Part shown: positions 1 to 64,000 of the stretch, piece by piece
How positions within the stretch are numbered: the stretch's first letter is position 1
Layout of the letters: the number at the start of each line of letters is the position of its first letter
Origin: an uncultured Hyphomicrobiales bacterium
Lineage (GTDB): Bacteria; Bacteroidota; Ignavibacteria; Kapaibacteriales; UBA2268
Reading direction: 5' to 3'
Length of the DNA: 64,000 bases
Assembly: GCA_964454975.1 (NCBI GenBank)
Contig: CAYVVD010000008.1
Span: 52,915-116,914 of the forward strand
Translations under genes and position numbers: made by a program
Notes under the pieces: generated by a model
Told to the model about the DNA's origin: nothing
Databases searched by the model: none
The model's input: the letters and a program-made list of their open reading frames with translations, nothing else

Positions 1-202
1 TTTGAAATATTTTTACTGATAGTAGCCTGGAGTTTGTTGAATTCTTTGTTCATGGAAGGTTAATTAATCCTGTTCATAATATAATAGGTATAATCCCTGT
101 TCATTCTTATACCGCCCATACATGGCTATGGGATACTTCTTAATTCGCTCGGGCTGAAAAAAATAGTTAAACTGCTAATTAGTCTCATTCCTACCCCTTT
201 TA

Positions 203-220
203 TCCCCCGCCAGCGGGGGA
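203..220. terminator. GC-rich hairpin (TCCCCCG-ccag-CGGGGGA), 5 nt beyond the dut stop codon. It is a possible intrinsic or bidirectional terminator, although the U-tract is weak.
   Basis: A 7-bp perfect inverted repeat seen directly in the sequence. It is followed on the + strand by CATTTTAC. Confidence 0.35.
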
Positions 221-224
221 CATT

Positions 225-662
225 TTACACTCCTGTGGAACCGAAGCCGCCCTCGCCGCGGGCGCTTTCCGGCAGCTCGTCGCTTATCTCAAATTCTGCT
301 GTTTCGTGCTTTGCAAATACAAGCTGGGCTATGCGATCTCCGTGATTTATCTCCACAGGTTCTTTGCTGAAATTCGCCAATATTATTTTTACTTCTCCGC
401 GGTAGTCGCTGTCAATCGTACCGGGGGAGTTGAGTGCGAAAATCCCCTGCTTTAACGCGAGGCCGCTTCGTGAGCGCACCTGACATTCATAACCACGTGG
501 GATCGCAATTGCTATTCCCGTAGGCACAAGCTCCACAGCACCCGGGCCAATCACTATCGGGTTTTCCAGGCACGCCCTTATGTCCATGCCTGCAGAGCCG
601 GGAGTGGCATATTCCGGTAGCTTGTAAAGCAATTCGCTTAGTATCTTCGCATTTACTTTCAA
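225..662 (-). CDS. dut: dUTP diphosphatase
   Basis: 145-aa ORF with dUTPase motifs ([21 protein letters not shown]). It overlaps purE by 4 nt. Confidence 0.92.
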
Positions 663-1171
663 TCTTCAGGGATGAATATTTCTGTAAAATCGGGTTTGTT
701 ATTTTTCATTCGGGATTCCTCTGCGATGCGCTCTTTGTATGACATCACCTTGTAAAGCAGCTCATCATCACCTGCTGCGAGGATTTGCGCAGCAAGAATA
801 CCTGCATTCTTGCCACCGCCAATAGCTACTGTAGCGACAGGTACGCCGGCAGGCATCTGTACGATGGAATAGAGCGAGTCAATACCGTTCATTGCTTTGC
901 TCTGGACAGGTACACCAATAACAGGAAGCGGGCTGTTTGCGGCTGTCATGCCGGGAAGATGAGCAGCACCACCTGCGGCTGCGATTATCACACGTATTCC
1001 CCTGTTGTGTGCATTCTGCCCAAACTCGGCCATATCCTGCGGAGTCCTGTGAGCAGAAACTACTCTCATTTCATAAGGAATCCCAAACTCCTGCAAAATC
1101 TCAGCGGCGGGCTGCAATGTTGGCAAGTCTGAGTCGCTTCCCATAATAATACTTACTTTTGGCGCTTTCAT
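659..1171 (-). CDS. purE: 5-(carboxyamino)imidazole ribonucleotide mutase
   Basis: 170-aa ORF. The [12 protein letters not shown] and [11 protein letters not shown] motifs are typical of PurE. Confidence 0.92.
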
Positions 1172-1321
1172 TTTTTTCCTCTCTTATTGCTTCAATTCGG
1201 ATTTGCTGATTACAGTAATATAAGCAGTACTTCGTTAAAATAGTAAATTTTTGTAATAACTTTGACAGGATTAGCAACACTTTCAGAGTTATTTAATATT
1301 ACTAAATAATAAGGAATAATT

Positions 1322-1738
1322 ATGAAAGCTACACTTAGTTACAAGGGCGGAATGGCGATTGACGGAGATAATGGCAGAGGCCATATCACAAAATTTGACA
1401 CTGTTGAAAAAGTAGGCGGTGAAGATTCAGCAGCTACTCCTATGGAAGTAATGCTCCAGGCAATGGCTGCCTGCTCGTTTATGGATGTTGTTTCCATAAT
1501 CAAAAAGAAACGCAAAACCGTTATAGACCTGACAATTGATGTTGAAGCAGAGAGAGCAGAAAAGCATCCAATGGTATTTACAAAAGTCCACTTGCATTAT
1601 ACCCTGAAATCACCTGATGCAGAGCTGAAAGACGTCGAGCGTGCAGCAATGCTTTCGCAGACAACATACTGTGGGGCTTCAGCGATGTTCCAACGTTCCG
1701 GTTGCGAGGTAACATACGACTGCGAAGCAGTCCGGTGA
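1322..1738 (+). CDS. OsmC/Ohr family peroxiredoxin-like protein
   Basis: 138-aa ORF with an OsmC-family signature (GGEDSAATPMEVMLQAMAACS, conserved Cys pair). Confidence 0.8.
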   Translation: MKATLSYKGGMAIDGDNGRGHITKFDTVEKVGGEDSAATPMEVMLQAMAACSFMDVVSIIKKKRKTVIDLTIDVEAERAEKHPMVFTKVHLHYTLKSPDAELKDVERAAMLSQTTYCGASAMFQRSGCEVTYDCEAVR

Positions 1739-1805
1739 TAATATTTAATTCATTGGTTTTGGCTGTACGCTTTAGTAACTTAGAAGTTTATATAAAGAAG
1801 GTTAA

Positions 1806-3608
1806 ATGAAAAACTTTCGTAACTTTTGCATAATAGCCCATATTGACCATGGCAAATCCACGTTGGCAGACCGCCTGCTGGAACGAACGGGCAGGGTTAC
1901 GAAACGCGAGATGGTTATGAATCAGATACTGGATGATAATCCACTCGAACAGGAGCGTGGCATCACAATTAAGCTGCACGCCATCCAGATGGACTACAAG
2001 GCAAAAGACGGAAACGAATATGTACTTAACCTGATTGATACTCCTGGCCACGTTGACTTCAGTTACGAAGTTTCACGATCGCTGCGCGCATGCGAAGGAG
2101 CCCTGCTTGTGGTTGACGCTACCCAGGGCATTGAAGCCCAGACAATCAGCAATTTATATCTCGCAATAGATGCCGACCTGGAGATTATTCCAGTAATAAA
2201 CAAGATTGACCTTCCAAGCGCCGAAACTACGCTGGAAAACGTAAAGCACCAGATAATGGAGCTTATCGGCTGCGACGAGGATGAAATACTGCTTGCATCA
2301 GCAAAGCAGGGTACAGGAATTGATGAAATCCTCGAACGGATTGTAAAAAAGATTCATTCTCCAAAGGGAGACGAGCAAGCTCCTCTCAGAGCCCTGATAT
2401 ACGATTCAATCTTTGACTCTTACCGTGGTGTGATTGTAAACCTGCGGATTTTTGACGGCATATTGCGTGAGAGTGACAAAGTCCACTTCATGCAGACAGG
2501 AAAGACCTACGAGGTTGAAGAAGTCGGCATTATGTTTTTGAAGCGTAAACAAACTGGTGAACTAAAGGCCGGAAATGTCGGATATTTCACTGCGAGCATC
2601 AGGAATTTACAGGATACAAAAGTAGGCGATACCGTAACACATGATAAACGCCGGTGCGAAAAACCCATACCCGGCTTCCGAGAAGTAAAGCCAATGGTAT
2701 TCAGCGGAATATACCCTGCGGATGCCGATGATTTTGAATCGCTGAGGGAATCACTTGCCAAGCTTGTATTAAATGATTCAGCAATCTCTTATGAACCGGA
2801 GACATCAAAAGCTCTTGGCTTTGGCTTCCGTTGCGGTTTTCTTGGCCTGCTTCATATGGAGATTGTCCAGGAACGCCTGGAACGTGAATTTGGAGAGACT
2901 ATTGTTACAACAGTCCCCAATGTTCGTTATACCGTTATCAAATCAAAAGGCGAATCTGAAAAGGTGGACAACCCGGCTCAGCTGCCACCACCCGGTGAAG
3001 TTATTGAAATTCACGAGCCGTATATTAAAGCCCAGATAATTACTCCGACAGATTATATTGGCAATATAATGAAGCTATGTATGGACAGGCGCGGCAATGT
3101 ACTCAACACGGTTTACCTGTCAATAGACAGGGTTGACCTGACATACGAGCTCCCTCTTGCAGAGGTTGTTTTCGATTTTTACGACAAGCTGAAATCAACA
3201 ACCCGTGGATATGCATCGCTTGATTATGAGTTCATCGAAAACAGGAAATCAGACCTCGTTAAGCTGGATATTATGCTCAACGCTGAACCGGTAGATGCGC
3301 TTTCATCAATCGTTCACCGTACAAAGGCTTATGAATGGGGTAAAAAGCTATGCTCCAAGCTTAAGGATTTGATACCGCGGCAGATGTTCGAAGTAATTAT
3401 ACAGGCCTCCATCGGCGCTAAAGTGATTGCTCGAACAACAGTAAAAGCAATGAGGAAAAACGTAACAGCCAAGTGTTATGGTGGTGATATTACACGAAAA
3501 AGAAAGCTCCTCGAGAAACAAAAAGAGGGCAAAAAACGTATGAAACAGGTAGGGAATGTGGAAATACCACAGGAAGCCTTTCTTGCAGTATTAAGTATAG
3601 AAGATTAA
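1806..3608 (+). CDS. lepA: Translation elongation factor 4 (LepA)
   Basis: 600-aa ORF. It has the G-domain [10 protein letters not shown] and DTPGHVDF motifs, and a LepA C-terminal region. Confidence 0.97.
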
Positions 3609-3609
3609 A

Positions 3610-4521
3610 ATGGCAGCTAAAAAAACACGTAGAAAACCGGCTCGGAAAGAGTCGTTCGCAGACCAGGTGGTATCTTTTGCAAAAACAATCATTGGTGCAA
3701 TTATTATCGTAATGTTTATAAACGGTGCCGCTATTGCCTCATTCGTTGTTCCGACACCTTCAATGGAAAATACGGTTATGACCGGTGATTTCCTGTTTGT
3801 GAACAAATTTCTCTATGGACCCACCACCCCACAGGTGATCCCGTTTGTAAACATACCTCTGCCTTATTTTAAGTTTCCCGGTATTCGCGAGCCGGAAAAA
3901 GGAGATGTTATAGTATTTGTTTATCCCGGAAACCGCGATGAAATCGAACCGGATGAATTCCAATATTACCTGAAACGTTGTGTTGCAACCCAGGGGGATA
4001 CGCTTGAAATAACAGACAAAACAATTTATGTAAACGGTGTTAAATACGAACTCCCCGAGCATGGAAAGTTTTTCGACAGGACTGAAAGGCTGGCATCTTT
4101 TCCACCGAGCACCGAATTTACCCTTGATAATTATGGGCCTATTGCAATTCCTTACGAAGGAATGAAAGTACCATTAAGAACGCTTAAAGATTTTCATAAA
4201 TGGTCTGTTCTTATCCAGAGGGAAGGCCACGAAGTGAGTTTTGGTACGGACAGAAGCATAAAAATTGACGGCAAAACCGCTGATGAATATACTATTGAAA
4301 GGGATTATGTATTTGGTATGGGTGACAATCGCGATAACAGCGAGGACAGCCGTACATGGGGCTTTATTCCCAAAGAAAATGTAGTCGGCACACCTATCAT
4401 GGTTTACTGGTCATGGCCGGTGAGCGATTCCAGGCACGGCATTCAAAAATCATTCCTGGAGGAATTACCCGATAAACTTGCAAACATTAAATGGCACCGT
4501 ATCGGTACTATGATAAGATAG
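3610..4521 (+). CDS. lepB: Signal peptidase I
   Basis: Sits 2 nt after lepA, the classic lepA-lepB arrangement. Has an N-terminal TM helix plus the SMENT and GDNRDNSEDSR boxes. Confidence 0.93.
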   Translation: MAAKKTRRKPARKESFADQVVSFAKTIIGAIIIVMFINGAAIASFVVPTPSMENTVMTGDFLFVNKFLYGPTTPQVIPFVNIPLPYFKFPGIREPEKGDVIVFVYPGNRDEIEPDEFQYYLKRCVATQGDTLEITDKTIYVNGVKYELPEHGKFFDRTERLASFPPSTEFTLDNYGPIAIPYEGMKVPLRTLKDFHKWSVLIQREGHEVSFGTDRSIKIDGKTADEYTIERDYVFGMGDNRDNSEDSRTWGFIPKENVVGTPIMVYWSWPVSDSRHGIQKSFLEELPDKLANIKWHRIGTMIR

Positions 4522-4618
4522 GCGGAAAGATAAAAACTAATTTAATCAAACGAAGAATGTGCAGGGGCGGATTCAATAACCGCAACAGTTTAAGCACCTT
4601 ACTCAGCATCACGAATAA

Positions 4619-5551
4619 TCAGAGATTTTGAAGTTCATACGTGTAGGATGAAACAGATGATTGATTCTCAATTAGATGTCTTTGGATATACTGGCCGCAG
4701 TTGCTTCCAATATTATTTTCTTCATATACGCCTTCGCTAATTAGCACCTCGAAACCTTGCTTTCTTAATATTTCTGCCTTTTCTGCAATTGACCTGGAAT
4801 CAAAATCCCGGCTTAGATTATTCTGTTGTGCCGAATATGTAGGATTAATCGGGGTTAGTTTTAAGAGAAATATATCAGGACTAAAATTATTGACAAGGGT
4901 TTCTGACTCAATCAACTGTCCATTGTTCCCCGCAAAATTAAGAGCTATCTTTCGCCCGCCTTTATCAAAGAATTTACTTCCATAATCGGCTATTTCCCGT
5001 AAATCCCACTTCTTAACCGGTATCAACCGGTCTCGGATGACTGTATCTGTTGCATGGATTGAAAATTGTAGCTGAAAATTAAGTGGGTACTTTTCCTTTT
5101 TTATATCCAGGAGTCTTGCAAAAAAATTCTCTTTCCCTGAAGGTGCAATTGTTGATATGCAGGGCATTAGCCCGGGTGCATTGTATTTCGTTGGCAGGGC
5201 TTCCAGAACATCTAATATCGAGTTGTTAAAAGCAGGTTCACCCATTCGTGCAAATTGAATTTTGAATTTTTCACAGGGTATGGTTCCATCAGGAAACCGG
5301 TTCTTAACCATGTATTCAATTTGTGCAATTATATTTTCGGCATCTATCCTACCCCTGTAATAATAATTTGCATCGCAAAATTTGCATTTAACAGGGCATC
5401 CGTATAGCGTTGATACAATCAATACCCATTTTTTAAGCCGTGGTAGCGGTGGTTCGAGGGACTCAACAAACTCAGTCAATTCGCCGTTGCCGGTTTCAGC
5501 GATATAGACAATTGCAATATCTTCCCTGCCTGTCTTTTTTATTACCTTCAC
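4619..5551 (-). CDS. Radical SAM protein (CPVKCKFC = CxxxCxxC cluster motif), function unknown
   Basis: 310-aa ORF with a canonical radical-SAM cysteine triad. Its start overlaps the upstream oxidoreductase stop by 4 nt. Confidence 0.7.
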   Translation of the reverse strand: MKVIKKTGREDIAIVYIAETGNGELTEFVESLEPPLPRLKKWVLIVSTLYGCPVKCKFCDANYYYRGRIDAENIIAQIEYMVKNRFPDGTIPCEKFKIQFARMGEPAFNNSILDVLEALPTKYNAPGLMPCISTIAPSGKENFFARLLDIKKEKYPLNFQLQFSIHATDTVIRDRLIPVKKWDLREIADYGSKFFDKGGRKIALNFAGNNGQLIESETLVNNFSPDIFLLKLTPINPTYSAQQNNLSRDFDSRSIAEKAEILRKQGFEVLISEGVYEENNIGSNCGQYIQRHLIENQSSVSSYTYELQNL

Positions 5552-6435
5552 TCTTGCCTGTCCCTAAGAAGTTTGTTAATCTCCATCGCACATTTCATCC
5601 CGTCCCCAACAGCAATTGATACTTGCCTGTATCCATAATTTTTTACGTCGCCTGCTATGTATAAACGCCCGCTCGTTTTCAATTCATCTAATCTTTCACA
5701 AACAGTAGTTGTAAAAAAATCAATTTTAGACTTTTTACCGGTCGCAAATAACAGGTATGATATAGCGAGTTCTTTTATTTTATTATTTGAACTGTCCCTG
5801 ATTTTCAGAATCAAACCACTATTATTCATATGTAAGCTTTCAACGGCTGAGCTTTCTATTAATGAGATATTGGAAGATGCCAATGCTCTGTCTTTTAATA
5901 TTGGCAGGCATTTTGTGGTATTACTCCTGTTGATAATTAATACTGTATTATTCCTGGCTAAGTTTAAAGCATAATCAAAAGCTACGTCGCCTGCTCCAAG
6001 AATCGCTATAATTTTATCTGAGACTGCCGCTAACCCGGCAATCTCGTGATAAACCCTGGCTGAGCAATCGTCGGGAATATATATATCAGGTTCTTTTGGG
6101 CTTGCACCACAAGCAATCACAACCAATCCGGCATTATAAATATTCCGTTCTGACTTAATTATAAATTCTTCATTCTCATAATTAAGTTCAATCACTTCCT
6201 CCTTAATGAAATCTATATCAAATTTCATTAGATGCCTGTTTAATAACTCAGCCAGCGAGGGTCCGGAAATACCATCGGGAAAGCCTGGATAATTTTCAAT
6301 CAGATTGGCATTTATTACACTACCTCCCGGTTTATTTCTCTCGAACAGGACAAAGTCAATTCCATATCTATTTAATTGTACTGCTGCAGTTATTCCGGCA
6401 GGGCCGGCGCCGATGATTGCGGCTCTATGCCTCAT
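5548..6435 (-). CDS. NAD(P)/FAD-dependent oxidoreductase (thioredoxin-reductase-like fold)
   Basis: 295-aa ORF with two Rossmann dinucleotide motifs: GAGPAG for FAD and GAGDVA for NAD(P). Overlaps its neighbours on both sides. Confidence 0.75.
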   Translation of the reverse strand: MRHRAAIIGAGPAGITAAVQLNRYGIDFVLFERNKPGGSVINANLIENYPGFPDGISGPSLAELLNRHLMKFDIDFIKEEVIELNYENEEFIIKSERNIYNAGLVVIACGASPKEPDIYIPDDCSARVYHEIAGLAAVSDKIIAILGAGDVAFDYALNLARNNTVLIINRSNTTKCLPILKDRALASSNISLIESSAVESLHMNNSGLILKIRDSSNNKIKELAISYLLFATGKKSKIDFFTTTVCERLDELKTSGRLYIAGDVKNYGYRQVSIAVGDGMKCAMEINKLLRDRQE

Positions 6436-7090
6436 TTTCAGCTTCCAGATTACGTAATATGTCTTTTCCGGTCACGGGGATTGCGAATCCATGAGAGAGA
6501 TTATACAGGGCTGACATGTGAAAAGTCTCATTATATGTTGCAGTACAATCAACAGGAAAGAAAACGAAGTACCCTCTTGTAAATGCAGCCCTGGCGGTAG
6601 TTTCGCAGCAGAGATTTGTAAGTACGCCTGTAATTACAAGTTGCGAAACATCCTTGCTTTTCAGGAAATCATCAAGATTTGTTTCGAGGAAAGCATCATA
6701 CCGGGATTTGATTATAACTGTGGTATTATAGCGAGAGAGTTCCGGTATGATTTCACTTAATGTATTTTCCTCTTTTATAGAATCTTGCCACCATTTTTTC
6801 ATCATCGAATTACTGTTTTCATAATCAATGTGCCTTGTAAATACAACCGGGCGGCCATTTCCAATAAATCCATCAACTAATTTTTTAATATTCGGAATGA
6901 TAGCATCGGCGCCCGGAACGCAGGCATGAGAGCTTTTATCCAAAAAAAAGCTCTGCATGTCAATGACAAGCAAAGCAGAATTTTTAACTTCAAACGAATA
7001 AGCCAGCCTTCTTTTTATCGGTTCTAATTGCCAAAGCCAGTTTTCTGCTTTTTCCTCGAGATTTTCTTTATTAAAATATTGCTCTTTCAA
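6425..7090 (-). CDS. Isochorismatase-family cysteine hydrolase
   Basis: 221-aa ORF with LLVIDMQSFF and a VITGVLTNLCCETTARAA catalytic-Cys region. Confidence 0.8.
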   Translation of the reverse strand: MKEQYFNKENLEEKAENWLWQLEPIKRRLAYSFEVKNSALLVIDMQSFFLDKSSHACVPGADAIIPNIKKLVDGFIGNGRPVVFTRHIDYENSNSMMKKWWQDSIKEENTLSEIIPELSRYNTTVIIKSRYDAFLETNLDDFLKSKDVSQLVITGVLTNLCCETTARAAFTRGYFVFFPVDCTATYNETFHMSALYNLSHGFAIPVTGKDILRNLEAENEA

Positions 7091-7134
7091 CTATATGATT
7101 CATTCACAAATTCAATGTTTAATTCTAAATAGAA

Positions 7135-8316
7135 TCAGCTTTTCCCGTTGCGTTTTATTACATCGCGTGCTATAACCAGCTTCTGAATTTCGTTAGTACC
7201 TTCAAATATTCTATTGATGCGGCTATCACGGTAGAAGCGCTCAATCGGTAATTCCTTGGAATAACCCATGCCACCGTGAATTTGCATTGCCAAATCCACG
7301 CATTTATCTGCAAGCTCCGAGCAAACCAGTTTGACAATTGCTGACTCGCGCGAAGTCATTGTTTTATTATCGTACTTAGCCGCTGTGCGGTAAACAATAG
7401 ATTCTGCGATATAGACCGAAGCAGCCATTTCAGCGAGCATGAACTGAACAGCTTCGAAGTTCGCAATCGGTTCGTTGAACTGCTTGCGTGTTTTGGCATA
7501 ATTGGTGGAAAGTTCGAGAAGCTCCTTGCATGCGCCCATGCATGCAGCGCCAAGCCCAAGCCTGCCGGCATCAAGTGTTTTCATTGCCACGAGAAAGCCC
7601 CTTCCTTCTGTACCAATCATATTCTCTTCGGGCACGCGGACGTTATCGAACATAATAGTTGATGTCTGGCTGCCCTTTATGCCCATCTTCTTTTCCGGTG
7701 CACCGCTGGAGAAGCCTTTCATTTCACGCTCAACAACAAAACCGGTTATTCCCCTGCTTGTTCGTGCATAAACCGAGAAAATATCAGCAATCGGGCCGTT
7801 GGTAATCCACATCTTTTCGCCGTTGATTATCCACTCGTTTCCGTCTTTAACAGCTTTTGTACGCAGGTTGAAAGCATCAGAGCCGGCGCCGGCTTCTGTA
7901 AGACCGTAAGCTGCAATTTTCTCGCCTTGTGCAAGCGGCACAACATACTTTTGCTTCAGTTCCTCGCTGCCACCGATATATATTGAGTTCGTACCGATGG
8001 ACACATGCGCGCCGATGAAAGTAGCTGTGGACAGGCATGCACGTGCGATTTCTTCCTGAACAATGCAATAGCCTGTTTCGCCGAAGCCGCTTCCGCCATA
8101 CTCGGGAGGAAAGCATACGCCGAGTATTCCAAGCTCGCCGATTTTCTTAACAATTTCATCGGGGATTTTTTCATCGTCGTCAATTTTATGGGCGATAGGT
8201 TTAAGCTCATTTTCAGCAAAGTCGCGCACCATTTCGCGCAGCATTACTTGTTCCTCGGTAAAATTCAGGTCCATAGCAGCTTCCGGTAATGAAACATCAA
8301 AGCCAAAAATCGGCAA
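7135..8316 (-). CDS. Acyl-CoA dehydrogenase
   Basis: 393-aa ORF with the full ACAD architecture. The [11 protein letters not shown] motif and the C-terminal catalytic Glu region are present. Confidence 0.92.
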
Positions 8317-8692
8317 ATGGCAATTTATGACACTCAGGTTAATAATTCAATTAGCAATTTTTCATTATTTTAGGTTAGGAGCATTAGGAATGGACGGTTT
8401 TAAAAATTTTTAAAAAATAAATATGTAAAGCCGCACACCTATTCGGCTCTCCAAAAGCGGCGGATGCTTTTTTTTTCATTACACGGACATTGTCAACTAC
8501 ATTAATGAAGTGCTGAAGCTTTTTCAGGCTACAACACTTTCATAAGTAATTAAAAAAGTTTATTATACTTCTATTTCCATCCTTCCTTAAACAAAATACT
8601 TTTATTTACGAGTGAAAATTGTTAAGTTAATGCAATAACCCATTAGAATATATTTAGTTTAAGTATTAAATAACAAATTGCGGAGCCGGCAA

Positions 8693-9583
8693 ATGGCGGA
8701 ATTAAATCTACAGGGTACTTTCCCGGCCCTTGTTACCCCTTTTAACGAGGACCTCTCAATTGATTTCGGAGCGTTCGAAAAGCTGATTGATTTCCAGATT
8801 GAAAACGGCGTGGAAGGCATTGTTGTATGCGGCTCCACAGGCGAAAGTGCTACACTTTCCGCCAAGGAAAAAACATCGCTGTTTGTTAAAGCTGTCGAGC
8901 ACGTTGACGGCAGGATTCAGGTTATTGCAGGAACCGGTTCCAACAATACGCAGGATAGCATTGCCCTGACAAAAATCGCACAGGAGCATGGCGCTGATGC
9001 AGTACTGCTTGTCACACCTTACTACAACAAACCAACGCAGGTCGGCCTCTTCCAGCACTTCCTGGCGATTTCCGAGCATGCCGATATTCCTCAGATCATT
9101 TATAACGTACCGGGCAGGACAGCTACAAACATCAGCCCGGAAACACAGATTAAAATTGCAGAGGAATGCAACAATGTTGTTGCAACAAAGGAAGCTTCGG
9201 GTAACCTCGAGCAGATGATGTACATTTTGAAGTATGCACCCGAAGGCTTCTCTTTGCTTTCAGGCGATGATGTGCTCACTCTGCCAATCATTTCTGTAGG
9301 AGGAACAGGTGTTATATCTGTAATTGGCAATTACGCACCGAAAGAATTCGGCAGTTGTGTTCGAAATGCACTCGATGGCAACTGGCAGGAAGCGCTCGAC
9401 CTGCACTACAGGCTGTTCGACTTGATGCAATTAAACTTTGTTGAGACAAATCCCGTGCCGGTGAAAGCCGCTCTTGCGATGTTGGGTATGATGAATGAAT
9501 ACTACAGGCTGCCAATGATACCAATGAACCCGGAAAACAAAGGTGCCCTCAGAAAAGCAATGGGCAGAGCCGGCTTGTTATAA
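8693..9583 (+). CDS. dapA: 4-hydroxy-tetrahydrodipicolinate synthase
   Basis: DapA hallmarks (TPF, GVEGIVVCGSTGE, YNVPGRT). The ATG at 8693 is preferred over the upstream TTG at 8678. Confidence 0.93.
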   Translation: MAELNLQGTFPALVTPFNEDLSIDFGAFEKLIDFQIENGVEGIVVCGSTGESATLSAKEKTSLFVKAVEHVDGRIQVIAGTGSNNTQDSIALTKIAQEHGADAVLLVTPYYNKPTQVGLFQHFLAISEHADIPQIIYNVPGRTATNISPETQIKIAEECNNVVATKEASGNLEQMMYILKYAPEGFSLLSGDDVLTLPIISVGGTGVISVIGNYAPKEFGSCVRNALDGNWQEALDLHYRLFDLMQLNFVETNPVPVKAALAMLGMMNEYYRLPMIPMNPENKGALRKAMGRAGLL

Positions 9584-9657
9584 TCAACTTGCAGTTTCAG
9601 GCAAATAGTTTAATTTTGGACCGGGTAATTTGCCCGGTTTTTTATTTGGGGGAGATA

Positions 9658-10905
9658 ATGGAGCAGCAAATACTCAATCAGCGCGAAGCATACAAACTGA
9701 TTGAAAAAATTACTTCAGGGACTTTCAATGGCGAATTGGATTTACTAAAGACTCTTGTCAATGAAATCATACAACATTCGAATTTTGAGATTGAAGGTGG
9801 CAGAATCTGGAGTCTAAACCCGGAAAGCAATTCATATAAGCTGATTTACCAGCACGGCAGGGTAAATAAAATTCCTGATGGTTACGAAATAAAAATAGAA
9901 GGTCACGATGTTTTCAGTACGCTTATCAGTGAGAGGGCTGTATTACGCCGCGAAACTGACGGGCTGCTCCGCGAGAAGGGAATCCGGCTTTATTCGCTTA
10001 CAGGTGTAGGCAAGATTATTCCTGCAGGTAAGGATCGCTACTATAAATATGCTCTTGGCTTTAACTCGGAGAAAATAAGCGAGACCTTCGACGAAATTTT
10101 GTCGATTATAAGCAGTGTAGCTACTATTGCGCTGAGCAATCTTTCTGTAGAAGCCCGGCAGAAAAAAATCAGCAGGGATTTAGTAAAAGCATCCGAAATT
10201 CAAAACAATCTGCTGCCTGAGCATTATCTGGAGTTCCACGATTACAAAATATTCGGTATATGTGTTCCGGATGATGCCGTTGGAGGAGATTACTTCGATT
10301 ATATCAAAAGCCCTGAAAATGAGGAAGAACGCCTCAGTGTGCTGATAAGTGATGCAGCAAGCAAGGGGCTGCCTGCTGCAATCCAGGCGCTTTTTGTGTC
10401 CGGGGCAATTCGCATGGGACTTGCTTTCTCAGCGAGGATTAGCCAGTTGCTAACCTACCTCAATAATCTCATATACTACACATTCCCTTATGAGCGGTTT
10501 GTTACACTATTCTATTGTGAATTGACTCTCTCTTCAAACAGGCTCGTACTATACTCAAATGCGGGACATTGCGAGCCGATTCACTACAAGCCCAGTCATG
10601 AGAGCATAAAACAATTGCCCGCAACAGGGGGGTTATTGGGAATACTTAAAAACCAACACTTTTCACTCGAAAACATTCGCATGGACCATGGGGATGTGCT
10701 GGTACTCTACACAGACGGAATATCCGAAGCACAGAACGGTGATGGTGATTTTTACGGTACTAGCCGAATAGAAAACATGGTAAAAGAGCATTACAAAAAA
10801 GATGTGAAATCACTTGCTTACTTGCTTTTGGAGGACGTGCAGAAATATTCGGTTAATTCGCCATACTCGGATGACAAAACAATTGTTGTTATCAAAAGAG
10901 ACTAA
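9658..10905 (+). CDS. GAF-domain sensor fused to a PP2C/SpoIIE-type serine phosphatase (RsbU-like)
   Basis: The C-terminal SpoIIE/PP2C domain carries GGDYFDY, LISDAASKGLPAA and DGISEA. An N-terminal GAF-like region precedes it. Start is taken at MEQQIL, which follows a GGGGAG sequence. Confidence 0.8.
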   Translation: MEQQILNQREAYKLIEKITSGTFNGELDLLKTLVNEIIQHSNFEIEGGRIWSLNPESNSYKLIYQHGRVNKIPDGYEIKIEGHDVFSTLISERAVLRRETDGLLREKGIRLYSLTGVGKIIPAGKDRYYKYALGFNSEKISETFDEILSIISSVATIALSNLSVEARQKKISRDLVKASEIQNNLLPEHYLEFHDYKIFGICVPDDAVGGDYFDYIKSPENEEERLSVLISDAASKGLPAAIQALFVSGAIRMGLAFSARISQLLTYLNNLIYYTFPYERFVTLFYCELTLSSNRLVLYSNAGHCEPIHYKPSHESIKQLPATGGLLGILKNQHFSLENIRMDHGDVLVLYTDGISEAQNGDGDFYGTSRIENMVKEHYKKDVKSLAYLLLEDVQKYSVNSPYSDDKTIVVIKRD

Positions 10906-11176
10906 ATCAATTAAGAATTTAGAATTGCCCCTGACTAAAATAGGTTGACTTAATATTAATTCAAAGCTAATTAATGGTACAACGTGTGTCTCCTGCTGAG
11001 GGGTGTCTCCCAAGGAGACAGGAGTGGAAAATTAGAATAACAATTTGAATTCATCCCGAAGGTTTCCAAGGCTCCTATGGAAAATGCCTTTAACAAGGTA
11101 TTTTATTGAATTGTTTGATGTAAAAAATCAACGTAACATGTCGTTAGAACAATTCTTGTTTTTTCATTTTCCAATA

Positions 11177-13432
11177 TTAATTCTTAATTATATCCGGTTG
11201 GTGAATGTTCTTGCAGATCTTGCAAATAAGCACTTTCTGGTTGGTTATTATCTGAACATCATTCAGCAGCGTAAGGTAGAGCATGCTCCTGCGCATATTA
11301 GCCTGGTTTTTCTTAACTCTGATTAGCTGGTTTTTCTTAAATTTCAGCACCATCTTATTCATTTCACTGTTGAGCTCATCCAGCGTTTCAAGAAGGTGAT
11401 ATTCTTTTTCCGAAATTATCTTGTGGATGGAATCATCAATGTAATTATATTTTTCAGCGATTTGATGAATTTCTTCAAGTTGATATTTGATGAATGGCTC
11501 GTGACTGTTATCAAAGTAATTGAAAGTCATGCTTGACATATTGATCATCCGATCCGATAATTCGGTTATGTACGCAAGCGAGCGGATATACTGCTGTCTT
11601 TCTTCGATTTCGTTTTCGTGAACAAGCTGCAAGAATTTCAGAATTTCTGAGCAGAGAATGTTTCCTTCAATGTTTATCTTATCTGCCCTTTTACTTGCAG
11701 TTTTCAACTTTTTATAATCCTTTTTTTCAATACCTGAAAATACTTTCCTTACTGTCTTGGAAGAGTTCATTACATAGCTAAGCATATCCTCGCAAATCAT
11801 ATCGAGTTTTGACTGTAGTAACTTTTCCTGTCTTTGAATCATCTTATCTTTTTCATTGAACTCTTTTTCGCGTCCCTTGTGTACTACAGCAGTTCGGTAA
11901 AGTGTAATTGCAGCAAGTGCAACAAAACCTCCTAACGTCCATGCCCCGCCATAGTAGAGAAGCAAAGCGATTGTACCGGCGACCATCGAAGCTGAAAGTG
12001 CCGTGAAGAACCATCCGCCGATAACGGTAATAACACCGGATACCCTGTAAACAGCGCTTTCCCTACCCCAGGCTTTGTCAGGAAGGGCTGCAGCCATAGC
12101 CACAATAAATGTGACATAAGTTGTGGATAGTGGCAACTTGGCAAATGTAGCAAGCGAAATCAATCCTGCGGAAACCATTAGAATTACTGCTGCTCGGAGA
12201 AGGTCGAATGCCGGTGCATCATTGTCCTTTGTTTCTTCCGGCTGGTATTTGGAACTGTCGAACCTTTCTTGAAAAACACGTTGAATAAAGAGGGGAGTTA
12301 TCTTTTTAACGAAAGTAAAGAAAATTAATACTATCCTTACAATTGCCCTTGCTAAAACATTAGAATCAAATCTTTCATATCCCTCATTCTGCCGGCTGAG
12401 GCGGATTGTTGTAAGCGCAACTCCATGAGCCTTTTTCGAAAAGAAAAGCGTAGAAACCATCACAAGCCCGGCAATTAGCAGCATCCATGTTTCAGCCATA
12501 ACGGGTGTATTTAGCACACTCATGTCGGCTGATGCGGGGTTTGGAGTTGAATAGGCATACTGGTAAGCATGCAGGCCGGCTAACGGCGCACCGATAAAGT
12601 TAACCAGGTCGTTTGCAGCAAATGCCAGGGCAAGGGAGAATGTTCCGAATAAAACGATTATCTTCAGGACATTGATTTTTGTGAACATTATCAGCAACTG
12701 AAGAATGATAGTCCACAAAACAAAGCTTGCCGTCAGGATATAAATTGTGTTTTGCTTAATCGTATCGGCAAGCTCGGGTGTCATAAATGATGCGCCTTTA
12801 ATTCCTTTCAGCATAATGAAGAATGTAAGGCATGTTAGGGCAAGCCCTGCCCAAATTGAACCAAATTTTCTAAATTTTTCCTTGTATCCAAATGTAAACA
12901 GGAAGCGCGTGAGGTACTGAAAGAAAGCACCGGCAATAAACGCGATAACAATAGAAAATAAAATTGCAGAAACAATCTCAAGGACTTTATCAGAATTCAG
13001 GTACATAATTGCATCGCCAAGGTTCATACCCTTTTCAAGCACTTTGATTACTGACAATGCAAGTGAACTACCTAACAAACCAAAAATAACAGACACAGTT
13101 GTTGAGGTAGGAAGGCCAAATGTATTGAAAAGATCGAGAAGAAAGATATCTTGGAACATCACGGCAACGAATATTATCAACAGCTCGCCAACAATGAAAA
13201 ACTGCGGATTGAAAATACCCGAACGCGCGATTTCCATCATACCGCCTGAAAGTGTCACACCAACCAAAACACCAATCGCTGCTACAAGGAGAATTATCCT
13301 GAATGGGGCTGCCTTTGAACCAATTGCGGAATTTAAAAAGTTAACAGCGTCATTTGCCACACCAACTGTGAGGTCAACGATTGCAAGAACAATCAGCACA
13401 ATGACAATAATTAGATTAATATCCACAGGCAT
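11177..13432 (-). CDS. Inorganic phosphate transporter, PiT family, long form with a C-terminal PhoU-like domain
   Basis: 751-aa ORF. It has the PHO4 signature GANDAVNF twice, multiple TM segments, and a C-terminal helical PhoU-like region. Confidence 0.88.
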   Translation of the reverse strand: MPVDINLIIVIVLIVLAIVDLTVGVANDAVNFLNSAIGSKAAPFRIILLVAAIGVLVGVTLSGGMMEIARSGIFNPQFFIVGELLIIFVAVMFQDIFLLDLFNTFGLPTSTTVSVIFGLLGSSLALSVIKVLEKGMNLGDAIMYLNSDKVLEIVSAILFSIVIAFIAGAFFQYLTRFLFTFGYKEKFRKFGSIWAGLALTCLTFFIMLKGIKGASFMTPELADTIKQNTIYILTASFVLWTIILQLLIMFTKINVLKIIVLFGTFSLALAFAANDLVNFIGAPLAGLHAYQYAYSTPNPASADMSVLNTPVMAETWMLLIAGLVMVSTLFFSKKAHGVALTTIRLSRQNEGYERFDSNVLARAIVRIVLIFFTFVKKITPLFIQRVFQERFDSSKYQPEETKDNDAPAFDLLRAAVILMVSAGLISLATFAKLPLSTTYVTFIVAMAAALPDKAWGRESAVYRVSGVITVIGGWFFTALSASMVAGTIALLLYYGGAWTLGGFVALAAITLYRTAVVHKGREKEFNEKDKMIQRQEKLLQSKLDMICEDMLSYVMNSSKTVRKVFSGIEKKDYKKLKTASKRADKINIEGNILCSEILKFLQLVHENEIEERQQYIRSLAYITELSDRMINMSSMTFNYFDNSHEPFIKYQLEEIHQIAEKYNYIDDSIHKIISEKEYHLLETLDELNSEMNKMVLKFKKNQLIRVKKNQANMRRSMLYLTLLNDVQIITNQKVLICKICKNIHQPDIIKN

Positions 13433-13672
13433 CGGGGAAAAGTTTTATTGGAGGTTCTTTTTTAATGACTACTGACGCGATTAATTCCGGTTTCAAAAAA
13501 TAAATCCCGTTCATTAGCAAAATCAAAGTTCAAATATAAAAATTATAATATTCTAATCAGTTAACATATCTTAACAATTGATTCTTTTTGGGAAGTGTAA
13601 TTTATTAGACTTTAATAAATCCTGATGGAGCAGTTTTCTGATGATTTACAAACAATAAATTATGTTAACGAT

Positions 13673-14836
13673 TTAGAGCTGTGCCTGCTGCTTGATCAAA
13701 TCCCCGGTTTTGTTAATCATAATAACACTCAACTCGTCGCAAAGTAGATAGCCTTCAGGCGTCAACCTGATTTTGCCATTATCCTTAAAAGCATAGCCTT
13801 TTTTTATCCATTCCCCGGTTATGTCACCAAGCCTTTCTTCAACATTGAATCCGAATTTAGCTCCCATACAGGAAATATCGAGTCCGTCGGACCTTAGCCC
13901 GAGGTAAATCCGCTCGTTTAATTCTTCTTTGGTGCCTATCGTTTCAGTTCCTTCAACCGGCAGCCGTGATTCGCTGATTGATTTAATATACCTGTTGATA
14001 CTCCGCACATTCCAGTAGCGAATATTGCCGGTGTATCCATGCGCCGAGGGGCCGAAAGCAAAGTACCTGCCGCCATGCCAGATATCGAGGTTGTGCCTGC
14101 AATACTTCCCGGGTTTTGCATAATTGGATACTTCATAATGCTCAAAACCTGCATTTGTAAGCTTTTCAATACAATAAAGATACATTTCAAAATCAATTTC
14201 TTCAGGTTGTGCCTTTACTTTGCCGATAAGCAAATCTTTATAAAGCGGAGTTCCTTTCTCATATATCAGGCTGTATGCAGATATATGGTCGGTATTGCAG
14301 GAGATTGCTCTGCCAAGGGTATGCTGCCAGCTCTGCATTGTCTGGCCGGGGATTGAGTAAATAAGGTCGAGGCTTAGATTGTCGAAGCCGGCTGCACATG
14401 CTTTTTCTATTGCTCTTTCAGCTTCATCTTCATTGTGAATCCTCTCGAGGAAATAAAGCTCATTTTTATTAAATGACTGCACGCCTATACTTACCCTGTT
14501 AATGCCAGCATCACGGAATCCGTTCAACTTTTCTTCGAGAGTTGATCCCGGGTTGCACTCGGCGGTCATCTCTGCATCTGCTGTGAAATCTACATACACC
14601 TCCAATTTTTCAATTATGCTGCTTATCTGTTCAACAGTAAGCAGCGAGGGTGTACCGCCACCGAGGAACAAGCTGTTGCATTCGGGGCGTTTTCCATACT
14701 TAGTAAAAAATAATTCAATTTCTTTCAGAACCGCAAAAACAAAGTCGCCATTTCTGCCGAGTTCCTCAATAGAATAAAAGTCACAGTAAGAGCACTTGTG
14801 AACACAAAAAGGGAAGTGGATGTATATTCCGTGCAT
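13673..14836 (-). CDS. hemW: Radical SAM heme chaperone HemW (coproporphyrinogen III oxidase-like)
   Basis: 387-aa ORF. The YIHFPFCVHKCSYCDF motif is typical of HemW/HemN-like proteins. Confidence 0.88.
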   Translation of the reverse strand: MHGIYIHFPFCVHKCSYCDFYSIEELGRNGDFVFAVLKEIELFFTKYGKRPECNSLFLGGGTPSLLTVEQISSIIEKLEVYVDFTADAEMTAECNPGSTLEEKLNGFRDAGINRVSIGVQSFNKNELYFLERIHNEDEAERAIEKACAAGFDNLSLDLIYSIPGQTMQSWQHTLGRAISCNTDHISAYSLIYEKGTPLYKDLLIGKVKAQPEEIDFEMYLYCIEKLTNAGFEHYEVSNYAKPGKYCRHNLDIWHGGRYFAFGPSAHGYTGNIRYWNVRSINRYIKSISESRLPVEGTETIGTKEELNERIYLGLRSDGLDISCMGAKFGFNVEERLGDITGEWIKKGYAFKDNGKIRLTPEGYLLCDELSVIMINKTGDLIKQQAQL

Positions 14837-14967
14837 TTTTATAAGGTAATTTACAACATCTGCATTAGACGGAATGCCTTAGTTTATACTGTTCAAACTG
14901 AATAGTTGAATTTTCGGCAATGGAATTTATTATATTTAGAAGAATTTTTATTTAAAGCCCGGTAGTG

Positions 14968-16863
14968 ATGCTAAAGTCAATATTCAGTGACGTAAAATTC
15001 CGCTTTGATGATGAAACAGAGCAGCTCTACAGGAGTGAATCTTATTCTGCAAACATCACTGTAATTAGGATTTACCTTATTCTTTCGATTGTCCTTTTTG
15101 CATTGTTTGCGCTTTTAGACCAGCTCAGCCTGCCTGAAAGCTGGGGAACAGCATTTTTCATCCGTTTCTTTGTTGTTATTCCCGTACTCGTCCTGACTTT
15201 ATCCGTTAGCTATATGCCATTCTTTGAGCGTTATAATCAAAGGATACTCACTGTAGTCGCGATTGTGATGGCATACAGCATTCTGGTAATGATAGCTGTT
15301 TCAGATTCATCGGAAGTTGCATTTTTCAATTATTATCCGGGTTTGTTTATAATATCATTTTCTTCAATTATCCTTCTTCAGTTAAGGATGATTTACTCCA
15401 TAATATTGACAATCGCCGTAATTGCCGGGTACGAATTTGTAGTGTATTCAATCCAGGGTATGCATAAACTGGAATACAACTCTGAATTGTTTGCCATTTT
15501 TCTGAATAATAATATTTACTTCGTTTCAATAGCCTCCGGTGGTGTGATTGTAGGATTCATCCTGGAGTATTTTAAGCGAAAGAGTTTTATTTCGGGGCTT
15601 GAGATAAAAGTAAAGCTAAAAGAAATCGAAGAAAAAAACAGGGAGATATACAGGCAAAAAACAAACCTTACAAAAACACTTGATGAATTGAAAGCAACAC
15701 AGGAAAAGCTGACTTCGATTATCAATAATGACATAGCAGGGATTAACGTAATCGACCTCAACATGAGATATCTTTTTGTGAACCATGCCTGGTGCAGCAT
15801 GCTCGGTTATGAAGAAAGCGAATTGTTGCAAAAGAAAGTTCTTTATGTTACTCATGTGGATGATAAAGAAATAACCAACGATTTTTTCAAGCAGGCGATT
15901 GACGGTACACTTTGGGAATACCACCTCGAAAAGCGGTATATCCGCAAGGACGGCAGCACATTCTGGGGGGATTTGTTTATCTCACCGGTTTATAATGGTT
16001 CCGGCTCAATAGAATATGTTATTTCAATTATAGTTGATATTACTAACCGGAAAGCAATCGAGCAGAACCTGATTGAGTCGGAGCAAAACCTTCTTAAATC
16101 AAACAATGAAAAAGACAACTATCTAAACCAGCTTAAGTACGAATTAAAGGTCGCTGCCGGTTACGCGAAGTCGCTCCTGCCCGATGAAATTAATGAGGGT
16201 ATATTGCATGCCGAATGGCGTCTGATACCTTCCGCTGACCTCGGCGGCGACCACTTCGGTTACCACTGGATAGATAACGAACACTTCGCCATGTATCTTG
16301 TAGATGTATGCGGCCATGGTGTTGCGCCGGCTTTGCATGCCATTTCCGTGATTAATGTACTGCGGAACAAAACACTCCCCAATACAGATTTCACAGACCC
16401 GGTAAGCGTTTTAAGCTCTTTAAATAAGACATTCCAAATGGAAAAGCACAACGATATGTATTTCACGATGTGGTATGGAGTTTTCAATAAATACACAAGG
16501 GAGCTGCTTTATGCATCCGCGGGCCATCCGGGTGCAATGCTGATTGACATGGAAGGGAATCTAGACGTGCTCGAAACGGACAACTATGTAATGGGCGATA
16601 TTGAAGATTTTGATTACAAGAAAGCAGAGGTTCTCGTAAACGGAAAGGCATTTCTTTTTATCTTCTCCGATGGTGTGTTTGAAATCGAGACAGGGGAGCG
16701 GCAGATGTGGACACAGAATGACCTATACAATTTCCTGGGCGAGGAGCTGAAGAACCCGGAATCTGAGATAGATGCATTATATAATCACGCTATAAGTCTC
16801 AACAAGGGCAAGCTCGATGACGACTTCTCTATGCTCAAAATCACTTTCAACGGGAAGGAATAG
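14968..16863 (+). CDS. Membrane-anchored PAS-domain sensor fused to a PP2C/SpoIIE phosphatase
   Basis: About 6 N-terminal TM helices, then a coiled-coil, a PAS domain (NVIDLNMRYLFVNHAWCSMLGY) and a C-terminal SpoIIE domain (DLGGDHFGY, DVCGHGV). Confidence 0.8.
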   Translation: MLKSIFSDVKFRFDDETEQLYRSESYSANITVIRIYLILSIVLFALFALLDQLSLPESWGTAFFIRFFVVIPVLVLTLSVSYMPFFERYNQRILTVVAIVMAYSILVMIAVSDSSEVAFFNYYPGLFIISFSSIILLQLRMIYSIILTIAVIAGYEFVVYSIQGMHKLEYNSELFAIFLNNNIYFVSIASGGVIVGFILEYFKRKSFISGLEIKVKLKEIEEKNREIYRQKTNLTKTLDELKATQEKLTSIINNDIAGINVIDLNMRYLFVNHAWCSMLGYEESELLQKKVLYVTHVDDKEITNDFFKQAIDGTLWEYHLEKRYIRKDGSTFWGDLFISPVYNGSGSIEYVISIIVDITNRKAIEQNLIESEQNLLKSNNEKDNYLNQLKYELKVAAGYAKSLLPDEINEGILHAEWRLIPSADLGGDHFGYHWIDNEHFAMYLVDVCGHGVAPALHAISVINVLRNKTLPNTDFTDPVSVLSSLNKTFQMEKHNDMYFTMWYGVFNKYTRELLYASAGHPGAMLIDMEGNLDVLETDNYVMGDIEDFDYKKAEVLVNGKAFLFIFSDGVFEIETGERQMWTQNDLYNFLGEELKNPESEIDALYNHAISLNKGKLDDDFSMLKITFNGKE

Positions 16864-18942
16864 TCAATTACAAATCAAAGTGCATGTGTACCCGGTGGTA
16901 TCGAAACTGAATACAGCTGATTGAACCATTCCTTTGCCATATGTTTTAATCTCTAATCCGCTCCTGCTGAGGAGTTTTAATGCCGATGATTTGTCCCATC
17001 CGCTTAATTTAATTTTCGTGACTTTCTCCGGGGATGATACATCTTGAAGTGATAAATTGATTCTTCTGCCCTTGTTTAATTTTACACCTGGCTTTTCATC
17101 CTGCCCGGTTATAACGTCTCCCTTGCCGGTGAAGGACAATGTAAATCCGGATATTTTCGCCATGGCTTCTGCTTCTTCCCTGCTGAATCCTTTGAAGTCA
17201 GGTATTGTATTCTTACCGCCTGGTCTAACTGCGTCGTTCATCGGATTCAAACTTAGCCATGCAAGGACAATCTTTTTGAAGACAGGCGCTGCCACAGCGC
17301 CACCGTAGTAAGCACTCTTCGGCTTGTTGAGAACAACAATCATCGCCACCTGTGGGTAGTCTGCAGGGAAGAACCCTGCAAAGGAGGCAGTATAAGCCGA
17401 TTTGGAATATTTCCCTTCGATTATTTGCTGTGTTGTACCCGTTTTGCCTGCAATTTGAAATCCGGGTATTCTTGCACCCCGCCCCGAACCGCTGTCCACT
17501 ACACTTGTTATTAGCTTGCTAACCCTCGTTGCGGTGTTCTCAGATATAACCCTCCGGATTTTAACAGGATTGGCTTTGTATGATTCATTGCCTTCGGCAT
17601 CGGTAATGCTGCCTACAACGTAAGGCTTCATTAATTCACCCTTGTTTGCGATAGTAGCATAAGCGCAAAGCATCTGAAGAGGCGTTGCTGATATTCCGTA
17701 ACCGAAGCCGATGTATCTCTTAGAGGATGAATAAAAATCATCCGGTTTCTGCACGTTGCCGGTTACTTCGCCCGGCAGGTCAATATCGAGAGAAATACCA
17801 AAACCAAAATCGCGGATGTATTTATAAAAGCGCCTGTCCGGAATCTTATTTGCAATTTCTGAGAAGATGATGTTGCTGGAATGAATCATTGCTTCGCGGA
17901 AAGTAGCTTTGCCCAATGGGTGGACATCCCTGATTGTGAACTGGCTGAAAGTACGAACACCGTTGTAACCTGAATAAACATCGCTTTCCTTCACAATGCC
18001 TTCTTCAATAGCTGCGCTTGCAGTTACCGCTTTAAATGTGGAACCCGGCTCATATACTTCGGAGATACTTTTGATCTTCATCCCCCTGCCGGAACTTTCA
18101 CCGAGTTTGTTTGGATTGTAACCCGGATAAGAAGCCATTGCCAGAATTTCCCCTGTGCCGGGGTTAATGGCTATCACCGTGCCGTTTTCAGCGCCGGTTT
18201 CCCTGATTGCCTCGCCAAGCTCGTAATTGACAATTCGTTGTAGCTTGATATCGAGAGTAAGTTTTACCATTTTCCCGTTTTGCGGCTCCATAGATGGCAG
18301 TTCAGGGGATGGTCTGAGCCTTCCAAGGCCGTCGCGGTACATCATCATATACCCCGCTTTACCTGAGAGAATGGTGTCCATGCTTAATTCAAGCCCTGTC
18401 AGACCCTTGTTGTCAACATCAGTACAACCGGTTATCTGTGCTGCAGCATCGCCGTAGGGGTAATAGCGGCGGGACTCTGGTATTATTATAAGGCCATTGT
18501 CATTAATTTCATATAAATCAATCAACCTGTCCTTGTCAATTCCACGGACAAGATAGACAAACTCATCTTTGGCATTTTTTATTCTGCTAAGTAATGTATT
18601 CTTCGATAAATTTAACCGCCTTGCTATAACAGAGCAAATTTTGTCTTTATTTTTCAGCACTGTAGGGTCAACTGCTACTGAAATCTTCTTGATATTAACC
18701 GCCAGCTTGTTGCCATTCCTGTCGTAGATGCCTCCTCTCTCAGCAGGAAGCTCTATCCTCGACTCGTGCTGCCGCTTAGCTTTTTCGCGGTATTTTGCTG
18801 AATCAAGAACCTGGATAGAAAATAGTCGTCCTGCAATAACGAGCATTACGGCGGCAATAACAATAGTGATAAAAAGGAATTTCCAGAATTTCCTGTTATC
18901 GCGGCGAGGAGCATTATGAGTTTTTTCCCTATTCATCTTCAA
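16864..18942 (-). CDS. ftsI: Peptidoglycan D,D-transpeptidase FtsI (class B PBP) with C-terminal PASTA repeats
   Basis: 692-aa ORF with a TM anchor, a PBP dimerisation domain, the SxxK / SxN / KTG transpeptidase motifs and two PASTA-like repeats. It lies directly downstream of ftsL. Confidence 0.88.
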   Translation of the reverse strand: MKMNREKTHNAPRRDNRKFWKFLFITIVIAAVMLVIAGRLFSIQVLDSAKYREKAKRQHESRIELPAERGGIYDRNGNKLAVNIKKISVAVDPTVLKNKDKICSVIARRLNLSKNTLLSRIKNAKDEFVYLVRGIDKDRLIDLYEINDNGLIIIPESRRYYPYGDAAAQITGCTDVDNKGLTGLELSMDTILSGKAGYMMMYRDGLGRLRPSPELPSMEPQNGKMVKLTLDIKLQRIVNYELGEAIRETGAENGTVIAINPGTGEILAMASYPGYNPNKLGESSGRGMKIKSISEVYEPGSTFKAVTASAAIEEGIVKESDVYSGYNGVRTFSQFTIRDVHPLGKATFREAMIHSSNIIFSEIANKIPDRRFYKYIRDFGFGISLDIDLPGEVTGNVQKPDDFYSSSKRYIGFGYGISATPLQMLCAYATIANKGELMKPYVVGSITDAEGNESYKANPVKIRRVISENTATRVSKLITSVVDSGSGRGARIPGFQIAGKTGTTQQIIEGKYSKSAYTASFAGFFPADYPQVAMIVVLNKPKSAYYGGAVAAPVFKKIVLAWLSLNPMNDAVRPGGKNTIPDFKGFSREEAEAMAKISGFTLSFTGKGDVITGQDEKPGVKLNKGRRINLSLQDVSSPEKVTKIKLSGWDKSSALKLLSRSGLEIKTYGKGMVQSAVFSFDTTGYTCTLICN

Positions 18943-19276
18943 TTATTTCAGGGGGAGTTTCCGGCATTTTCATATTTAGCTTTGTTTCCGCAAGTGGGAT
19001 AATCCTTCCGGGTGATGACTTGCTCACTGCCATGGCTTCGAGCATTTCGCGTTCTTCAACAAGGGAAGAATAATGCTTCTCCAGTGTACGCACTTCCTGA
19101 AGCAGATTATTTACTGCCCAAACATTGCTTATGTAAAATACTATGGAGGCTGTTGCAATTACGAGATATAAAAAAATAATCCACCTGTTCAAGCTGAGCC
19201 AGCTTCGAAGCGCCGACCTGAATTCATCATCGCGGATTAAACCCTTAATTTCGATAAAATTTTTTGCAGCAGACAA
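18929..19276 (-). CDS. ftsL: Cell division protein FtsL
   Basis: 115-aa bitopic protein with a coiled-coil. Overlaps the ftsI start by 14 nt. Confidence 0.7.
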   Translation of the reverse strand: MSAAKNFIEIKGLIRDDEFRSALRSWLSLNRWIIFLYLVIATASIVFYISNVWAVNNLLQEVRTLEKHYSSLVEEREMLEAMAVSKSSPGRIIPLAETKLNMKMPETPPEIIEDE

Positions 19277-19427
19277 TTATTCCCCCATTTAAAAATAATA
19301 AAACATCAGGAAGATAAAAAGGTCAATTGCTAATTAAGCATAACTAAATCAATCTTTATTATTTTGTATAAAATCTCTAATTTGAATTTATGAATCTGAC
19401 AAACAGAAAAAGCTCCGCTGCAACACT

Positions 19428-20678
19428 ATGAGAAACGTTCTCGTAATTGCATATTATTTCCCGCCAATGGGGCTAAGCGGAGTCCAGAGGACACTCAAGT
19501 TTGTCAAATACCTTCCGGAGCACGGCTGGAATCCAATAGTCCTTACTTACACTCCTTCTATGTACTATGCCTTCGATGAATCACTCGAAAGCGAGCTGGG
19601 TGAAACAATTATTTACCGTACCGAACCCGAAAAAAAAAATAAGCAGGACAAAAAAACTGTAAAATATCCCTCGCGCCTCGCAGATAAGTTGCGAAAGATA
19701 ATTGTCCAGACTCTGATGCAGCCTGACAGCAAAGTTGGATGGAAAAAATATGCACTGAAAAAAGCTGAAGAAATTTATAAGGAGCATAAGGTTGATGTGG
19801 TTTTCACAACAGCCCCGCCATTTACAGATTTCCTTATTGCGCGGGAATTAAACAAGCGTTATGGAACTCCTTTCCTTGCTGATTACCGCGATTTGTGGGT
19901 TGATAATGCTTATTATTATTACTCAACTCCATTCCACAGGATGTATAGCATGGGGCTGGAACGCGATATACTTAACTCCGCCGGTAAAGTTGTGGTGATC
20001 TCGAGGGATATGAAAGAAAAGCTGCTGCAGCGCTACAAACTGATTTCGCATAACGATATTACAATAATACCGCATGGTTACGACAGCAGCGACTTCGAGA
20101 ATGTGGATTTTGTTAAAGACGACACTAAATTCACGATTACTCATACAGGGCTGTTCCCCGATGATTTAACACCCAGGTATTTCCTGAAAGCATTGTCGAG
20201 ATTTTTTGCGAATAATCCGAAAGCAAAGAAAGAGACAGAGCTGCGCCTTGTTGGCCTGATGAAGAAAGAGCATCTGAACCTGCTGAAAAAATATAAATTG
20301 GACGAGATAACAAAAACACCCGGTTACGTAAATCACTCCGAATCGGTAAAGAATTTACTCGAGTCTGATTTATTATGGATGATGATTCCAAACAAATTAG
20401 TTACGCCGGGCAGGCTTTTTGAATATATAGGCGCCGATAAGCCCATTTTGCTGAATGCACCTGAAGGCAGCATGCGGAAATTGGCAACAGATACAAAAGC
20501 TGCAATTGTCTCTGATGTAAAGGATATTGGCTCAATAGAGAAAGCAATAGCTTCGTTTTACAAGCTGTGGAAAAGCGGAAGTCTGCCAAAACCTTCCCGG
20601 GAATATACAGCCAATTTTGACAGACGCTACTTAGCAGGCGAACTTGCTCGTGAATTATCCCTGATTGCTGAAATATAG
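19428..20678 (+). CDS. GT-B fold glycosyltransferase (GT4-like)
   Basis: 416-aa ORF with the N-terminal YYFPP GT4-like motif and a C-terminal nucleotide-sugar-binding region. Confidence 0.65.
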   Translation: MRNVLVIAYYFPPMGLSGVQRTLKFVKYLPEHGWNPIVLTYTPSMYYAFDESLESELGETIIYRTEPEKKNKQDKKTVKYPSRLADKLRKIIVQTLMQPDSKVGWKKYALKKAEEIYKEHKVDVVFTTAPPFTDFLIARELNKRYGTPFLADYRDLWVDNAYYYYSTPFHRMYSMGLERDILNSAGKVVVISRDMKEKLLQRYKLISHNDITIIPHGYDSSDFENVDFVKDDTKFTITHTGLFPDDLTPRYFLKALSRFFANNPKAKKETELRLVGLMKKEHLNLLKKYKLDEITKTPGYVNHSESVKNLLESDLLWMMIPNKLVTPGRLFEYIGADKPILLNAPEGSMRKLATDTKAAIVSDVKDIGSIEKAIASFYKLWKSGSLPKPSREYTANFDRRYLAGELARELSLIAEI

Positions 20679-20797
20679 CAACCAATTAATTAACATAGCG
20701 TAAATAATAAGCAGTTTCTTAGTTTCTAATTTCTTTGTAATTTTGGCTTCACAACATTGATAATAATTAAGAGTTTTTCATTTACAGGAGACGAGAT

Positions 20798-21769
20798 ATG
20801 AATCTAAAATCGATTAAAGGGATTTTAACTTTATTGTTCCTTTCGCTGTTTGTATTTACTGCATGCGAAGAAACAACCGACCCGGAACCTACTGTTCTAA
20901 AACCGGGAGCGCCTTCAAATCTGCAGGCAACATCCCAAAATGATACAACTGTTATTCTGAAGTGGACAGCATCGGCTTCAGCTTCGGATACCACAAAGTA
21001 CATCCTTACTGTTACTGCATCAGGGCAGGGCCCGATGGCACCGGTAGAAATCCCGAGCACTGAAACTACATTCGAAGTAACCGGCCTTGAAGAAGGCATT
21101 ATTTACCTCTTTGAGATGATTTCAGAGTTTGACGGCGGAGCACAAAGCGAAGGAAAGGCAACTGTGCAGTGGTCGCCTGCATCGAGATTTGAACAGACTA
21201 CAGGCAATGTTCCAATCAGGCTTTACGGGCATCAGTCGCAATTTGGCTCAGGACTTGATTTATTTTTCAATGACCCGGACTTCCCGGATGATTCCGGACC
21301 CGAAGTACTGACAATTACACAGAAGGACAGGTGGGATATTGCAGTTGATACAAGGAATAGTGGACTGATTATTGGCTCTGCAAGCCAGATTTCACTTGGT
21401 TCAGGAGATCCTGAAGGTACTACCGAAATTAGTGACAAGAGATTCCAGGTTCAGTCTCTTGATGATGTTTTCGGCAGTGAAGCACTGGATGCTGACCAGA
21501 CATTTACCGAGCAAACAATAAACCTTCTCGATGGAGGATTAGACCAGAACAACAATCTTGTATTCATCGTCAGGACTAAAAATGATGCCGCAGATGCAGC
21601 ATGGAACTATGTGAAAGTAATCGTTCTGCGCGGCCAGGATGGAAATTTCCTCCAGGGAAGCGGTTCAGATATCTATGTTGAAGTAATATTGTCATACCAG
21701 ACAGAAGCAGGTATTCCATACGCAGGTATTGAAGGATTTCGCCCGAAATCTGAAAATATCAGCAGGTAA
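20798..21769 (+). CDS. Lipoprotein with a fibronectin type III-like domain
   Basis: Signal peptide with a lipobox (FTAC), followed by an FN3-like segment (PSNLQATSQNDTTVILKW). Confidence 0.6.
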   Translation: MNLKSIKGILTLLFLSLFVFTACEETTDPEPTVLKPGAPSNLQATSQNDTTVILKWTASASASDTTKYILTVTASGQGPMAPVEIPSTETTFEVTGLEEGIIYLFEMISEFDGGAQSEGKATVQWSPASRFEQTTGNVPIRLYGHQSQFGSGLDLFFNDPDFPDDSGPEVLTITQKDRWDIAVDTRNSGLIIGSASQISLGSGDPEGTTEISDKRFQVQSLDDVFGSEALDADQTFTEQTINLLDGGLDQNNNLVFIVRTKNDAADAAWNYVKVIVLRGQDGNFLQGSGSDIYVEVILSYQTEAGIPYAGIEGFRPKSENISR

Positions 21770-21794
21770 TTGTTAATTAAACGGGGAATTTTAA

Positions 21795-22139
21795 ATGAAA
21801 AAATACTTAGCATTATTGTTTCTGGGAGTAATCGTAACCTTTGCTGTTACGGCACAATCAGGTGCTGATGCAACAGGTTATGTTGCCAACCTGAATGACA
21901 TTGTTACAAGCAAAGATGGCAGAGTGGACAAATCACAGGCAGTTAGTCTTGTTAAAGCGGGTCATCCGCTTGTACTGGTATCCAACAACAAAGTTTACTT
22001 TGTGTTTAACACAGACGGCAGCTATGCCGGCAAAAACCTTGCCCGTAATGCTTCATTGGATTCAGAAGTTGGGATTGTAGGCAAAATAAAAAGCAAAGGC
22101 GGTTTCAACTACATAATTGCAGATAAGTTTATTCAATAA
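21795..22139 (+). CDS. Small secreted protein, paralog A (YNTDGSYAGKNLAR domain)
   Basis: 114-aa ORF with a signal peptide. It shares an ~85-aa domain with the adjacent ORF. Confidence 0.6.
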   Translation: MKKYLALLFLGVIVTFAVTAQSGADATGYVANLNDIVTSKDGRVDKSQAVSLVKAGHPLVLVSNNKVYFVFNTDGSYAGKNLARNASLDSEVGIVGKIKSKGGFNYIIADKFIQ

Positions 22140-22153
22140 CACAGGAAATTAAA

Positions 22154-22690
22154 ATGAATAAAATAGTTTTATCATTCTTTGTTGTTTTGCTTGCGTTTGC
22201 AATTGTTAGTTGCGGCGGCGAGAAGAAAGAAGAACCTGCCGGTGACACTTCTATGGAGCAGATGGATACACAAGAACCTGAAACAATGGAAGAGCAGGCG
22301 CCTGATACCGCTGATATTGGCGATATTCAGGATGAAGAGGTGCAAAAAGAAGAAATGAAAGAGGAGAAAAAGGAATCCCCAAAAGAAGAAAAGAAGGCAA
22401 TGGCGGATCCAAATGTACCTATTGAAGGTACAGTAGTAAGCCTTTATGGGTTGGTTACATCCGGTAAAATGGAAGTGAATAAGGCAGAAGCTATTGACCT
22501 TGTCAACCGCGACCAATTGCTTGGATTTAAAGATTCAAAAGGAACTATCTGGATTGTTTACAATACAGATGGAAGTTACGCAGGTAAAAACCTGGCTCGC
22601 CATGCTGACGGCAAGCTTGGAATCAAGGGAAAGAAGCGCAACATTAAAGGCGCAAATATCCTCATCGCCGATGAAATGATCCCGATGTAA
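22154..22690 (+). CDS. Small lipoprotein, paralog B with an acidic E/K-rich linker
   Basis: Lipobox (VSCGG), then a low-complexity acidic stretch, then a C-terminal domain homologous to the preceding ORF (IVYNTDGSYAGKNLARHADG). Confidence 0.6.
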   Translation: MNKIVLSFFVVLLAFAIVSCGGEKKEEPAGDTSMEQMDTQEPETMEEQAPDTADIGDIQDEEVQKEEMKEEKKESPKEEKKAMADPNVPIEGTVVSLYGLVTSGKMEVNKAEAIDLVNRDQLLGFKDSKGTIWIVYNTDGSYAGKNLARHADGKLGIKGKKRNIKGANILIADEMIPM

Positions 22691-22744
22691 ACTTGCTTGT
22701 AATTTCGATTTAAAAAGGTTGCTCAACAGGGCAGCCTTTTTCTT

Positions 22745-23760
22745 TTATGTTACAGCCTGTTTTTTAGTCACAGGGAAGAATTCGTTAAGAGTACCCGACT
22801 TGATATTTACGTAATACATCCCCTTTGCTAATCCAACCATGTATAACGGTGCCCGGTCTTTCCCGGAATCTACATTAAATGCCTTCTTCTTTCTGCCGGT
22901 TACATCAATTATTTCGATTGAGGCGTTCTCAAAAACAAGCCCTTTCAGCTCTACTAACATTAAATCATCAACTGGATTAGGAAAAGCTGTGGCAATTGAA
23001 CTAATGCCCGGCACAGGAATGCCTGTATCTGTTGCTGTGTCAAGAGGGAAAGCGAATATATTAAATGAATGTTCTTTTACACTCAGGTTCAGCGAGAGCA
23101 TAACAACTTCTTCTGTTGGCAGGCAGGCGCAGGGGGTTTCTGGAGTGTTTTTAATCCAGTAGTACTCGTTATAACAGGAGTAATGCCGCCCCGGTTCAAC
23201 CTTGAATTTGTAATCAGAGTTGATTGTAATATCAAACACATTTTCCGGGTCGCGCTTGACAATTGAGATAAATAATGTATCGTCAGTTTTAGTAGTTGTA
23301 ACATCAATGCATGGAACCCCAACAAACTCCCAAAGTCCTTGATAGGCTTTTTGGTTATAAGTTTCGCAAAAAAAAAGATTGTCAACCAATTCGTTGCCGG
23401 TATGATTTGCTGTCAGATCCATCATGGAAAAAAACCAGGTGTGCCATACATCATTCGCTTAGCATTTTCAAGAATACCGACATTAATACTGCCAATGTGC
23501 GATGTCCTTACAGCATATATCATGGTTTTGGCATTTTTTATCATAGCATTCTGGACAGTTCCTGTTCCAAGTCCGCTGATAAGATCCCGGTTATTGGATT
23601 CAGCATCTTCGCCGCAGGGAGTAGAATCTGAAAAGCATCCTGTTTAATTCAAATCCGGTTTCCCAGGATTTTTCAATCCTAACAGGTGCCTTGTTTTTTC
23701 TGAAAAAATGTGGTTAAGAGATAAAAATAAAAGGAATGTTACGACTTTTGAAATGTTCAT
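22745..23760 (-). pseudogene. Disrupted T9SS cargo protein gene. Signal peptide and body are separated by an in-frame TAA at 23644-23646. A frameshift at the A7 tract (23427-23433) follows, upstream of the 226-aa ORF that carries a type-A T9SS C-terminal sorting domain.
   Basis: I translated the minus strand by hand. MNISKVVTFLLFLSLNHIFS... is a Sec signal peptide, and it ends at a TAA. The same frame then stays open for a further ~70 codons and terminates at TGA in an ATGA overlap with the MMDL... ORF. That ORF (22745-23425) ends with the CTD motifs FPNPVDD...IIDVTGRKK...GMYYVNIKSG...KK. One extra A/T in the homopolymer would fuse the two frames. Confidence 0.5.
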
Positions 23761-23848
23761 TATTGTTACTTTTAAAAATAAAAACTATAGTAAATATAAA
23801 TAATAATTCTATAAACATAATTTACAAATCTTTTAATATGTTTGTAGT

Positions 23849-24541
23849 ATGAAACTGGTGATATTTGATATTGACGGAACACTCCTGAATTCGGTAGAAG
23901 CAGACGACAAATGCTTCCGGCTGGCATTCAGGGATGTGTTTCATATTGACCTTGCACACCTGGACTGGGAGTACTTCAAATCTATTACCAGCGGCACCGA
24001 CGAAGGAATGGCAGTAGAGATTTTCCGCCATTACTTCGGGCGTACTCCTTCGCTGGAAGAAATGGAAAAGTTTAAGTGGTATTTTCATAAGCTGCTTAAT
24101 GGCAATTTCCATCAATATCCGGGTTCGTTCGAGGAAATTCCCGGAGCAGCTGAATTTTTCAGAATCTTATATGAAGATAAGGACATTGGTGTTGCTATAT
24201 CTACCGGTAGCTGGAGGGATTCGGCTATATTAAAGCTTGCAGCTCTCGGAATAAAACACAGGGGAATTCCACTTGCTACTTCCGATGATGATGAATACCG
24301 CACTTTTATAATCAAAAAAGCAATTTCAGAATCACAGAATGCATACAGCAAAACATCCTTTGAATCTATAATTTACTTCGGGGATGGCCTGTGGGACCTG
24401 AAAGCAGCTACTGAAGCAGATACTAAGTTTATTGGAGTTGATTACAAGAGGAAGGGCACATTCAGCGGAAAGGATGTAAAGGATGTTATTGAGAACTACA
24501 AAAAACCTGAAAATATCCTTGGCAAATTAGCCCTTATGTAA
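23849..24541 (+). CDS. HAD-superfamily hydrolase (phosphatase-like)
   Basis: Begins with the HAD motif I (FDIDGTL). 230 aa. Confidence 0.8.
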   Translation: MKLVIFDIDGTLLNSVEADDKCFRLAFRDVFHIDLAHLDWEYFKSITSGTDEGMAVEIFRHYFGRTPSLEEMEKFKWYFHKLLNGNFHQYPGSFEEIPGAAEFFRILYEDKDIGVAISTGSWRDSAILKLAALGIKHRGIPLATSDDDEYRTFIIKKAISESQNAYSKTSFESIIYFGDGLWDLKAATEADTKFIGVDYKRKGTFSGKDVKDVIENYKKPENILGKLALM

Positions 24542-25595
24542 GCAGTTTTATTCTCGAATAAATATAATCAAGGCTTTCTTTCTTAAGAATTGCTTTATAG
24601 ATTTCTGTTTCTCCCAGATGCTTTAGTTTAACCCCTTTGTAATCAATATACCTCCTGCTCCTGTTCTTATCAAACCAATACACAAGCGATATGTTGCCTT
24701 TATTGATCTCAATCCCGGTAAGGCCTCTCTTTCCAATCACACTACCGCTATTGAAGAGGCAGGGGACGAGGACTTTCTCGTTGTAAAGGCCATTGCGCAG
24801 GTTATACTGCTTATTCTGTTTATAAAGATTATCAAGTTCATCTTTGAATTTTTTTATATTTTCCCTGATTCGTTCTTTTTTCTCCCCTTGTGTTATAGGA
24901 AACTTCCTGAGTAAAGTTTCAAGGATCATTATTACTGAATCAATTTTAGACATTGATTCGAATAGCGGCCTGTGTGTATGCCCAAGGATAGAGATAAGTT
25001 TCTTCATGCTGGCAAATTTATATGCGTAAACTTCCGTACGAAATTTTTTATCAGAGTCTATCGGGAATGAACTGTTTTCTATTCCAAATGCATTCACAAA
25101 TGTTCTGACAAACAGTTTAGCTATTGGATTGTACTTTTCGAAATAATTAGCGGTCTGGTGCCCGTGATATAGAAAGACCGGTACATCTTCAATATAAATG
25201 CGGATGCCTTCGAGCAGATTTTTGTTTGCATTTGGAAAACTCTTGTGTGAAGCAAGGAAATCATGATTACCAATGATTTTATAGAAATGCCCGCGGGAGT
25301 CAAAGCGGTCAAAAATATCGTAGATATCCTTCCATGCTTTGAAAACATCCTTAACTTTGAACTTGTATAACTCTTCTACATCTCCGTTTAAAACTAACCT
25401 GTATTCTCTTTCCAGGTAGTATTTTTTTAAAACTTCACTGAAGAGGGGCGCATTTGGCTTAAATTCGTCATTCTTGCCTCCATCGCCCATGTGAAGGTCA
25501 CTGAATATAACAAGGCGGTCGTCACTTGATAACTTCAGCGACGGGGATTCTTTAAAGAGCAATTCGAGTACGTCAAAAACCCGCTCTTCACTCAC
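24534..25595 (-). CDS. Calcineurin-like metallophosphoesterase
   Basis: Carries the DLHMGDGG, GDVEE, GNHD and GHTH metal-binding motifs. Confidence 0.75.
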   Translation of the reverse strand: MSEERVFDVLELLFKESPSLKLSSDDRLVIFSDLHMGDGGKNDEFKPNAPLFSEVLKKYYLEREYRLVLNGDVEELYKFKVKDVFKAWKDIYDIFDRFDSRGHFYKIIGNHDFLASHKSFPNANKNLLEGIRIYIEDVPVFLYHGHQTANYFEKYNPIAKLFVRTFVNAFGIENSSFPIDSDKKFRTEVYAYKFASMKKLISILGHTHRPLFESMSKIDSVIMILETLLRKFPITQGEKKERIRENIKKFKDELDNLYKQNKQYNLRNGLYNEKVLVPCLFNSGSVIGKRGLTGIEINKGNISLVYWFDKNRSRRYIDYKGVKLKHLGETEIYKAILKKESLDYIYSRIKLLT

Positions 25596-25639
25596 AGGTG
25601 TAATCCAGATGTTTGTTATGCTGCATTTTTACAGGGCTC

Positions 25640-26527
25640 TTAGTTTTTAATCACCCTGCGTAATTTTTTCCTGATAGGCACTTCACTGTCATAAACACGC
25701 TTGATGCCATTACCGAGCGACATCTCGATGTCTCTGATATTTGATACCATCCTTATCAGGCCGCCGATTTCTACTGAAGCTGCCTGATCCGAACCCCACA
25801 TAGCTCGGTCGGTTGTTATATGCCTTTCTATGAAACTTGCGCCAAGCACAACCGCTGCCCATGTAGGTGCCAGGCCTGTTTCATGCCCGGAATAACCAAT
25901 GGGTATATCATTGTACTTTTCTCTCAAAGTCTGTATTACACGAAGGTTTAATTCTTCGAGCTTGCAAGGGTAAGTTGATGTTGAGTGTGCAACAAGAAGT
26001 TTTTCCCTGTTGAGCAAATTGACTGCGTACTCAATTTCCTCAGGCGAGGACATCCCGGTTGAAATCATGAGCGGCTTGCCGGTTGATTCCATCTTCTTGA
26101 GCAGCGGGTCATCTGTTAATGAAGCTGAAGGCGCTTTGTAAAAGGGTACATCGAACTTCTCGATAAAATCAACTGCTTCCTCGTCCCAGCAGGAAGCAGT
26201 CCACATAATATTGTGGTCCCGGCAGTATTTATCAATTTCAGAGTATTCGTCGACCCCGAATTCTACTTTATGACGGTAATCTATATATTTCATCCTTCCC
26301 CAGGGAGTGTCCCTTTCAATATACCATTGGTCTTTTGGTACGCATAACTCCGGAGTACGTTTCTGAAACTTTACTGCGTCAGCTCCGGCTGTGATTGCTC
26401 CGGCAATCATCTTTTTGGCAAGCTCGAGCGAGCCATTGTGATTAATGCCGATCTCTCCTATAATAAAAACAGGTTCTCCATCCCCTACAAACCTGCTGCC
26501 AATTTGAATTTTTCTTCTTTCTGCCAT
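25640..26527 (-). CDS. NeuB-family (N-acetylneuraminate / pseudaminate synthase-like) TIM-barrel aldolase, lacking the SAF domain
   Basis: NeuB/PseI/SpsE-type motifs (FIIGEIGINHNGS, KFQK, SGHETG). At 295 aa it has no C-terminal antifreeze-like domain. Confidence 0.75.
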   Translation of the reverse strand: MAERRKIQIGSRFVGDGEPVFIIGEIGINHNGSLELAKKMIAGAITAGADAVKFQKRTPELCVPKDQWYIERDTPWGRMKYIDYRHKVEFGVDEYSEIDKYCRDHNIMWTASCWDEEAVDFIEKFDVPFYKAPSASLTDDPLLKKMESTGKPLMISTGMSSPEEIEYAVNLLNREKLLVAHSTSTYPCKLEELNLRVIQTLREKYNDIPIGYSGHETGLAPTWAAVVLGASFIERHITTDRAMWGSDQAASVEIGGLIRMVSNIRDIEMSLGNGIKRVYDSEVPIRKKLRRVIKN

Positions 26528-26556
26528 TTTTCTCTCAAACTAGTTCTTAATAAAAA

Positions 26557-27369
26557 TTACCAAATAGTCCAGCCGCCATCTACAACGAGATTTGCACCTG
26601 TCATGTAGGAAGATGCTTCGCTGGCAAGAAATACAAGCGCACCTTTGTAATCATTAGGTTGCGCCATCCTCCCGAGAGGTGTCCGCTTTGAATATTTTTC
26701 GATAAAGTGCTCTGCCTGGTTGTTCTCAACTCCCCCGGGCGAAAGAGTATTCACCCGGACACCACTGCTTCCCCAGTATGAAGCAAGGAATTTTGTAAAC
26801 ATTACAACTGCGCCTTTTGATGTTGGGTAAGCTGCCGATTTGTAAAATTCCTGTTCGCCGTTAGGGTTTACATATAACGACTGGTCGGGTGCTACAACAC
26901 CATAGGTGGAAGCAATATTCACTATGCTTCCGGAGCCCTGCCTTGCCATATCGGCCCCGATAACCTGTGAGCAGATGAACATACCGGTTACATTTACATC
27001 CATCACTTTTCTAAATAGCTCAAGCGGATAATTCTCGAATTTGGACTGCTGCAATTTATTTACGGGGTTTTCCACCATGTCGTTGATAGCGGCATTGTTT
27101 ACAAGCACGTCTATCCTGCCGAATTCCTTGAGAATATTATATTTTGTAGCTTTTACCGAATCGATGCGAGTAATGTCAAGCCCGACACCCAGACTGTTCG
27201 AGGGTAATTCAGCTGAAAATCTTTTTGATTCTTTTTCATTCAGATCGCAGACAACAACATTTGCACCTGCTTCCGCGAGAGCGTAGCAATGGCTTCGACC
27301 AATCAATCCAAGAGCGCCGGTAACAACTGCTACTTTTCCTTCAAGCGAAAAGATTTCATGAAGGCTCAT
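26557..27369 (-). CDS. Short-chain dehydrogenase/reductase (classical SDR)
   Basis: TGALGLIGRS cofactor motif, NNAA, YxxxK. Confidence 0.85.
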   Translation of the reverse strand: MSLHEIFSLEGKVAVVTGALGLIGRSHCYALAEAGANVVVCDLNEKESKRFSAELPSNSLGVGLDITRIDSVKATKYNILKEFGRIDVLVNNAAINDMVENPVNKLQQSKFENYPLELFRKVMDVNVTGMFICSQVIGADMARQGSGSIVNIASTYGVVAPDQSLYVNPNGEQEFYKSAAYPTSKGAVVMFTKFLASYWGSSGVRVNTLSPGGVENNQAEHFIEKYSKRTPLGRMAQPNDYKGALVFLASEASSYMTGANLVVDGGWTIW

Positions 27370-28703
27370 TATCTATTCTTTGGTTTGGTATTAAAATTAC
27401 CTACTTTACGGAAAACCGGCTTAACCGGCTCTCCTTTGAGAAACTTTTCAGGTTCTCCCGATTTTACTGCTTTATTCACTATGGGCAATGCAGCCCTGTA
27501 GGCTTTAAGGGTGTATTCCACATCTTCATCAGTATGAGAGTAAGACATATTGTGGAAACCGCCCCAAAGTACGCCTCTCTTTATCATCTCTTGCTGCAGA
27601 AGAGATTTAAGCACTAGGGGGTTGCCTGCTTCAGGAGAAAAAGTCATGAGGGAACGGCAGTTGTAGCCGACTGCCTTAGAAAAGCCAATGCCCATTTCTT
27701 CCGCAATTTGATTGTATCCGACTTTAAGCTTTGCTCCCTGTTTGTCGAGATATGACGCCACGTTCTTGTCCTTCATTTCCAGCAATGTTGCCTTGGCTGC
27801 AGCTAGTGAAAGCGCCTCCCCGCCAAATGTGTTATAGAAGAATACTTCGTTCTCGACAAGCTTCATAATATCATACTTGCCTGTAAGAATTGACAAAGGC
27901 ATTCCGTTGGCAACTGCCTTAGAGTATGTTGCAAGGTCTGCCTTTACTCCAAAATACTCCTGCGCTCCTCCTAATGCAAGGCGAAACCCTGTCCACATTT
28001 CATCAAAAATCAGCACGATGCCCTTTTCATTGCAAATATCGCGAAGCTTGTGGAGGAAATTGTCCTTTGGCGGCTCAAATACTATGGGTTCAAGAATAAT
28101 AGCTGCCGTGTCATCATCAATAGAGTTAAGCACTGAGTCAATATCATTGTAGTTGAATGTATAGGTAAGCTGTTTAGCAAAATCCGGGATTCCTTTATCC
28201 CAGTCGGTAACTGCAATATACCAGTCCTGCGCTCCGTGGTAACCGCAACAGAGGATTGTATTCTTCCCTGTATAAGCACGAGCCAACCTTACTGCAGCAG
28301 TTGTTACCTCATTCCCTGATTTTGCAAATCTTACAGACTCAGCATTTGGGATAATATCCCTGAGTATTTCAGCTACTTCAACTTCGAGCGGATGCATCAG
28401 AGAAAAAGTAATCCCATCTTCAAGCTGTTGCATGATGGCGTTGTCAATTCTTTCATAGCAGTAGCCAAGCGAGAGAGGGCCGACTGCCATAGTATAATCA
28501 ATATATTCGTTGCCGTCTACATCCCAGACATGTGCGGCCTTTCCTTTTTGGAGATAAACCGGCGCAACGCCAAAAATGTGCTGCCCGGGGCCTTTTGCAA
28601 GTGTCTGAGTATAATTAGGAATCAGTTCTGTAGATCTTTTATATAGCTCTATTGATTTTTCAATGTTTGGGTAATCATTATCGAGTCTTATTCCGTTCGG
28701 CAT
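27369..28703 (-). CDS. Class-III pyridoxal-phosphate aminotransferase (GSA-aminomutase-like)
   Basis: 444-aa ORF with the AT-III fold motifs (FDEMWTGFR, YSKAVANGMP). Confidence 0.82.
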   Translation of the reverse strand: MPNGIRLDNDYPNIEKSIELYKRSTELIPNYTQTLAKGPGQHIFGVAPVYLQKGKAAHVWDVDGNEYIDYTMAVGPLSLGYCYERIDNAIMQQLEDGITFSLMHPLEVEVAEILRDIIPNAESVRFAKSGNEVTTAAVRLARAYTGKNTILCCGYHGAQDWYIAVTDWDKGIPDFAKQLTYTFNYNDIDSVLNSIDDDTAAIILEPIVFEPPKDNFLHKLRDICNEKGIVLIFDEMWTGFRLALGGAQEYFGVKADLATYSKAVANGMPLSILTGKYDIMKLVENEVFFYNTFGGEALSLAAAKATLLEMKDKNVASYLDKQGAKLKVGYNQIAEEMGIGFSKAVGYNCRSLMTFSPEAGNPLVLKSLLQQEMIKRGVLWGGFHNMSYSHTDEDVEYTLKAYRAALPIVNKAVKSGEPEKFLKGEPVKPVFRKVGNFNTKPKNR

Positions 28704-28704
28704 A

Positions 28705-29619
28705 TCATCCCTCCTGGTTTAATTCTTTCAATTTAGCCTTAATCTTTTCGGCCAATTTCTCACCTGTAAACCCTTCATATTCGAGTATCCCCTGAATCAT
28801 TCCGGGCCTGTGCCAGGAGTTCAGGCCCAAGGGCAGAACCGGCCTCATCTTCTGTTGTTCAGCCATATAATTTGCGAGAATTGAATATAGACCGTTCCAA
28901 TTAAAATGGTCTTCTACGGTTACAATCAAGCGGCATGAATCAAGAGCCGAATTAACAGCGCTCCTGTCGAATGGTTTAACTGTGCGAAGGTTGATTAACC
29001 TTGTCGAAATACCATCATTATCAAGTAAAGTTTTTGCTTCAAGGGCCTGTTTCGTTAAAATCCCGTATGTAAGGATAGCAACATTGTTGCCTTCGCCAAA
29101 TACTTCTGCTTTCGCAATGCGGAATACTTCATGGTGCTTAATTCCGGAGTTTGAATCATTATACCTGATGTAAAATGGCATTTCGCTTCTAATAATATCC
29201 GGAAGTCCGGCGAGCATTTCATCCTTGTCCGCCGGGCAAAAGACACCTACATTCGGGATGCCGTACATCAGTCCGACATCTTCCACAGCCTGGTGAGTTG
29301 GGCCGTTTGCAGTTCCGAGGAATCCGGAAAAAGCTCCAACAAGCTTAACAGGCAGATTGCCATAACCAACATCGGTGCGAATAAATTCGAAAGAGCGCAT
29401 AGTAAGGAATGCCGCCAATGCGTGAACTACGGGTATCCTGCCTCTGAGTGCCATGCCGCAGGCAGAGCCGACAAGGCTCATTTCAGCAATGCCAACATCT
29501 ACAAAATTGTTTTTTATCTGTTCAGGGATATTCCTGATTGACGCGCGATTCTCAGCAGTCATAACGACAATTCTGTCGTCTTCTTCAATCATTTGTTTTA
29601 ATAATTCTTCGTAAGTCAT
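28705..29619 (-). CDS. Transketolase, C-terminal (pyrimidine-binding) subunit
   Basis: Split-transketolase B subunit (GIAEMSLVGSACGMAL, GPTHQAVEDV). Confidence 0.88.
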   Translation of the reverse strand: MTYEELLKQMIEEDDRIVVMTAENRASIRNIPEQIKNNFVDVGIAEMSLVGSACGMALRGRIPVVHALAAFLTMRSFEFIRTDVGYGNLPVKLVGAFSGFLGTANGPTHQAVEDVGLMYGIPNVGVFCPADKDEMLAGLPDIIRSEMPFYIRYNDSNSGIKHHEVFRIAKAEVFGEGNNVAILTYGILTKQALEAKTLLDNDGISTRLINLRTVKPFDRSAVNSALDSCRLIVTVEDHFNWNGLYSILANYMAEQQKMRPVLPLGLNSWHRPGMIQGILEYEGFTGEKLAEKIKAKLKELNQEG

Positions 29620-29631
29620 ATTACCATCCGT

Positions 29632-30453
29632 TTAATATTCATCGTGCAATTGCTTGATAGCTTCACTTAATTCTTCTTCGCTCATGTTGCAATACCATTT
29701 GTCAGCTCTTTCCTCGATACCGATTACGCCCTTGCCCCTTATTGTATCGGCGATGATGCAGTTTGGCGCCCCCGCCTTGAATGGAATTTTGGAGAATGCC
29801 TTGTTCAGGTCATTGAAATCGTGGCCGTCAACGTACTTTACTTTCCATCCGAAATTCTTAAATTTTTTATTAATTGGTTCTATCGGTATCAGGTCTTCTG
29901 TTCTCATATTTGCCTGGAAATGATTCCTGTCGATCACAACAACCAGGTTGTCGAGGAAAAAAGCGGCGGCAATCAAAATAGCTTCCCAGTTGGAACCTTC
30001 ATTTAACTCGCCGTCTCCAACCACAACAACTACGCGGTTGCTTGTCTCTTTTAGCTTGCAATCTATGGCAACGCCAAGGGCAAGTGGGAGCAGGTGTCCC
30101 AGCGAACCCGAGTGAAATTCAACTCCGGGAATAGTCGCATTTGGATGCCAGTATATCAAGTCATTTGTTTGGAGGTGGTTTGCGAGCCTTTCTTCTTCGA
30201 GGAAACCGATTTCAACAAATGTACCATATAACGCAGGTACTGCATGGCCCTTTGAGAGGAAGAAATAATCGCGTTCCTCAGAATTTAAATTATCTTTGGA
30301 AACATTAAGGAAATGTTTGTAGAGATACAGAATCACATCTGCACATGAGAGCGCGGCTCCTGCGAACGCCCCTCCGTTTGTTGACATTCTTAATATCCTT
30401 TCTCTAACCCTTACAGAAGCCTCTATCAGGCTTTTCTCATTAATTTCTGCCAT
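29632..30453 (-). CDS. Transketolase, N-terminal (TPP-binding) subunit
   Basis: Split-transketolase A subunit (GHLLPLALG, GDGELNEG TPP motif). Confidence 0.88.
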   Translation of the reverse strand: MAEINEKSLIEASVRVRERILRMSTNGGAFAGAALSCADVILYLYKHFLNVSKDNLNSEERDYFFLSKGHAVPALYGTFVEIGFLEEERLANHLQTNDLIYWHPNATIPGVEFHSGSLGHLLPLALGVAIDCKLKETSNRVVVVVGDGELNEGSNWEAILIAAAFFLDNLVVVIDRNHFQANMRTEDLIPIEPINKKFKNFGWKVKYVDGHDFNDLNKAFSKIPFKAGAPNCIIADTIRGKGVIGIEERADKWYCNMSEEELSEAIKQLHDEY

Positions 30454-30467
30454 TATAGTTCCTTTTC

Positions 30468-31268
30468 CTACTTAATTAATCTGGTCTGCTTTTTCTTGAT
30501 TGTCTTCAATTGGCCAAGATGATTCCTGTACCAGTTTACCCCGGAGTATTTCCCGTTTATTTTCATTATTTCCGGGTTTTCATCAAGTAATTCAAGAATT
30601 TCTTTCAGTGTGAAAATACGATGCTTGGAATAAAGTTCTTCATAGATTTTTTTAACAAATTCATAGTCTTCCTGGTAGTCAATTGTAAAACGATGGCTCA
30701 TTGAATAATCAAGGCCAGTCTCCCATTCTACGTTCCCAATCCTGAATTCTCCGGGATTATCCCAGATGTAAGGAGTTGTATGCTCCAGCTCGAATTCCTG
30801 CTCTGCATTCACCCAGGCATGTTCCAGAATCTCAATGGGTATCGCTTCAACATCATTACCATCAGGATAAGAAGCGGGGTGGAGGTTACTTACAAAATCA
30901 TATTCATCTTTGTGGTTTATATAGTATTGAAGCACCCTGTCAATTACGCTTGGGTCAATCAAAGGGCAATCAGATGGGATTTTTACTGCAACGTCCGCCT
31001 GGAATTGCTTTGCAGCTTTGTAGTGCCGGTCGAGAAGATTAGTAGGGTGGCCCCGGAAGCAGTTGAAGCCCTCTGCAACACATATATTTTCAACAAAGTC
31101 GTCTTCAGTGTCAGTTGTAGTAGCAACCACAATGTTGGTTGGAAGTTTTGCTGCAGCCATTCTTTCCAGCTGCCTGTATAGAATGCTTTTGCCTAAAATG
31201 CTTTTTAATATTTTACCCGGCAGGCGGGTTGAACCTGTCCGCGCCTGCACAATAACTACAATGTTCAT
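30468..31268 (-). CDS. Acylneuraminate-type cytidylyltransferase (CMP-sugar synthetase; SpsF/PseF-like)
   Basis: N-terminal VIVQARTGSTRLPGK motif of the CTP_transf_3 family. Confidence 0.78.
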   Translation of the reverse strand: MNIVVIVQARTGSTRLPGKILKSILGKSILYRQLERMAAAKLPTNIVVATTTDTEDDFVENICVAEGFNCFRGHPTNLLDRHYKAAKQFQADVAVKIPSDCPLIDPSVIDRVLQYYINHKDEYDFVSNLHPASYPDGNDVEAIPIEILEHAWVNAEQEFELEHTTPYIWDNPGEFRIGNVEWETGLDYSMSHRFTIDYQEDYEFVKKIYEELYSKHRIFTLKEILELLDENPEIMKINGKYSGVNWYRNHLGQLKTIKKKQTRLIK

Positions 31269-32338
31269 CAGGAAAATTTGCTAATGAATTTTTTAACCCT
31301 TGTACTGGTTTTTATCAATCTGGAATTGTCAGCTTCTACTTCATAATTACTCGCACGGTTATCTTTTTCTAGATAATCAATAGCTATGTTCGCAATATTC
31401 CGTGCTGAATTACCTCCGTTTTGAAGTGGCTGGAGCTTCTTCAGGTCATTTATATCGAAATAAGAATACACTTCCTTGTTTAAGGCCAGCCCCGTATATA
31501 CGACGGTAGAATATTTGGTTATCAAAACCTTGCAATTGGCAATCATTTCGTGAGCGTTGCCTTCTGAGTAAACAAGTGCTCCGGGGGCATATGTATTTAT
31601 TTCCTTGGTTGCTCTTTCAACGTGTTCGTTTGGGTGCAGCTTGAATATCAATTGTCTGCCATTAGCTATTTCAACGGCTTCTTCGATGAATTTTTTCCTG
31701 TTCTCATACTTGAATGTTTCGCGGGAATCTGATGTAGCAACAAGTACGTAACCTTTGTGTGGGAAATTGTTGTCATAATATCGGGCGCAATTGTCGTAAT
31801 TAGGTATTCCTGTTACTCGCAGTTTGGATTCATCAACACCATTTTTAATGAACATCTCTTTATAACCTTCGGATGCTACGCAAAACAAGTCATAAGCATC
31901 GGAAAGGCCTGTAGCAGCAGTTCCGGCAATGTATCTTGGAATTCTCATCCACTTAACCATGTAATAACCGATATTCTTAGGATCGGTCATTCCTTCCTGG
32001 ACAAGGATTAATTTTTTATCAAGGGCATTCTCCGGTACAATCAGGTCGCTGCAGGTAAAAGCAAGGTCGTAATCGTTTGCAGTACCCATATAATCAATTT
32101 TCAGTCCGTGATTTTTCAGGTATTTTTCTGTGTTTTCCCTAAATGAACCCCCAAGGATAGAAAAATCCAGATATCCCTGCCTTGCCAGGTAGCGTATAAA
32201 TCCGTCGGCATAATACGGCGTAAAATAATGCTCGTAATCCTTCATATGCATTGATATCTGGTGCATCATGGAAGTTTGGTTTATGCTCCCGCATATAAAG
32301 AGGACTTTCTTTTTATTGCCCTTAAGCATTGTATCCAT
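31268..32338 (-). CDS. GT-B fold protein (PseG/SpsG-like UDP-sugar hydrolase or glycosyltransferase-like)
   Basis: 356-aa ORF with a two-Rossmann-like layout. It is the first gene of the operon. The assignment is by gene context and weak motifs only. Confidence 0.45.
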   Translation of the reverse strand: MDTMLKGNKKKVLFICGSINQTSMMHQISMHMKDYEHYFTPYYADGFIRYLARQGYLDFSILGGSFRENTEKYLKNHGLKIDYMGTANDYDLAFTCSDLIVPENALDKKLILVQEGMTDPKNIGYYMVKWMRIPRYIAGTAATGLSDAYDLFCVASEGYKEMFIKNGVDESKLRVTGIPNYDNCARYYDNNFPHKGYVLVATSDSRETFKYENRKKFIEEAVEIANGRQLIFKLHPNEHVERATKEINTYAPGALVYSEGNAHEMIANCKVLITKYSTVVYTGLALNKEVYSYFDINDLKKLQPLQNGGNSARNIANIAIDYLEKDNRASNYEVEADNSRLIKTSTRVKKFISKFS

Positions 32339-32683
32339 TAAATTTCAGACCTTTTATTTCAATTAATCCTGCAAAAATAAGCTTGATTAATGAATTGTAG
32401 ATGAAGATTGATAAAACTGCAGTTAACTACTGAAACAATTAATCTTCATTTTGTTCCGGGAAAATTTAGCAAAAATTAATCAAAGAGCAGGTTGTCCACA
32501 GGATTCCTTCTTTATATTCCATTTCTGATATTATTATCGCTTGTTTTCCACAATGCTATGTTAAGATACCTTTAAGAATGGCCGATTTATTAACCGTTAA
32601 TTAATATCGCTGACGCAATTATAATTAAATTATGATAATATTAACAATTTATCACATTTCGATTCATATACGTTAGAAACCAT

Positions 32684-34279
32684 ATGCCAAGACATTATTT
32701 TACTTTGTTGAAAATTTGTGAAGAGCTGAGAGAATTAACCGGCCTACAGGTAGCTGAGTGCTTCACTCAGGAGAAGGACACACTTGTAATCAGCTTCGGA
32801 AATGAAAATATTAAGCATCTCTTTTTTTCTGCTGACACAAAATTTCCATGTATTTTTATAAGGGACAAATTCAGTCGTGCCCGCATGAATACTCTTGACC
32901 TGCTACCATCAATTATTGGAGATTACCTGCAGGATGCAGGAATTGTTGAAGGGAACCGGTTGATAAAGCTCACATTCGTTCATACAATTGCCTATGCAGT
33001 ACTATTTGGTGGCGCAAAGAGTAATTTTTACGTCTGCGACTCAGAAAACCGCATTATTGATTCATTGAATGAAACGGCAAAAAACCGGGGGAATTTATTT
33101 GAGATACCCCGTCCGGGAAGTATTAACTTCACTGAATCACAGAAAATTTCAAAGCTAATATCCGGGCCACCATTAAATCTAGGTAAAGTATATGCAATCC
33201 CTTTTATGGAGAAGTTTGGAATAGACCACTCAGCATTGATTGATAAAATGACAGGAAAGGAAGTCGAAAGGATAATTAAGGCTGCAGGAGAATTTAAAGC
33301 TGATTGTCTCAAATCAGATGATTTCGGAATTTATAGTGATAATAACAAGCTGTTTATTTCACTCATTGATCAGGGAAATTTATATCAACCGGCGGGACGA
33401 TATGACTCCGCATCAAAAGCAGTACAACGCTGGTATGCAATGTCCCGTGCGGGAGCTGAGTTCAGGCCGGAAAAGCAAAAACTTGAGAAGATCATTGAGC
33501 GATTCATCAAAAAAGCTGAGGGTAATTTAAAAGCAGCAGAAAACAGGGAGATTAGCCTTGAGCGAGAGAGAAAATACAGGGAATACGGGACTATGCTGCT
33601 TGCAATGCCGAATCCCAGGGAAATGCCCGGGGATTTGATTGAGGCAAAAGATGAAGAAAGTAATATTATAAAGATTCCGACTAACAGCAAAAAGACGATA
33701 ATAGAAAACGGGGAAGAATATTTCCGAAAGGCAAAAAATACAAAGCGCGAATCAGAATTGCTTGAAGAGCGAATTCCCGGCATAGAAATAAAACTGAATA
33801 TAGCAAATACTATATTGAATAATCTTAATGAAGCTGGGACGCTCAAAGACCTGGAAAAAGTCAAAAAAAGAATTAGTGTAGAACTCGGAATTAAGATGGA
33901 AAACGAAGAACAAAGGCCTGAAAACAAATTCAGGCAATTCGAGCTTGAAGAAGGTTACATTTTGTATGTAGGAAAAAATGCCGCCAATAATGACGAGCTT
34001 ACAATCAGATTTGCAAAGCCAAACGACATCTGGTTGCATGCACGCGGCTCGGGCGGTTCTCATTGTGTGCTGCGAGGACCGGGCAAGGACAAGCCACCAA
34101 AGCATGTAATTAAAGCTGCGGCAGCCATCGCTGCATATTATTCACAGGCCCGTAACGCTGGCTACACACCGGTTGCATGGACATACAAGAAATACGTCCG
34201 TAAGCCAAAAGGCGCAAATACAGGCTCCGTTACAATATCACGCGAGGATGTTATTATGGTAGAGCCGGGGCTGCCATGA
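32684..34279 (+). CDS. NFACT-family RNA-binding protein (FbpA N-terminal domain plus C-terminal NFACT-R/DUF814; RqcH-like)
   Basis: N-terminal FbpA-like domain, central coiled-coil, and a C-terminal DUF814 region (YILYVGKNAANNDELT...HARGSGGSHCVL). Confidence 0.75.
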   Translation: MPRHYFTLLKICEELRELTGLQVAECFTQEKDTLVISFGNENIKHLFFSADTKFPCIFIRDKFSRARMNTLDLLPSIIGDYLQDAGIVEGNRLIKLTFVHTIAYAVLFGGAKSNFYVCDSENRIIDSLNETAKNRGNLFEIPRPGSINFTESQKISKLISGPPLNLGKVYAIPFMEKFGIDHSALIDKMTGKEVERIIKAAGEFKADCLKSDDFGIYSDNNKLFISLIDQGNLYQPAGRYDSASKAVQRWYAMSRAGAEFRPEKQKLEKIIERFIKKAEGNLKAAENREISLERERKYREYGTMLLAMPNPREMPGDLIEAKDEESNIIKIPTNSKKTIIENGEEYFRKAKNTKRESELLEERIPGIEIKLNIANTILNNLNEAGTLKDLEKVKKRISVELGIKMENEEQRPENKFRQFELEEGYILYVGKNAANNDELTIRFAKPNDIWLHARGSGGSHCVLRGPGKDKPPKHVIKAAAAIAAYYSQARNAGYTPVAWTYKKYVRKPKGANTGSVTISREDVIMVEPGLP

Positions 34280-34313
34280 TGGATATAATCAAAAATGTAG
34301 ATTATTTATTTCC

Positions 34314-35640
34314 CTAATATCTATTCTTCCAAAATCTTCTCAATCGCTTTGCAAACTCAGCTTCCCTGCCTTTGTCGCCGGGTTTGTAATAGCTTTTTAC
34401 TTCAAACTCTTCAGGGAAGTACTTAACATCAACCATTGCATCGGGATAGTCATGCGGATATTTGTATTCTTTACCGTAGCCTTCCTGTTTCATAAGGCGG
34501 GTAGGAGCGTTCCTCAGGTAGAGGGGAACTGTGGCTACGGGTGATTCTTTCATTTCTGCGGTTGAAGACATCAATGCATTGTAGGAAGCGTTTGATTTCT
34601 CACAGGAAGCGAGGTAAGTAACGCCCTGCGCAATATTTATTGCCGCCTCAGGAAGCCCTATTATCTCCACCGCACGAAATACTGAAACGGCAATTACAAG
34701 CGCCATAGAATCCGCATTGCCCACATCTTCACTTGCAAATATAACCATACGGCGGGCTATGAACTTAGGGTCTTCACCGGCTTCGAGCATCTTGGATAGC
34801 CAGAGCAATGCAGCGTCAGGGTCAGAGCCTCTCATTGATTTGATGAAAGCAGAGATATTGTCGTAGTGATTATCTCCTTTTTTATCGTACCGGGCATATT
34901 TCTGCTGGATTGCCTTTTCGGTCAAATCGCGTGTTATTAAGACTTTATCACCGGATTTATCTGCAAGGCGCAGCGACAACTCGATTGCATTCAGAGCTGT
35001 TCGGGCATCGCCACCCGCAATGTTAACCAGGAAATCTGTTGATTCAATTTCAATATTATGCTTAGAAAGGATAGCATCTTTTTCCAGAGCTTGGTTTATT
35101 ACTTTTACAATATCCTTATCCTTCAAAGGCAGCAGCCTGTAAACCTGGCAGCGGCTCAAAAGTGCAGGATTAACTTCAAATGAAGGATTTTCAGTTGTAG
35201 CGCCTACAATTATTATTTCCCCACTCTCAACAGCATGCAGAAATGCATCCTGCTGGGCTTTGTTAAAACGGTGTATCTCGTTCAATAAAAAGCAGAGTCC
35301 TCTTCCCTGAGCGGTTAAGAGAGCGTGCCTTATTAATTATTTCACGGACTTCTTTTACACCCGAATCAATTGCAGACATTCGCTCGAAGTTATAAGATGC
35401 CATTTCGGCAATCATAAGTGCAAATGTAGTTTTTCCTGTACCGGGCGGCCCCCAGAAGATAATAGAAGGGAATCTGCCGGATTCAAAAAATCTTCGCAGG
35501 GGCGCTCCTTTGGCTGTCAGATGCTCCTGGCCGAAAACATCGTCAAGTGATTTAGGTCGCATTCGCTCTGCAAGCGGAGCAAATTCAGGATTTACACCCT
35601 TGTTTTTAGTTCCGCCGGCTCCCGGGAATAATTCACTCAT
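34314..35640 (-). pseudogene. rarA: Replication-associated recombination protein A (RarA/MgsA AAA+ ATPase), split by a 1-nt frameshift inside the Walker B codons
   Basis: ORF 35263-35640 encodes the N-terminus with Walker A (GPPGTGKTT) and ends ...RTLLFIERDTPF*. ORF 34314-35285, in another frame, continues ...NEIHRFNKAQQDAFL. Deleting one A from GAACGAG near 35281 restores the canonical LLFIDEIHRFNK. Confidence 0.8.
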
Positions 35641-35729
35641 TTTAATTGTCTGTAAGTTCCTATTTAATATACAATTCAGCTATGAAATAATCGGTTAATA
35701 AGTCATTATTATATCAATATTTGTAAATA

Positions 35730-36881
35730 ATGAGCAAAGAAACAGCTGAATACAAAGATAAGTTATTTTCATTCAGGCATTTACTGCACAAGCATCCTGA
35801 ATTATCTCATAATGAGAAGGAGACAAAAAACAGAATAATTAACTTCTTAAAAGAATTCCCGCCTGATAATATTATTGAGAATATAGGCGGCTATGGTTTA
35901 GCAGCTGTTTATAATGGAATTGAACCGGGGCAGACTGTAGCTGTCCGCACGGATATGGATGCCCTGCCTATAGATGATAATATTGATAAAGAATATAAAT
36001 CAATTTATGATGACGCCGGCCACAAATGCGGCCATGACGGTCACATAGTTATGGTTAGCGGGCTTGCTCCACTGCTTTATAAAAAAAGAACAAGAACAGG
36101 AAGGGTTGTCCTTGTTTACCAGCCGGCCGAGGAAACAGGCGAAGGTGCTAACCTAATGCTTGCTGATGATAAGTTCAATGAAATTAATCCGGATTATTTC
36201 TTTGCACTTCACAACTTGCCGGGATTTAAAAAAGGAGATATCATTATTAGAAAAGGTGTGTTTGCATCTGCTTCGGTTGGGCTGACAATCAACTTAAAAG
36301 GCGCCACATCACATGCAGGAGAGCCTGTTTACGGAAGGAACCCGGCGCTTGCGGCATCCCAGATTGTACAGAGCCTCCTTTCAATTCCTACGATGAACAC
36401 TCCGCTGCACGAAGCTGCCCTGATAACACCTGTTCAGGTAAAAGTCGGACGGAAGGCATTCGGAACATCTGCAGGAGATGCGGAACTTATGTTTACTCTG
36501 CGTGCACATTCAGACAAAACATTGAAAAATATTTCTGTAATTGCACTTCAACAGGCAAAACGAATAGCGCATGTATATGATCTGGGTATAAGCACAATTT
36601 GGGTTGAGCGATTTGATGCTGTTAAGAATGATAAAGAATGTGTAAATATAATAAACGAGGCTGCGACAATGAATGGTCATAACTTAGAAGAGCTTGAACG
36701 GCCATTCCCCTGGTCTGAAGATTTTGGGTATTTCACCGGCAAGTTCAAGGGAGCATTGTTTGGGCTGGGAGCAGGGAAACATCACCCCGCGCTTCATAAC
36801 GACGATTATGATTTCCCGGATGAAATTATTCAGAACGGTATCAACATGTTCCACAAAATAATCAGGAATATCCTTGACTGA
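35730..36881 (+). CDS. M20D-family amidohydrolase (aminoacylase / hippurate hydrolase-like)
   Basis: 383-aa ORF with the M20 metal-binding His/Asp/Glu layout (HKCGHDGH, AEETGEGA). Confidence 0.8.
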   Translation: MSKETAEYKDKLFSFRHLLHKHPELSHNEKETKNRIINFLKEFPPDNIIENIGGYGLAAVYNGIEPGQTVAVRTDMDALPIDDNIDKEYKSIYDDAGHKCGHDGHIVMVSGLAPLLYKKRTRTGRVVLVYQPAEETGEGANLMLADDKFNEINPDYFFALHNLPGFKKGDIIIRKGVFASASVGLTINLKGATSHAGEPVYGRNPALAASQIVQSLLSIPTMNTPLHEAALITPVQVKVGRKAFGTSAGDAELMFTLRAHSDKTLKNISVIALQQAKRIAHVYDLGISTIWVERFDAVKNDKECVNIINEAATMNGHNLEELERPFPWSEDFGYFTGKFKGALFGLGAGKHHPALHNDDYDFPDEIIQNGINMFHKIIRNILD

Positions 36882-36921
36882 AGCAGCGTTTAACATAAAG
36901 AACAGGTTTTCATCTGATAAT

Positions 36922-38085
36922 ATGCTCTATACTTCGCATATAGAACTAAGCAAGAGCGCTTTGAATAACAACATTCGTTTCATGCGAGACCAGGTCTGCA
37001 GGGGCGCTAAGTATTCAATGGTAATAAAGGCAAATGCATATGGGCATGGGATTGAAGATCTGCTTCCGATGATAGAAGAAACCGGTGTTACTCATTTCTC
37101 AGTGTTCAGCATTGTCGAAGCAATGCGAGCCTACGAAGTAAAGCGCGACAGGTGCGAGCTAATGATTATGGGTTGGCTCGATTACGAAGGAATTGAATGG
37201 TGCATTGTTAATGATGTCTCGTTTTATGTTTTTACAATTGACAGGCTGCTGCAAGCTAATAAAGCTTCAAAATACTTAAAAAAGCCCGCTAAGATTCATT
37301 TAGAGCTGGAAACAGGAATGCATAGGACCGGTTTCAACGAAGAAGAACTCGACCAGGTTCTGCAAATTATCCATCTGAATCCTGAATGTTTTGAAGTTGA
37401 AGGATTATGCACTCACTTTGCGGGAGCTGAAACAATAACAAATTATGAAAGAGTAAAATCTCAGATTAAAGTTTTTGACAGATTGAGCAGCGAACTTTAT
37501 AACAAAGGAATCAAGCCCAAATACAGGCATACTGCATGCTCTGCTGCTGTACTAAATTATCCTGAAGCTGTAATGGATATGGTCAGGGTCGGGATTGCAA
37601 ATTATGGTTTCTGGCCAAGCGACGAACTTCGTATGTACAAGCTGCTCAATAAGGAGAAAAACGGCGAAGAACCTCTTGACCCGCTAAAACAAGTGCTAAC
37701 ATGGAAAAGCAAGGTAATGAGCATTAAGAGAGTTCCTTCAGGTGAGTATATCAGCTATGGCAAAACTTATCTGACAAACCGTGATAGTGTCATTGCTATA
37801 ATTCCCGTCGGTTATGGCTATGGCTTTACACGCAACCTGAGCAACATGGGGCATATACTTTTGCACGGCAAGCGCGTCCCGGTAATCGGCCTTGTAAATA
37901 TGAACATGATTGTAACGGATATTACTGACGTCGAAAACGTAAAAGAAGGTGATGAGGTTGTGCTCATCGGTTCCCAGGAAGGCAGGTCAATTTCTGTCAG
38001 TTCTTTTGCCGATATGACAAACAGCCTCAATTATGAACTTCTTACAAGGCTTCCGGCTCACATCCCACGTAAAATTGTAGATTGA
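36922..38085 (+). CDS. alr: Alanine racemase
   Basis: PLP-binding VIKANAYGHG motif and a C-terminal beta domain. The ATG at 36922 is preferred over the overlapping TTG at 36874. Confidence 0.88.
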   Translation: MLYTSHIELSKSALNNNIRFMRDQVCRGAKYSMVIKANAYGHGIEDLLPMIEETGVTHFSVFSIVEAMRAYEVKRDRCELMIMGWLDYEGIEWCIVNDVSFYVFTIDRLLQANKASKYLKKPAKIHLELETGMHRTGFNEEELDQVLQIIHLNPECFEVEGLCTHFAGAETITNYERVKSQIKVFDRLSSELYNKGIKPKYRHTACSAAVLNYPEAVMDMVRVGIANYGFWPSDELRMYKLLNKEKNGEEPLDPLKQVLTWKSKVMSIKRVPSGEYISYGKTYLTNRDSVIAIIPVGYGYGFTRNLSNMGHILLHGKRVPVIGLVNMNMIVTDITDVENVKEGDEVVLIGSQEGRSISVSSFADMTNSLNYELLTRLPAHIPRKIVD

Positions 38086-38114
38086 AATAGAAAGTAGAAT
38101 TTGTATATTCCGCC

Positions 38115-39734
38115 ATGAAAAGCAGCAAGTGGAATATTATAATTATACTATCGCTGACTGTTTTTATTGCCTTCTTTATCAACCCTGTCTTAGAACTTCC
38201 ACTATATGACGACTGGTCCTTTTCAAAGCCCGTAAAAAATCTCACCGAGGGAGAGCCGCTCCAATTCACTGACTGGACTTCAATGAACCTGATTACCAAT
38301 GTATTATGGGGCTATCTGTTCACATTGCCCGATGGTTTTTCTTTTACGGCGCTGAGGATTTCTACAATTGCGATAGGGATAATTGGATTAGTTTTTTTCT
38401 ATTTACTGGCGGCCAAAGTTTTAAAAGATAAGCAAAAGGCTTTCCTTGCAACTTTATTTATATTGTTCAACCCGTATTTTCTCAGGTATCAATACAGTTT
38501 TAACACAGATGTTGTTTTTTTATCACTTGCTATTATATCTCTTTATTTCTTTAGCTTAAGTATTGAAAGAGACAAATTGATTTATTATCTCTCAGGGATT
38601 TTCTTTGCAATTGCTGCGACTCTAAGCCGGCAGCCGGGCCTTTTGATACCGCTTGTATTTGGAATTGCTTACCTGGTTGACAGAAAAATTACCCGAAGCA
38701 CATTAATCAAAGCAATCCTGCCAATTCTGTTAGTACTGTTGTCTTTGTTCCTGTACGCACGCTGGCTGGATAATATGTCTATCGCTCCAAAGCTTATGGA
38801 TGCGGGCTTCGAGCGAATAATTACTCTGTATTCGAGGGGAATAATTGATGCTCTCCTAACACTCGCAATGAATATTTTCAACACTACGTCATTTCTTGGT
38901 TTGTTCACTTTCCCTTTGCTGATATTAAATTTTAGCAAAATTTATCGCTGGCTGGAATCTCAGAAACCCTTGCATACTGTAATAATAATACTTGAAGTTT
39001 TTATAATATTTCCATTTGCGATTGATTTGATAATAGAGCGAAGCATCCCCTTTGTTTTCGAGTTTTTGCTGTTCCCACTGTTTGAGCCGGGAGTTTATCA
39101 CGATTCATTTAATTATGAGATTCAAAACGGATGGTATTCTGTCCCTCTTGCAGTATTGCTCTATTTCTCCTCTGTGTTAACAATATTAACTCTTATTGTT
39201 TACCTGAAAGAATTCAGTTCAATCAGGCAAAATAAATCGTTCATAATGATACTTCTTTTTGGATTAATTTACTCGGCGCTGATTATTAACACATACGTAT
39301 TTAATAAATACCTGATAGTTTCAATCCCTGCATTTGTACTAATGCTGCTTTATAATAAAAATACAAAGCAGGTGATTCTAATTACAGCTTTGTCAATCTT
39401 TGGGCTGGTTAGCGTATTATCTGCAGATACAAACCTAACAAGATACAAGGCGAGAGAAAATGTATTGAATATTTTGCTCAACGATAAAAAAGTGAAACCA
39501 AAAGAAATTGACGGCTGGGTTGAGTTTAATGCCTGGCATTTCTATGATTACGACTATGAGCCCAAAGAGAATAAAAGCTGGTACTGGGTGCAGGACGATA
39601 AATATAAAATACGCTTCAGGGAGGAAGAGGGCTACCGTTCTGTTTACTATATTGAATATGGTATATGGCTTCCACCATTCCGGGAAAGGTGCCATGCACT
39701 AAAAAGAATTGAGGATAAAGCCGATTCTGATTAA
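38115..39734 (+). CDS. GT-C fold membrane glycosyltransferase (ArnT/PMT-like)
   Basis: 539-aa ORF with ~12 TM helices. A first-loop DD motif (PLYDDWSF) is typical of ArnT/PMT-type GT-C enzymes. Confidence 0.65.
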   Translation: MKSSKWNIIIILSLTVFIAFFINPVLELPLYDDWSFSKPVKNLTEGEPLQFTDWTSMNLITNVLWGYLFTLPDGFSFTALRISTIAIGIIGLVFFYLLAAKVLKDKQKAFLATLFILFNPYFLRYQYSFNTDVVFLSLAIISLYFFSLSIERDKLIYYLSGIFFAIAATLSRQPGLLIPLVFGIAYLVDRKITRSTLIKAILPILLVLLSLFLYARWLDNMSIAPKLMDAGFERIITLYSRGIIDALLTLAMNIFNTTSFLGLFTFPLLILNFSKIYRWLESQKPLHTVIIILEVFIIFPFAIDLIIERSIPFVFEFLLFPLFEPGVYHDSFNYEIQNGWYSVPLAVLLYFSSVLTILTLIVYLKEFSSIRQNKSFIMILLFGLIYSALIINTYVFNKYLIVSIPAFVLMLLYNKNTKQVILITALSIFGLVSVLSADTNLTRYKARENVLNILLNDKKVKPKEIDGWVEFNAWHFYDYDYEPKENKSWYWVQDDKYKIRFREEEGYRSVYYIEYGIWLPPFRERCHALKRIEDKADSD

Positions 39735-39762
39735 ATTGCTTCTTTTGAAGCCGTTGGAATAA

Positions 39763-40542
39763 ATGAATCTGTTTTTTGCCGCTATAGGCCGTAAAATACT
39801 CAACTTTTTTGCTGAATTTGGCCAGATTACAATTCTTGCCTACCGGACCGGTAAATATTTCAGTAGAATATTCCGCGACCGCAAACTCGTACTTGAACAA
39901 ATGGCAATAGTCGGTTCTGATTCGTTGCCCCTGGTTGTATTAATTGGCACTTTCACCGGGGCTATTGCAGCGCTCCAGGCGACAAACCTCTTCGATAAAT
40001 TCAACCTGATTAACATTGCTAAGCCCTTCATCGGCTCATCTATTGCCACGGTTGTTTTCACTGAACTTACGCCTGTGCTAACTGCGCTGATTATCGCAGG
40101 ACGTGTTGGTGGTGCAATGGCAGCACAGATTGGTACGATGAAAGTGACCGAACAGATTGACGCTCTTGAAATGATGGCGATTGACAAACACAGGTTCCTT
40201 GGTATGCCTCGTGCTATTGCTGCGCTGACAATGATGCCCCTGCTTGCAGTATTTTCCAATGTTGTAGCCTTAATAGGCGGCTACGTTCTGACCTCGATAA
40301 AGTTTAATTTTCCCAGCTACCTTTTCTTTGATTCTGTTCAGAACTTCTTCGAACCCTGGGAAATCACCCTCGGCCTTATAAAATCATTCGTATTCGGAGG
40401 TGTAACGGCGCTTATTGGCGTTCATGTAGGTTTTTCAACAACGGGTGGCGCCGAGGGCGTTGGCAATAGTACAGTCCGCTCATTTACGCTCTCAGCTTCC
40501 GCAATTCTTATACTTGACGCATTATTCGGTTATATTTTCTAA
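39763..40542 (+). CDS. mlaE: MlaE-family ABC transporter permease
   Basis: 259-aa ORF with MlaE/Ttg2B permease topology and motifs. Confidence 0.8.
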   Translation: MNLFFAAIGRKILNFFAEFGQITILAYRTGKYFSRIFRDRKLVLEQMAIVGSDSLPLVVLIGTFTGAIAALQATNLFDKFNLINIAKPFIGSSIATVVFTELTPVLTALIIAGRVGGAMAAQIGTMKVTEQIDALEMMAIDKHRFLGMPRAIAALTMMPLLAVFSNVVALIGGYVLTSIKFNFPSYLFFDSVQNFFEPWEITLGLIKSFVFGGVTALIGVHVGFSTTGGAEGVGNSTVRSFTLSASAILILDALFGYIF

Positions 40543-40609
40543 AATCATTACATATTTAGAATCTCTAAAAATCCTTATCTTTCTTTTTTGTCCACCAATC
40601 AAATGCAAA

Positions 40610-43414
40610 ATGAGCCTTTATTTAATAGACGGTATGTCCTTTGTGTTCCGGGCATTCCATGCAATGCAGCAATCGGGTTTAAAATCACCTGACGGCACCC
40701 CTACGGGTGCGGTATTCGGATTTATCAATTCGATTACATCAATCCTTGATAATTATAAACCTGAGCAGATTTCTGTCGTATTCGACACATCTGCACCTAC
40801 TTTCAGGCATAAGAAATATGTTGAATACAAGGCAAACCGGGAAGCATTCCCTGAAGACCTTATACCTCAGTTGGAACTAATTAAAAAGTTTCTGGATTTA
40901 GCCGGTATCCACCGCATTGAAAAGGATGGATTCGAGGCTGATGATATTATTGGTACTCTTGCCAAGAAGGCTTCCTCGGAGAATATAGACGTTAAATGCC
41001 TCACTTCCGACAAAGATTTTTACCAGCTTGTTGATGACCATATCAGCCTGCTTAAGCCACAGTTCAAAGGGAATGGATTTGACACCGTTGGTTTTACGGA
41101 AGTAAATAATAAATTTGGTGTCAGCCCGGATAAAGTAATTGATGTACTTGCGATTATCGGCGATAGCGTGGACAATGTTCCGGGTGTAAAAGGCGTTGGT
41201 GAGAAATCTGCCATCCCGCTTGTGCAGGAGTATGGCTCCCTCGAAAGCATTTACGAAAACCTTGATAAAATCATAAAAAAAGCTGTTAAGAACAAGCTCG
41301 AAGAGCATAAAGAAAAAGCATTTATATCAAGGGATCTTGTGACGATTGATATAAATGTCCCAATAGAACCTGGTGATGTAGAATTTTCACTCAAAAAGCC
41401 GGATTTTCCCCAGCTCGACATGCTTTTCCAATCTCTCGGCTTCAGGCAGATTCGTGAAAAGTGGCGCGATCGCTCAGGTATGACTATTGTGGAAATGAAG
41501 GAGTCCAAACAGGAATTTGATAATTCCGGTACACAAAGCATCAAGAGCGTCGAACATGAGTATGTCCTTGTTGATAGTGAAGAGAAGCTCGACGATATGC
41601 TTAGTGATTTGGAGAAACACCAGCTTATCTGTTTTGACCTCGAAACAAGTTCGCTCGACCGCGATACATGCACAGTAGTTGGAATAGCATTATCAGGAGA
41701 AGAAAACAAAGCATTTTACATCGGATTTGACGAGCGGGACAATATTGAACTCAAACAAAAGGGCGAGGGGCTTTTCGCCGGGAATGAAATACAAGAAGAG
41801 TATGAAAACTGTCTTCCCGTAATGAAAACTCTTGATAAGCTAAAGCCAATACTTGAGAGTCCGGGCATCGGGAAGTGTGGCCAGAATTCCAAGTTTGATA
41901 CCTACATCCTTTCGCGTTACGGTGTTGAAGTAACTCCGGTGGTTTTTGATTCCATGCTTGCTTCATACCTTCTCGACCCGGACGAGAAACATGGAATGGA
42001 TGCTCTTGCGCTAAAATGGCTGCAATACGAAACGGTTTCTATCAAATCTTTAATCGGCGAGAAGAAAAAAGAGCAGAAATCCATGAGGAGCCTGCATCCG
42101 GCCGAAATTTGCGATTACGCATGCGAGGACGCCGATATTACACTTAAGCTATGTAACTTGCTCAAGAAAGAACTGGAAGAAGCAAAGCTAACCCAGCTTG
42201 GCGAAAAAGTTGAATTCCCTATGGTGGAAGTGCTGACAAGGATGGAGCGAAACGGTATAGCGCTCGATACTGAAACACTTTCCGAACTGTCAGTCGAAAT
42301 TGCCGACAGGGCAAAAGAGCTAACTTCGGAAATATATGAAGAGGCTGGTTCAGAGTTCAACATTGATTCACCTAAGCAACTTGGACACATCCTTTTCGAG
42401 AAGATGATGATTCCACCTGTAAAAAAGACTAAGTCAGGTTTCAGCACTGATGTGCAGGTGCTTAATCAGCTCGCGGACATTTACCCGATTGCAGACAAAG
42501 TGCTTGAGTACCGCCAACTTGTAAAGCTGAAATCAACATATATCGATGCTCTGCCTAAGCTCGTTAACCCGCTAACAGGGCGCATCCATACAACTTACAA
42601 CCAGACAGTGGCAAGCACCGGCAGGCTCTCATCAACCGATCCCAACCTGCAGAACATTCCTATCCGCTCGGAACTCGGTAAAGAAGTGAGGAGGGCATTT
42701 GTCACGGGAACTGAGGGCAACTTAATTTTCTCTGCCGACTATTCACAGGTTGAGCTCAGGATAATGGCATACATCTGCAACGACAAACAAATGGTTGACG
42801 GCTTTAAGCAGGGATTAGATATTCACGCGGCTACATCAGCAGTTCTATACGGAGTGTCGCTCGATGAAGTAACCCAGGATATGCGAAGGATTGCTAAAAC
42901 AGTCAACTTCGGCATTATGTATGGCCTCGGAGCATTCGGGCTTTCGCAACGCCTGAACATCCCAAGAAAAGAAGCTGCTGAAATCATTGATAACTACATA
43001 GAAAAATACCCGGGAATCCGCAAATACATTGATTTGACAATCGAGTCAACTCGCAAAAAGGGCTATGCCGAGACTTTAATGGGCCGCCGCAGGCACTTCC
43101 CCCAGATACGCAGTGAAAACCGCAACTTGCGTACTGCTGCCGAGCGCGGAGCTATCAATATGCCCATCCAGGGTACTGCCGCCGACATGATGAAAGTGGC
43201 AATGATTCGCATTGACGAGGAGCTGAGGCGTCGCAATTTAAAGTCCCTTATGATGCTACAGGTGCATGACGAACTTGTTTTCGAAGCAATCCCTGAAGAA
43301 CTCGACGAACTGCAGGAAGTCGTTATCAACGGTATGCAGCGGGCGCTGCCGCTCGGTGAAGTTCCGGTAGTGGTTGACACCGGAACAGGAAGGAATTGGT
43401 TTGAAGCACATTAG
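40610..43414 (+). CDS. polA: DNA polymerase I
   Basis: It has the 5'-3' exonuclease, 3'-5' exonuclease and polymerase domains (RRxAKxxNFGxxYG, QVHDELVFE motifs). Start is taken at MSLYLIDG. Confidence 0.95.
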   Translation: MSLYLIDGMSFVFRAFHAMQQSGLKSPDGTPTGAVFGFINSITSILDNYKPEQISVVFDTSAPTFRHKKYVEYKANREAFPEDLIPQLELIKKFLDLAGIHRIEKDGFEADDIIGTLAKKASSENIDVKCLTSDKDFYQLVDDHISLLKPQFKGNGFDTVGFTEVNNKFGVSPDKVIDVLAIIGDSVDNVPGVKGVGEKSAIPLVQEYGSLESIYENLDKIIKKAVKNKLEEHKEKAFISRDLVTIDINVPIEPGDVEFSLKKPDFPQLDMLFQSLGFRQIREKWRDRSGMTIVEMKESKQEFDNSGTQSIKSVEHEYVLVDSEEKLDDMLSDLEKHQLICFDLETSSLDRDTCTVVGIALSGEENKAFYIGFDERDNIELKQKGEGLFAGNEIQEEYENCLPVMKTLDKLKPILESPGIGKCGQNSKFDTYILSRYGVEVTPVVFDSMLASYLLDPDEKHGMDALALKWLQYETVSIKSLIGEKKKEQKSMRSLHPAEICDYACEDADITLKLCNLLKKELEEAKLTQLGEKVEFPMVEVLTRMERNGIALDTETLSELSVEIADRAKELTSEIYEEAGSEFNIDSPKQLGHILFEKMMIPPVKKTKSGFSTDVQVLNQLADIYPIADKVLEYRQLVKLKSTYIDALPKLVNPLTGRIHTTYNQTVASTGRLSSTDPNLQNIPIRSELGKEVRRAFVTGTEGNLIFSADYSQVELRIMAYICNDKQMVDGFKQGLDIHAATSAVLYGVSLDEVTQDMRRIAKTVNFGIMYGLGAFGLSQRLNIPRKEAAEIIDNYIEKYPGIRKYIDLTIESTRKKGYAETLMGRRRHFPQIRSENRNLRTAAERGAINMPIQGTAADMMKVAMIRIDEELRRRNLKSLMMLQVHDELVFEAIPEELDELQEVVINGMQRALPLGEVPVVVDTGTGRNWFEAH

Positions 43415-43544
43415 ATTCAATTAAGATTTTTAAATTTCCCGCCTTTTCAACGAGGGGTGGCTCTGTAATTAGAGTAAAGGCAATTCATTTGAAGAACTGC
43501 CCCTGCAATTTAATCGTACTATGCACTGCAAACTAAGTGCTGTA

Positions 43545-44903
43545 TTATACTGTTTCGAGGTACCTGTCCAGCTCCCATTCCGTAACCTGAACACGGTAAT
43601 CATCCCATTCAGAACGCTTTGCGTGAAGGTACTTTCGTAGCATTTCGTCGCCCAGCACGGATGAAATCACCGGGTTGTCGCGCAGGTGTCTCATAGATTC
43701 CCATAGGTTGCCCGGCAGGTAGTCTATGTTACGCGCTTCGAGAGTAGCTTCAGAGAATTCGAATACATCCTCCTCAACTGGCTTTGGGGGCTGCATCTTG
43801 TTTTTGATGCCGTCCAGGCCTGCTTTAAGCAGGACTGCAAATGCGAGATAGGGATTTGTGCTCGGGTCGGGGCAGCGGATTTCCATCCTGATGGATTTTT
43901 CCTTGCCGACTGTATAGCGTGGAACGCGAATCAAAGCCGAGCGATTGCGCTGTGCCCAGCAGATGTAAGTAGAGGCTTCGTAGCCGGGAACAAGGCGTTT
44001 GTAGGAATTTATTAGTGGGTTCAGTATCCCGCACATAGCTTTTATGTGGTGCATCTGCCCTGCAAGGAACTGGTAAGCAGTTTCCGAGAACTTGTATTCG
44101 TCGTCAGGATTGTAGAATGCGTTCTCACCATTCTTTGTAAACAGGCTTTGGTGTACGTGCATGCCATTGCCATTTACGCCTGTAATCGGCTTTGGCATAA
44201 ATGTAGCGTGGAGGCCATGCCTCTGAGCTACAGCCTTCAGCGCTGCTTTCAGTGTCATCACCCGGTCGGCAGTCTGTAGAGCATTGCCGTAGCGGAATGA
44301 TATTTCGTGCTGGCCGGGAGCCACTTCGTGGTGGCTGGATTCCACTTCGAGACCCATTTGCTCGAGTGCAAGCATCATCTCGCGGCGAACTTCGTATCCC
44401 TCGTCAAGCACAAGGTCGAAATACTGGCCCCGGTCATGCGGCTGTATCTTATGGTTTGATGAATCTATCAGGTCGCCGTTTGTTTTCTTGAACAGGAAAA
44501 ATTCACACTCCGGGCCTGTGTTGTAAACATAGCCCATGTCCCAGGCTTCCTCCAGGACATTCTTTAAGATAACCCTCGGATCGCTCTGGTATGGCTCGCC
44601 TTCCGGTGTGTTTACATCGCAGATAAAGCGGGCAACTTTGCTGCCGTCAGTTGATACCCAGGGTATGATTGCATAAGTGTCAATATCCGGTATCAGAAGC
44701 ATATCGCTCTCGAAGATACGGGTGAAGCCTTCGATTGACGAGCCGTCGAACCAGAGACCTATTTCGAGTGCATCGCTAAATTTATGTTCGGGTATTGTAA
44801 CGCTTTTTACCTTACCTATCATATCAGAAAACTGGAGGTTAATAAACTCAACATTATCCTCTTTCATTTTATCGAGGATTGTATCTTTTGATAGAATACT
44901 CAT
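43545..44903 (-). CDS. glnA: Glutamine synthetase (type I-like)
   Basis: 452-aa ORF with a GS beta-grasp N-domain and a catalytic domain (GMHVHQS, ASTYICWAQRNRSALIRVP). Confidence 0.88.
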   Translation of the reverse strand: MSILSKDTILDKMKEDNVEFINLQFSDMIGKVKSVTIPEHKFSDALEIGLWFDGSSIEGFTRIFESDMLLIPDIDTYAIIPWVSTDGSKVARFICDVNTPEGEPYQSDPRVILKNVLEEAWDMGYVYNTGPECEFFLFKKTNGDLIDSSNHKIQPHDRGQYFDLVLDEGYEVRREMMLALEQMGLEVESSHHEVAPGQHEISFRYGNALQTADRVMTLKAALKAVAQRHGLHATFMPKPITGVNGNGMHVHQSLFTKNGENAFYNPDDEYKFSETAYQFLAGQMHHIKAMCGILNPLINSYKRLVPGYEASTYICWAQRNRSALIRVPRYTVGKEKSIRMEIRCPDPSTNPYLAFAVLLKAGLDGIKNKMQPPKPVEEDVFEFSEATLEARNIDYLPGNLWESMRHLRDNPVISSVLGDEMLRKYLHAKRSEWDDYRVQVTEWELDRYLETV

Positions 44904-44928
44904 AGTTAATCTCTTGATAAGAATGTGA

Positions 44929-46146
44929 TTACTTTTTAACTACGTAAAGGAACTTACGTTTTCCGACTTTGAACAACTTTTTAGTGCTTAAATCCACTTT
45001 AAAAAAGAAATCTTCGATTTTATCTCCGTCAATTGAAACACAGCCTTGGTCTATTAATCTGCGTACTTCTTTCTTGGATTGTACCAGCTCTGTCTGCACG
45101 AGTATATCTGCAACCGGGGCTTCAATTCCGTCCAAATCAAATTCTATAGTATCAATCTCGTCCGGGACATCTTTTTTAACGAAGATTCGCTCAAATTCCT
45201 CGAATGCTGCTTTCCCGGAATTCTCAACATGATATCTGTCAACAATTGCCATAGCGGTTTTTACCTTAGCATCCCTCGGATGCAATGAGCCGCTTTCGAG
45301 CTCTTTCTCCATCCTTGCGATTTCGTCTTCCGGTGCGAATGAAGCATACCTGTAATAGCGGGTAATAAGGTTGTCAGGGATTGACATTACCTTGCCGAAC
45401 ATTTCGCGCGGGCTGTCTGTAAGCGCTATATAGTTATTAAGCGATTTGCTCATTTTCTCAACGCCGTCAGTGCCTTCGAGGATAGGCATAGTAAGGATGC
45501 ACTGTGCTTCCTTTCCGTAAGCCTGCTGTATATGCCTTCCTACAATCAGGTTGAACTTCTGGTCGGTGCCGCCAAGCTCGACATCCGAGTCAATAGCGGC
45601 AGAATCCATGGCTTGGGCGAGCGGGTAAAGAAGTTCATGCACACTGATTGGAACGCCCTCTTTGAATCGCTTGCTGAAATCATCCCTCTCGATTAGCTGG
45701 GCAACGGTGTACTTGGCTGAAAGGCCAATAACGTCGCGGAAGTTCATAGCATTAAGCCATTCGGAATTGTACTTTACTTCGAGACTGTCTTCCCTGAGAA
45801 TCATAGTTGCCTGTTCAAGGTAGGATTGTCCGTTGATACGGGTTTCCTCTATTGTAAGCTGAGGCCTGGTCTTGGATTTACCCGATGGGTCGCCAATCAT
45901 GGCGGTAAAGTCACCGATAATCAATATCGCCTTGTGGCCTAAATCCTGAAACTGGCGCAGCTTATGGAGGACAACAGCATGCCCGATATGTAAGTCCGGT
46001 TTGCTGGGGTCGCAGCCAAGCTTTATGTTTAAAGGCTTTCCTGTTTTTGACGCCTTCTCTATTTTATCAGTCAGTTCATCTTCGGGAAGCACCTCTACTG
46101 CTCCCGATCGGATGACATCCATTTGCTCGTTGACTGTTGGAAACAT
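44929..46146 (-). CDS. tyrS: Tyrosine--tRNA ligase
   Basis: HIGH (DLHIGHAV) and KMSKS motifs, plus a C-terminal S4-like domain. Confidence 0.95.
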   Translation of the reverse strand: MFPTVNEQMDVIRSGAVEVLPEDELTDKIEKASKTGKPLNIKLGCDPSKPDLHIGHAVVLHKLRQFQDLGHKAILIIGDFTAMIGDPSGKSKTRPQLTIEETRINGQSYLEQATMILREDSLEVKYNSEWLNAMNFRDVIGLSAKYTVAQLIERDDFSKRFKEGVPISVHELLYPLAQAMDSAAIDSDVELGGTDQKFNLIVGRHIQQAYGKEAQCILTMPILEGTDGVEKMSKSLNNYIALTDSPREMFGKVMSIPDNLITRYYRYASFAPEDEIARMEKELESGSLHPRDAKVKTAMAIVDRYHVENSGKAAFEEFERIFVKKDVPDEIDTIEFDLDGIEAPVADILVQTELVQSKKEVRRLIDQGCVSIDGDKIEDFFFKVDLSTKKLFKVGKRKFLYVVKK

Positions 46147-46480
46147 CTGCGAATTCTTGGTTAAATTTCCGCAAGATAATTAACTCGTTTTAATAATAGA
46201 GTGAAAGTTTTCCACAAAGAATAGGAGGAGGGAAGGCTAAATTATAAAACTAATAAATATTAAGAATCAGATAACTTTGTCTATTATTTTTCAACCCATA
46301 ATAGTCAAATTCAAAATGAAGGAATGAGTAAAAAGGGGTATTTGATACCACGAATTTATATATTTTAATCTATCCTATAAAGAAATTCAATGATGATAAA
46401 CAAATTAATTAGTAAGCCTGAATTCACTTGACTCCCTAAGAATTCAGAAGTTATATAGAAAGTTTAATCGATATTATTTA

Positions 46481-46511
46481 AAACCAAAGGGCTTCTCTTA
46501 TTGAGAAGCCC
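46481..46511 (-). terminator. Rho-independent terminator downstream of the 46521-48614 lipoprotein gene
   Basis: A 9-bp perfect stem (GGGCTTCTC / GAGAAGCCC) with a 5-nt loop. On the minus-strand transcript it is followed by a U-rich tract (UUUGGUUUUAAAU). Confidence 0.6.
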
Positions 46512-46520
46512 GGGCTTCAA

Positions 46521-48614
46521 TTATTTTATTGTCAGGCTAAAGTCCGAATTTTGAGCACATTTGAAAGTAACTAATTCTATGGAGCAGTCATCAGGTTTAT
46601 ATGGAGTATAAGTATATGAAGTACTTGTAATCAAATCACATATTTCGCTGCCTGATTTTGAAATCATCCAACCATTTCCAACATTTGAACCACTTAATAG
46701 AATATTACTTAATTTAGCAATTGAATGGCCCTGTCCAATATCTTCGCCTTCATATTCAGTTTTAGTAGTAACTTCAAAGTCAAAATCTACAATTTTCGAA
46801 GGATTTACTTCTTTGTCAAATTCAATCCGCAATTTCCTGTTCATAATATGATTCATCTTTGAGTATGTAACTGTCTCAGTAGCTGTGCCTTCGAGAATTT
46901 TACCTTTCATTTCAAGCATCATTTTTTGAGCGCCATAGGCCATAAGTTCAACACTTGTATTGCTGCCATTTTTGCAATGGGTTATATATTCCGCATCAGC
47001 GCCTAAATAAAAAGTAATTTCTCGTTGCATCTTAGGTTGAAGGGTAAAATGCAAATCGTAACCATCCTGGTAGTTTGCGCCATCCCAAATTTCTAATTCC
47101 ATACGTGCGTCGAATTTCTCAGTCGAGACAAATAGTGAGTTTAAATCCATTTCCAATTTAAAGTTATTAGTTCCGGGACCTGAATTATATGTAGTTGATT
47201 CATCAAAAAGATTTTCACCGGTCTCCTGGTTATAAATTCTAAGATTTAAACTAAGTGTTTTGGAATTTTGCTCCGCATTATATATTGGTAAATCAAATCT
47301 CAAATATTTAGTGGAATCAGGCAATACGTCGCATACATCAGTATTTGGGAACACCCATTTATAACCATGTTGTGCGTTTTTGTCATATTCCATAGCAATA
47401 GAATAAGTTTTGCCGGCTGAAGATTCAACAATAAAAGATAACTCCCCTAATGTCTTATTAATCGGCATCCCAAATGTGTGCAAAGCTCTGCCGGATGGCA
47501 CAACTTTTTTAGGAAATAAAATTTGGTAGGCTTCAGTTAATGATTTTTCTTTCATCAGCCAATCAAATTCTTTCCATTCATACATAGATTCGCCACTAAT
47601 ATTTTGTGGATTGTGAATTAACAATTTAACACTAATCTTAGCAGCAGTGACTAAGTCAATTTCATATCCAACAACGAGAACTGCATGCCCGCCAACTCCG
47701 GGATAATCAAGACTGAAAACTATCGGTTTGTCTTCGTCAAGATTTTTAATAATTTCATCTAACATATTTGTTTTTGATACGAAAGTAGATGTTTCGCATT
47801 CCACATTACCATAAATACTCATCGCAGCAGGGAGCCACTTTTTGAATGAGTATAAGCCAAGGCCTTCGTTTAGAGTTGAATGCTCCATGTATTTCACGAA
47901 ATCAATCACTCTGACATCTTTATTTCGGTTACCTGCAGCTGTGTATGCACGTGCAAGCATGGTAGCACATGTAGCCCAGCAACTTCCTTCTGGTTGCTCG
48001 TAATAGGGCATTTGAAGTATCTTCTTTTGGGGAGCATCTGATAGTTTTTCACGGTCAGCCCAACTCAAATTCAATCGTGTATATCTATTACCTGATTGAA
48101 TTGTGTTGACATTACCCACTTTGGGAGAGCTACTTGGCGCTTTGAATTTGCTTGTTAATAATCCGCTTGAAGCATCATAATCGAAATCTATAAGTTCACC
48201 ATAAATTTGTTCCTGGGAGTCCTCCGGAGAATAAAATAATAGAACAATATCGTCTTTTACTAAATCCGGCTTAAGTATTAAACTAAAACCAAATGTAATC
48301 TCACCTTCCATTTTGGAAAAATCAAAAACCAAATCCTTGCTGCTGTTGAAGTATCTTTCATCATCAAGCAATGCAATTGTAATTTTTTCGTTAGAAATCC
48401 CGGAATTGTCTTCCGGGTTGACTTTGAAAGTCGTTCCATTAGTAAATTCAAGAATAATCTCGCTACCTTTGTAATCAGCGCTTTTCTCCTCGGCAATTTT
48501 CTCTTTAATTGTGTTGTTGTTCGGCTCTTCGTCATCATTTCCAATTATTCCCTCACAAGACATCAAAGTAATGAGCATTGAACTCATCAATAAAAACTTA
48601 ACATAAATATTCAT
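46521..48614 (-). CDS. Large lipoprotein with a central papain-fold (peptidase C39-like) cysteine-peptidase domain
   Basis: Signal peptide with a lipobox (LMSCEG). A catalytic-Cys box (PEGSCWATCATMLA) and a His box (GGHAVLVVGYE) are typical of the Peptidase_C39_2 fold. Beta-rich regions flank the core. Confidence 0.6.
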   Translation of the reverse strand: MNIYVKFLLMSSMLITLMSCEGIIGNDDEEPNNNTIKEKIAEEKSADYKGSEIILEFTNGTTFKVNPEDNSGISNEKITIALLDDERYFNSSKDLVFDFSKMEGEITFGFSLILKPDLVKDDIVLLFYSPEDSQEQIYGELIDFDYDASSGLLTSKFKAPSSSPKVGNVNTIQSGNRYTRLNLSWADREKLSDAPQKKILQMPYYEQPEGSCWATCATMLARAYTAAGNRNKDVRVIDFVKYMEHSTLNEGLGLYSFKKWLPAAMSIYGNVECETSTFVSKTNMLDEIIKNLDEDKPIVFSLDYPGVGGHAVLVVGYEIDLVTAAKISVKLLIHNPQNISGESMYEWKEFDWLMKEKSLTEAYQILFPKKVVPSGRALHTFGMPINKTLGELSFIVESSAGKTYSIAMEYDKNAQHGYKWVFPNTDVCDVLPDSTKYLRFDLPIYNAEQNSKTLSLNLRIYNQETGENLFDESTTYNSGPGTNNFKLEMDLNSLFVSTEKFDARMELEIWDGANYQDGYDLHFTLQPKMQREITFYLGADAEYITHCKNGSNTSVELMAYGAQKMMLEMKGKILEGTATETVTYSKMNHIMNRKLRIEFDKEVNPSKIVDFDFEVTTKTEYEGEDIGQGHSIAKLSNILLSGSNVGNGWMISKSGSEICDLITSTSYTYTPYKPDDCSIELVTFKCAQNSDFSLTIK

Positions 48615-49072
48615 TAGTTACCTCAGAATGTAAAATTAAATCCGTTGAAATTATGAAAGTTCGCTCAATTAAAAAAGCAAATAATACAATCGTATGCTTT
48701 TACTAAGCCTTTGAAAAATAAAGACTAACGCCATTGTCCGATTAATATTGTTCCCCTGTGCTCTTTTACACGACGGCAATGAGATTAACTCAAAATTCAA
48801 GAGATATTTAGTTTTTGAATTTCAAAAAAGAACAGAATTTGGATATTAATTTTTGATATTATGACAATGAAAAAAGTTGTCGGGGTTAGTCAGTATAAGT
48901 ATTTAGCTGCTTTGCAAGAAACTGACCCAATTATATTATTGAAACAGGTTAATTGGAGACAATCCTCTGATTTGGCAACAGGATTGGAGTTGTCATAATC
49001 CGTATATAGAGGAATTTATGCTTACAATATCTGAGATATACTTACGATTCTAATGCTATTCCCAAAGATTAA

Positions 49073-50014
49073 ATGTATAATCGATTTATGATGAAAAGTA
49101 ATATTATAAAAGGTCTTTTAACAGTACTGCTCATCACGGGGTGTAATTATATTGAGGATGAATCCGAGAAGAAGGTGGTGGACTTTACTTTGAAACGAAC
49201 ACAAAATGCAATAGATTCTAATGATTATAACCCGTCAGAAAAATTAAAAGTAGCTATTTCTGCTATAGTATCGCCCCGGGAGACATTTATTTACTATGAA
49301 GAATTACTTGACTATATATCAAAAAAGGTAAATAGCCCAATAGAGATGAAGCAAAGAAAAACGTATAGTGAGGTGAATCAGATGCTGCTGAACAATGAAG
49401 TAGACATGGCATTTATTTGTTCAGGAGCTTACATAAAAATCAATGAAACGAATCAGGTAGAATTATTGGCTATACCCGTTTGCAATGGTAAACCATACTA
49501 TCAGGCATATATTATCACCAATAATCAATCAGGTATAGAAAAATTTGATGATCTTGAAGGTAAATCCTTTGCATTTACCGACCCCCTTTCAAACACAGGA
49601 AAACTCTATGCCGAGAAACGACTGCACGAATTGAATTTGTCTTCTGAAACGTTTTTTTCTTCGACCATGTATACACACGCACATGATATTTCCATCCAGT
49701 TGGTTTCAAAAATGGTTGTTGATGCAGCTACTGTTGACGCGCTGATTTATGATTATTTAGAAAAATTCTATCCTGAACGGGTTAAAAATATCAAAATAAT
49801 CGAAAAGTCAGAGTATTTTGGTATACCACCGGTTGTGGTTCCGGCTTCAGTTCCTGACGAGTTAAAAAAAGAATTAAAATCAATTTTTCTTTCCCTTCAT
49901 AAAGATTCAATTGGAAGTAAAATTTTGGATAAATTACTGATTGATCGTTTTATCGAAGGAAACGATGAGAATTACGACAGTATTCGTGAAATGCAAAAAT
50001 TAGTCAAGCAATGA
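49073..50014 (+). CDS. Periplasmic solute-binding-protein-like lipoprotein (PhnD/SsuA-type fold), the likely sensor partner of the downstream histidine kinase
   Basis: Lipobox (ITGC) and a type-2 periplasmic-binding fold. Its stop overlaps the histidine kinase start. Confidence 0.65.
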   Translation: MYNRFMMKSNIIKGLLTVLLITGCNYIEDESEKKVVDFTLKRTQNAIDSNDYNPSEKLKVAISAIVSPRETFIYYEELLDYISKKVNSPIEMKQRKTYSEVNQMLLNNEVDMAFICSGAYIKINETNQVELLAIPVCNGKPYYQAYIITNNQSGIEKFDDLEGKSFAFTDPLSNTGKLYAEKRLHELNLSSETFFSSTMYTHAHDISIQLVSKMVVDAATVDALIYDYLEKFYPERVKNIKIIEKSEYFGIPPVVVPASVPDELKKELKSIFLSLHKDSIGSKILDKLLIDRFIEGNDENYDSIREMQKLVKQ

Positions 50015-51516
50015 AAAATCCTTTGTATATACCCCTATTCTGGAAATTCTCTATTGCAATTACCGGAACAGTTGTTGTATTTGGGCTTATCAATTTATAT
50101 TTTACGAATTATGCTGTATATGATTTATTCGAAAGCGAGCTAATCAGACATGGTAAAATAACTGCCACAAGCATTGCTGAAAGAAGTGTAATTCCAATTG
50201 CTTATGGGGATTTAGCTGCATTAGATTTTATTGTAACCGACCAAAAGAAGATTGATCCGGGCATTGCTTACTTATTTATTATTGATAAAGACGGGCAATT
50301 AATAGCCCATACATTTGATCAAACTGTTCCACCTGAACTTTTAAAAGCGAACAAGGCATCTATAAACGATTCCGTTTACACTGTTATAATTGAACCAAAA
50401 AGCAATCCTAATATCAAGATAAGGGATCTGACGGTGCCAATTATGCAGGGCAATCTGGGTGTTGTTCGTATTGGGATGTTCGAAGAAAACTTTTTAAAAA
50501 GTATTCACAAAACCACTCGCATATTTCTCGTCATGGTATTGATTTTTTTAATTTTGGGAATACTTGGGGCATTCTTTTTCTCATATATCATAACCACCCC
50601 CTTGAAAGCAATAAATGATATTTCCGGAAAAATTGAGCTGGGTAATTTGGACTTGCAAGAGGAAGATTTTGAAGTTGTATTAAACAAGTTCGAACATGTA
50701 AAATGGAAGAATATATTAAATATTAAAGACGAGATAGATGTATTAATCAAAAGTTTTGGAGAAATGGTAACCAGGCTCAAAAGTACCTATTCTGAGCTTC
50801 AAAAAACGCAATCCTCTTTGTTCCAGTCAGAAAAACTGGCTTCTCTCGGTACTTTATCTGCAGGGATCGCCCACGAAATAAATAATCCTATTGCAGGTAT
50901 TCAGAATTGTGTAAGACGCTTACGGGAAGCCCCGGAAAACATCAGGCAAAATATTTTGTATCTGGAAATTATAGATGAAGCTCTAAAAAAAGTAGAAAAA
51001 GTCGTACGCGGGTTACTGGATTTTAGTAGAAAACCGGATATGCATTTGACCAAAACAAGTATTAATTCAATAATTGAAAATGTTTTATTATTGGTTTCCT
51101 ATAAGTTGGAAAAGTCGGGAATTGCCGTAATCAAAAATTATAATCACAATAATTTAATGGTTAATGCCAGCGCTAATCATTTTGAACAGGTAATATTAAA
51201 CTTAGTATTAAACAGCATTGATGCAATTGATGAAAAGAAGATGGCCGATCCATCTCACACTGGTGAAATCATGTTTAAAATTAAGGAGACATCAAAATCC
51301 GTTGAACTTGAGATTTCAGATAATGGAATTGGGTTGCCTAATAAACACTTAAAAGAGATTTTTAACCCTTTTTTTACAATGAAAAAAGTAAGACTCGGCA
51401 TTGGATTGGGACTGGCGGTAAGTTATAGCATTATTGAGCAACATAATGGTGAATTAACAGTCAGGGAGAACAGCATGAAAGGATTAACATTTTTAATTTC
51501 ACTTTCAAAAAATTAG
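50011..51516 (+). CDS. Sensor histidine kinase
   Basis: Two TM helices flank a periplasmic domain. Then HisKA (SAGIAHEINNP) and HATPase_c (N, G1, G2 boxes). Confidence 0.88.
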   Translation: MKNPLYIPLFWKFSIAITGTVVVFGLINLYFTNYAVYDLFESELIRHGKITATSIAERSVIPIAYGDLAALDFIVTDQKKIDPGIAYLFIIDKDGQLIAHTFDQTVPPELLKANKASINDSVYTVIIEPKSNPNIKIRDLTVPIMQGNLGVVRIGMFEENFLKSIHKTTRIFLVMVLIFLILGILGAFFFSYIITTPLKAINDISGKIELGNLDLQEEDFEVVLNKFEHVKWKNILNIKDEIDVLIKSFGEMVTRLKSTYSELQKTQSSLFQSEKLASLGTLSAGIAHEINNPIAGIQNCVRRLREAPENIRQNILYLEIIDEALKKVEKVVRGLLDFSRKPDMHLTKTSINSIIENVLLLVSYKLEKSGIAVIKNYNHNNLMVNASANHFEQVILNLVLNSIDAIDEKKMADPSHTGEIMFKIKETSKSVELEISDNGIGLPNKHLKEIFNPFFTMKKVRLGIGLGLAVSYSIIEQHNGELTVRENSMKGLTFLISLSKN

Positions 51517-51517
51517 A

Positions 51518-52879
51518 ATGATGAATAATGGAGCATATATCTGGGTTGTTGATGATGAGCGTATCGTGCGCGTATCACTGGCAGATGATCTTAGAGATGC
51601 AGGTTACAAGGTTAAAGAGTTTTCTAATGCAAATTCAGTATTGTCGGCATTCTCAACCAATGAATTTCCTGATATTATCATCACTGACATAAAAATGCCG
51701 GGTATTGACGGAGTTGAACTTTTGAAAAAAATTAAGGATATAAACAACAATATACAGGTATTAATGATGACAGCATTTGGTTCAGTCGAAAATGCTGTTG
51801 AAACTATGAAACTGGGGGCATACGACTATATCTTAAAGCCATTTAATAAGGATGAAATACTTCTTAATATCATAAAAATCCTGGAACTGAAAAAATACCG
51901 GGAAGAAAACAAATTGCTGAAAGAAAATATTGCAGCGAAGTATGACTTTACTAAATACATTGGAGATAAAAAGGATAATAACCAACTGTTCGACCTGATA
52001 AAATTGGTTGTTCATAAAGATACCACAGTATTAATAACCGGAGAAACCGGTACAGGAAAAGAATTAATAACTAATATAATTCATTATAACAGTGAAAGAA
52101 GAACGAAACCATTTATAAAAGTAAGCTGTGCCATTTTAGCCCGTGATATTTTTGAAAGTGAACTATTTGGTTACGAAAAAGGGGCATTTACAGGGGCACA
52201 GGAAAAAAATATTGGCCGCTTTGAACGTGCTCATGGCGGTACACTCTATTTGGACGATATTGACGATATTCCCCTTGAATTACAAGTGAAATTATTGCGG
52301 GCACTGGAAGAGAGGGAAATAGAGAGATTAGGAGGTGCTCAAACTATTAAAATTGATGTCAGGCTTATTGCTTCTACCAAAAAAAATCTTCTCCAACTTG
52401 TTCAGAAGGGCAATTTCAGAGAAGACCTTTACTACCGTCTTAATGTTTTTCCCATCAACCTTCCTCCATTGCGGGAACGTCATGATGATATAAAAATTCT
52501 GATAGAACATTTCATGAGGCATTTTTCAACTAATCCTGATATTTCTATTACTTCTGAAGCTCTGGATGTACTGCTTAATTATCCTTTTCCGGGTAATGTC
52601 AGGGAGTTGAGAAATATCATGGAGCGACTGGTCCTGTTGGCTCCTGGTGGAATTATCGAATTAAAGCACATACCAGGTGAACTCATTAACCGCGAACTGA
52701 TTCATCCATTCCTTTCTGTTGGTACTAAACCGCTAAACGAAATGTTGACTGAATATGAATCAATCATGATCAGGCAAGCATTGCAAAAAGCGAATAACAA
52801 CAAATCCCGTGCTGCAGATTTGTTGGGTATTCCTGCTACTACACTTTACTCCAAAATAGATAAACTAAAAATTTCATAA
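51518..52879 (+). CDS. Sigma54-dependent response regulator (NtrC/Fis family: REC, AAA+ sigma54-interaction and HTH domains)
   Basis: REC domain, then an AAA+ region with GETGTGKE Walker A and the ESELFGYEKGAFTGA motif (GAFTGA is the sigma54-contact loop). A C-terminal Fis-type HTH follows. Confidence 0.92.
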   Translation: MMNNGAYIWVVDDERIVRVSLADDLRDAGYKVKEFSNANSVLSAFSTNEFPDIIITDIKMPGIDGVELLKKIKDINNNIQVLMMTAFGSVENAVETMKLGAYDYILKPFNKDEILLNIIKILELKKYREENKLLKENIAAKYDFTKYIGDKKDNNQLFDLIKLVVHKDTTVLITGETGTGKELITNIIHYNSERRTKPFIKVSCAILARDIFESELFGYEKGAFTGAQEKNIGRFERAHGGTLYLDDIDDIPLELQVKLLRALEEREIERLGGAQTIKIDVRLIASTKKNLLQLVQKGNFREDLYYRLNVFPINLPPLRERHDDIKILIEHFMRHFSTNPDISITSEALDVLLNYPFPGNVRELRNIMERLVLLAPGGIIELKHIPGELINRELIHPFLSVGTKPLNEMLTEYESIMIRQALQKANNNKSRAADLLGIPATTLYSKIDKLKIS

Positions 52880-52899
52880 TTAGTATTGTATTCTAAAAA

Positions 52900-52948
52900 C
52901 TACGAGATATCATTTATTTCGACGAAATCTCGTAGGTTTTTTATTTAT
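52900..52948 (+). terminator. Rho-independent terminator after the sigma54 regulator gene
   Basis: CTACGAGAT...ATCTCGTAG 9-bp stem with an inner 6-bp stem (ATTTCG/CGAAAT). A GTTTTTTATTTAT tract follows. Confidence 0.65.
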
Positions 52949-52992
52949 AGGGTTACCTAAACTGAATTTGATGAAAGCTTCTATGAAATGGC

Positions 52993-53009
52993 TAAATGAC
53001 TGTCATTTA
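52993..53009. promoter_or_regulatory. 17-bp perfect palindrome TAAATGACTGTCATTTA, a candidate upstream activator (enhancer) site for the adjacent NtrC-type regulator
   Basis: Perfect dyad symmetry, about 60 bp upstream of the predicted -24/-12 promoter. Confidence 0.45.
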
Positions 53010-53068
53010 ATAATTTAGCTCAATATAAATTTGCTTGCCGCATTTTATTCAACTCTTTAAAAAAAATT

Positions 53069-53084
53069 GGTATATGTATTGCCA
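53069..53084 (+). promoter_or_regulatory. Sigma54 (-24/-12) promoter candidate: TGGTATATGTATTGCC
   Basis: The GG and GC dinucleotides are spaced exactly as in the TGGCACG-N4-TTGCW consensus. It lies ~30 bp upstream of the first ORF of the oxidoreductase operon and immediately downstream of a sigma54 activator gene. Confidence 0.55.
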
Positions 53085-53115
53085 TATATCGGCTGTGAAA
53101 CAAAATGCAACTAAA

Positions 53116-54348
53116 ATGAAACTGGAAAAAATACTAAAACTGAAAAAATTGATTTGCTTATCCCTGTTAACCGGAGTATTATTACAGGGGTGTGAATACG
53201 AGATAATACCCGGCCCAAATATTCCAAGAGAAACGGCCACAGTGGAAGCCATATATATCAAGACTGCAAATCCGGTTCTTTCCAATTCTCCAATATGGGA
53301 AGAAGCTAATTTTTCTAAAATAAGTTTATCTGACTTGATTACCGGTCAATCTTATGGTGATGGATACCGTGACGCAAACGGTACTATAAATGGCATTTCG
53401 GGTTTGGGCGGAAGTAATCAAGTTGGGCTGACATTGAAAGCCATGTACGATGATGAATATATCTATATACTGGCACAATGGAACGATTCGACATTAAACG
53501 TTCAATATAAAAATTGGTTGTGGGAAGACAATAAATGGTTTAGGGTTGGCAATACGGATAAACTCATAATTAAGTTTGAAATGGGAGAAATGAAAGATGT
53601 ATGGCAATGGAGCGCCGCACTTACTGAACCGATTGGTTACGCAACAGATGGTATTGAGGAAGAAAATATATTTAAGCCTGATGAAGGAGAATTGACTTTC
53701 GAATATTTTAGCAACGAATTGTCAAAACCGATTTTTGAGTGGGATGGTGAGGCGCCAATATTTACAAAACCCAGTGGATTCCCTGCAATTTTAGATCCTG
53801 CTTACTTTATTGCAGGTACAACCGATTACATAGGAGATCCTTCAGTCGGCAGAGTTTTATTTAAAGAAAACTGTATTGCCTGCCATGGGAATTATGGAGA
53901 AAGTGGTTTTAACCGCGTCGGTTACGGAGAAAGTCTCGACCCAGAGAAGTTGAACAGATGGAGCAGGAAGACTATGGATGATTTTATCCGCTCCGAAACA
54001 CATGATGGGAATATTGTATTTAGTACTCTCGACTATATTGACAAAGCAAATCTATTTGCCTACATACGCGGAGCAGGAGGAATCCCGGGATTCAGATTGC
54101 AAGAACCTTCGGGGAGCGCTGCCGATGTAGAAGTACAAACATTTATATCACTTGTGAAAGTAAACCCGAAAAATACTAATTATGAAGTTATGTTTAAACG
54201 AAAACTCCAAACCGGAATGCAAGACGATGTTCAGTTTAATCCGGAAACTGTTCGAGTAAGGTTCGGTATCCTTTTATCTGATAACGACGACTTGAATTTT
54301 GTTGGAGCGTTAAATCAAGAATTAATATTCCTGGAATCAAAATACTAA
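53116..54348 (+). CDS. Heme-binding lipoprotein. It has an EB_dh/DOMON-like (DMSO-reductase type II gamma-subunit-like) domain with an embedded c-type heme motif (CIACH).
   Basis: Signal peptide with a lipobox (LLQGC). A CxxCH motif appears at NCIACHGNYG. The EB_dh-like assignment comes from overall composition and motifs only (AMYDDEYIYILAQWND ... VRFGILLSDND). Confidence 0.55.
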   Translation: MKLEKILKLKKLICLSLLTGVLLQGCEYEIIPGPNIPRETATVEAIYIKTANPVLSNSPIWEEANFSKISLSDLITGQSYGDGYRDANGTINGISGLGGSNQVGLTLKAMYDDEYIYILAQWNDSTLNVQYKNWLWEDNKWFRVGNTDKLIIKFEMGEMKDVWQWSAALTEPIGYATDGIEEENIFKPDEGELTFEYFSNELSKPIFEWDGEAPIFTKPSGFPAILDPAYFIAGTTDYIGDPSVGRVLFKENCIACHGNYGESGFNRVGYGESLDPEKLNRWSRKTMDDFIRSETHDGNIVFSTLDYIDKANLFAYIRGAGGIPGFRLQEPSGSAADVEVQTFISLVKVNPKNTNYEVMFKRKLQTGMQDDVQFNPETVRVRFGILLSDNDDLNFVGALNQELIFLESKY

Positions 54349-54353
54349 AAACA

Positions 54354-54734
54354 ATGAAGAAGTTCTACAAAATACTACCGGCATTTATATTGCTTATTTT
54401 CACCTTAGCTTCGTGTGAGAGTGTTGTTTATATACCCTCCGGAGAAATACCTGCCAATCTTAGCTATAGTGAAGATGTATTAGCAATTTTTAACAGGAGC
54501 TGTAATAGAGGAGGCTGCCATAATTCGGGGGGGGTGCCACCGGATCTGTCGCCTCAAAATGGATATAACTATATGGTTTATGGTGGTATGATTGATACTG
54601 CCAACCCGGAAAACAGTTTAATATATCTAAGTATGAACGATCTAAAAAATCCGATGCCTCCGGAAGGATTACTTTCGGTTTACGAGAGAAGTATTGTCCT
54701 GGGATGGATCCAACAAGGAGCAAATAATAATTAA
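54354..54734 (+). CDS. Small lipoprotein with a PSCyt1-like (Planctomycete-type cytochrome c-like) domain and an atypical CNRGGCH (Cx4CH) motif
   Basis: Lipobox (LASC). The C-terminal MPP...WIQQGA region matches the PSCyt1 tail. The canonical CxxCH is replaced by Cx4CH. Confidence 0.5.
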   Translation: MKKFYKILPAFILLIFTLASCESVVYIPSGEIPANLSYSEDVLAIFNRSCNRGGCHNSGGVPPDLSPQNGYNYMVYGGMIDTANPENSLIYLSMNDLKNPMPPEGLLSVYERSIVLGWIQQGANNN

Positions 54735-54753
54735 CTATAAAATCTGTAAAATC

Positions 54754-55626
54754 ATGAAAGAACAAAATTTTCTCATATTGATCCTCGCGTTTGTAATTTT
54801 AACTTTTCCCATCGTTGCCCAAGACCTGATGGATGAACTGGACGCGGAAGTAGGCGAGCAAACAGAATATGCAGCTTATACATTTAAGTCTACACGTATT
54901 TTGAATGGCCACTCCATTGAGAGGATGCAAGAAAGCCAGCTCGATTTCAGAATTAACCATCGATTTGGTGAGTTGAATTCAGGATTCGAAGAGCTTTGGG
55001 GACTTGATAATGCCCTGATAAGTTTCAGCCTTGAGTATGGTATTACTGATTGGGTAATGGTCGGCCTTCGCCGAAGTACTTCTCAGAAAACCTATGATGG
55101 ATTTACCAAATTCACATTAATACGCCAGTCAACAGGAGCAGTTACAATGCCTGTTGCGATTTCCTATCTAACTGGAGTATCACTTCCATCAATCGAATAT
55201 AATGATCCTACAAGAGAAGATCTGCTGAAGCACAGACTGTCTTTTACTCACCAGATTTTAGTAGCACGAAAATTTAACGAAGAATTTTCGTTGCAGTTTA
55301 CTCCTTCATACGTTCACCATAATCAGGTTGACGAGGGATGGAGCAACGATGTTTATGCGCTTGGTATCGGTGGCAGATATAAATTCTCACGGAGGGTTGC
55401 CTTTATGTTTGAATACTTTTATTCGAGCGAAACAAGCAAACATGAAGAATTATATAATCCGTTATCGTTAGGGTTTGATATAGAAACCGGTGGCCATGTA
55501 TTCCAATTGTTTATTTGTAATTCAAAATCAATGGTTGAGAGCGAAGTTGTTGGAGGTACATTTAGCGATTGGGGTAAAGGGGAAGTGTTTTTCGGATTTA
55601 ATATCAGCCGGGTTTTTGCCCTGTAA
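54754..55626 (+). CDS. Outer-membrane beta-barrel-like protein (DUF5777-like)
   Basis: Signal peptide, alternating amphipathic beta-strand pattern, and C-terminal ...GFNISRVFAL. Start is taken at MKEQNF. Confidence 0.5.
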   Translation: MKEQNFLILILAFVILTFPIVAQDLMDELDAEVGEQTEYAAYTFKSTRILNGHSIERMQESQLDFRINHRFGELNSGFEELWGLDNALISFSLEYGITDWVMVGLRRSTSQKTYDGFTKFTLIRQSTGAVTMPVAISYLTGVSLPSIEYNDPTREDLLKHRLSFTHQILVARKFNEEFSLQFTPSYVHHNQVDEGWSNDVYALGIGGRYKFSRRVAFMFEYFYSSETSKHEELYNPLSLGFDIETGGHVFQLFICNSKSMVESEVVGGTFSDWGKGEVFFGFNISRVFAL

Positions 55627-55671
55627 TAGTCAAAGCAACATTATTTATTAATATTAATTTTAGGTTTAATC

Positions 55672-56223
55672 ATGATGAAAATAGTAATTACGGTAGTTCT
55701 AATGTTTTTTGGTTTGAACGCTGTTCATGCTCAGAAGTACATTACTAAAACTGGTGAAATTGAAATCTTTTCGGAAACATCCTTATTCACTATTGAGGCT
55801 GTTAATAATAGCGTGGCAAGTATACTAAATACTGATAATGGTGAGATAGTTGTTTCCACGCTTGTCAGATCATTTGATTTCGAAGAGGCACTTGTCGAAG
55901 AGCATTTTAATGAAAACTACATGGAGTCTCACAAATATCCTAAAGCTTCCTTCAAAGGAATTATTTCTGATTGGAATAAAGTGGATATTTCGAAAGACGG
56001 CACCTATAATTTGACTGTTAAAGGGGACTTAACTCTTCATGGAACCACAGTTAAATTATCGGAACCGGTAAAAATTGCAATAAAAAAGGATAAAATAATT
56101 GGAAACACAACTTTTATCGTTTCGCTCAAAGCTCATGGAATACAAGTGGAAGAAAGTTACAAGGACAGGATTAAAGATGAAGTTGAACTGAAAGTCCATT
56201 TTGAATATAGTCCTCATAAATAG
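55672..56223 (+). CDS. YceI-family (polyisoprenoid-binding) periplasmic protein
   Basis: 183-aa ORF with a signal peptide and the YceI-like 8-stranded barrel motif pattern. Confidence 0.75.
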   Translation: MMKIVITVVLMFFGLNAVHAQKYITKTGEIEIFSETSLFTIEAVNNSVASILNTDNGEIVVSTLVRSFDFEEALVEEHFNENYMESHKYPKASFKGIISDWNKVDISKDGTYNLTVKGDLTLHGTTVKLSEPVKIAIKKDKIIGNTTFIVSLKAHGIQVEESYKDRIKDEVELKVHFEYSPHK

Positions 56224-56256
56224 TCAAATTTTTGAACAAACTATAAAAAAGATCAA

Positions 56257-56688
56257 ATGAAAAAACTGCTTAAAATATTCCTAATAGTACTGGCTGTTGG
56301 TATCTTAGCCGGTGTGGCAGGGGTTTATTACGTATTCAATAAACCGGAAAGAAACATCGCTAAAGAGGAATCAGCATTGGTCACAAGTGCTGAAGAACTC
56401 TACCAATTGTTCAGTAATGACGAAACGAAGGTTTATGGAGAATACGGTAATAAAATACTTGAGGTAGAAGGCGAAATCGTTGAAGCAAACAATGCAGGCG
56501 GTGCTGTAACAATTGTTTTGAACGACCCGATGGAGGGGGTTACTTGTACGTTTGATAGTTTGTATTCTGCAAATAATCCGGATAAAATTGAGCAATTGGT
56601 TGTGGGAAAAACAGTAAGGGTAAAAGGGAAGTGTGACGGTTTCGATATGATACTGGGTGTTGTCCTTACCAAGTGCCTTATTCTTTAG
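56257..56688 (+). CDS. Membrane-anchored OB-fold (tRNA_anti-like) protein
   Basis: N-terminal TM helix, then a small beta-rich domain with the GEIVEANNAGGAVTIVL pattern. Confidence 0.5.
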   Translation: MKKLLKIFLIVLAVGILAGVAGVYYVFNKPERNIAKEESALVTSAEELYQLFSNDETKVYGEYGNKILEVEGEIVEANNAGGAVTIVLNDPMEGVTCTFDSLYSANNPDKIEQLVVGKTVRVKGKCDGFDMILGVVLTKCLIL

Positions 56689-56793
56689 ATATGGTTTATT
56701 GCGAGTAATTGAGACACCTATGGACATCGAATAATTATAATTTCATTTTTGATCTTAAAGCAGACTTTTTTTGAAAAAATTAATGTAATCAAT

Positions 56794-59310
56794 ATGAAAA
56801 TTCAAAGAAGAGATTTTATAAAAACATTAGCCATAGGTGGCTCCGGATTCTTATTCTTTCGACCTTCTCTGGAAGTATTTGCCGATTTTGACAATACTGC
56901 CAAGCCCATGGGCATTGAGGATGGGGAGTGGATCCCGTCAACTTGTCAGGGCTGCACTACCTGGTGTTCGGTTGAAATTTTCGTAAAAAATAAAAGAGTA
57001 ATAAAAGTTCGTGGGAACCAATATTCAAGTGTAAATCCCGGTTATGTATGTCCGCGTGGACATTTGATTCCTCAAATATTATATGATCCGGACAGGTTAA
57101 AAACACCACTAAAAAGGACAAATCCTGTAAAAAGCCGACACGCAAACCCAAAATTCATCCCTATTACCTGGGATGAAGCACTTGATGAAATCGCAGACCA
57201 GTTAATAGCACTAAGAAATAATGGGGAATCGCACAAATTCGGCGTTTTCAGGGGCAGGTACAGTTACTCGCGGGATATAATTTACACTGCAATACCAAAA
57301 ATTGTTGGTTCTCCTAACAGTATCGCACATAGTTCGAGCTGTGCTGAGGTCGAAAAATCCGGGGCATTCTTCACCGAAGGTTTTTGGGATTACCGGGATT
57401 ATGATTTGGCCAATACCAAATGCTGTGTGCTCTGGGGAGTGGATCCAACCCGGTCTAACCGACAAGTGCCCGGGGTTATGAATAGATTTCCCGACTTATT
57501 GGAACAGGCAAGCGTGATTACTATTGACCCGGTGCTCACAACGGCGGCATCAAAATCAAAATACTGGCTGCCTGTAAAACCCGGGTATGATGGTGCACTG
57601 GCTTCTGCTATTGCTCACGAAATTATGGTGGACGGATCATGGAATAAGGAATTTGTGGGTGATTTTACGGATGGAACCAACCGTTTTGTTACCGGTGAGG
57701 AAGTGAACGAAAGTTTGTTTCAGGAGAATTATAGCAATGGCCTGGTTAAATGGTGGAACCTGGAGCTAAAAGATAAACCTGCTTCCTGGGCAGCATCTGT
57801 TTGTGGCATTTCGGCTTCGCTGATAAAAAACGTAGCCATGGAAATGGCAAAAGCAGCCCCTAATGTTATTGTTTGGATGGGGCCAGGCCCCGTTATGTCG
57901 CCTAAAGGAACATACACCGCTATGGCTATTCATTGCCTCAATGGTTTGCTGGGTTCGGCTGATAACGAAGGAGGTTCCATTCGGCACGTCAAACAAAAAG
58001 TAAATGGTATACCAGATTATTCGGATTACCAGGATGATATTGCCAAAGCAGGGGCTTCGTACCAAAAAATCGACCAGAGCGGATATCTTGACCTTCCAGC
58101 ACTAAATAATGGAATATCTGGAGGCGGGGTGGTCACAAACAACGTGCCGGATGCCATGCTTGCAAAAGACCCTTACGAAATGAAAGCCGTAATTGGTTAC
58201 TGGAACAATTTTAATTTTTCCGGTACAGGTACCAGACGATGGGACGAAGCCATGGCTAAACTTCCCTTCTTTGCACACATCACTACGCATGCCTCAGAAA
58301 TGACACGCTTTGCAGACATCGTGTTGCCTGCTGCTTGTCATGCCGGTGAAAAATGGTCGTACCTGAAAAATTTTGGCAATACGTATTCAAGTATTTCTAT
58401 CCAGCAACCTCTTGTTGAGCGAATGTTTGATGTATATGCCGATGAAAATGAAATTTGCTGGAAGCTGGCTGTAAAACTCAAAGAAAAAGGCTTCTCAAAT
58501 TTATATGATTATTACTACAACGAATTTAAAGATCCTGAAACGGGCGCAAACCCAACCAACGAACATGAATTTGCCCTGTATGCCACAAAATACATGACTA
58601 AACCTTCATGGGATTTACTTCAAGGCGGATGGGATGAATTTAAGGAAAAAGGAGTGAAAAACTTCGGGCCTTATGAATTCCGCTCAAAATGGGAAGACTT
58701 TGGAACTGTCTCAGGGAAGTTTGAATTTTATTCTGAAACATTGAAAAAGGCACTGGAAGGCCATGCTGATAGACATTCAGTAACAGTAGATGAAGTTTTA
58801 GAAGCATGCAAATACGATGCCCGGGGCGAGTTGGCTTTCGTACCGCATTTTGAAGCACCCAGCCGTTGGGGCAATACCTCAGATTATCCGCTTGATTTTA
58901 TAGATGCTAAATCCCGCTTAAACAGAGAAGGAAGAAGTCAGAACAGCCCCTGGTACTATAGTTTTAAACGTTGTGATCCGGGGGATGAAAATCAAGAGGA
59001 TCTCATCAAAATCAATCCGCTTGATGCTGAAAAATATGGTATAAAAGATGGGGATATGGTCAAACTTATTACCGTGGAAGGGTTCATGGTTGGAAAAGTA
59101 AAATTGTGGGAAGGAATAAGACCCGGGACAGTGGCTAAAAACTACGGTATGGGTCACAGCGCTTACGGAAAATTTGCCTCCGAAAATTTTGAACTCGGCC
59201 TGGCCCGGGGCTCAAACAATAACGATTTCCTGCCGGCAGATTACGATAGGATATCGGGAAGTACAGCGAGAAACGGAGGTTTTACGGGAGTTAGAATTGA
59301 AAAAATTTAG
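56794..59310 (+). CDS. Molybdopterin (bis-MGD) oxidoreductase catalytic subunit with a Tat signal peptide (PsrA/ArrA/TtrA-like)
   Basis: Twin-arginine signal MKIQRRDFIKTLAIGG. The N-terminal [4Fe-4S] motif is CQGCTTWCS...CPRG (Cx2Cx3C...C), followed by MopB and molybdopterin-binding regions. Start is taken at the ATG at 56794. Confidence 0.9.
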   Translation: MKIQRRDFIKTLAIGGSGFLFFRPSLEVFADFDNTAKPMGIEDGEWIPSTCQGCTTWCSVEIFVKNKRVIKVRGNQYSSVNPGYVCPRGHLIPQILYDPDRLKTPLKRTNPVKSRHANPKFIPITWDEALDEIADQLIALRNNGESHKFGVFRGRYSYSRDIIYTAIPKIVGSPNSIAHSSSCAEVEKSGAFFTEGFWDYRDYDLANTKCCVLWGVDPTRSNRQVPGVMNRFPDLLEQASVITIDPVLTTAASKSKYWLPVKPGYDGALASAIAHEIMVDGSWNKEFVGDFTDGTNRFVTGEEVNESLFQENYSNGLVKWWNLELKDKPASWAASVCGISASLIKNVAMEMAKAAPNVIVWMGPGPVMSPKGTYTAMAIHCLNGLLGSADNEGGSIRHVKQKVNGIPDYSDYQDDIAKAGASYQKIDQSGYLDLPALNNGISGGGVVTNNVPDAMLAKDPYEMKAVIGYWNNFNFSGTGTRRWDEAMAKLPFFAHITTHASEMTRFADIVLPAACHAGEKWSYLKNFGNTYSSISIQQPLVERMFDVYADENEICWKLAVKLKEKGFSNLYDYYYNEFKDPETGANPTNEHEFALYATKYMTKPSWDLLQGGWDEFKEKGVKNFGPYEFRSKWEDFGTVSGKFEFYSETLKKALEGHADRHSVTVDEVLEACKYDARGELAFVPHFEAPSRWGNTSDYPLDFIDAKSRLNREGRSQNSPWYYSFKRCDPGDENQEDLIKINPLDAEKYGIKDGDMVKLITVEGFMVGKVKLWEGIRPGTVAKNYGMGHSAYGKFASENFELGLARGSNNNDFLPADYDRISGSTARNGGFTGVRIEKI

Positions 59311-59321
59311 GGTTTAGAATT

Positions 59322-60395
59322 ATGGCGCAAAAAGCGATGGTTATAAATTTACACAACTGCGTTGGTTGTGGTGCTTGCGGAATTGGATGCAAGGTAGAAA
59401 ATAATACCCAAATAAGCAATGATAAAACAACTTTTAATTGGGCTGATTTCCATGTGATGAACAAGGGTACTTTTCCCGATATAAAATACACTAATTATCC
59501 GGTACTTTGTAACCACTGTTCAGATGCACCTTGTGTTGATGCTTGCCCTTTGGAAGAAAAAGCCATTTTTAAGACCGCGGATGGTTTAACTATGACCAAT
59601 GAAGAGAGATGCATTGGATGTCAATCATGCATAGTAGCATGTCCGTACAGTTCAAGAGATGTTAAGAATGATGATGTTCAATATTCCATTATAAGCTTTA
59701 ATGAACCCGATGAAAAAACACATGATTATTGGGGATCATCAATCCCTTTCATCAAAAATGGTTCATCTAATCCGAAAGAAGTGGCTCAACTGACACAGAA
59801 TAAGCCTCCTTATGCAAACGATTATGAACATGAGGATTACAATGCTATAAGAAAATCGGGTGTAATAGAGAAATGTATATTTTGCGAACATCGCACCAGG
59901 AAAGGTGAACTACCGTATTGTGTGGTTGTATGCCCTTGCAATGCAAGGATTTTTGGTGATATAGATGATCCGGAAAGTGAAGTTAGTAAATTGCTGGCAA
60001 AGTATGAAGCCAAAACCTTTAAAAATAACAAAGGTGAGTTCCTTGCGAAGAACGAAAAAGGTACTCAGCCAAATGTTTACTACATACGCGATAAGGAAAA
60101 CGTAGCAACCAGTATTGTTGAAGAAAAACACATAGAAACGCAGTTTAAAGTGTATCCAAATCCTGCAAGTACGAACTTGAATATTGAAGTTTTTCTTGAA
60201 ACTAGTGATTTCATTTCAATTGATCTATATGATATTTCTGGAAGGGTTGCCTTGAATATTGTAAATAACGAGTTTACCCCTGCAGGAAACATTAAATACA
60301 ATGCGTCGCTTAATAATCTGCAATCAGGTACTTATATTTGCAGAGTACAAGTTAAAAATGTTTCTCAGGCGCAGACTGTAATTGTTACTCGATAA
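59322..60395 (+). CDS. 4x[4Fe-4S] ferredoxin-type electron-transfer subunit (PsrB/DmsB/NrfC-like) fused to a C-terminal T9SS sorting domain (CTD)
   Basis: Four Cys clusters (CVGCGACGIGC; CNHCSDAPCVDACP; CIGCQSCIVACP; CIFCEH...CVVVCPC). There is no signal peptide. The last ~84 aa (from 60141) are a type-A T9SS CTD: KVYPNPAS, IDLYDISGRVA, LQSGTYICRVQVKNVSQAQTVIV. Confidence 0.85.
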   Translation: MAQKAMVINLHNCVGCGACGIGCKVENNTQISNDKTTFNWADFHVMNKGTFPDIKYTNYPVLCNHCSDAPCVDACPLEEKAIFKTADGLTMTNEERCIGCQSCIVACPYSSRDVKNDDVQYSIISFNEPDEKTHDYWGSSIPFIKNGSSNPKEVAQLTQNKPPYANDYEHEDYNAIRKSGVIEKCIFCEHRTRKGELPYCVVVCPCNARIFGDIDDPESEVSKLLAKYEAKTFKNNKGEFLAKNEKGTQPNVYYIRDKENVATSIVEEKHIETQFKVYPNPASTNLNIEVFLETSDFISIDLYDISGRVALNIVNNEFTPAGNIKYNASLNNLQSGTYICRVQVKNVSQAQTVIVTR

Positions 60396-60400
60396 ACGTC

Positions 60401-61060
60401 ATGGTTATGAAAAAACCGGAAATTGAAGCTCAAATATTTAACCTTTATGCTGCATTATTTTGTGAACCTCAACAGGAACGTGATGATAATCTGCTAATAT
60501 TGGAGACTCTTGAATCTTTGCAATGTGAATTAAGTATGCGGTTCAGGGAGTTTACTAGCCTTAAAGAAACGTTTTTACAATTCGATCTCCAAAGTTTATT
60601 GATTGATTACACACGCATATTCATCGGGCCTTTTCACGTTGTAGCTTATCCATATAGTTCGACATACTTTTCTGAAGGGGTTAATACACTTTACAATGAA
60701 ACCACAGCATGGGTAGAGCAATTCTATAGAACCTGTGGTTTATCTTTTCAAAACACTGTGAAAGATATGCCTGATCATATTGCCGTAGAATTGGAATTTC
60801 TGTATACGATTAAGTACAATACAAACAATTTATTAAGAGAAGGGAATAAAGAACGTGGTGAGCTCTTGAGAAGAAAGTATTCTGAATTTATTAACAGTCA
60901 TTTTGGCATCTGGGCGCCCAGGTTATGTGACATGGTGGTAAGTGGAGCAAATGACACATATTATGCAGAGCTTTGCAGATGGCTTAATGGTTTTATCAGG
61001 TATTATTTAATGCCAACGATCAATACTTCGAAAACCATTGATGGATCTTGTGTTGGCTAG
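60401..61060 (+). CDS. TorD/DmsD-family redox-enzyme maturation chaperone
   Basis: 219-aa ORF with TorD-family motifs (YAALFCEPQQ, LIDYTRIFIGP, MPDHIAVELEFL). Confidence 0.78.
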   Translation: MVMKKPEIEAQIFNLYAALFCEPQQERDDNLLILETLESLQCELSMRFREFTSLKETFLQFDLQSLLIDYTRIFIGPFHVVAYPYSSTYFSEGVNTLYNETTAWVEQFYRTCGLSFQNTVKDMPDHIAVELEFLYTIKYNTNNLLREGNKERGELLRRKYSEFINSHFGIWAPRLCDMVVSGANDTYYAELCRWLNGFIRYYLMPTINTSKTIDGSCVG

Positions 61061-61277
61061 AGCGAAGATTTTTCTTTGTTATTAGTTGAAAAGTGAGTTA
61101 ATTAGAAAAGCTCCGAGCTGCCTTGCCTTTTTAGAGTAATGCAGCCTATGGGACAGGCTGGAAACAGCTTGTCCTCCCGATTCCCGCTTATGATAGTCGG
61201 GATGAATTGGAAAGGAGCAGATATTTTTTATATAAAAGTGCTTCATTTGTTTTTAACAAGTGTTGATGCTATATATT

Positions 61278-61318
61278 ATTGTGCCACTCGGCCTGAATAT
61301 ATTCATTAGTGGCACAAT
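61278..61318. promoter_or_regulatory. 11-bp perfect inverted repeat ATTGTGCCACT-N19-AGTGGCACAAT, upstream of the tauE-mobAB-moeA genes
   Basis: Read directly from the sequence. The half-site resembles a TGGCAC-type element. A protein-binding operator is plausible. Confidence 0.4.
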
Positions 61319-61388
61319 TACCGAGCGGGCAATGTCCGTTAATGTATAAATATCTGTCTTCTTTAATGTTACAATAAAAAATTGAAAG

Positions 61389-62117
61389 ATGACAGATATT
61401 TTATTTTTAGCCGGAATATTCATTATTGCCATCCTCTATTCTTCGGTAGGGCATGGGGGTGCCAGTGGTTACCTTGCATTTATGGCCTTACTGTCCTTTA
61501 GTCCTGACATTATGCGGCCAGCAGCACTGATACTTAATATTTTAGTATCAGCAATTGCTTTATTCTTGTATGCGAAAAACACACATTTTAAGTTTAAACT
61601 TTTTTGGCCATTTGCCCTGACTGCTATGCCCATGGCTTTTATGGGTGGCTTAATCTCAATAAATCAGGGGCCATATAAATTTATACTTGGTTTTTTCTTG
61701 CTCTTTGCCTCCGTAAGAATGATTTATAAATTCAAAACAAAAAGCATTAACCAAAAAAAATTAAACGTGCCAATAGCTTTATTTCTAGGGGCATGCCTTG
61801 GGTTTTTCAGCGGTATGATTGGCATTGGCGGAGGAATAATATTAAGCCCTGTAATCCTTTTGTTACATTGGGCCGACGCAAAAAAAACAGCAGCTGTTTC
61901 AGCAGCGTTTATACTTGCTAATTCCATGGCAGGGCTAACCGGTTTCCTTGTCAGGAATTCAATGCCCGATATGGAAATAGCCTATGTGATACTGGCCGGT
62001 GTTGTCGGAGGTTTTGTTGGTTCTTATTTAGGCAGTTTCCGGATAAAAGAACTGTACTTGCGTTATTCACTTGCCGTGGTTCTGGTATTTGCAGGCATAA
62101 AACTGATGTTGTTATGA
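61389..62117 (+). CDS. TauE/SafE (TSUP) family anion exporter/permease
   Basis: 242-aa ORF with two TSUP 4-TM repeats (GxGGG motifs). Confidence 0.8.
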   Translation: MTDILFLAGIFIIAILYSSVGHGGASGYLAFMALLSFSPDIMRPAALILNILVSAIALFLYAKNTHFKFKLFWPFALTAMPMAFMGGLISINQGPYKFILGFFLLFASVRMIYKFKTKSINQKKLNVPIALFLGACLGFFSGMIGIGGGIILSPVILLLHWADAKKTAAVSAAFILANSMAGLTGFLVRNSMPDMEIAYVILAGVVGGFVGSYLGSFRIKELYLRYSLAVVLVFAGIKLMLL

Positions 62118-63220
62118 GTAAAATTTCGGGCATACTGTTGGCTGGAGGAAGAAGTACTCGTATGGGCACGGACAAAGCCTTTATCCGGTTTCTTGGAAAA
62201 AAACTAATAGAACACAACCTGAGTTTACTGAATGCATTGTGCCAGGAAGTGCTGATAAGTGCGAACCAGACTGTTTATGAAAGATTCGGCATACCGGTAA
62301 TAAATGATAAATTTGAAGATGCAGGGCCTATTGGCGGTATACATGCCTGCCTGGAGAAAGCATCGTTTCAGTACAGCCTCATCTTATCCTGCGATTTACC
62401 TTTTTTGAACCAAAGTTTGCTGTATGGTTTGCTAATCCATATTCACGAGGGGTATGATATAATTGCGTATCAATATAATAATCTGGTTGAACCGCTTTTT
62501 GCCTGTTACTCAAAAAATGTAATACCTAAAATCGAAGAAAACATAGAACAAAAAGATTTTAAACTACAGAACCTATTTAAACAACTCAGGGTTAAGCTGC
62601 TTCCATTACACAACAAGCTGTTTTCGGCGAACCTGAATTCTGTTTCCGACATGCGTGCTTTTCAAAACCAGTTTCGCTGGAAGTTGCCCAATATGATAAT
62701 AGTTTCCGGTGACGGTAGAAATGTGGGCAAAACCTTTTTTACCTGCTCGGCAATAAAACACTTTTCAAGACAACAGCAGGTTTTGGCCGTGAAAACATCC
62801 TCGCATTTTCATGAGACTTTCCGTAAAGAGCAAGTAATTAATGAAGGCGCTGATTATAAAATCATACAAGAAACCAGCATAAATCAAAAAGACAGTTCAC
62901 GAATGCTTCAAGCCGGGGCGCATGAATCCTTTTTCATAATGGCTGACAAAAACGGCCTGTCCGAGTCATTTGAACAACTGGTACCATTGTTTAAAGATAA
63001 AATTATCATAGCCGAATCGGGCGGTTTATGTGATTTTGTCCTTCCCGGTTTCTTTTTCTTTATAAAACCGGATAAACTGCTAATTCAAAAGAAAAGTTAT
63101 TTAAAATACCAGCCCATTATGGTTAACAACAGTTCAAAAGGTTTTGATTTCAATGTAGAAACCCTTGATTTTAGGGATAATCATGTAATAATTAAAGAGT
63201 TGCACAATGGAAGCATTTGA
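62114..63220 (+). CDS. mobA: Molybdenum cofactor guanylyltransferase MobA fused to a MobB-like P-loop domain
   Basis: The N-terminus carries LLAGGRSTRMG...DK and a DLPF-containing MobA fold. The C-terminus has a P-loop, SGDGRNVGKT. The gene overlaps the tauE stop by 4 nt. Confidence 0.78.
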   Translation: MSKISGILLAGGRSTRMGTDKAFIRFLGKKLIEHNLSLLNALCQEVLISANQTVYERFGIPVINDKFEDAGPIGGIHACLEKASFQYSLILSCDLPFLNQSLLYGLLIHIHEGYDIIAYQYNNLVEPLFACYSKNVIPKIEENIEQKDFKLQNLFKQLRVKLLPLHNKLFSANLNSVSDMRAFQNQFRWKLPNMIIVSGDGRNVGKTFFTCSAIKHFSRQQQVLAVKTSSHFHETFRKEQVINEGADYKIIQETSINQKDSSRMLQAGAHESFFIMADKNGLSESFEQLVPLFKDKIIIAESGGLCDFVLPGFFFFIKPDKLLIQKKSYLKYQPIMVNNSSKGFDFNVETLDFRDNHVIIKELHNGSI

Positions 63221-64000
63221 AAAAATACAACAAATAATCAGCCATACTAAATCTTCGCACACAGTTGAGGAAAAAACTTTAAAGGATATTACCGGCCATG
63301 TGCTTCAACAAGATATTGTCTCTGATATGGATATGCCCCCGTTCGACAAATCAGCCATGGATGGCTATGCATGCTGTAAACAGGATATAGCGAATCCTCT
63401 TAAATTAATAGAAGTGATAGCAGCAGGAAGTGTTCCCGTAAATGAGATAAAAGAAAACCAGTGCTCTAAGATTATGACCGGAGCCAAAGTACCAATCGGG
63501 GCCGATTGTGTTTTTATGGTGGAAGATGCTGAAAAAATCGATGAAAATACCGTTCGTTGCATCAACCTAAAAACCAAAACCAACATTTGTTACCGGGGCG
63601 AAGATTGCAAAAACGGCGATATTTTGCTGCAAAAAGGCCGGATTATAAAATCCGAACATTTGCCAATTATGGCATCGGCAGGATACACCCGGGTAAAAGT
63701 AAGTCGAATGCCGACCATTGGATTGATTGTTACAGGCTCCGAACTGGTTGAACCGGATCAAAAGCCCGACAATGGGAAAATACGCAATTCCAATGCGATT
63801 CAAATATCAGCATTATGCAAAAAAATGAACCTTGAAGTTAAATATTACGGAATAGTTGTTGACGATATCAAGCAACTGAGTACGGTGTTTAATATGGCAA
63901 TGAATGAAACCGATGTGATCATGATTACCGGGGGGGCATCTATGGGCGATTATGACCTTGTACCGGAATTGTTGTCAGTTTCGGGGTTTGAAATAATTTG
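63207..64000 (+). CDS. moeA: Molybdopterin molybdenumtransferase MoeA (5' part; the gene runs off the window)
   Basis: My own translation from the ATG at 63207 stays open to the window end. It contains the MoeA hallmark PPFDKSAMDGYA and MTGAKVP. Confidence 0.8.
   Translation, partial: MEAFEKIQQIISHTKSSHTVEEKTLKDITGHVLQQDIVSDMDMPPFDKSAMDGYACCKQDIANPLKLIEVIAAGSVPVNEIKENQCSKIMTGAKVPIGADCVFMVEDAEKIDENTVRCINLKTKTNICYRGEDCKNGDILLQKGRIIKSEHLPIMASAGYTRVKVSRMPTIGLIVTGSELVEPDQKPDNGKIRNSNAIQISALCKKMNLEVKYYGIVVDDIKQLSTVFNMAMNETDVIMITGGASMGDYDLVPELLSVSGFEII

Follow-up and report, generated by a model that had tools for sequence, protein, structure and literature searches.

A conserved trio of an RlmN/Cfr-like radical SAM protein, a flavoprotein and an isochorismatase-family hydrolase as a possible self-contained radical SAM system

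In a window of 64,000 nucleotides, the whole stretch of bacterial DNA that was analysed, three genes overlap on the minus strand. The question is whether they form one functional unit and what reaction their products could carry out. The isochorismatase-family hydrolase gene comes first, the flavoprotein gene follows, and the radical SAM gene is the last. Reading the sequence gives an overlap of 11 nt between the first two coding sequences and of 4 nt between the last two. An acyl-CoA dehydrogenase gene on the same strand ends 44 nt upstream of the hydrolase gene. The genes and overlaps are:

8316-7135, minus strand: acyl-CoA dehydrogenase (maximal ORF)
6425-7090, minus strand: module gene 1, isochorismatase-family cysteine hydrolase, 221 aa, TTG start (PF00857)
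5548-6435, minus strand: module gene 2, FAD/NAD(P)H flavoprotein of thioredoxin-reductase fold without CxxC, 295 aa (Pyr_redox_2)
4619-5551, minus strand: module gene 3, short RlmN/Cfr-like radical SAM protein, 310 aa, GTG start (TIGR00048)
6425-6435, minus strand: overlap of hydrolase stop and flavoprotein start, 11 nt, ATGAGGCATAG (sequence)
5548-5551, minus strand: overlap of flavoprotein stop and radical SAM start, 4 nt, GTGA (sequence)

An earlier note on this DNA had described the genes as a translationally coupled trio. The open reading frames and both overlaps were found as described, and the arrangement recurs in related loci. The note had also proposed looking at conservation of the neighbourhood, and the trio is indeed kept. 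Relatives of the radical SAM protein were found in at least 572 GTDB species, and the 80 best loci, each from a different species, were compared. Of these, 76 have enough upstream sequence to show which gene comes immediately before the radical SAM gene, and in 73 it is the flavoprotein gene; the spacing of the two is exactly -4 nt in 45 of the 73. The hydrolase gene is present at full length ahead of this pair in 49 of 69 loci, and in 31 of the 49 it overlaps the flavoprotein gene by 4, 11 or 14 nt. The hydrolase gene is absent from about 13 loci that retain the pair, and therefore it may be dispensable or encoded elsewhere. The order hydrolase, flavoprotein, radical SAM is kept in most of the 80 loci, in Cloacimonadota, Zixibacteria, Chloroflexota, WOR-3, Bacteroidota, Thermoplasmatota, Methanobacteriota and other phyla.

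The genes are also found joined to each other. P0126 and P0149 are fusions of the flavoprotein with the radical SAM protein, and P0152, P0155, P0168, P0188 and P0193 are fusions of the radical SAM protein with the isochorismatase. Throughout Elusimicrobiota (more than 110 protein clusters) the standard form is a fusion with the radical SAM protein as its N-terminal and the hydrolase as its C-terminal part. There the gene of the CxxC-less flavoprotein overlaps the start of the fusion gene, with the -4 spacing in two of three loci. Hundreds of uncultured anaerobes, bacterial and archaeal, carry the module; its family was not found in IMG/VR or plasmids. Coincidental neighbours of a radical SAM enzyme from a known family, a possibility that the note had raised, are not what we see: the neighbours are conserved over more than 20 phyla and fused in some lineages. 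The arrangement is far beyond chance. Having observed the unit itself, its conservation, its fusions and its motif pattern, we conclude that the trio is a real functional unit.

It turned out that the acyl-CoA dehydrogenase does not belong to this unit. The note had placed its gene correctly. Profile matches begin at residues 15-20 of the maximal ORF, and therefore the ATG at 8274 is probably the real start. The shared strand, the gap of 44 nt and a scan that found no terminator-like site in between would suit a pathway in which all four proteins act on an acyl-CoA. However, no homologue (E ≤ 1e-5) lies near the trio in any of the 80 loci, and none was seen in four further contexts examined. 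The only gene clusters conserved around the radical SAM gene are those of the trio, and the remaining neighbours are unrelated housekeeping genes. These data contradict a four-gene pathway, the probability of which we consider close to negligible. The acyl-CoA dehydrogenase merely happens to lie beside the trio here.

A description of the three-protein combination was not found in the literature that could be searched, in agreement with the note, which had recognised no pathway. Its idea of a cofactor- or metabolite-tailoring module would be a reasonable one. Our best explanation, held tentatively and at somewhat less than an even chance, is that the trio forms one self-contained radical SAM system, driven by NAD(P)H and acting on a small soluble substrate that is possibly nucleobase-like.

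The features of the radical SAM protein that bear on this explanation are:

5375-5398, minus strand: CPVKCKFC, residues 52-59, the CX3CX2C motif for the radical SAM [4Fe-4S] cluster (sequence)
5417-5419, minus strand: codon of Ile45, at the position of RlmN Cys118 (hhalign)
4691-4711, minus strand: IGSNCGQ, residues 281-287, with Cys285 as the counterpart of RlmN Cys355 (alignment)

All three fold assignments of the note are confirmed by Pfam and NCBIfam, for the radical SAM protein in Pfam only below threshold (Radical_SAM, 20.7 vs cut-off 29.5). As the note had supposed, this protein cannot be placed in a characterised family; in NCBIfam it comes closest to TIGR00048 (RlmN), with 58.9 bits vs a cut-off of 290 over model positions 78-349. 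Comparison with E. coli RlmN by hhalign gave a probability of 95% and 22% identity over RlmN 109-362, and the best PDB match of its AlphaFold2 model (pLDDT 79) in Foldseek is the RlmN homologue 6fz6 (E 8e-11). C52, C56 and C59 are invariant in family alignment A1. So is IGSNCGQ, which hhalign places against RlmN 'DAACGQL'; NCGQ is kept in 118 of 119 close homologues. In RlmN, Cys355 is the methyl-carrying cysteine and Cys118 resolves the adduct of enzyme and substrate. Opposite RlmN 'CVSSQVGC' our protein has 'IVSTLYGC', and none of the 119 close homologues has Cys at the Cys118 position, where the residue is I, L, T or M. Judged by its sequence, the protein is a distant, shortened relative of RlmN/Cfr, without the N-terminal RNA-binding domain and without Cys118. 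The identity of a canonical RlmN was rejected on the low score, the missing domain, the residue at the Cys118 position and the acidity of the family.

The JGI automatic name of the protein is '23S rRNA (adenine2503-C2)-methyltransferase'. An RlmN paralogue that modifies rRNA or tRNA, with the two partners as accessories, would agree with RlmN/Cfr being the closest characterised and solved relatives. Relatives over many phyla, archaea included, are 54-59% identical, and such identity between phyla and domains would fit a conserved macromolecular substrate. Yet all scores lie far under the family cut-offs, the N-terminal domain and Cys118 are absent, the family is acidic (median pI 6.1 vs 8.2 for the RlmN core), and the protein can be fused to a hydrolase of small-molecule type. 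When Cys118 of RlmN is substituted, the enzyme stays trapped on its RNA, a state that we take to be captured in PDB 5HR6/5HR7. We regard an RNA methyltransferase as quite unlikely. In the self-contained system, the catalytic core would be a shortened RlmN/Cfr-type enzyme that keeps the [4Fe-4S]/SAM site and a mobile C-terminal loop with Cys285. Since the RNA-binding domain and the second catalytic cysteine have been lost, the substrate is most likely small and soluble, plausibly purine-like or another heteroaromatic and not rRNA or tRNA, although RNA is a conceivable substrate even without the domain.

The flavoprotein carries the following features:

6394-6411, minus strand: GAGPAG, the FAD motif (family consensus)
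6031-6042, minus strand: IAGL, residues 132-135, at the position of the CATC redox disulfide of thioredoxin reductases (alignment)
5980-5997, minus strand: GAGDVA, the dinucleotide motif of the second (NAD(P)H) Rossmann domain (family consensus)

The thioredoxin-reductase fold that the note had named is confirmed. Pyr_redox_2 matches with 76 bits, and the best solved relatives are thioredoxin reductases (2q7v, E 2.6e-30). The missing CxxC nevertheless shows that the protein is not a thioredoxin reductase. In the residue-by-residue alignment its 'heiagl' stands opposite 'stcatc' of the D. radiodurans enzyme, and CxxC is found in the disulfide region of none of 75 family members. TIGR01292 gives 165 bits, under its cut-off of 343. 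Directly before the disulfide position lies a conserved Tyr/Glu pair ('ye'), and at least 80-95% of the 75 sequences agree with the consensus G.GDaAFDYaL and GaGPaG.

This flavoprotein, derived from thioredoxin reductase, most likely moves electrons of NAD(P)H through its FAD directly to the radical SAM partner. If this is true, the module is independent of the ferredoxin or flavodoxin of its host. However, a flavoprotein of this fold that passes electrons directly to a radical SAM cluster would, to our knowledge, be without precedent; reduction of the substrate or of a protein thiol adduct would be an alternative role.

The flavoprotein may also be a chemical partner and not an electron donor. 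A methylene bound to Cys285 would then be transferred to an sp2 carbon, as in RlmN, and the adduct or exocyclic methylene would be resolved by a hydride or electron from the reduced flavin, because the resolving Cys118 is missing; the hydrolase would act before or after. Flavin-dependent reduction by ThyX and TrmFO, and BfaA(/BfaB) in the synthesis of 10-methyl fatty acids, offer an analogy. Retention of the Cys355 motif with loss of Cys118 in every member is consistent with such chemistry, as is a flavoprotein partner that is obligate and sometimes fused, and the 'ye' pair could form a site for the substrate or partner at the flavin. But the methylase activity would be an assumption by analogy, and superfamily members lacking Cys118 (for example the phage/gut clade) occur without a flavoprotein neighbour. 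Therefore, loss of Cys118 alone does not demand a flavin partner. We consider a flavoprotein that acts as chemical partner unlikely. As to the self-contained system, we infer which way the electrons flow, that the substrate is a small molecule and what kind of chemistry is involved, which would be Cys-mediated C1 transfer or of lyase type.

The third component is the hydrolase, with these predicted catalytic residues:

6959-6961, minus strand: codon of Asp44, triad (alignment with RutB)
6707-6709, minus strand: codon of Lys128, triad (alignment with RutB)
6608-6610, minus strand: codon of Cys161, predicted nucleophile (alignment with RutB)

PF00857 matches over the full length with 153.5 bits (cut-off 27), and the best solved relative is EntB (2fq1, E 4e-17). 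The three columns are invariant in an alignment of the hydrolase, E. coli RutB and two module homologues, and correspond to what we take to be the published RutB triad Asp24/Lys133/Cys166. The consensus D..Q, K.qYDaF and hlCCEtTaR is present in at least 80-95% of 52 sequences. The triad is intact and the enzyme is predicted to be competent. In the self-contained system, the hydrolase would catalyse a neighbouring step, the cleavage of an amide or ureido bond in either the substrate or the product, and the pair-bearing loci that lack its gene speak against this part.

The nearest clade outside the trio family (31-33% identity, E 1e-33 to 1e-38; E. coli RlmN, 23%, 5e-9) consists of short RlmN-like proteins that occur in gut Firmicutes, in prophages and in phages. 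It includes phrog_24834, of unknown function (E 1e-29). Members of this sister clade, not of the trio family, provide a lead towards nucleobases: some are fused to the queuosine-precursor transporter QueT (PF06177, 39.8 and 37.0 bits vs cut-off 33.7) and to MTA/SAH nucleosidase, and one gene sits between guanylate kinase and 5'-nucleotidase genes. The clade may be the family of the queuine lyase QueL, a radical SAM enzyme whose gene in C. difficile neighbours that of an ECF S-component (PMC11477304, PMC11130926).

These fusions and neighbours would suit a trio for the salvage or remodelling of a 7-deazaguanine compound, be it a precursor of queuosine or archaeosine or a product of their breakdown, with the radical SAM protein as a QueL paralogue and the hydrolase acting on a heteroaromatic carboxamide or amidine side chain. 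Heteroaromatic carboxamides are indeed hydrolysed by isochorismatase-family enzymes such as nicotinamidase. But the transporter beside queL in C. difficile is QrtT (IPR024529), not QueT, and the sole InterPro entry that the QueL authors give for QueL (Q186P0) is the generic IPR006638. Moreover, none of the loci examined has a tgt/que gene or a preQ1 riboswitch close to the trio, and most sister-clade genes lie in prophage-like DNA by DNA methylases. We consider a 7-deazaguanine pathway decidedly unlikely. For the self-contained system, too, the nucleobase-like substrate is weakened by the QueT link belonging to the sister clade. No riboswitch or conserved regulator that could serve as a ligand clue was found in 33 related loci at Rfam gathering thresholds or in the window at E ≤ 0.1.

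Among known systems, RlmN/Cfr are class A radical SAM methylases that act on 23S rRNA A2503 and tRNA A37. The trio protein shares their fold, a core collinear with RlmN residues 109-362, CX3CX2C, related strand motifs (GEP..N, S.H...D..R...P, N(L/F)..(P).NP) and the C-terminal CGQ loop bearing the cysteine that is methylated in RlmN. It differs in its identity of only 22-23% and its score far below the cut-off, in being about 100 residues shorter without the N-terminal domain, in having Ile, Leu, Thr or Met for Cys118 in all members, and in its core, which is acidic and not basic. It also has obligate flavoprotein and hydrolase partners; we know of none such for RlmN/Cfr. The sister clade likewise lacks the N-terminal domain, has Thr and no Cys at the Cys118 position and keeps a C-terminal Cys-Gly motif, but this motif is TCGN in place of NCGQ. 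In seven sister-clade gene contexts examined, no flavoprotein partner was seen, and an isochorismatase gene, very divergent (20% identity), was adjacent in one only.

The flavoprotein resembles the low-molecular-weight thioredoxin reductase TrxB and the TrxR-type ferredoxin-NADP+ reductases in its two-Rossmann-domain fold over the whole length, its FAD and NAD(P)H motifs and the conserved GG(L/Q)L...ENYPGF. With the TrxR-type reductases it shares the lack of CxxC, but the similarity to them is weak (E about 1e-9 vs about 1e-30 for thioredoxin reductases), which counts against our best explanation. From TrxB it differs in the missing redox disulfide and the low TIGR01292 score, and from both in its genetic tie to a radical SAM enzyme.

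The hydrolase shares full-length PF00857 with RutB, the biuret hydrolase BiuH, N-carbamoylsarcosine amidase, the nicotinamidase PncA, EntB and PhzD, and the Asp-Lys-Cys triad with RutB; the N-terminal part and the 'WW' loop are similar to EntB. However, every named NCBIfam equivalog is far under its cut-off (BiuH and RutB about 58 bits vs about 370). Nicotinamidases have Asp-x-His metal ligands, whereas the hydrolase has 'T-R-H' at the aligned site, a reading of the alignment that is not conclusive. True isochorismatases such as EntB and PhzD have no nucleophilic Cys, whereas the hydrolase family of the trio has it, together with the family-specific motifs SHA, WW and CC.

The four minus-strand reading frames concerned are as follows:

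8316-7135, minus strand: acyl-CoA dehydrogenase, maximal ORF of 393 aa, three-domain according to Pfam and NCBIfam
7090-6425, minus strand: isochorismatase-domain protein (the hydrolase), 221 aa
6435-5548, minus strand: flavoprotein, 295 aa
5551-4619, minus strand: radical SAM protein, 310 aa

The ORF coordinates confirmed the spacing described in the earlier note. The dehydrogenase ORF is separated from the hydrolase ORF by 44 nt, the hydrolase and flavoprotein ORFs overlap by 11 nt (ATGAGGCATAG), and the flavoprotein and radical SAM ORFs overlap by 4 nt (GTGA). As drawn, the dehydrogenase ORF begins with the TTG at 8316; every profile match starts at residues 15-20, and an ATG (MDLNFTEEQ...) lies at 8274, which is probably the true start and gives a protein of about 379 aa. 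The trio lies among ordinary housekeeping genes: purE, lepA, lepB and an OsmC-like gene to one side, dapA and SpoIIE-type phosphatase genes to the other. Two such neighbouring SpoIIE/PP2C-type genes were found at 9589-10905 and 14965-16863 of the plus strand, the second with PAS sensor domains. Another, unrelated gene for a radical SAM protein, this one of HemN/HemW type with Radical_SAM and HemN_C domains, lies 9 kb away at 13673-14836 of the minus strand. The minus-strand ORF at 11177-13432 encodes 751 aa, of which only the first ~330 residues match the PHO4 phosphate-transporter family; the C-terminal ~420 residues have no Pfam match at E<=1e-5.

A protein search with the radical SAM protein gave thousands of relatives, and the following figures are from the 119 closest listed. 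These proteins of about 310 aa are 54-59% identical and are encoded in Cloacimonadota, Marinimicrobia, Chloroflexota, Zixibacteria, WOR-3, Krumholzibacteria, Bacteroidota and Thermoplasmata archaea. Their annotation is limited to "radical SAM protein" or, in JGI's pipeline, "rlmN". A scan of one genome per species showed that at least 572 GTDB species encode a relative. The best 80 loci from these species were searched by tblastn with the four window proteins, and gene boundaries were then refined. Most of the 80 have the gene order hydrolase, flavoprotein, radical SAM. Of the 76 loci with at least 1 kb of upstream sequence, 73 have the flavoprotein gene as the immediate 5' neighbour of the radical SAM gene, and the spacing is -4 nt in 45 of these 73. 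In 49 of 69 loci, the two genes follow a full hydrolase gene; a few more loci have fragments of it, and about 13 have none. Conservation of the gene neighbourhood, which the earlier note had proposed to check, was supported. When the 929 ORFs of the 80 loci were clustered all against all, the three widely shared clusters were the three module genes, and no other conserved neighbour was found. The remaining neighbours vary between loci (ftsA/ftsZ, mutS, selB, glmS, lipA and others). The earlier note had also pointed to an acyl-CoA dehydrogenase 44 nt upstream of the trio on the same strand. A link of this gene to the trio was not supported: a dehydrogenase homologue was found in none of the 80 loci at E<=1e-5, and a four-gene operon was rejected. 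The trio is a self-contained three-component module, translationally coupled or fused, without a link to acyl-CoA dehydrogenase. It is widespread among uncultured bacteria and archaea, mostly of anaerobic habitats.

In the loci that lack the isochorismatase gene, we found no replacement hydrolase upstream; the upstream genes there encode SelB, GlmS, NAD(P)HX repair, LipA with a true thioredoxin reductase, carbonic anhydrase and similar proteins. In three loci (L014, 4124-4543; L047, 6951-7067; L063, 2437-2664), only remnants of the isochorismatase gene lie upstream of an intact flavoprotein-radical SAM pair, which suggests gene decay or assembly errors. In locus L020 (1175-3007), genes for a canonical thioredoxin reductase (Pyr_redox_2, 196 bits) and lipoyl synthase are directly upstream of the pair, so that two genes of the thioredoxin reductase fold stand side by side.

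The components also occur as natural fusions. Among 1.84 billion representative proteins (a 50%-identity library), a profile search gave 155 representatives at E<=1e-30, several of them long. Pfam assigned the following fusions, the last two among more distant relatives:

P0126, P0149: flavoprotein::radical SAM
P0152, P0155, P0168, P0188, P0193: radical SAM::isochorismatase
P0224: QueT::radical SAM
P0245, P0263: QueT::radical SAM::PNP_UDP_1

In Elusimicrobiota, radical SAM::isochorismatase is the standard arrangement and accounts for more than 110 protein clusters. In each of the three Elusimicrobiota contexts examined, the fused gene starts inside a gene for a flavoprotein lacking CxxC, with an overlap of 4 or 14 nt, and the rest of the neighbourhood varies. 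The three components are therefore co-inherited in differing orders and fusion states, which is strong evidence that the trio has one multi-protein function. In one Elusimicrobiota genome (L101, 3398-5004), a gene for a Crp/Fnr-type regulator runs into the start of the flavoprotein gene, and the module is followed by genes of the anaerobic ribonucleotide reductase, namely nrdD and a likely nrdG (activase).

The radical SAM protein was said to be uncharacterised, and the family models agree with this. The Radical_SAM Pfam match is sub-threshold. The best named family is RlmN, where TIGR00048 scores 58.9 bits (cut-off 290) and only model positions 78-349 are matched; Cfr models give 35-38 bits against cut-offs of 468-550. 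The CX3CX2C cluster motif is present (CPVKCKFC, residues 52-59), and its three cysteines are invariant. In the family alignment (25 sequences, mean column identity 67%), the invariant columns include CPxxCxxCD, KFK.QFAR.GEP..N, FQ.QFS.H.T, LNF, K.TP.NPT and ENxIGSNCGQ. Profile comparison with E. coli RlmN (probability 95%, identity 22%, RlmN 109-362) aligns Cys285 of IGSNCGQ with Cys355 of RlmN DAACGQL, and places Ile45 at the position of RlmN Cys118. NCGQ is present in 118 of the 119 close homologues, and a cysteine at the Cys118 position in none of the 119.

In RlmN and Cfr, one SAM molecule methylates Cys355. A second gives rise to the radical, the methyl group of Cys355 becomes a methylene radical, and this adds to C2 or C8 of an adenine in rRNA or tRNA. 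Cys118, seven residues ahead of the cluster motif in RlmN, resolves the covalent adduct. Product release requires it, and Cys118 variants remain cross-linked to RNA (compare PDB 5HR6 and 5HR7). Judged by its motifs, the trio family keeps the first half of this machinery and has lost the second. The AlphaFold2 model (pLDDT 79) has only one strong PDB match, the RlmN homologue 6fz6 (E 8e-11, TM 0.6). Model confidence is low at the cluster loop and the C-terminal cysteine loop, as would be expected of mobile, cofactor-dependent segments. The median pI of the family is 6.1, compared to 8.2 for the RlmN core, and this acidity is weak evidence against an RNA substrate. Taken together, the enzyme is probably not an RlmN/Cfr orthologue and is likely to act on a small soluble substrate.

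It was proposed that the second protein has a thioredoxin reductase fold, and indeed Pyr_redox_2 spans the whole flavoprotein (Pfam), whose alignment with thioredoxin reductases (E 2.6e-30) covers its full length. Its family keeps both dinucleotide motifs (GAGPAG and GAGDVA) as well as the GGLL...ENYPGF motif. Like TrxB, the flavoprotein has FAD and NADPH Rossmann domains. Unlike TrxB, it has no redox-active CxxC: IAGL occupies the CATC position in the alignment, none of the 75 family members has a CxxC in the thioredoxin reductase disulfide region, and TIGR01292 scores 165 bits, under its cut-off of 343. The retention of both dinucleotide motifs and the loss of CxxC argue that the protein probably binds FAD and NAD(P)H and has no disulfide reductase role through its own cysteines. 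Ferredoxin/flavodoxin-NADP+ reductases of the thioredoxin reductase type also have this fold without CxxC; the match of the flavoprotein to solved enzymes of this kind is weak (2zbw and 3ab1, E ~1e-9), far below its match to thioredoxin reductases. The flavoprotein would supply its radical SAM partner with electrons from NAD(P)H. Alternatively, it would reduce the substrate adduct and so make up for the lost Cys118.

The third protein was correctly placed in the isochorismatase family: PF00857 matches it over the full domain with 153.5 bits against a threshold of 27. Its Asp44, Lys128 and Cys161 are invariant columns aligned with E. coli RutB and are kept in the family. The aligned RutB residues D24, K133 and C166 are presumably the RutB catalytic triad, and the trio hydrolase shares the Asp-Lys-Cys triad of isochorismatase-like cysteine hydrolases. 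A catalytic cysteine in the isochorismatase fold points to the hydrolysis of an amide or ureido bond and away from the cleavage of a vinyl ether. No named NCBIfam equivalog reached its cut-off, and all scores were far below (BiuH 58.5/370, RutB 58.6/378, PRK11440 50.8/195, PncA 33.4/174, YcaC 28.2/310). By score, the protein belongs to none of the named equivalogs (RutB, BiuH, PncA, YcaC, EntB-type isochorismatase). The overall nearest resemblance is to EntB (E 4e-17).

The nearest outside relatives of the trio radical SAM family form a sister clade with 31-33% identity to it (E 1e-33 to 1e-38), compared to 23% for E. coli RlmN (E 5e-9). Its proteins, of about 318 aa, come from gut Firmicutes, prophages and phages, and match phrog_24834, for which no function is annotated. 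In place of Cys118 they carry Thr, and their C-terminal motif is TCGN. Their gene contexts are prophage-like and adjoin DNA methylases. In loci L092 and L094 (~4001-4969), the sister-clade genes lie in prophage-like regions with several DNA cytosine methylase genes, one of which holds an intein, and a SAM synthetase gene. One sister-clade gene adjoins a very divergent isochorismatase gene (L090); with 20% identity to the window hydrolase, this was set aside as evidence. Some members are fused to a QueT-like membrane domain (QueT is a transporter for queuosine precursors) and to MTA/SAH nucleosidase, the latter bona fide (224 bits, cut-off 169). The gene of a 513-aa member (L098, 6001-7542) stands in phage-like DNA, with guanylate kinase on one side and a YfbR-like 5'-nucleotidase on the other; Radical_SAM is the sole Pfam match of this protein, and its extra region matches no Pfam family. 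The sister clade shows that short RlmN-like enzymes without Cys118 go with nucleobase or nucleotide handling and not with ribosomes.

The C. difficile QueL is CD1684 (Q186P0); QueL converts queuine to preQ1. QueL of C. difficile is a radical SAM queuine lyase whose gene lies beside an ECF S-component gene (PMC11130926, PMC11477304, PMC12632869). The InterPro entry listed for it is only a generic one. The sister-clade proteins fused to QueT and nucleosidase, and the L098 protein, may be relatives of QueL. No que or tgt gene was found near the trio in the loci examined. Short RlmN-like radical SAM proteins are also encoded by Bacteroides phage Versailles (L083, 4833-5840; Thr at the Cys118 position, TCGN) and Salmonella phage Arash (L084, 4923-5852; both RlmN cysteines, MCVSTQ...CGQL). 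Phage-borne matches belong to another clade and were rejected as members of the trio family.

Searches of IMG/VR and of plasmids gave no member of the trio family. PADLOC models gave marginal Rossmann-type matches and one DpdC match (E 0.007) to the three proteins, none meaningful, and a known anti-phage defence system was rejected. A search of 33 loci at Rfam gathering thresholds showed no riboswitch upstream of the module genes, and a search of the window at E<=0.1 gave nothing; a preQ1 riboswitch was found near the trio in neither set. The Rfam matches across the 33 loci were tRNAs and a single FMN riboswitch (L040, 7568-7683, plus strand, 115 bits). The latter is ~2 kb away from the trio, on its downstream side, and is probably unrelated to the module. 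A promoter and terminator scan was uninformative.

Ranked by falling confidence, we infer a radical SAM enzyme acting on a small molecule, electron supply by the flavoprotein, the hydrolase step and a nucleobase-like substrate. The hydrolase would catalyse an adjacent step, the cleavage of an amide or ureido bond, and the substrate of the module may be nucleobase-like. We give this overall picture a little less than an even chance, and any specific substrate much less. Synthesis of the 2-methyladenine cobamide ligand, mid-chain lipid methylation, anaerobic pyrimidine or purine catabolism and NAD or flavin repair were considered and set aside for want of supporting context. A bolder reading, which we regard as unlikely, is that the trio is an unrecognised radical SAM system of class A type, without the second cysteine, dependent on the flavoprotein and joined to a cysteine amidohydrolase. 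The disulfide-less flavoprotein would then be a built-in NAD(P)H-driven reductase or would resolve a Cys-CH2-substrate adduct, and the module would make or recycle a modified nucleobase or cofactor widespread in anaerobic bacteria and archaea.

The module is common and strongly conserved across many candidate phyla and the divide between bacteria and archaea, and has no assigned function. Automated pipelines mislabel its proteins as the rRNA methylase RlmN or "isochorismatase family protein", and a corrected annotation matters to metabolic reconstructions of uncultured anaerobes. The natural fusions are ready constructs for biochemistry, and the module is experimentally tractable. All of the component folds are already known. 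The searchable literature has no description of the three proteins in combination, of the loss of Cys118 with the Cys355 loop kept, or of the obligate flavoprotein partner. To our knowledge, class A radical SAM chemistry has so far been known solely from RlmN and Cfr acting on RNA. Like these enzymes, the trio family keeps the CX3CX2C motif and a counterpart of the C-terminal Cys355; unlike them, it has neither the N-terminal RNA-binding domain nor Cys118. A family in which the RNA-binding domain and the resolving cysteine are gone and two obligate partners have been added would carry class A chemistry to a new substrate class, and its enzyme could be the first radical SAM enzyme with its own reductase of the thioredoxin reductase fold.

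Follow-up and report, generated by a model that had tools for sequence, protein, structure and literature searches.

Reading frames, lesions and neighbours of the locus

The locus lies on the minus strand at positions 22745–23760 of the window, by which we mean the whole 64-kb stretch of DNA that was analysed, and consists of two reading frames that meet at a homopolymer. Direct reading gives an ATG at 23760, which opens MNISKVVTFLLFLSLNHIFSEKTRHLLGLKNPGKPDLN, and an in-frame TAA at 23644–23646, both as claimed in the original prediction. Beyond the TAA a further 73 codons, 23643–23425, are open in that frame (frame A), where some 70 had been claimed, and the stretch ends in a TGA (23424–23422). 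This stop overlaps the ATG (23425–23423) of the annotated 226-aa ORF (22745–23425, frame B) in the form ATGA, again as predicted. The homopolymer that had been placed at the frame junction is indeed a run of seven A, and only its coordinates had to be moved by one position, from 23427–23433 to 23428–23434 on the plus strand. One extra T on the coding strand fuses the frames as ...YGTPGFFSMMDLTANHTG... into a reading of 338 codons, in accordance with the proposal. The features of the locus are as follows.

23647–23760, minus strand: signal-peptide-like opening of 38 codons (MNISKVVTFLLFLSLNHIFS...), from direct reading; GC 31.6%, codon log-odds 0.176
23644–23646, minus strand: in-frame nonsense codon TAA, upstream of the part with demonstrable homology
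23431–23610, minus strand: frame-A segment with the last elements of the GH51 (beta/alpha)8 barrel; profile positions 467–526
23428–23434, minus strand: A7 run (T7 on the coding strand), site of a −1 frameshift relative to the ancestral frame; T8 brings colinearity back
23422–23425, minus strand: ATGA overlap of the frame-A stop TGA and the first ATG of the 226-aa ORF, from direct reading
22985–23421, minus strand: end of barrel helix 8, GH51 C-terminal beta-sandwich and linker, within the 226-aa ORF; profile positions 529 to ~670, and Foldseek
22790–22984, minus strand: T9SS type A C-terminal sorting domain (CTD); PF18962 E=1.5e-7, TIGR04183 E=2.2e-7
22712–22741, no strand assigned: terminator-like hairpin between the convergent 178-aa ORF and the locus, with A/T runs on both sides

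The open stretch after the TAA had been called improbable for non-coding DNA, which agrees with a P of ~0.01 for 73 open codons at the local base composition. Its codon-usage log-odds of 0.225 is close to that of the true genes of the window (0.25 ± 0.09) and far from that of wrong frames (−0.57 ± 0.34), and the 226-aa ORF is likewise gene-like, with a value of 0.26. The ORF also contains a run of nine A at 23368–23376 (T9 on the coding strand, AAT CTT TTT TTT TGC), which is in frame and colinear with the homologues described below. Scans of 22400–24200 for Rfam families, repeats, and promoters or terminators gave nothing above chance. The hairpin at 22712–22741 is no exception, since one such site was found and shuffled sequences have a mean of 0.9.

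The neighbouring genes encode NeuB, a HAD protein, an aminotransferase, an SDR protein, a GT4 glycosyltransferase and an fn3 lipoprotein; together they make up a cluster for surface polysaccharide and not a locus for glycan utilisation. The GT4 glycosyltransferase ORF (19428–20678, plus strand) has an A10 run at 19630–19639 and an A7 run at 19650–19656, 10 nt apart and both in frame, and its long homopolymer is a better candidate for phase variation than the A7 run at 23428–23434. Two adjacent ORFs of 114 and 178 aa (21795–22139 and 22154–22690) have secretion- or lipoprotein-type N-termini and a C-terminal motif in common (NTDGSYAGKNLAR...), without a Pfam match, and look like a tandem pair of paralogues from a family not yet described. 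Further along the window, a 357-aa ORF (59322–60395, plus strand) ends in a T9SS CTD, and the CTDs of several of the homologues match 60012–60392 in tblastn; T9SS cargo genes are thus present elsewhere in the genome. Two runs of G, G8 at 54527–54534 and G7 at 63930–63936, lie outside ORFs of at least 150 aa and are unusual at 41% GC; they could be promoter-proximal tracts. An ORF of 751 aa at 11177–13432, considered as a possible full-length paralogue, turned out to be unrelated.

Homology across the frame junction

Homologues were collected with HMMER, run exhaustively against 1.84 billion representatives; the query was the post-TAA frame-A peptide joined to the ORF, with the CTD left out. 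The search returned 74 homologues, each of which forms a single alignment spanning the junction (query 13–201) and corresponding to residues ~470–660 of proteins of ~750 aa; identity is 25–34% over the shared ~190–280 residues. When the homologues were compared with the window by tblastn, two linked HSPs were obtained, frame A at 23607–23437 and frame B at 23431–22763, which meet inside the T run. At the residue level ...KRMMYGTPGFF/SMMDLTANHTG, where the slash marks the junction, aligns without gaps to the homologue sequence KRIIYGTPSFYAMAMLRKHYG.

A family profile of 748 positions, built from 51 full-length homologues, matched the fused reading with one added T at E=1.5e-60, and the match covers only profile positions 468–747. 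Taken separately, frame A matched positions 467–526 (33.4 bits) and the 226-aa ORF positions 529–747 (146 bits), so the two frames abut. Because the homologues are colinear through the junction and both frames abut on the profile, the A7/T7 run holds a true frameshift with respect to the ancestral frame. By these alignments, the two frames are parts of one formerly continuous protein segment with the A7/T7 run as the frame junction, in line with the prediction that both stem from one gene. Orthologues starting at the MMDL methionine, which had been named as grounds for refuting it, were not found: no homologue starts there, the homology extending upstream of this point. One presumption of the prediction could not be upheld, that of an intact gene of ~338 aa, since all complete homologues are GH51 enzymes of ~750 aa.

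The complete homologues (~740–790 aa) contain the domains ASD1_dom, Alpha-L-AF_C and Por_Secre_tail, and are labelled in their sources either "alpha-N-arabinofuranosidase" or "T9SS type A sorting domain-containing protein". Their profile matches crystal structures of GH51 alpha-L-arabinofuranosidases (3s2c, E=6e-79; 1pz3, E=8e-46), and the acid/base glutamate E349 (motif GNE) and the nucleophile E460 (motif TEW; both in P0003 numbering) are invariant among them. These T9SS-secreted GH51 proteins of uncultured Bacteroidota-like bacteria (P0003, P0004, P0008, P0009 and others) have the same C-terminus as the locus, composed of beta-sandwich, linker and Por_Secre_tail. However, they are complete, with a signal peptide, an N-terminal module of ~200 aa and a full barrel carrying GNE and TEW, whereas the locus corresponds to positions 468–747 only.

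The existence of a natural short family consisting of sandwich and CTD was also considered and rejected, since both short homologues examined are split or partial full-length genes. One of them, P0035, lies on a 1.4-kb contig where coding continues upstream of the called start. The other, P0005, comes from the Logan SRR27197504 contig (L041), in which a gene of full-length type runs in one frame and is cut by an in-frame TAG at TE*. The TAG, at 732–734 of that contig, falls exactly on the Trp codon of TEW, and gene callers report a "short" protein of 291 aa. This contig resembles the locus in being a GH51-CTD gene whose annotated short protein stems from an interruption, but on it the catalytic part, absent at the locus, is still encoded upstream without a change of frame, within the limits of the contig.

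Closer relatives were sought in several collections. A word-indexed search of 5.8 billion proteins returned the 226-aa ORF itself as its sole match, and exact look-ups of the proteins of the window found no contig on record. The best non-self matches have 31–34% identity for the GH51 part and 44% for the neighbouring HAD gene. When the HAD neighbour was searched for in 185,579 species genomes and in the protein database, identities did not exceed 44%, and a GH51 gene beside the HAD gene was not found. Metagenome contigs were also scanned for the exact sequence pattern around the tract, with 6–10 bases allowed at the tract itself, and gave no matches. In the collections searched there is no relative close enough to show the ancestral locus.

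Retained and missing parts of the protein

The last third of the GH51 architecture is recognisable at the locus. The family-profile match (E=1.5e-60) covers the GH51 C-terminal beta-sandwich (Alpha-L-AF_C), for which Foldseek also finds 3ug3 and 3s2c (E ~1e-8); Pfam PF06964 is weak on the fused sequence (E=0.02). Modelled with AF2 (pLDDT 86.6), the fused protein after the TAA has a helix, two strands and a helix, which belong to the end of the barrel, and then the beta-sandwich and the CTD. The frame-A segment 23431–23610 would supply the helix, the strands and the start of the last helix (elements H21-36, E53-57, E63-67 and H69-78 of the model), and it is within this last barrel helix that the two frames meet. 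Foldseek comparison of the model with GH51 structures 3ug3 and 3s2c is limited to the C-terminal ~195 residues (3ug3, of which one third is covered, E=1.7e-8, TM score normalised to the target 0.33), while the CTD of the model matches that of mirolase (8qb1). The T9SS type A CTD claimed earlier was recovered with scores above the curated cutoffs, 32.1 bits against 27 for PF18962 and 30.8 against 23 for TIGR04183.

The retained piece starts in the middle of a domain and not at a domain boundary. Outside profile positions 468–747 no match to the GH51 (beta/alpha)8 catalytic barrel was obtained at the locus, and no part of homologue residues 1 to ~465 was found in any frame of the 64-kb window. 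These two findings, together with the position of the HAD gene 88 nt from the ATG, mean that at least ~415 codons are gone, comprising the N-terminal accessory module and nearly the whole barrel, both catalytic glutamates included. The region of the acid/base glutamate (GNE, strand 4) is absent from the locus, and the (T/D)EW motif of the nucleophile (strand 7) was not found in the 51 codons upstream of the homologous part, where there is no significant match either. The locus thus has in common with GH51 (CAZy family 51; Thermotoga Araf51, 3S2C and 3UG3; Geobacillus stearothermophilus AbfA, 1PZ3) the last barrel elements and the C-terminal beta-sandwich, in both sequence and predicted fold, but, unlike in these enzymes, ~90% of the catalytic barrel is gone, along with the two catalytic glutamates, and a stop and a frameshift break the sequence. 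The locus cannot be an active member of the family.

What has been retained is fairly well conserved. The locus keeps 30 of the 50 columns of the GH51-derived part that are at least 60% conserved, a fraction of 0.60, compared with 0.75 ± 0.09 for the homologues, of which 2 of 39 are as low. Such a low-end value agrees with either a distant lineage or a somewhat relaxed constraint.

The origin of the first 51 codons is less clear-cut. Neither the 38 codons before the TAA nor the 12 after it have significant similarity to anything compared, and for the 38 codons an antisense frame has the same codon log-odds (0.176) as the sense frame. Against shuffled sequences, the first codons gave p ~0.12 for the colinear barrel region; against the N-termini of the homologues, the hydrophobic core alone gave p ~0.03 and the part after the signal peptide p ~0.29. 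Three alternative registers were tried for these 51 codons, namely the colinear barrel at ~425–467, PGKPDLN*TGCFSD against the N-terminal strand kgkispelfGgFiE, and the RYPGG placement of MAFFT; each produced a handful of matching residues, but all were non-significant and were taken as chance. The same was concluded for a marginal profile match (~0 bits) at 23798–23899 in another frame, which overlaps the antisense of the HAD start codons.

The sequence at 23701–23760 resembles a signal peptide, as judged by its appearance, and is cut off from the CTD ORF by the TAA and the frameshift. The CTD-bearing polypeptide itself has no recognisable Sec signal peptide, as the 226-aa ORF starts with MMDLTANHTG and has no hydrophobic leader. 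The 38-codon opening may represent the original gene start, spared by a deletion within the gene, or be AT-rich sequence of another origin. Upstream of the ATG at 23760 lies the divergent HAD gene, with its start at a distance of 88 nt; under a simple 5' truncation this natural spacing between a signal-peptide-like start and a divergent gene would be a coincidence. An internal deletion that kept the native start is slightly favoured over a simple 5' truncation; we infer this from the fact that the remnant is otherwise well conserved and yet the invariant TEW is missing just upstream.

Origin of the locus and alternative explanations

The best explanation, and one that we regard as very likely, is that the locus is a pseudogene, the non-functional rest of a gene for a GH51 alpha-L-arabinofuranosidase secreted by the T9SS. 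The ancestral product would have had ~750 aa and comprised a signal peptide, an N-terminal accessory module, a (beta/alpha)8 catalytic barrel, a beta-sandwich and a T9SS CTD. Three lesions would account for the present state, i.e. a large deletion, the nonsense codon TAA and the −1 frameshift in the T7 run within the last barrel helix, and would have left the last ~60 barrel residues, the beta-sandwich and the CTD. These lesions are presumably mutations and not assembly errors, and they would be evolutionarily recent, since both frames are still open, the codon usage is gene-like and most family-conserved residues are kept. The retained conservation and the open frames would also be expected of a truncated protein on which selection acts, or acted until recently. 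The annotated 226-aa CDS would yield at most a cytoplasmic fragment, and because this product has no signal peptide its CTD cannot reach the T9SS. With the catalytic two-thirds missing, repair of the stop and the frameshift would still give no enzyme. Among the three options offered by the original prediction, a recently inactivated secreted protein comes closest, but the main lesion, the large deletion, had been missed.

Another explanation is that the TAA, the A7 run or both are sequencing or assembly errors, so that the genome would encode an uninterrupted protein of ~338 aa consisting of signal peptide, barrel stub, beta-sandwich and CTD. Errors are notoriously frequent in homopolymers such as the A7 run. 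The addition of one T gives exact colinearity with the homologues, both frames are open with gene-like codon usage, and the only database copy is on a contig of 131,452 nt, which apparently makes it part of a draft or metagenome assembly. However, two independent errors within 220 nt would be needed, and the window is otherwise without homopolymer damage, 87% of it being in ORFs of at least 150 aa. Long homopolymers number 43 in the 64 kb (about one per 1.5 kb), and since 35 of them, including A10 and A9 runs, lie inside intact long ORFs, there is no systematic homopolymer error in the assembly. Furthermore, the corrected gene would still be without a catalytic domain and start in the middle of the barrel, and would thus be a truncated derivative. 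We consider an origin of the lesions in sequencing or assembly unlikely.

It may also be imagined that an old, in-frame internal deletion gave rise to a non-catalytic mini-protein with the native signal peptide, the GH51 beta-sandwich and the T9SS CTD, and that this protein has been maintained at the surface for glycan binding or in a structural role. Slippage on the T7/U7 run, at the level of DNA, RNA or the ribosome, would now gate its expression, and the TAA would be an assembly error. The probability of this scenario seems to us very low.

The position of a homopolymer exactly at the frame junction had led to the suggestion of a slipped-strand, phase-variable switch in which a change between A7 and A8 turns a T9SS surface protein on and off; a second, longer run (A9, 23368–23376) within the same gene would also speak for it. 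The locus is like the homopolymer contingency loci among the surface genes of Neisseria, Haemophilus and Campylobacter in that the frame junction of a surface- or secreted-protein gene coincides with a homopolymer. In contrast to those loci, the tract is short, seven residues being little for a contingency tract, and it is ordinary for this genome, where runs of this kind are mostly found within ordinary genes; the ON frame is disrupted and the gene truncated. The A8 state would still be blocked by the upstream TAA, and its product would be a glycosidase without a catalytic domain. A lengthening of the tract to A8 thus fuses the frames but yields no complete functional ORF, and the homologues are encoded in a single frame, without a tract-linked frame change. 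Phase variation is highly improbable here, and this option of the original prediction is not supported.

The 226-aa ORF might instead be an independent functional gene that starts at MMDL as annotated; it is intact, has gene-like codon usage (0.26) and is a called protein in NCBI-derived data. T9SS CTD proteins require prior Sec export, but this protein would have no signal peptide although the CTD is its only recognisable targeting feature. It would moreover begin in the middle of a barrel helix, at a point where none of the homologues starts and upstream of which the homology continues in the other frame, and we find its independence hardly credible. Least probable of all is that the frames are joined during expression, either by a programmed −1 shift of the ribosome or by transcriptional slippage, on U UUU UUU: frame A reads GG-U UUU UUU-CCA-UGA, a formal match, and no more than that, to the slippery heptamer X XXY YYZ with a 0-frame stop close behind, and a −1 slip would give the exactly colinear product GFFSMMDL, but no downstream stimulatory structure was found (fold of 101 nt, z=+0.42), no homologue here uses a frameshift, the two-frame arrangement is not conserved, and the upstream TAA and missing catalytic domain would make a dedicated device pointless.

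As a remnant of a GH51 arabinofuranosidase gene, the locus is an ordinary decayed gene and calls for no new mechanism. The 226-aa "T9SS sorting-domain protein" annotated at 22745–23425 should be flagged as a GH51 arabinofuranosidase pseudogene fragment, and inventories of the genome should list it neither as T9SS cargo nor as a CAZyme. There is also a more general trap here: a frameshift and a stop that look repairable may mask a far larger loss, which is exposed only by comparison with full-length homologues.

Follow-up and report, generated by a model that had tools for sequence, protein, structure and literature searches.

What would be made by an operon in which a NeuB-family synthase and a CMP-sugar-type cytidylyltransferase are accompanied by a transketolase, a class-III aminotransferase and a short-chain dehydrogenase (SDR)? 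This question is raised by positions 24534-32338 of the window (the whole stretch of 64,000 nucleotides analyzed here). The original prediction, made from the sequence alone, saw a non-canonical nonulosonic-acid-like operon, in which ketol transfer and transamination would come before the condensation with PEP, and whose product could go to a surface glycan or to O-glycosylated T9SS cargo. The observation is partly confirmed and its interpretation is partly supported. We present evidence that the locus is very probably a cassette dedicated to a CMP-ulosonate, with a transketolase outside housekeeping metabolism.

Organization of the operon

The interval is filled by eight co-directional minus-strand ORFs, all of which are identical to gene calls of an NCBI record from the first to the last residue. 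The gene order is GT-B protein, PF02348 cytidylyltransferase, split transketolase-like pair, class-III aminotransferase, SDR, NeuB homologue and then a metallophosphoesterase; the first seven genes are the conserved cassette, and the last one is an accessory gene. The tight coupling ascribed to these genes stands as regards their common direction, but overlaps or 1-nt spacings were found at only three of the seven junctions: the starts of the cytidylyltransferase and SDR genes overlap the stop codons of the GT-B and aminotransferase genes, respectively, by 1 nt, and the second transketolase gene and the aminotransferase gene are 1 nt apart. The other four junctions measure 12, 14, 29 and 44 nt, and no terminator-like site was found between the operon genes in our scan.

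The AT-rich 345 bp upstream of the operon (32339..32683, minus strand), divergent from an NFACT gene, are the probable location of a putative promoter. Direct reading of this region revealed a TATTTTTG motif about 35 nt 5′ of the ATG, in agreement with TAnnTTTG, the -7 consensus of Bacteroidetes. There is also a match to TTGTTA-18-TATAAT, and the sigma-70 scan as a whole was at chance level (24 found against 22.8 expected).

The LpxH-like metallophosphoesterase (24534..25595, minus strand, 353 aa) is the last gene of the strand run and the sole accessory gene of this copy, which carries no Ols-like gene. It was recognized by weak Metallophos matches in Pfam (21.6-24.8 bits) and by the names of its homologues (n=1680), which JGI calls 'LpxH' or 'phosphodiesterase'. 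Of the two genes that had been placed at the 3′ end of the operon, this one is indeed an eighth gene on the same strand. The other, a HAD-IA phosphatase gene (23849..24541; PF13419, 51.4 bits), is convergent with it, with an 8-nt overlap. It lies on the plus strand, none of the 44 full cassette loci described below has a homologue of it, and it is not a member of the conserved system. About 1 kb past the HAD gene lies a gene for a protein with a T9SS tail, which is not conserved beside the cassette. The flanks of the cassette in the window are housekeeping genes.

Distribution of the cassette

In 44 of the 80 genome loci fetched, the first seven genes stand in the order seen here, an arrangement far beyond chance, with mean identities of 54-68% across the 44 loci; the NeuB homologue is the best conserved (68%). 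By record title these loci fall into about eight phyla (Ignavibacteriota, Chloroflexota, Nitrospirota, Bdellovibrionota, Pseudomonadota, Thermodesulfobacteriota, Bacteroidota/Rhodothermaceae and Actinomycetota), most of them being MAG contigs whose taxonomic labels may be wrong. The cassette also occurs in the cultured Methylomagnum ishizawai, on a plasmid. We found no literature on the seven-gene cassette, which apparently is unstudied to date.

Predicted synthesis and activation of an ulosonate

The NeuB-family PEP-condensing synthase (25640..26527, minus strand, 295 aa) scored 254 bits with PF03102 and has no SAF domain in Pfam, as had been proposed. With the NCBIfam models it reached 246 bits for NeuB_NnaB (cut-off 400) and 192 bits for PseI (cut-off 340). 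When aligned with Neisseria meningitidis NeuB, E25, K53, Q55, K129, S132, Y186, S213, H215, E234, H236 and D247 are kept, and E134 and N184 are both changed to Ser; as judged from this alignment, the catalytic set is intact and two sugar-pocket residues are altered.

A KdsC/KDN-9-P-type phosphatase gene lies between the SDR and NeuB genes in 35 of the 44 cassettes (165 bits with the KDN-9-P phosphatase model; 145.6 bits with the KdsC subfamily model, which is passed at 106.95), so that NeuB probably takes an ordinary aldose phosphate. The gene points to the conversion of PEP and an aldose phosphate into an ulosonate phosphate, and we consider a phosphorylated intermediate in the pathway likely. 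The nine cassettes without the phosphatase are all in lineages labelled diderm, and the window copy of the cassette also lacks a KdsC gene.

The cytidylyltransferase (30468..31268, minus strand, 266 aa) is covered over the whole domain by PF02348 (111.7 bits), and its closest PDB relative is 6oew, a 'cytidylyltransferase' (E 1.5e-38). The NCBIfam equivalog models for KdsB and PseF matched only its N-terminal ~120 residues, far under their cut-offs.

The first gene of the operon encodes a GT-B fold protein (31268..32338, minus strand, 356 aa) with no predicted TM helix. Its description as PseG/SpsG-like did not hold. In Pfam it gave a borderline Glyphos_transf match (23.6 bits, cut-off 22.1) and a sub-threshold Epimerase_2 match (20.9 bits, cut-off 30.6), in NCBIfam TIGR04396 (38 bits) and BFO_1060 (25 bits) were far under cut-off, and its homologues (n=6175) are named as hypothetical or 'CDP-glycerol glycerophosphotransferase family' proteins. 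The top 50 Foldseek matches of its AF2 model (pLDDT 77) were 2-epimerases throughout, and two structure searches agreed that its nearest relatives are nucleotide-sugar 2-epimerases, including the hydrolysing NeuC. The sole PDB profile match was the TagF-like Cps3D (E 2.6e-4), through an ITxYS(S/T) nucleotide motif. The protein is therefore placed between TagF-like and 2-epimerase-like enzymes; we lean slightly towards a CMP-dependent transferase for the product, and alternatively it would be a NeuC-like nucleotide-sugar hydrolase/epimerase.

Aminotransferase and SDR

The class-III, GSAM-like PLP aminotransferase (27369..28703, minus strand, 444 aa) and the classical SDR oxidoreductase (26557..27369, minus strand, 270 aa) were both identified as predicted, with 164.6 bits for Aminotran_3 (PF00202) and with 169.4 and 143.6 bits for adh_short_C2 and adh_short, respectively. 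The aminotransferase remained below the cut-offs of NF004856 ('GSA aminomutase PRK06209', 387 bits, cut-off 486) and hemL TIGR00713 (244 bits, cut-off 527), and its PDB relatives are GSAMs (~1e-57), followed by FumI and GenB-type sugar C-6′ aminotransferases. The enzymes with which it clusters act on aldehydes or ketones. Two cassettes, the variants L057 and L070, lack its gene. With the SDR, the top NCBIfam models, all below cut-offs, were gluconate 5-DH (193.5 bits), glucose 1-DH, KduD and mannonate oxidoreductase, i.e., sugar and sugar-acid dehydrogenases.

A remodelled transketolase-like enzyme

The two transketolase subunits are separate genes, as first described: a ThDP-binding (PP-domain) subunit (29632..30453, minus strand, 273 aa; Transketolase_N, 94.7 bits), whose best PDB relative is the split transketolase 6yak (E 4e-47), and a Pyr-domain plus C-terminal subunit (28705..29619, minus strand, 304 aa; Transket_pyr, 86.7 bits, and Transketolase_C, 68.3 bits), for which the NCBIfam tkt and dxs models were nearly tied (151 and 144 bits). 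Against the transketolase equivalog cut-off of 488, the two subunits scored 207 and 151 bits. Retained in the PP-domain subunit are the ThDP motif (GDGELNEG...N) and counterparts of human His77 and His110, and in the other subunit the PTHQ His (His481 equivalent) and the cofactor Glu (GIAEM). Six canonical substrate-binding residues, however, have changed. In the PP-domain subunit His37 is replaced by Phe and His258 by Tyr (Phe in most orthologues); in the second subunit, compared with 6yaj and human transketolase, His416 has become Phe, Asp424 Asn and Arg474 Asn or Asp, and no residue corresponds to Arg318, since the sequence begins only at 'MTYEEL', with a start codon that agrees with the NCBI gene call. 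The six equivalents are replaced or missing across all cassette orthologues but are all present in 6yak/6yaj, a split transketolase that has been characterised; the roles given to these residues are those we assume from the literature on the yeast, E. coli and human enzymes.

The loss of the phosphate-binding residues fits tailoring after dephosphorylation. In one Kapabacteria cassette, L082, a fused and distantly related transketolase occupies the same slot (only 33% and 26% identical) and keeps the His37, His258, Arg318 and His416 equivalents; the split form is thus not universal, and the argument that an enzyme without a phosphate site acts after dephosphorylation does not extend to every cassette.

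Lipid genes around the cassette

In other genomes the cassette shares operons with genes for aminolipids and for lipid remodelling. An OlsF-like bifunctional acyltransferase gene lies downstream in six loci and also in L084/L085, where the phosphoesterase gene comes after the OlsF-like gene and a GT4 gene; in Methylomagnum the cassette is followed by OlsB-like, OlsA-like and LplT genes. In 9-10 loci an OlsE-like hydroxylase gene directly adjoins the NeuB stop or overlaps it, and L056 has a PAP2 gene near the cassette. LpxH-like phosphoesterases of two families occur in 12 and 6 loci, the window's family being near the cassette in 12 of the 44; this family is often found away from it, e.g., adjoining pstSCAB-phoU and GDPD. 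Elsewhere the accessory genes are different: 17 cassettes, mostly of Chloroflexota, carry an unclassified 372-aa GNAT-like gene in place of the Ols-like genes, and 12, mostly of Nitrospirota, have an SMR gene alone. PlcP is a metallophosphoesterase often encoded in one operon with glycolipid glycosyltransferases, and phosphate limitation raises OlsBA and OlsF lipids (PMC4796936, PMC9239053).

The recurrence of the OlsF/OlsBA-like, OlsE-like and LpxH-like neighbours favors a membrane lipid as the acceptor, rather than a capsule or T9SS cargo, although we propose such an acceptor only tentatively. The surface-glycan or T9SS destination first suggested gains no support from a locus with housekeeping flanks and with no capsule or T9SS link.

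Discussion

A non-canonical ulosonic-acid route is supported, in that the cassette combines NeuB and the PF02348 enzyme with an SDR, a class-III aminotransferase and a ThDP enzyme, and has neither the 4,6-dehydratase nor the DegT aminotransferase usual in such pathways. The order first proposed for it, with the condensation after ketol transfer and transamination, is not favored, given the phosphatase in 35 of the 44 cassettes and the split transketolase without phosphate-binding residues. In the route that we propose, the SAF-less NeuB homologue would condense PEP with an ordinary aldose phosphate to form an ulosonate omega-phosphate, and the KdsC/KDN-9-P-type phosphatase would take off the phosphate, an activity presumably supplied from elsewhere in the genome in the organism of the window. 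The SDR would then form a carbonyl on the free ulosonate, the remodelled ThDP enzyme would move a two-carbon unit to or from the non-phosphorylated intermediate, and the GSAM-like aminotransferase would turn the resulting ketone or aldehyde into an amine, after which the PF02348 enzyme would generate the CMP-sugar used by the GT-B protein with its TagF-type cytidine-nucleotide motif. The route is drawn from enzyme families and residue patterns, from which every substrate is deduced, and the placing of the tailoring after the condensation is nearly an even call. There are parallels for this step: in azinomycin and vazabitide biosynthesis a two-subunit transketolase followed by an aminotransferase accounts for C2 extension and amination (PMC9570651), the logic seen with AziC5/C6 in DADH biosynthesis, and in Kdo8N the tailoring is also post-KdsC.

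That the transketolase pair is simply the central-metabolism enzyme, lying beside sugar genes by chance, was the objection that the original prediction had raised against itself. Both subunits are assigned to the transketolase family by Pfam and NCBIfam, but the same neighbours in 44 loci of about eight phyla, the six residues lost here and retained in 6yak/6yaj, and the low equivalog scores effectively refute a housekeeping role, which is hardly credible. An unlikely reading, although less so, is essentially that of the original prediction, namely a classical NeuC/NeuB/NeuA or Leg/Pse route to a surface glycan or glycoprotein, in which the GT-B protein, as a nucleotide-sugar hydrolase/2-epimerase, frees the aldose for NeuB and the transketolase, aminotransferase and SDR merely modify the precursor. 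A GT-B hydrolase, NeuB and a cytidylyltransferase are the established nonulosonic-acid triad, many GT-B homologues have weak PF02350 matches, and the T9SS-tail protein is close by. However, the Epimerase_2 match is sub-threshold, the C-terminal nucleotide motif is TagF-like (ITxYST) and not the DSGGxQEE of the epimerases, and the phosphatase would be needless for a NeuB that uses a free aldose, with no kinase in the cassette. Furthermore, a dehydratase, a DegT aminotransferase and an N-acetyltransferase are all missing from the cassette, neither the window nor most related loci have genes for polysaccharide export or polymerases nearby, and neither the T9SS protein nor the HAD gene is conserved beside the cassette.

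The rifamycin AHBA pathway uses an oxidoreductase, an aminotransferase, a split transketolase, a PEP-condensing synthase and a HAD phosphatase, a set which the enzyme types of the cassette match. By this logic a 3-amino-3-deoxy ketose phosphate would arise through the SDR and the aminotransferase and would be cleaved by the transketolase-like enzyme to an imino-aldose phosphate, from which NeuB with PEP would yield a 4-amino-3,4-dideoxy-ulosonate phosphate, to be dephosphorylated and activated with CMP. The phosphatase fits such a product, and the two lost His residues, which we presume act on the donor C3-OH, are replaced by aromatics, next to which an amine could be accommodated. Yet the split enzyme has no canonical phosphate-binding residue although aminoF6P and iminoE4P both carry a phosphate, a kanosamine-type kinase or isomerase is absent, and imine acceptance is not known for NeuB-family enzymes, which makes this order of events very unlikely. 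We are equally doubtful that the amino-ulosonic acid itself is the head group of a new aminolipid, N-acylated by the OlsF/OlsB-like enzymes on the amine installed by the aminotransferase, with the CMP and GT-B steps serving another purpose or a second product. A primary amine would be provided, at least 8 loci have OlsF-like or OlsB/OlsA-like genes directly 3′ of the cassette, and the OlsF homologues of Ignavibacteriales have no demonstrated product (PMC12971839), but the cytidylyltransferase and GT-B genes are constant members of the cassette and the Ols-like genes are found in only a minority of the loci, two cassettes lack the aminotransferase, and the known substrates of OlsB and OlsF are alpha-amino acids.

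The reading that we prefer, with a probability of about one half, is that of a self-contained and horizontally mobile cassette which produces and activates a modified, amino-substituted 3-deoxy-2-ulosonic acid and probably also transfers it. If the GT-B protein, with its fold nearest to the 2-epimerases, were instead a NeuC-like hydrolase, it would be the first enzyme and not the last, and a NeuC-NeuB-NeuA-type route would follow. As the last enzyme, it would deliver the sugar to an aminolipid, a glycolipid or diacylglycerol, possibly within phosphorus-sparing lipid remodelling, and the LpxH-like phosphoesterase of the window would be part of the lipid accessory set.

The cassette genes form a compact run that is conserved in several phyla

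The eight minus-strand ORFs lie head to tail from 32338 to 24534 and are the gene calls of one NCBI record (a 131-kb contig), identical over every residue. The junctions along the run measured -1, 14, 12, 1, -1, 29 and 44 nt; the terminator scan found no terminator-like site between cassette genes, and both the promoter and the terminator scan gave chance-level signals only. In the order of the run, the first ORF encodes a GT-B protein of 356 aa, with a borderline Pfam match to Glyphos_transf (23.6 bits) and a sub-threshold one to Epimerase_2 (20.9 bits), and the second a cytidylyltransferase (PF02348, 111.7 bits, profile positions 1-207 of 217). The third and fourth encode the N subunit (Transketolase_N) and the C subunit (Transket_pyr plus Transketolase_C) of a split transketolase (TK), the fifth a class-III aminotransferase whose nearest NCBIfam model is the GSA-aminomutase-like 'PRK06209' (387 bits vs a 486 cut-off), and the sixth a classical SDR (Pfam/NCBIfam). 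The seventh product is a NeuB-family protein of 295 aa that lacks the SAF domain (PF03102, 254 bits vs a cut-off of 22.1), and the eighth, at 24534-25595, is a metallophosphoesterase with a weak Pfam match.

To find relatives of this run, a genome collection was scanned with the TK-N subunit as the query. All seven cassette genes were present in one order in 44 of the 80 loci recovered, with a mean identity to the window of 54-68%, and the remaining loci mostly carried the same cassette truncated at the end of a contig. According to their record titles, which are MAG labels to be read with caution, the carriers belong to Ignavibacteriota/Kapabacteria, Chloroflexota (Anaerolineae, Caldilineae, Ardenticatenaceae), Nitrospirota, Bdellovibrionota, Alphaproteobacteria, Thermodesulfobacteriota, Bacteroidota/Rhodothermaceae and Acidimicrobiia. 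Among the carriers there is a cultured one, Methylomagnum ishizawai RS11D-Pr, which has the cassette on plasmid pRS11DPr1. The PGAP names on this plasmid are generic ('hypothetical', 'glycosyltransferase family protein', 'DXP synthase N-terminal domain-containing protein'), and therefore the system is recognised by no curated model. Thousands of close homologues of the GT-B and NeuB members were detected in metagenomes, and literature searches returned no description of this gene combination. The cassette is both conserved and mobile. In two variant loci (L057 and L070) the aminotransferase gene is missing and the SDR gene directly follows TK-C, so that their product would be non-aminated.

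The gene content given in the original prediction was essentially borne out by the Pfam and NCBIfam families and by the conserved synteny. An exception was the HAD gene (23849-24541), which the prediction had named at the 3' end of the run and which was rejected as a member of the system: it lies on the plus strand, convergent with the phosphoesterase gene and overlapping it by 8 nt, and it was found in none of the 44 full cassettes.

The flanks of the cassette in the window consist of housekeeping genes (NFACT, MgsA, an M20 peptidase, alanine racemase, PolA, PBP2 and a HemN-like gene), with an unrelated GT4 gene and a PMT_2 gene also close by; the region is not a polysaccharide locus. Other features were recorded at a greater distance. 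Upstream of the cassette region are two SpoIIE/PP2C-type phosphatases (9589-10905 and 14965-16863, both +), one of them with PAS domains, and a 751-aa PHO4-family phosphate transporter (11177-13432, -). The segment 46001-56000 has a GC content of 0.34-0.38 (about 0.42 elsewhere) and encodes a C39-like peptidase, a phosphonate-type ABC binding protein, a sensor kinase, a sigma-54 activator, a DUF5777 beta-barrel and a YceI-like protein. It is followed by two plus-strand genes (56749-60395), a molybdopterin oxidoreductase (56749-59310) and a 4Fe-4S dicluster subunit (59322-60395). The latter has a T9SS sorting domain at its C-terminal end (Por_Secre_tail, 44.7 bits); an iron-sulfur redox subunit that is apparently aimed at type IX secretion is unusual.

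The NeuB-family synthase probably uses a phosphorylated aldose

The alignment with 1xuu (N. meningitidis numbering) showed that residues E25, K53, Q55, K129, S132, Y186, S213, H215, E234, H236 and D247 are kept in the cassette NeuB, and that E134 and N184 are both replaced by Ser. From these residues the enzyme looks catalytically competent, and both its PF03102 score and its metal- and PEP-binding set (E25, K53, K129, H215, E234, H236) place it in the NeuB family. It remained below the equivalog cut-offs (TIGR03569, 246 vs 400 bits; TIGR03586 (PseI), 192 vs 340 bits), and the C-terminal SAF domain that the NeuB/PseI equivalog class requires, and that gives Arg314 to the N-acetyl pocket of these enzymes, is absent.

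In 35 of the 44 cassettes a gene for a phosphatase of ~180 aa, with the signature DxDGVLTD...GDDxND, is located between the SDR gene and that for NeuB. Among the NCBIfam models, the KDN-9-phosphate phosphatase of Bacteroides thetaiotaomicron fits it best (165 bits vs an equivalog cut-off of 180), and the copy of one full cassette (L002) is above the KdsC subfamily cut-off (TIGR01670, 145.6 vs 106.95 bits). Enzymes of the KdsC subfamily dephosphorylate ulosonate omega-phosphates. The presence of such a phosphatase in most cassettes argues that, in the manner of the KDN-9-P and Neu5Ac-9-P routes, the partner of PEP in the NeuB condensation would most likely be an aldose phosphate. The window cassette has no KdsC-type phosphatase gene and in this resembles the other phosphatase-less cassettes (9/44), all of which are in lineages labelled diderm, where a kdsC gene for LPS would be expected. 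Replacement of the missing KdsC by the metallophosphoesterase was considered and rejected, because 12 loci hold both (in a clustering that includes the window and L057) and the phosphoesterase family also occurs cassette-free.

The cytidylyltransferase belongs to the CMP-ulosonate synthetase class at the Pfam level (PF02348) and scores below the KdsB and PseF equivalogs (best, 65 vs 255 bits over the N-terminal ~120 residues only; PseF, 22 vs 206 bits). The aminotransferase is not HemL (TIGR00713, 244 vs 527 bits; NF004856, 387 vs 486 bits); judged by its profile matches it is a GSAM-like class-III enzyme, and it groups with GSAM, FumI and GenB-type sugar C-6' aminotransferases. For the SDR, the highest-ranking models describe dehydrogenases of sugar acids (gluconate 5-DH, KduD, mannonate oxidoreductase). 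No UDP/GDP-sugar 4,6-dehydratase, DegT aminotransferase or N-acetyltransferase was found by Pfam/NCBIfam in the eight genes or their flanks, in agreement with the earlier proposal that the usual dehydratase and DegT aminotransferase had been replaced.

The transketolase has lost six canonical substrate-binding residues

The window TK subunits were aligned with the Carboxydothermus split transketolase (6yak/6yaj) and with human transketolase, whose numbering is used here. The ThDP motif GDGELNEG...DRN and the cofactor Glu (GIAEM) are kept in the window and in all orthologues, and the cassette enzyme also keeps the equivalents of His77, His110 and yeast His481. Six other positions have been lost: His37 is Phe, His258 is Tyr (Phe in most orthologues), Arg318 is absent (the C subunit begins 'MTYEEL', and the NCBI gene call agrees), His416 is Phe or Val, Asp424 is Asn, and Arg474 is Asn or Asp. 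This pattern was common to every cassette orthologue examined. In the yeast, E. coli and human enzymes the phosphate of the substrate is held by Arg318, His416 and Arg474. The C2-OH of the acceptor is recognised by Asp424, and His37 and His258 work as a pair on the C3-OH of the donor and on the carbonyl of the acceptor. A donor without a hydroxymethyl group was also considered; it was dropped since His37 and His258 are residues for the C3-OH and acceptor carbonyl, not for the donor C1-OH. The subunits scored 207 and 151 bits with the transketolase equivalog NF004559, below its cut-off of 488.

These subunits could simply have been the central-metabolism transketolase of the organism, an alternative that had been raised together with the original prediction. 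The loss of six substrate residues and the co-transfer with the cassette across phyla speak against it, and indicate, at the level of the sequences, that the cassette transketolase is a dedicated, neofunctionalised ThDP enzyme. In the Kapabacteria locus L082 (GCA_026129425.1; JAHCIB010000007.1, 13595-15553) a fused 652-aa transketolase-family protein stands in place of the split pair. Its identity to the window subunits is only 33% and 26%, it has retained the counterparts of His37, His258, Arg318 and His416, and it is a non-orthologous replacement; therefore the ThDP-dependent C2 step is required by the system, and the residue losses are not. Remodelled TK pairs were also found outside any cassette in three Ignavibacteria loci (L039, L040 and L046, at ~10001-11750; CP054675.1, 'Ca. 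Tepidiaquacella proteinivora'), where they adjoin a Cache-domain protein and a hybrid histidine kinase and where the His110 equivalent is additionally changed to Gln. As 'housekeeping' comparators these pairs were set aside as uninformative, given that they have the same residue losses and adjoining sensor kinases.

The GT-B protein is a candidate CMP-dependent transferase

The first cassette protein had been read as PseG/SpsG-like. This could not be sustained: there was no Pfam or NCBIfam match to PseG, and neither PseG nor MurG is close. The family has 6175 homologues, unnamed or labelled 'CDP-glycerol glycerophosphotransferase family', and the AF2 model has a pLDDT of 77. D98, E115, D119 and H235 (window numbering) are invariant. 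When the family profile was compared with the whole PDB, the only match was the TagF-like polymerase Cps3D (E 2.6e-4), and this match spans the C-terminal ITxYS(S/T) nucleotide motif. Glyphos_transf (PF04464) is the sole Pfam family above its cut-off, by a narrow margin (cut-off 22.1).

Two roles were weighed for this protein. It could use the CMP-sugar as a CMP-dependent transferase, or it could act early in the route in a NeuC-like role. The latter is a serious rival, though the less likely of the two. The Epimerase_2 (PF02350) score does not reach its cut-off of 30.6 bits, and the epimerase (PF02350/NeuC) motifs GTRPE and DSGGxQEE were not seen in the GT-B sequence. The transferase role is favoured, by a little over an even chance, because TagF-type and sialyl-type enzymes both release CMP, because the cassette would otherwise have no means to use its CMP-sugar, and because the phosphatase would serve no purpose if the protein were a hydrolase of the NeuC kind. 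The GT-B protein is thus probably a CMP-dependent transferase, as far as its profile matches and gene context can tell.

Lipid enzymes recur beside the cassette

We then analyzed the neighbours of the cassette, counted among the 44 full cassettes unless another locus is named. A gene for an OlsE-like di-iron hydroxylase (OlsE model, 126 bits) was seen in 9-10 loci, where it overlaps the stop of NeuB or adjoins it, and an OlsF-like bifunctional acyltransferase gene (PF19576/PF01553 plus PF13444) follows the cassette in 6 loci and also in L084 and L085, where a GT4 gene and then a phosphoesterase gene come after it. Downstream of the Methylomagnum cassette are LplT, OlsB-like and OlsA-like genes. 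The window-type phosphoesterase family is near the cassette in 12 loci, and a second phosphoesterase family is divergent upstream of it in 6. A 372-aa GNAT-like gene is tightly linked in 17/44 cassettes, mostly in Chloroflexota (L004, L009, L013 and others), and also in L057, within 3-113 nt of the cassette and on either side. Its product has a C-terminal GNAT domain only (PF00583, 36.5 bits) with no NCBIfam match, and may take the place of OlsF as the acyltransferase of these lineages. An SMR gene accompanies 12/44 cassettes, mostly in Nitrospirota, and a PAP2 gene is near the cassette in L056.

As observed, the recurrent same-strand neighbours are lipid enzymes and not polysaccharide machinery. 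For O-glycosylation of T9SS cargo, which had been suggested as a destination of the sugar, we found nothing in support. The phosphoesterase is below the LpxH equivalog cut-off, and its only links with PlcP are membership of one metallophosphoesterase superfamily and the gene neighbourhood. PlcP is a metallophosphoesterase phospholipase C that is often in an operon with glycolipid glycosyltransferases, and phosphate limitation raises OlsBA and OlsF lipids (PMC4796936, PMC9239053). A 2026 review lists hydroxylation, N-methylation and taurine transfer as the only ornithine-lipid modifications, and mentions OlsF homologues without known product in Ignavibacteriales (PMC12971839). Because of the lipid-enzyme neighbours and this PlcP/Ols context, we tentatively place the cassette product on a membrane lipid, which it would decorate or whose head group it would form; this destination is a real possibility, with odds somewhat short of even. 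In the window copy the phosphoesterase is the only member of the lipid accessory set, and there is no Ols-like gene.

Several arrangements were recorded alongside. In L087 (5662-12282) a window-type phosphoesterase gene is directly after pstSCAB-phoU and before a glycerophosphodiester phosphodiesterase gene, which suggests a place for the family in the phosphate-starvation response. In L082 the phosphoesterase gene and a DUF2141 gene are on the other side of the cassette, upstream of the GT-B gene. The window GT4 (19428-20678) was rejected as a counterpart of the cassette-linked GT4, with no similarity at E 1e-3. A PMT_2 gene (GT-C, ArnT/GT39-like) is 6 kb from the window cassette (38115-39734, +), and another is just upstream of the Methylomagnum cassette (L081, 4662-6203); the two have no detectable homology, and the window PMT_2 was rejected as a counterpart of the Methylomagnum GT39 for lack of a cross-match.

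Discussion

The observed enzyme families, their synteny, the NeuB residues, the remodelling of the transketolase, the KdsC-type phosphatase and the lipid-gene neighbourhoods are the basis of the following model. NeuB would condense PEP with an aldose phosphate to give an ulosonate phosphate, which a phosphatase would convert into the free acid. On this acid the SDR would make a carbonyl, the ThDP enzyme would transfer a C2 unit, and transamination would yield an amino(-diol) tail; then the CMP-sugar would be formed, and the GT-B protein would move the sugar from CMP to a lipid acceptor. In a more far-reaching reading, the product would be a C9-C11 amino ulosonic acid with a terminal amino-diol, C2-extended after the condensation by a so far undescribed route, and the CMP-sugar would be used on a phosphorus-free membrane lipid (a hydroxylated ornithine-type aminolipid or a glycosyl-diacylglycerol), giving a new class of charged head groups in at least eight phyla, including the monoderm Chloroflexota. 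For this far-reaching version we estimate a probability of roughly 0.2. From the interpretation in the original prediction the non-canonical ulosonic route has been retained, but the PseG-like identity of the GT-B protein, the order of steps (ketol transfer and transamination before PEP condensation), the HAD gene and the likely target have not.

The cassette shares with the NeuCBA, Leg and Pse pathways the NeuB-family PEP condensation, the PF02348 CMP activation and a GT-B-fold enzyme. It differs from them in that a ThDP enzyme is present, in that the phosphatase points to a phosphorylated intermediate, and in that the GT-B protein is not PseG (GT28-like) and does not reach the Epimerase_2 cut-off. 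The KDN-9-P route of Bacteroides thetaiotaomicron and the animal Neu5Ac-9-P route (NANS-NANP-CMAS) have, as proposed for the cassette, a NeuB-family synthase acting on aldose phosphate and PEP, then a KdsC-type HAD phosphatase and PF02348 activation; beyond these the cassette has the ThDP enzyme, the class-III aminotransferase, the SDR and the GT-B protein, and its NeuB is without SAF. In the Shewanella Kdo8N route, the KdnB oxidoreductase and the KdnA aminotransferase reportedly act on free Kdo before KdsB, so that, as in our model, a dephosphorylated ulosonic acid is oxidised, transaminated and then CMP-activated. However, this route uses other oxidoreductase and aminotransferase families and has no ThDP enzyme; its genes draw on the LPS Kdo pool and do not form a self-contained cassette.

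For the C2 step there is a precedent in azinomycin and vazabitide biosynthesis, where the two-subunit transketolase AziC5/C6 adds two carbons to a glutamate-5-semialdehyde derivative and an aminotransferase then turns the new ketone into the DADH amine (PMC9570651). The combination of split transketolase and aminotransferase is as in the cassette, and the AziC5/C6 acceptor, which derives from glutamate semialdehyde and belongs to an NRPS context, is an aldehyde, not a sugar phosphate. A plasmid search also retrieved a Streptomyces LysW/ArgB/ArgC cluster with a split transketolase, 40% identical to the window TK-N, beside an aminotransferase. Like the cassette enzyme, it is without the Asp424 equivalent, but it keeps the His37, His258, His416 and Arg474 equivalents that the cassette enzyme has lost, and its aminotransferase is DegT-type whereas that of the cassette is class III. 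Finally, the families of the phosphorus-sparing modules (PlcP plus Agt-type GT4; OlsBA/OlsF; OlsE) recur beside the cassette as LpxH-like phosphoesterase, GT4, and OlsF-, OlsB/OlsA- and OlsE-like genes, and the cassette-linked phosphoesterase family is also beside pstSCAB-phoU; no ulosonic-acid-bearing aminolipid or glycolipid has been described (PMC12971839). Relative to known systems, the cassette would be a new variant of ulosonic-acid biosynthesis, with a plausible, unproven link to a new lipid class.

Ulosonic acids such as Kdo, sialic, legionaminic and pseudaminic acids have a central role at bacterial surfaces and in host recognition, and to our knowledge all known routes to them start from Kdo-type or nucleotide-sugar-type precursors. 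The cassette would bring a ThDP-dependent carbon-carbon step into this chemistry, and its remodelled transketolase could be a biocatalyst scaffold for non-phosphorylated substrates. It is not a one-genome oddity, with synteny in dozens of species-level genomes from ~8 phyla, and with a cultured carrier, Methylomagnum, the question is directly testable. If the lipid link is true, the orphan OlsF homologues of Ignavibacteriales would be explained, and the cassette would reveal a so far overlooked surrogate lipid, acidic or zwitterionic, that has a bearing on phosphorus limitation in soil, sediment and groundwater.

Follow-up and report, generated by a model that had tools for sequence, protein, structure and literature searches.

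The respiratory arsenate reductase ArrAB of Shewanella is a soluble periplasmic enzyme with CymA as its electron donor (PMC2762525). The motif (R/K)GRY marks ArrA, and XGRGWG marks ArxA (PMC6549141). The sensor protein ArrX binds arsenate with a Kd of 1 µM, and its binding residues are common to ArrX, ArxX and AioX, so that the ligand of an XSR sensor is not assignable from sequence (PMC5908839). The stretch of 64,000 nucleotides analysed here (the window) comes from a Bacteroidota genome and contains what is, by its sequence, a respiratory arsenate reductase operon, arrXSR-arrABD. Domains were assigned to its ORFs with Pfam and NCBIfam profiles. From 5′ to 3′ the layout is arrXSR, a sigma54-like promoter, five accessory genes, arrABD, a Moco riboswitch and tauE-mobA-moeA. 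Every ORF listed in a previous sequence-only reading was found on the + strand and in the order given there, and the operon anatomy it claimed holds.

The arrA gene (56794–59310) encodes the catalytic subunit with a Tat signal. It matched the crystallised ArrA of Shewanella ANA-3 (6cz7_A) over its full length with 888 bits (E 4e-266). Its best NCBIfam family was NF041714, with 1027.7 bits against an equivalog cutoff of 1600 that is not reached, and the next best was PhsA with 222. The motifs QRRDFIK, CX2CX3C..C, RGRY and HSSxCAE..K are present, while the ArxA motif XGRGWG was sought in the same protein and is absent. Five Bacteroidota ArrAs share R155, Y156, H179, S180, C183, K188 and Y200 without exception. 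In a tree built without an ArxA outgroup, the protein falls within a large ArrA radiation including Shewanella ArrA; its nearest relatives are from Roseivirgaceae and Cyclobacteriaceae MAGs. The core and linker of ArrB (residues 1–276, 59322–60149) contain 16 Cys in four cluster motifs for four [4Fe-4S] clusters. Residues 5–257 matched ANA-3 ArrB (6cz7_B) with 177 bits, and the NF041715 score of 209.6 bits is below the equivalog cutoff of 450. The arrD gene (60401–61060; PF02613, E 7.8e-24) encodes a NarJ/TorD-family Tat proofreading chaperone and is located 3′ of arrB in nearly all arr loci. These comparisons identify the catalytic subunit as a predicted ArrA orthologue. The substrate had been considered not inferable; the ArrA and ArrB matches, the (R/K)GRY motif (PMC6549141) and a sensor nearest to the arsenate-binding ArrX (PMC5908839) argue for arsenate.

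The arrX product (49073–50014) is a lipoprotein of the PhnD/AioX/ArrX subfamily of periplasmic oxyanion sensors (PF12974, E 2.4e-56). Among solved structures it is closest to that of Chrysiogenes arsenatis ArrX (6x6b, 198 bits), with AioX at 136 and PtxB at 70 bits. The sensor histidine kinase gene arrS (50011–51516; sCache_3_2, HisKA, HATPase_c) is co-linear with arrX and arrR in the relatives L003, L006, L009 and L011. The arrR gene (51518–52879; Response_reg, Sigma54_activat with E 2.7e-67, HTH_8) encodes an NtrC-type sigma54 activator. As judged from these domains, which confirm the three-component unit described earlier, ArrX, ArrS and ArrR are a putative three-component oxyanion sensor. 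A hairpin followed by a T-run lies 3′ of arrR (52895–52946), with 17-nt arms that are 88% complementary and an RNA fold of −12.9 kcal/mol (z −3.4). Its sequence is conserved in L003, L009 and L011. It is likely the terminator of arrXSR and possibly doubles as an activator binding site. Beyond this terminator-like hairpin, which sets the sensor genes apart, a second set of genes starts at a sigma54-like −24/−12 site, TTGGTATATGTATTGCC (53067–53083), 33 nt 5′ of the ATG at 53116. The GG-N10-GC spacing of the previously proposed promoter was found there. In the alignment to L003 and L009 the −24 GG aligns and the −12 GC does not, and a looser sigma54 consensus showed no enrichment within the window.

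Downstream of arrD, a Moco riboswitch not mentioned in the earlier reading was detected at 61099–61233. The RF01055 match spans the full model length with 55.5 bits against a gathering score of 36 (E 3.4e-11). The riboswitch is predicted to govern the genes that follow at 61389–64000, a tauE-family permease (PF01925), mobA (PF12804) and moeA (PF03453/PF00994), the last incomplete at the window end. In the proposed mobA-mobB fusion the MobA part was confirmed, but the MobB half is weak (17.5 bits, cutoff 26.6). In L003 the gene row continues with moaA and moaC-mog.

The first accessory gene (53116–54348) encodes a DOMON/EB_dh beta-sandwich lipoprotein with an inserted class I cytochrome c domain, in agreement with the earlier description of an EB_dh-like haem lipoprotein. 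Its lipobox Cys and the CxxCH motif C253xxC256H257 do not vary among 8 homologues. In fold, the EB_dh domain matches the subunits EbdC and NxrC, which bind to the Fe-S subunit of related molybdoenzymes, and the protein models as an EbdC/NxrC-like gamma subunit with low model confidence (pLDDT 63.5); no haem b ligands were assignable in this model. We regard it as a candidate gamma-like redox partner. The second gene (54354–54734) encodes a small c-type cytochrome lipoprotein with the lipobox LASC. It had been taken for a PSCyt1-like lipoprotein, but its motif is CX4CH and not CxxCH, as also in L003 and L011 (CXXCH in L025), no Pfam family scored above threshold, and PSCyt1 was absent even at E<=10. 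The third gene (54754–55626) encodes the predicted outer-membrane barrel, which belongs to DUF5777 (E 8e-91) and has 12 strands in a structure model. It is followed, as previously stated and as Pfam confirms, by genes for a YceI-family periplasmic lipocalin-like protein with a signal peptide (55672–56223; PF04264, E 1.3e-13) and an OB-fold (tRNA_anti-like) protein with an N-terminal membrane anchor (56257–56688; PF12869, E 9.9e-15). With its 12 modelled strands the barrel is too small for an MtrB-type cytochrome sheath.

ArrB ends in a T9SS type A C-terminal sorting domain (CTD; residues 277–355, 60150–60395), detected by the Por_Secre_tail profile PF18962 (E 1.6e-11) and by TIGR04183 (42.4 bits, cutoff 23). 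ArrB has no signal peptide and is therefore presumably exported together with the Tat-signal ArrA. Of the 120 best ArrB clusters, about 70 keep the domain, and 74 ArrB tails have common YPNP...GxY...K motifs. The fusion is characteristic of a single ArrA clade with members from Bacteroidota, Kapabacteria and Chlorobiota. In a sister clade (L026, L028, L035) the domain is located on the Tat-signal ArrA instead (46–54 bits), and on either subunit it invariably forms the very C-terminus. All MAGs with a sorting-domain Arr belong to these three groups except L028, which was binned as Hyphomicrobiales. Two loci nested in the fusion clade lack the domain, one of them binned as Planctomycetota. The arr operon of L006 contains a tatA gene, and the window contains a second ORF with a sorting domain.

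The absence of an NrfD/PsrC-type subunit was correctly noted before: neither the window nor 8 kb downstream of the syntenic relative L003 contains an NrfD-like or multihaem ORF. It is, however, normal for Arr and not unusual as had been thought, because an NrfD gene adjoins arrA in 10 of 80 loci and is missing from the other 70. No CTD-bearing arr locus has an NrfD gene, and most arrAB loci have neither anchor nor CTD. Several relatives encode cytochromes near arr. L009 and L013 carry an EB_dh cytochrome and a small cytochrome immediately 5′ of arrA, without the DUF5777/YceI/OB trio. In L014 (ArrA 82% identical) 8- and 6-haem lipoproteins lie on either side of arrABD, an MtrC-like one directly 5′ of arrA and the other 3′ of arrD. 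A monohaem cytochrome c is found within the arr cluster of L017. L025 has a 19-haem/cytochrome b561 fusion near arr that resembles CbcL, a quinol-oxidising multihaem protein, with a small cytochrome and DUF5777 beside it and arr. These MtrC-like lipoproteins and the CbcL-like fusion, together with the clade-wide sorting domain on ArrB or, in the sister clade, on ArrA, strengthen the outer-membrane or surface location proposed earlier.

We propose, as somewhat the better supported account, that an arsenate-induced ArrAB passes from Tat to T9SS and is displayed at the cell surface. Arsenate on ArrX would switch on the sigma54 promoter, and ArrD would help ArrA and ArrB load their cofactors in the cytoplasm. 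The two subunits would cross the inner membrane jointly via Tat. In folded form, the heterodimer would then be transferred by the ArrB sorting domain to the T9SS translocon and arrive at the outer surface of the outer membrane, where it would sit or be tethered. At this site the enzyme would reduce arsenate, including mineral-bound arsenate, and toxic arsenite would be released outside the cell. Electrons would come from the menaquinol pool via a quinol dehydrogenase encoded outside the window, and the two co-transcribed cytochrome lipoproteins would relay them to ArrB, the larger one docking as the gamma subunit does in EbdABC or Nxr. The DUF5777/YceI/OB trio would be a recruited general envelope cassette that could carry or channel a hydrophobic redox molecule, or protect the envelope. 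Several points count against this account. The haems of class I cytochromes c and of EbdC-type proteins often have high potentials and would be better suited to accepting electrons than to passing them on to arsenate. With its cofactors the heterodimer measures ~120 kDa, perhaps close to the largest cargo that the translocon can take, and the literature describes Sec as the export route of T9SS cargo (PMC9251779). No conduit for electrons through the outer membrane was recognised, the barrel has only 12 strands, and the −12 GC is unconserved.

Possibly, though we lean against it, the five accessory genes do not supply Arr with electrons but form an independent redox cassette for envelope protection or lipid handling. 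The small cytochrome, DUF5777, YceI and OB genes are a widespread stand-alone Bacteroidota cassette, found without arrA in 80 of 80 sampled metagenome loci, in varying order among unrelated housekeeping genes and mostly with YceI adjoining DUF5777. Homologues of DUF5777 number at least 7927. All five accessory genes occur together without arr in L173 and L174, accompanied by a Crp regulator in L173, and most CTD-ArrAB loci lack the cassette. Being frequent without arr, it is not a dedicated Arr component, and the haem, barrel and YceI genes can no longer be regarded as molybdoenzyme-specific partners. Its analogue would be the YceI-lipocalin/cytochrome b561 system BcnA-LcoA, which acts in the detoxification of lipid peroxyl radicals (PMC9113575), and in this lineage it would be co-induced with arr because arsenite damages the envelope oxidatively. 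However, L009 and L013 keep only the EB_dh and small cytochromes directly 5′ of arrA, other cytochromes adjoin or flank arrABD in relatives, the EB_dh fold is that of Fe-S-subunit-docking subunits, and L025 combines the small cytochrome and DUF5777 with a CbcL-like protein beside arr.

An ordinary periplasmic ArrAB as in Shewanella, in which the C-terminal beta-sandwich of ArrB is a relic or a docking or tethering domain without a working secretion signal, is unlikely in our judgement. The relic would not be expected to show such conservation: the domain exceeds curated type A cutoffs, keeps its motifs across 74 sequences and its terminal position on ArrB or ArrA, and follows the Bacteroidota, Kapabacteria and Chlorobiota apart from L028, being missing in the nested Planctomycetota-binned locus. 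Such an enzyme would receive electrons from an inner-membrane quinol dehydrogenase (ACIII or NapC/CymA-like) through periplasm-facing cytochrome lipoproteins, so that no electron need cross the outer membrane; in L010 a distant EB_dh-cytochrome homologue adjoins a NapC/NirT gene. It would also agree with the solubility and CymA dependence of characterised ArrAB (PMC2762525), with the Sec dependence of T9SS cargo (PMC9251779) and with the majority of arrAB loci, which lack both anchor and CTD. An Arx-like anaerobic or microaerobic arsenite oxidase, passing electrons through the haem lipoproteins to an oxidase or nitrate reductase, appears very improbable. EbdC/NxrC-type haem subunits, which the EB_dh fold matches, are, like class I cytochromes c, typically the electron acceptors of molybdoenzymes that oxidise their substrate, and ArrA is reversible in vitro. 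The XSR ligand is likewise not decisive (PMC5908839). Nevertheless, RGRY is present and XGRGWG absent (PMC6549141), the top NCBIfam and PDB matches are arsenate reductases, the sensor scores 198 bits with ArrX and 136 with AioX, and the protein lies with Shewanella ArrA in the large ArrA radiation of the tree built without an ArxA outgroup.

A literature search found no publication on such a T9SS-tagged, surface-displayed ArrAB. The oddities of this arr operon are the T9SS tag on the Fe-S subunit and the borrowed cytochrome, barrel and lipocalin envelope genes inside it, which together suggest an enzyme at the surface and not, as in Shewanella, in the periplasm.

All of the ORFs that a sequence-only reading had placed between 49073 and 64000 were found. 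They lie on the plus strand with small intergenic gaps, and searches against Pfam and NCBIfam bore out most of the domains assigned to them. The arrXSR genes (49073-52879) encode a solute-binding lipoprotein (PF12974), a histidine kinase with sCache, HisKA and HATPase domains, and an activator of REC-sigma54-HTH_8 architecture. Five accessory genes (53116-56688) follow, encoding a lipoprotein with an EB_dh domain and a CxxCH motif, a small lipoprotein, a DUF5777 barrel (E 8e-91), a YceI protein and a tRNA_anti-like OB protein. The arrABD genes (56794-61060) encode a bis-MGD catalytic subunit with a Tat signal, an Fe-S subunit carrying a C-terminal Por_Secre_tail domain (PF18962, 44.7 bits against a cutoff of 27) and ArrD, a NarJ/TorD-family chaperone. 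TauE, MobA and MoeA come last, and MoeA is truncated at the window end. The mobA gene had been described as a mobA-mobB fusion; the MobA part was confirmed, but the MobB half gave only a sub-threshold match. Overall, both the enzyme and its sensor are of known kinds, and it is their arrangement that is new.

The catalytic subunit aligned end to end (residues 59-853) with the crystallised ArrA of Shewanella sp. ANA-3 (6cz7_A, 888.6 bits, E 4e-266), and the next PDB family, PsrA polysulfide/thiosulfate reductase, scored 152 bits. The NCBIfam ArrA model NF041714 gave 1027.7 bits versus 222 for PhsA; this score falls short of the 1600-bit equivalog cutoff, which fits a divergent lineage. To our knowledge, all characterised ArrAs come from other phyla. 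Seven of seven ANA-3 residues compared by pairwise alignment (R165, Y166, H189, S190, C193, K198 and Y210) were identical in the window ArrA, where the equivalent R155, Y156, H179, S180, C183, K188 and Y200 are invariant across five Bacteroidota ArrAs. Both proteins share the HSSxCAE..K stretch, which includes the Mo-ligand Cys, as well as the pocket Tyr. The roles of the ANA-3 residues, as Cys ligand of Mo or as parts of the arsenate pocket, were reportedly described by Glasser et al. in 2018. The N-terminus consists of a Tat signal (MKIQRRDFIKT) and then a [4Fe-4S] motif (CQGCTTWC...C), which are invariant in relatives.

ArrB matched ANA-3 ArrB (6cz7_B) over residues 5-257 at 177.5 bits and contains 16 Cys residues in four cluster motifs. 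Its best NCBIfam family was NF041715, at 209.6 bits and under the cutoff of 450. The ArrA translation reads FRGRYSY, aligned to LRGRYSH of ANA-3, and XGRGWG is absent. A passage of PMC6549141 that cites Glasser et al. 2018 assigns (R/K)GRY to ArrA and XGRGWG to the arsenite oxidase ArxA. An ArxA identity was rejected on the motif and on best-match evidence, in a comparison that did not include ArxA sequences. The alpha subunit of type II DMSO reductases was also rejected, with 117.9 bits for TIGR03479 against a cutoff of 984.75 and with a Cys ligand of ArrA-like kind.

Among solved structures, the solute-binding protein matched ArrX of Chrysiogenes arsenatis best (6x6b, 198 bits), followed by AioX (136) and PtxB (70). 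ArrX, the first component of ArrXSR, binds arsenate with a Kd of 1 µM; its binding residues are common to ArrX, ArxX and AioX, and ligand specificity is unreadable from sequence (PMC5908839). The arr-bearing phyla in Badilla et al. 2018 (PMC5908839) do not include Bacteroidetes. The same trio of binding protein, histidine kinase and sigma54-type regulator also lies 5' of arrA in the compared loci L003, L006, L009 and L011, and by these matches the three proteins are identified as ArrX, ArrS and ArrR. The substrate had been held to be beyond inference from the sequence. The 6cz7 and NF041714 matches, the RGRY motif and the ArrX match overturn this, and because ArrA and ArrB match their counterparts next to an ArrX-type sensor, arsenate can be inferred as the probable substrate. 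Since ArrA and ArrB score below the NCBIfam equivalog cutoffs, proteins of the window type are likely to be labelled only as a generic molybdopterin oxidoreductase and a 4Fe-4S protein in MAG surveys of arsenic cycling.

A -24/-12 promoter had been proposed upstream of the accessory genes. A -24/-12 element (TTGGTATATGTATTGCC) with the correct GG-N10-GC spacing is present at 53067-53083, 33 nt 5' of the start codon. With a looser sigma54 consensus (2 mismatches) the count in the window was not above that in shuffles, the strict motif was absent from the intergenic regions of relatives, and in those relatives the -24 GG alone aligned. The sigma54 assignment is tentative. An inverted repeat with 17-nt arms and a T-run is present at 52895-52946, directly 3' of arrR. 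Its folding energy is -12.9 kcal/mol (z -3.4), and L003, L009 and L011 retain the inner TTTCG...CGAAA arms. The simplest reading of the repeat is a terminator, but it may also serve as a binding site for ArrR, at a distance of about 130-170 bp upstream from the -24/-12 element.

GC content is 0.34-0.38 over 46001-56000, at the start of the arr region, versus about 0.40-0.48 elsewhere, and GC skew is positive through to the window end. In L009, from a Roseivirgaceae MAG, a DDE transposase fragment is located 5' of arrX. The low GC content and this fragment are consistent with an acquired island. The upstream neighbour on the opposite strand (46521-48614) encodes a lipoprotein of 697 residues that contains a papain-like peptidase domain of C39/C70 type. 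A PHO4-family phosphate transporter of 751 residues is encoded on the minus strand at 11177-13432; transporters of this type can import arsenate too.

A Moco riboswitch (RF01055) overlooked in the sequence-only reading was detected at 61099-61233, with 55.5 bits against a gathering threshold of 36 and covering model positions 1-135. It lies 5' of tauE-mobA-moeA, in which the TauE/SafE-family permease is encoded at 61389-62117. Many arr loci of Bacteroidota have TauE 3' of arrD. In L026 (Chloroherpeton) and in the compared locus L054, an MFS_MOT1 molybdate transporter is located downstream of arrABD in the usual place of TauE, so the TauE-family protein may be a molybdate or tungstate importer.

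We surveyed arrA in one genome per species, which gave 80 loci, and checked nearby membrane proteins by Pfam. NrfD (PF03916) was directly 5' of arrA in 10 of them, none of which carried the sorting domain. The other membrane proteins near arrA were ArsP or Acr3-type (SBF family) permeases, MOT1 molybdate transporters and TauE. Besides TauE, no ORF predicted to have at least five membrane helices was found near arrA in the window or in the loci with a sorting domain. NrfD, DmsC and multihaem NapC/CymA were absent from the window, and a PsrABC/DmsABC-type anchored complex was ruled out by the absence of an NrfD/PsrC/DmsC subunit from the operon. The window ends within moeA; in L003, which has the same gene order and an ArrA 87% identical, the 8 kb past moeA contain moaA, moaC-mog, DsrE and CMD genes and no anchor. 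By this proxy, the claim that no quinol-interacting anchor lies just outside the window was upheld. Its absence had been taken as an unusual feature, but it is ordinary for Arr, given NrfD in only 10 of 80 loci. The Shewanella ArrAB is anchorless and receives electrons from the tetrahaem CymA (PMC2762525).

Residues 277-355 of the 357-residue ArrB form a type A sorting domain for type IX secretion (T9SS) at the extreme C-terminus, which TIGR04183 also matched (42.4 bits, cutoff 23). ArrB starts with MAQKAMVINLHNCVGCGAC, has its first Fe-S motif at residue 13 and contains no signal peptide; its export would require co-transport with the Tat-signal ArrA. Among the best 120 ArrB clusters of the protein database, about 70 bear PF18962, and 74 ArrB tails had YPNP...G-x-Y...K motifs in common. 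In a neighbour-joining tree of 85 sequences, all of them ArrAs, the loci with a sorting domain on ArrB formed one clade of MAGs from Bacteroidota, Kapabacteria and Chlorobiota. The arrAB of L021 and L023 fell inside this clade without the domain; L021 has a Planctomycetota bin assignment. The domain may have been lost after transfer to a T9SS-less host, or the binning may be in error.

In the sister group, formed by L026, L028 and L035, ArrB is of normal length and ArrA is about 100 residues longer. These ArrA extensions matched PF18962 at 46-54 bits, and a Tat signal and a T9SS domain are thus present on a single polypeptide of 953-963 residues (L026, 9923-12814; L028, 9938-12799; L035, 1884-4751). 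Bacteroidota, Kapabacteria or Chlorobiota is the assignment of nearly all relatives bearing the domain; L028 falls in a Hyphomicrobiales bin. The arr operon of L006 contains tatA. No T9SS machinery genes were found within the window. An unrelated 226-residue ORF on the minus strand (22745-23425) also ends in a Por_Secre_tail domain (32.9 bits, cutoff 27), which suggests that this genome uses T9SS sorting. Both this ORF and the tatA of L006 are in keeping with a Tat passenger that is sorted by the T9SS.

The accessory genes were characterised by scanning metagenome contigs for DUF5777, which gave 80 loci (L093-L172). Four proteins recurred in these in variable order, namely a lipoprotein (about 120-135 residues) with one haem, DUF5777, YceI and an OB protein with an anchor, on Bacteroidota-like contigs with unrelated housekeeping genes as neighbours, and arrA was present in none of the 80. 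At least 7927 homologues of DUF5777 were found. The five-gene set including the EB_dh cytochrome occurs alone with a Crp regulator in L173 and L174, and the cassette is missing from most arrAB loci with a sorting domain. Because the cassette occurs without arrA and most such arrAB loci occur without the cassette, the accessory genes are a recruited general module and not Arr-specific subunits. A described function for DUF5777 or the four-gene cassette was not found in the literature.

The two cytochromes appear to behave as Arr partners. In L009 and L013 (Roseivirgaceae MAG), the stretch from arrR to arrA encodes the EB_dh cytochrome and the small one and nothing else. In L014, a Cyclobacteriaceae MAG from Salar de Ascotan with an 82% identical ArrA and a frameshifted, split arrB, two multihaem lipoproteins are encoded on either side of arrABD (8756-9901 and 14920-16008): one has 8 haems and MtrC/MtrF domains II/IV, the other 6 haems and a Gly-X-Y linker of collagen-like type. 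A monohaem cytochrome c is encoded 3' of arrD in L017. In L025, 2.7 kb downstream of arrABD-mobA, a small-cytochrome homologue (CXXCH), DUF5777 and a 930-residue fusion of 19 CxxCH motifs with cytochrome b561 (Ni_hydr_CYTB) are encoded at 16400-20581. By its domains, this fusion resembles the CbcL-type quinol oxidases of extracellular electron transfer.

The small lipoprotein of 126 residues had been described as PSCyt1-like. PSCyt1 was ruled out, being unmatched even at E<=10, and the haem motif is CX4CH, not CxxCH. Its sole Pfam match was Cytochrome_CBB3 (E 0.12), and the conserved CX4CH/CXXCH motif points to a small c-type cytochrome. The full-architecture EB_dh-cytochrome family is a small one, of 64 representatives at E<=1e-30. 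Two of its distant homologues (P0127 and P0128) contain an extra insertion at columns ~195-215 of alignment A3 with a CX3CH-like sequence (GCDAACH / GCEASCH), which may be a second haem site. Both cytochromes of the window have one haem motif apiece. The DUF5777 model is a 12-strand barrel (pLDDT 81), whose fold matched KdgM, NanC, FapF, COG4313 channels and autotransporter barrels. A barrel of 12 strands is too small to sheath a cytochrome. An MtrB-like porin-cytochrome role was ruled out by this model and by its best folds, which are small solute or polypeptide channels; an MtrCAB-type conduit was likewise rejected, as a ~26-strand barrel sheathing a multihaem cytochrome is absent. A PDB sequence search gave only a weak match for YceI and none for the OB protein.

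We propose that arsenate, through ArrXSR and sigma54, would induce the operon and that ArrAB would leave the cytoplasm by Tat, after which the sorting domain would pass the heterodimer to the T9SS and ArrAB would end at the cell surface. Based on the C-terminal position of the domain, its near-confinement to phyla with a T9SS and its placement on either subunit, we argue that the assembled ArrAB heterodimer is probably genuine T9SS cargo. The idea of a surface location, previously drawn from the barrel and the missing anchor, thus survives on the firmer ground of the sorting domain. T9SS cargo is described as entering the periplasm by Sec (PMC9251779), and a survey of T9SS cargo classes does not mention molybdo or Fe-S enzymes. 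The alternative that ArrAB is periplasmic and the domain has no role in secretion we consider unlikely. It is still less likely that the enzyme runs in reverse as an arsenite oxidase, a reading on which the RGRY motif and the ArrA matches bear unfavourably; we give it little weight.

Electrons would reach a surface-exposed ArrAB via the two cytochrome lipoproteins, the larger of which would be gamma-subunit-like, from a quinol dehydrogenase presumably encoded elsewhere in the genome. The anchored OB protein, the soluble YceI and the outer-membrane DUF5777 barrel are predicted in different envelope layers, which suggests transfer of a hydrophobic molecule by these three. Their main rival role is envelope protection instead of electron supply. 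It draws on the cooperation of YceI lipocalins with cytochrome b561 against lipid peroxyl radicals, as in BcnA-LcoA (PMC9113575), and we rate it as a minority possibility, though one to be taken seriously. Taken jointly, the proposal is that ArrAB of Bacteroidota, Kapabacteria and Chlorobiota is extracellular by way of Tat and then the T9SS, and that the window lineage has in addition a new envelope module linked to the quinone pool. A cofactor-loaded Mo/Fe-S heterodimer would be handed to the T9SS by a domain on either subunit. The module, composed of a DOMON-cytochrome c lipoprotein (gamma), the CX4CH cytochrome, the 12-strand DUF5777, YceI and the anchored OB protein, would bring reducing equivalents to the outer membrane, perhaps in the form of a quinol. 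As a whole this combined reading is speculative, and we doubt that all its parts will hold.

A handover from Tat to the T9SS would surprise specialists. If true, no Tat-to-T9SS route would precede it, and T9SS cargo would gain its first redox enzyme complex; it would also be the first case found of a Tat substrate, or of a multi-subunit metalloenzyme, given to the T9SS, and would widen the Sec-only entry. No publication joining Arr and the T9SS was found in the literature, nor anything relevant on arsenate-respiring Bacteroidota. Arsenate-respiring bacteria mobilise arsenic from sediments into groundwater, and Bacteroidota and relatives are frequent in salars, microbial mats and sediments rich in arsenic. 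The access of the reductase to mineral-bound arsenate depends on the location of the enzyme. If it is displayed on the surface in Bacteroidota and relatives, the picture of mineral arsenate would change, and arsenite would be made outside the cell. The four-gene envelope cassette is very widespread in Bacteroidota, and its presence here in an operon probably controlled by arsenate offers a handle on its function.

The window enzyme resembles ArrAB of strain ANA-3 in being a two-subunit enzyme with the Mo-ligand Cys, the pocket residues, RGRY, the Tat signal and four Fe-S clusters, in an operon without an NrfD anchor and with a TorD-family chaperone at the locus. It differs from ANA-3 in the extra 100 residues of linker plus T9SS sorting domain on ArrB, in regulation by ArrXSR and sigma54 unlike the Shewanella regulators, and in the two monohaem lipoproteins, barrel, YceI and OB protein held in the operon. 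An ArrX-type protein, a kinase and a sigma54-type regulator adjoin arrAB also in the arrXSR-arrAB(D) clusters of Chrysiogenes arsenatis and Firmicutes, but the window differs in that its ArrX is of lipoprotein type and that the regulator genes are separated from arrA by five accessory genes.

The gamma subunits EbdC, NxrC and SerC partner a type II alpha subunit, whereas that of the window is of ArrA type and has a Cys ligand. The window EB_dh protein is lipid-anchored, contains an inserted haem c domain, yielded no assignable haem b ligands and, unlike those subunits, is also found without any molybdoenzyme (L173). With MtrCAB and CbcL the locus shares the logic of an outer-membrane reductase or cytochrome with lipoprotein cytochromes in the operon, and in relatives the MtrC-domain 8-haem lipoprotein of L014 and the 19-haem/cytochrome b fusion of L025 adjoin arr. 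MtrCAB is a 26-strand sheath around a decahaem cytochrome, whereas the window encodes monohaem proteins and a 12-strand barrel. As in BcnA-LcoA, there is genetic linkage between an exported YceI-family lipocalin and a haem protein, and in L025 the linked protein has a b561 domain; in the window, cytochrome b561 is absent and the partners are c-type cytochrome lipoproteins, the DUF5777 barrel and the OB-fold protein. Finally, ArrB resembles type A T9SS cargo in the extreme C-terminal position of its domain, the YPNP and G-x-Y...K motifs and the above-cutoff scores. Known cargo is described as having its own signal peptide and using Sec, whereas ArrB has no signal peptide and would travel with a Tat substrate, and the cargo proposed here would be a cofactor-loaded respiratory heterodimer.
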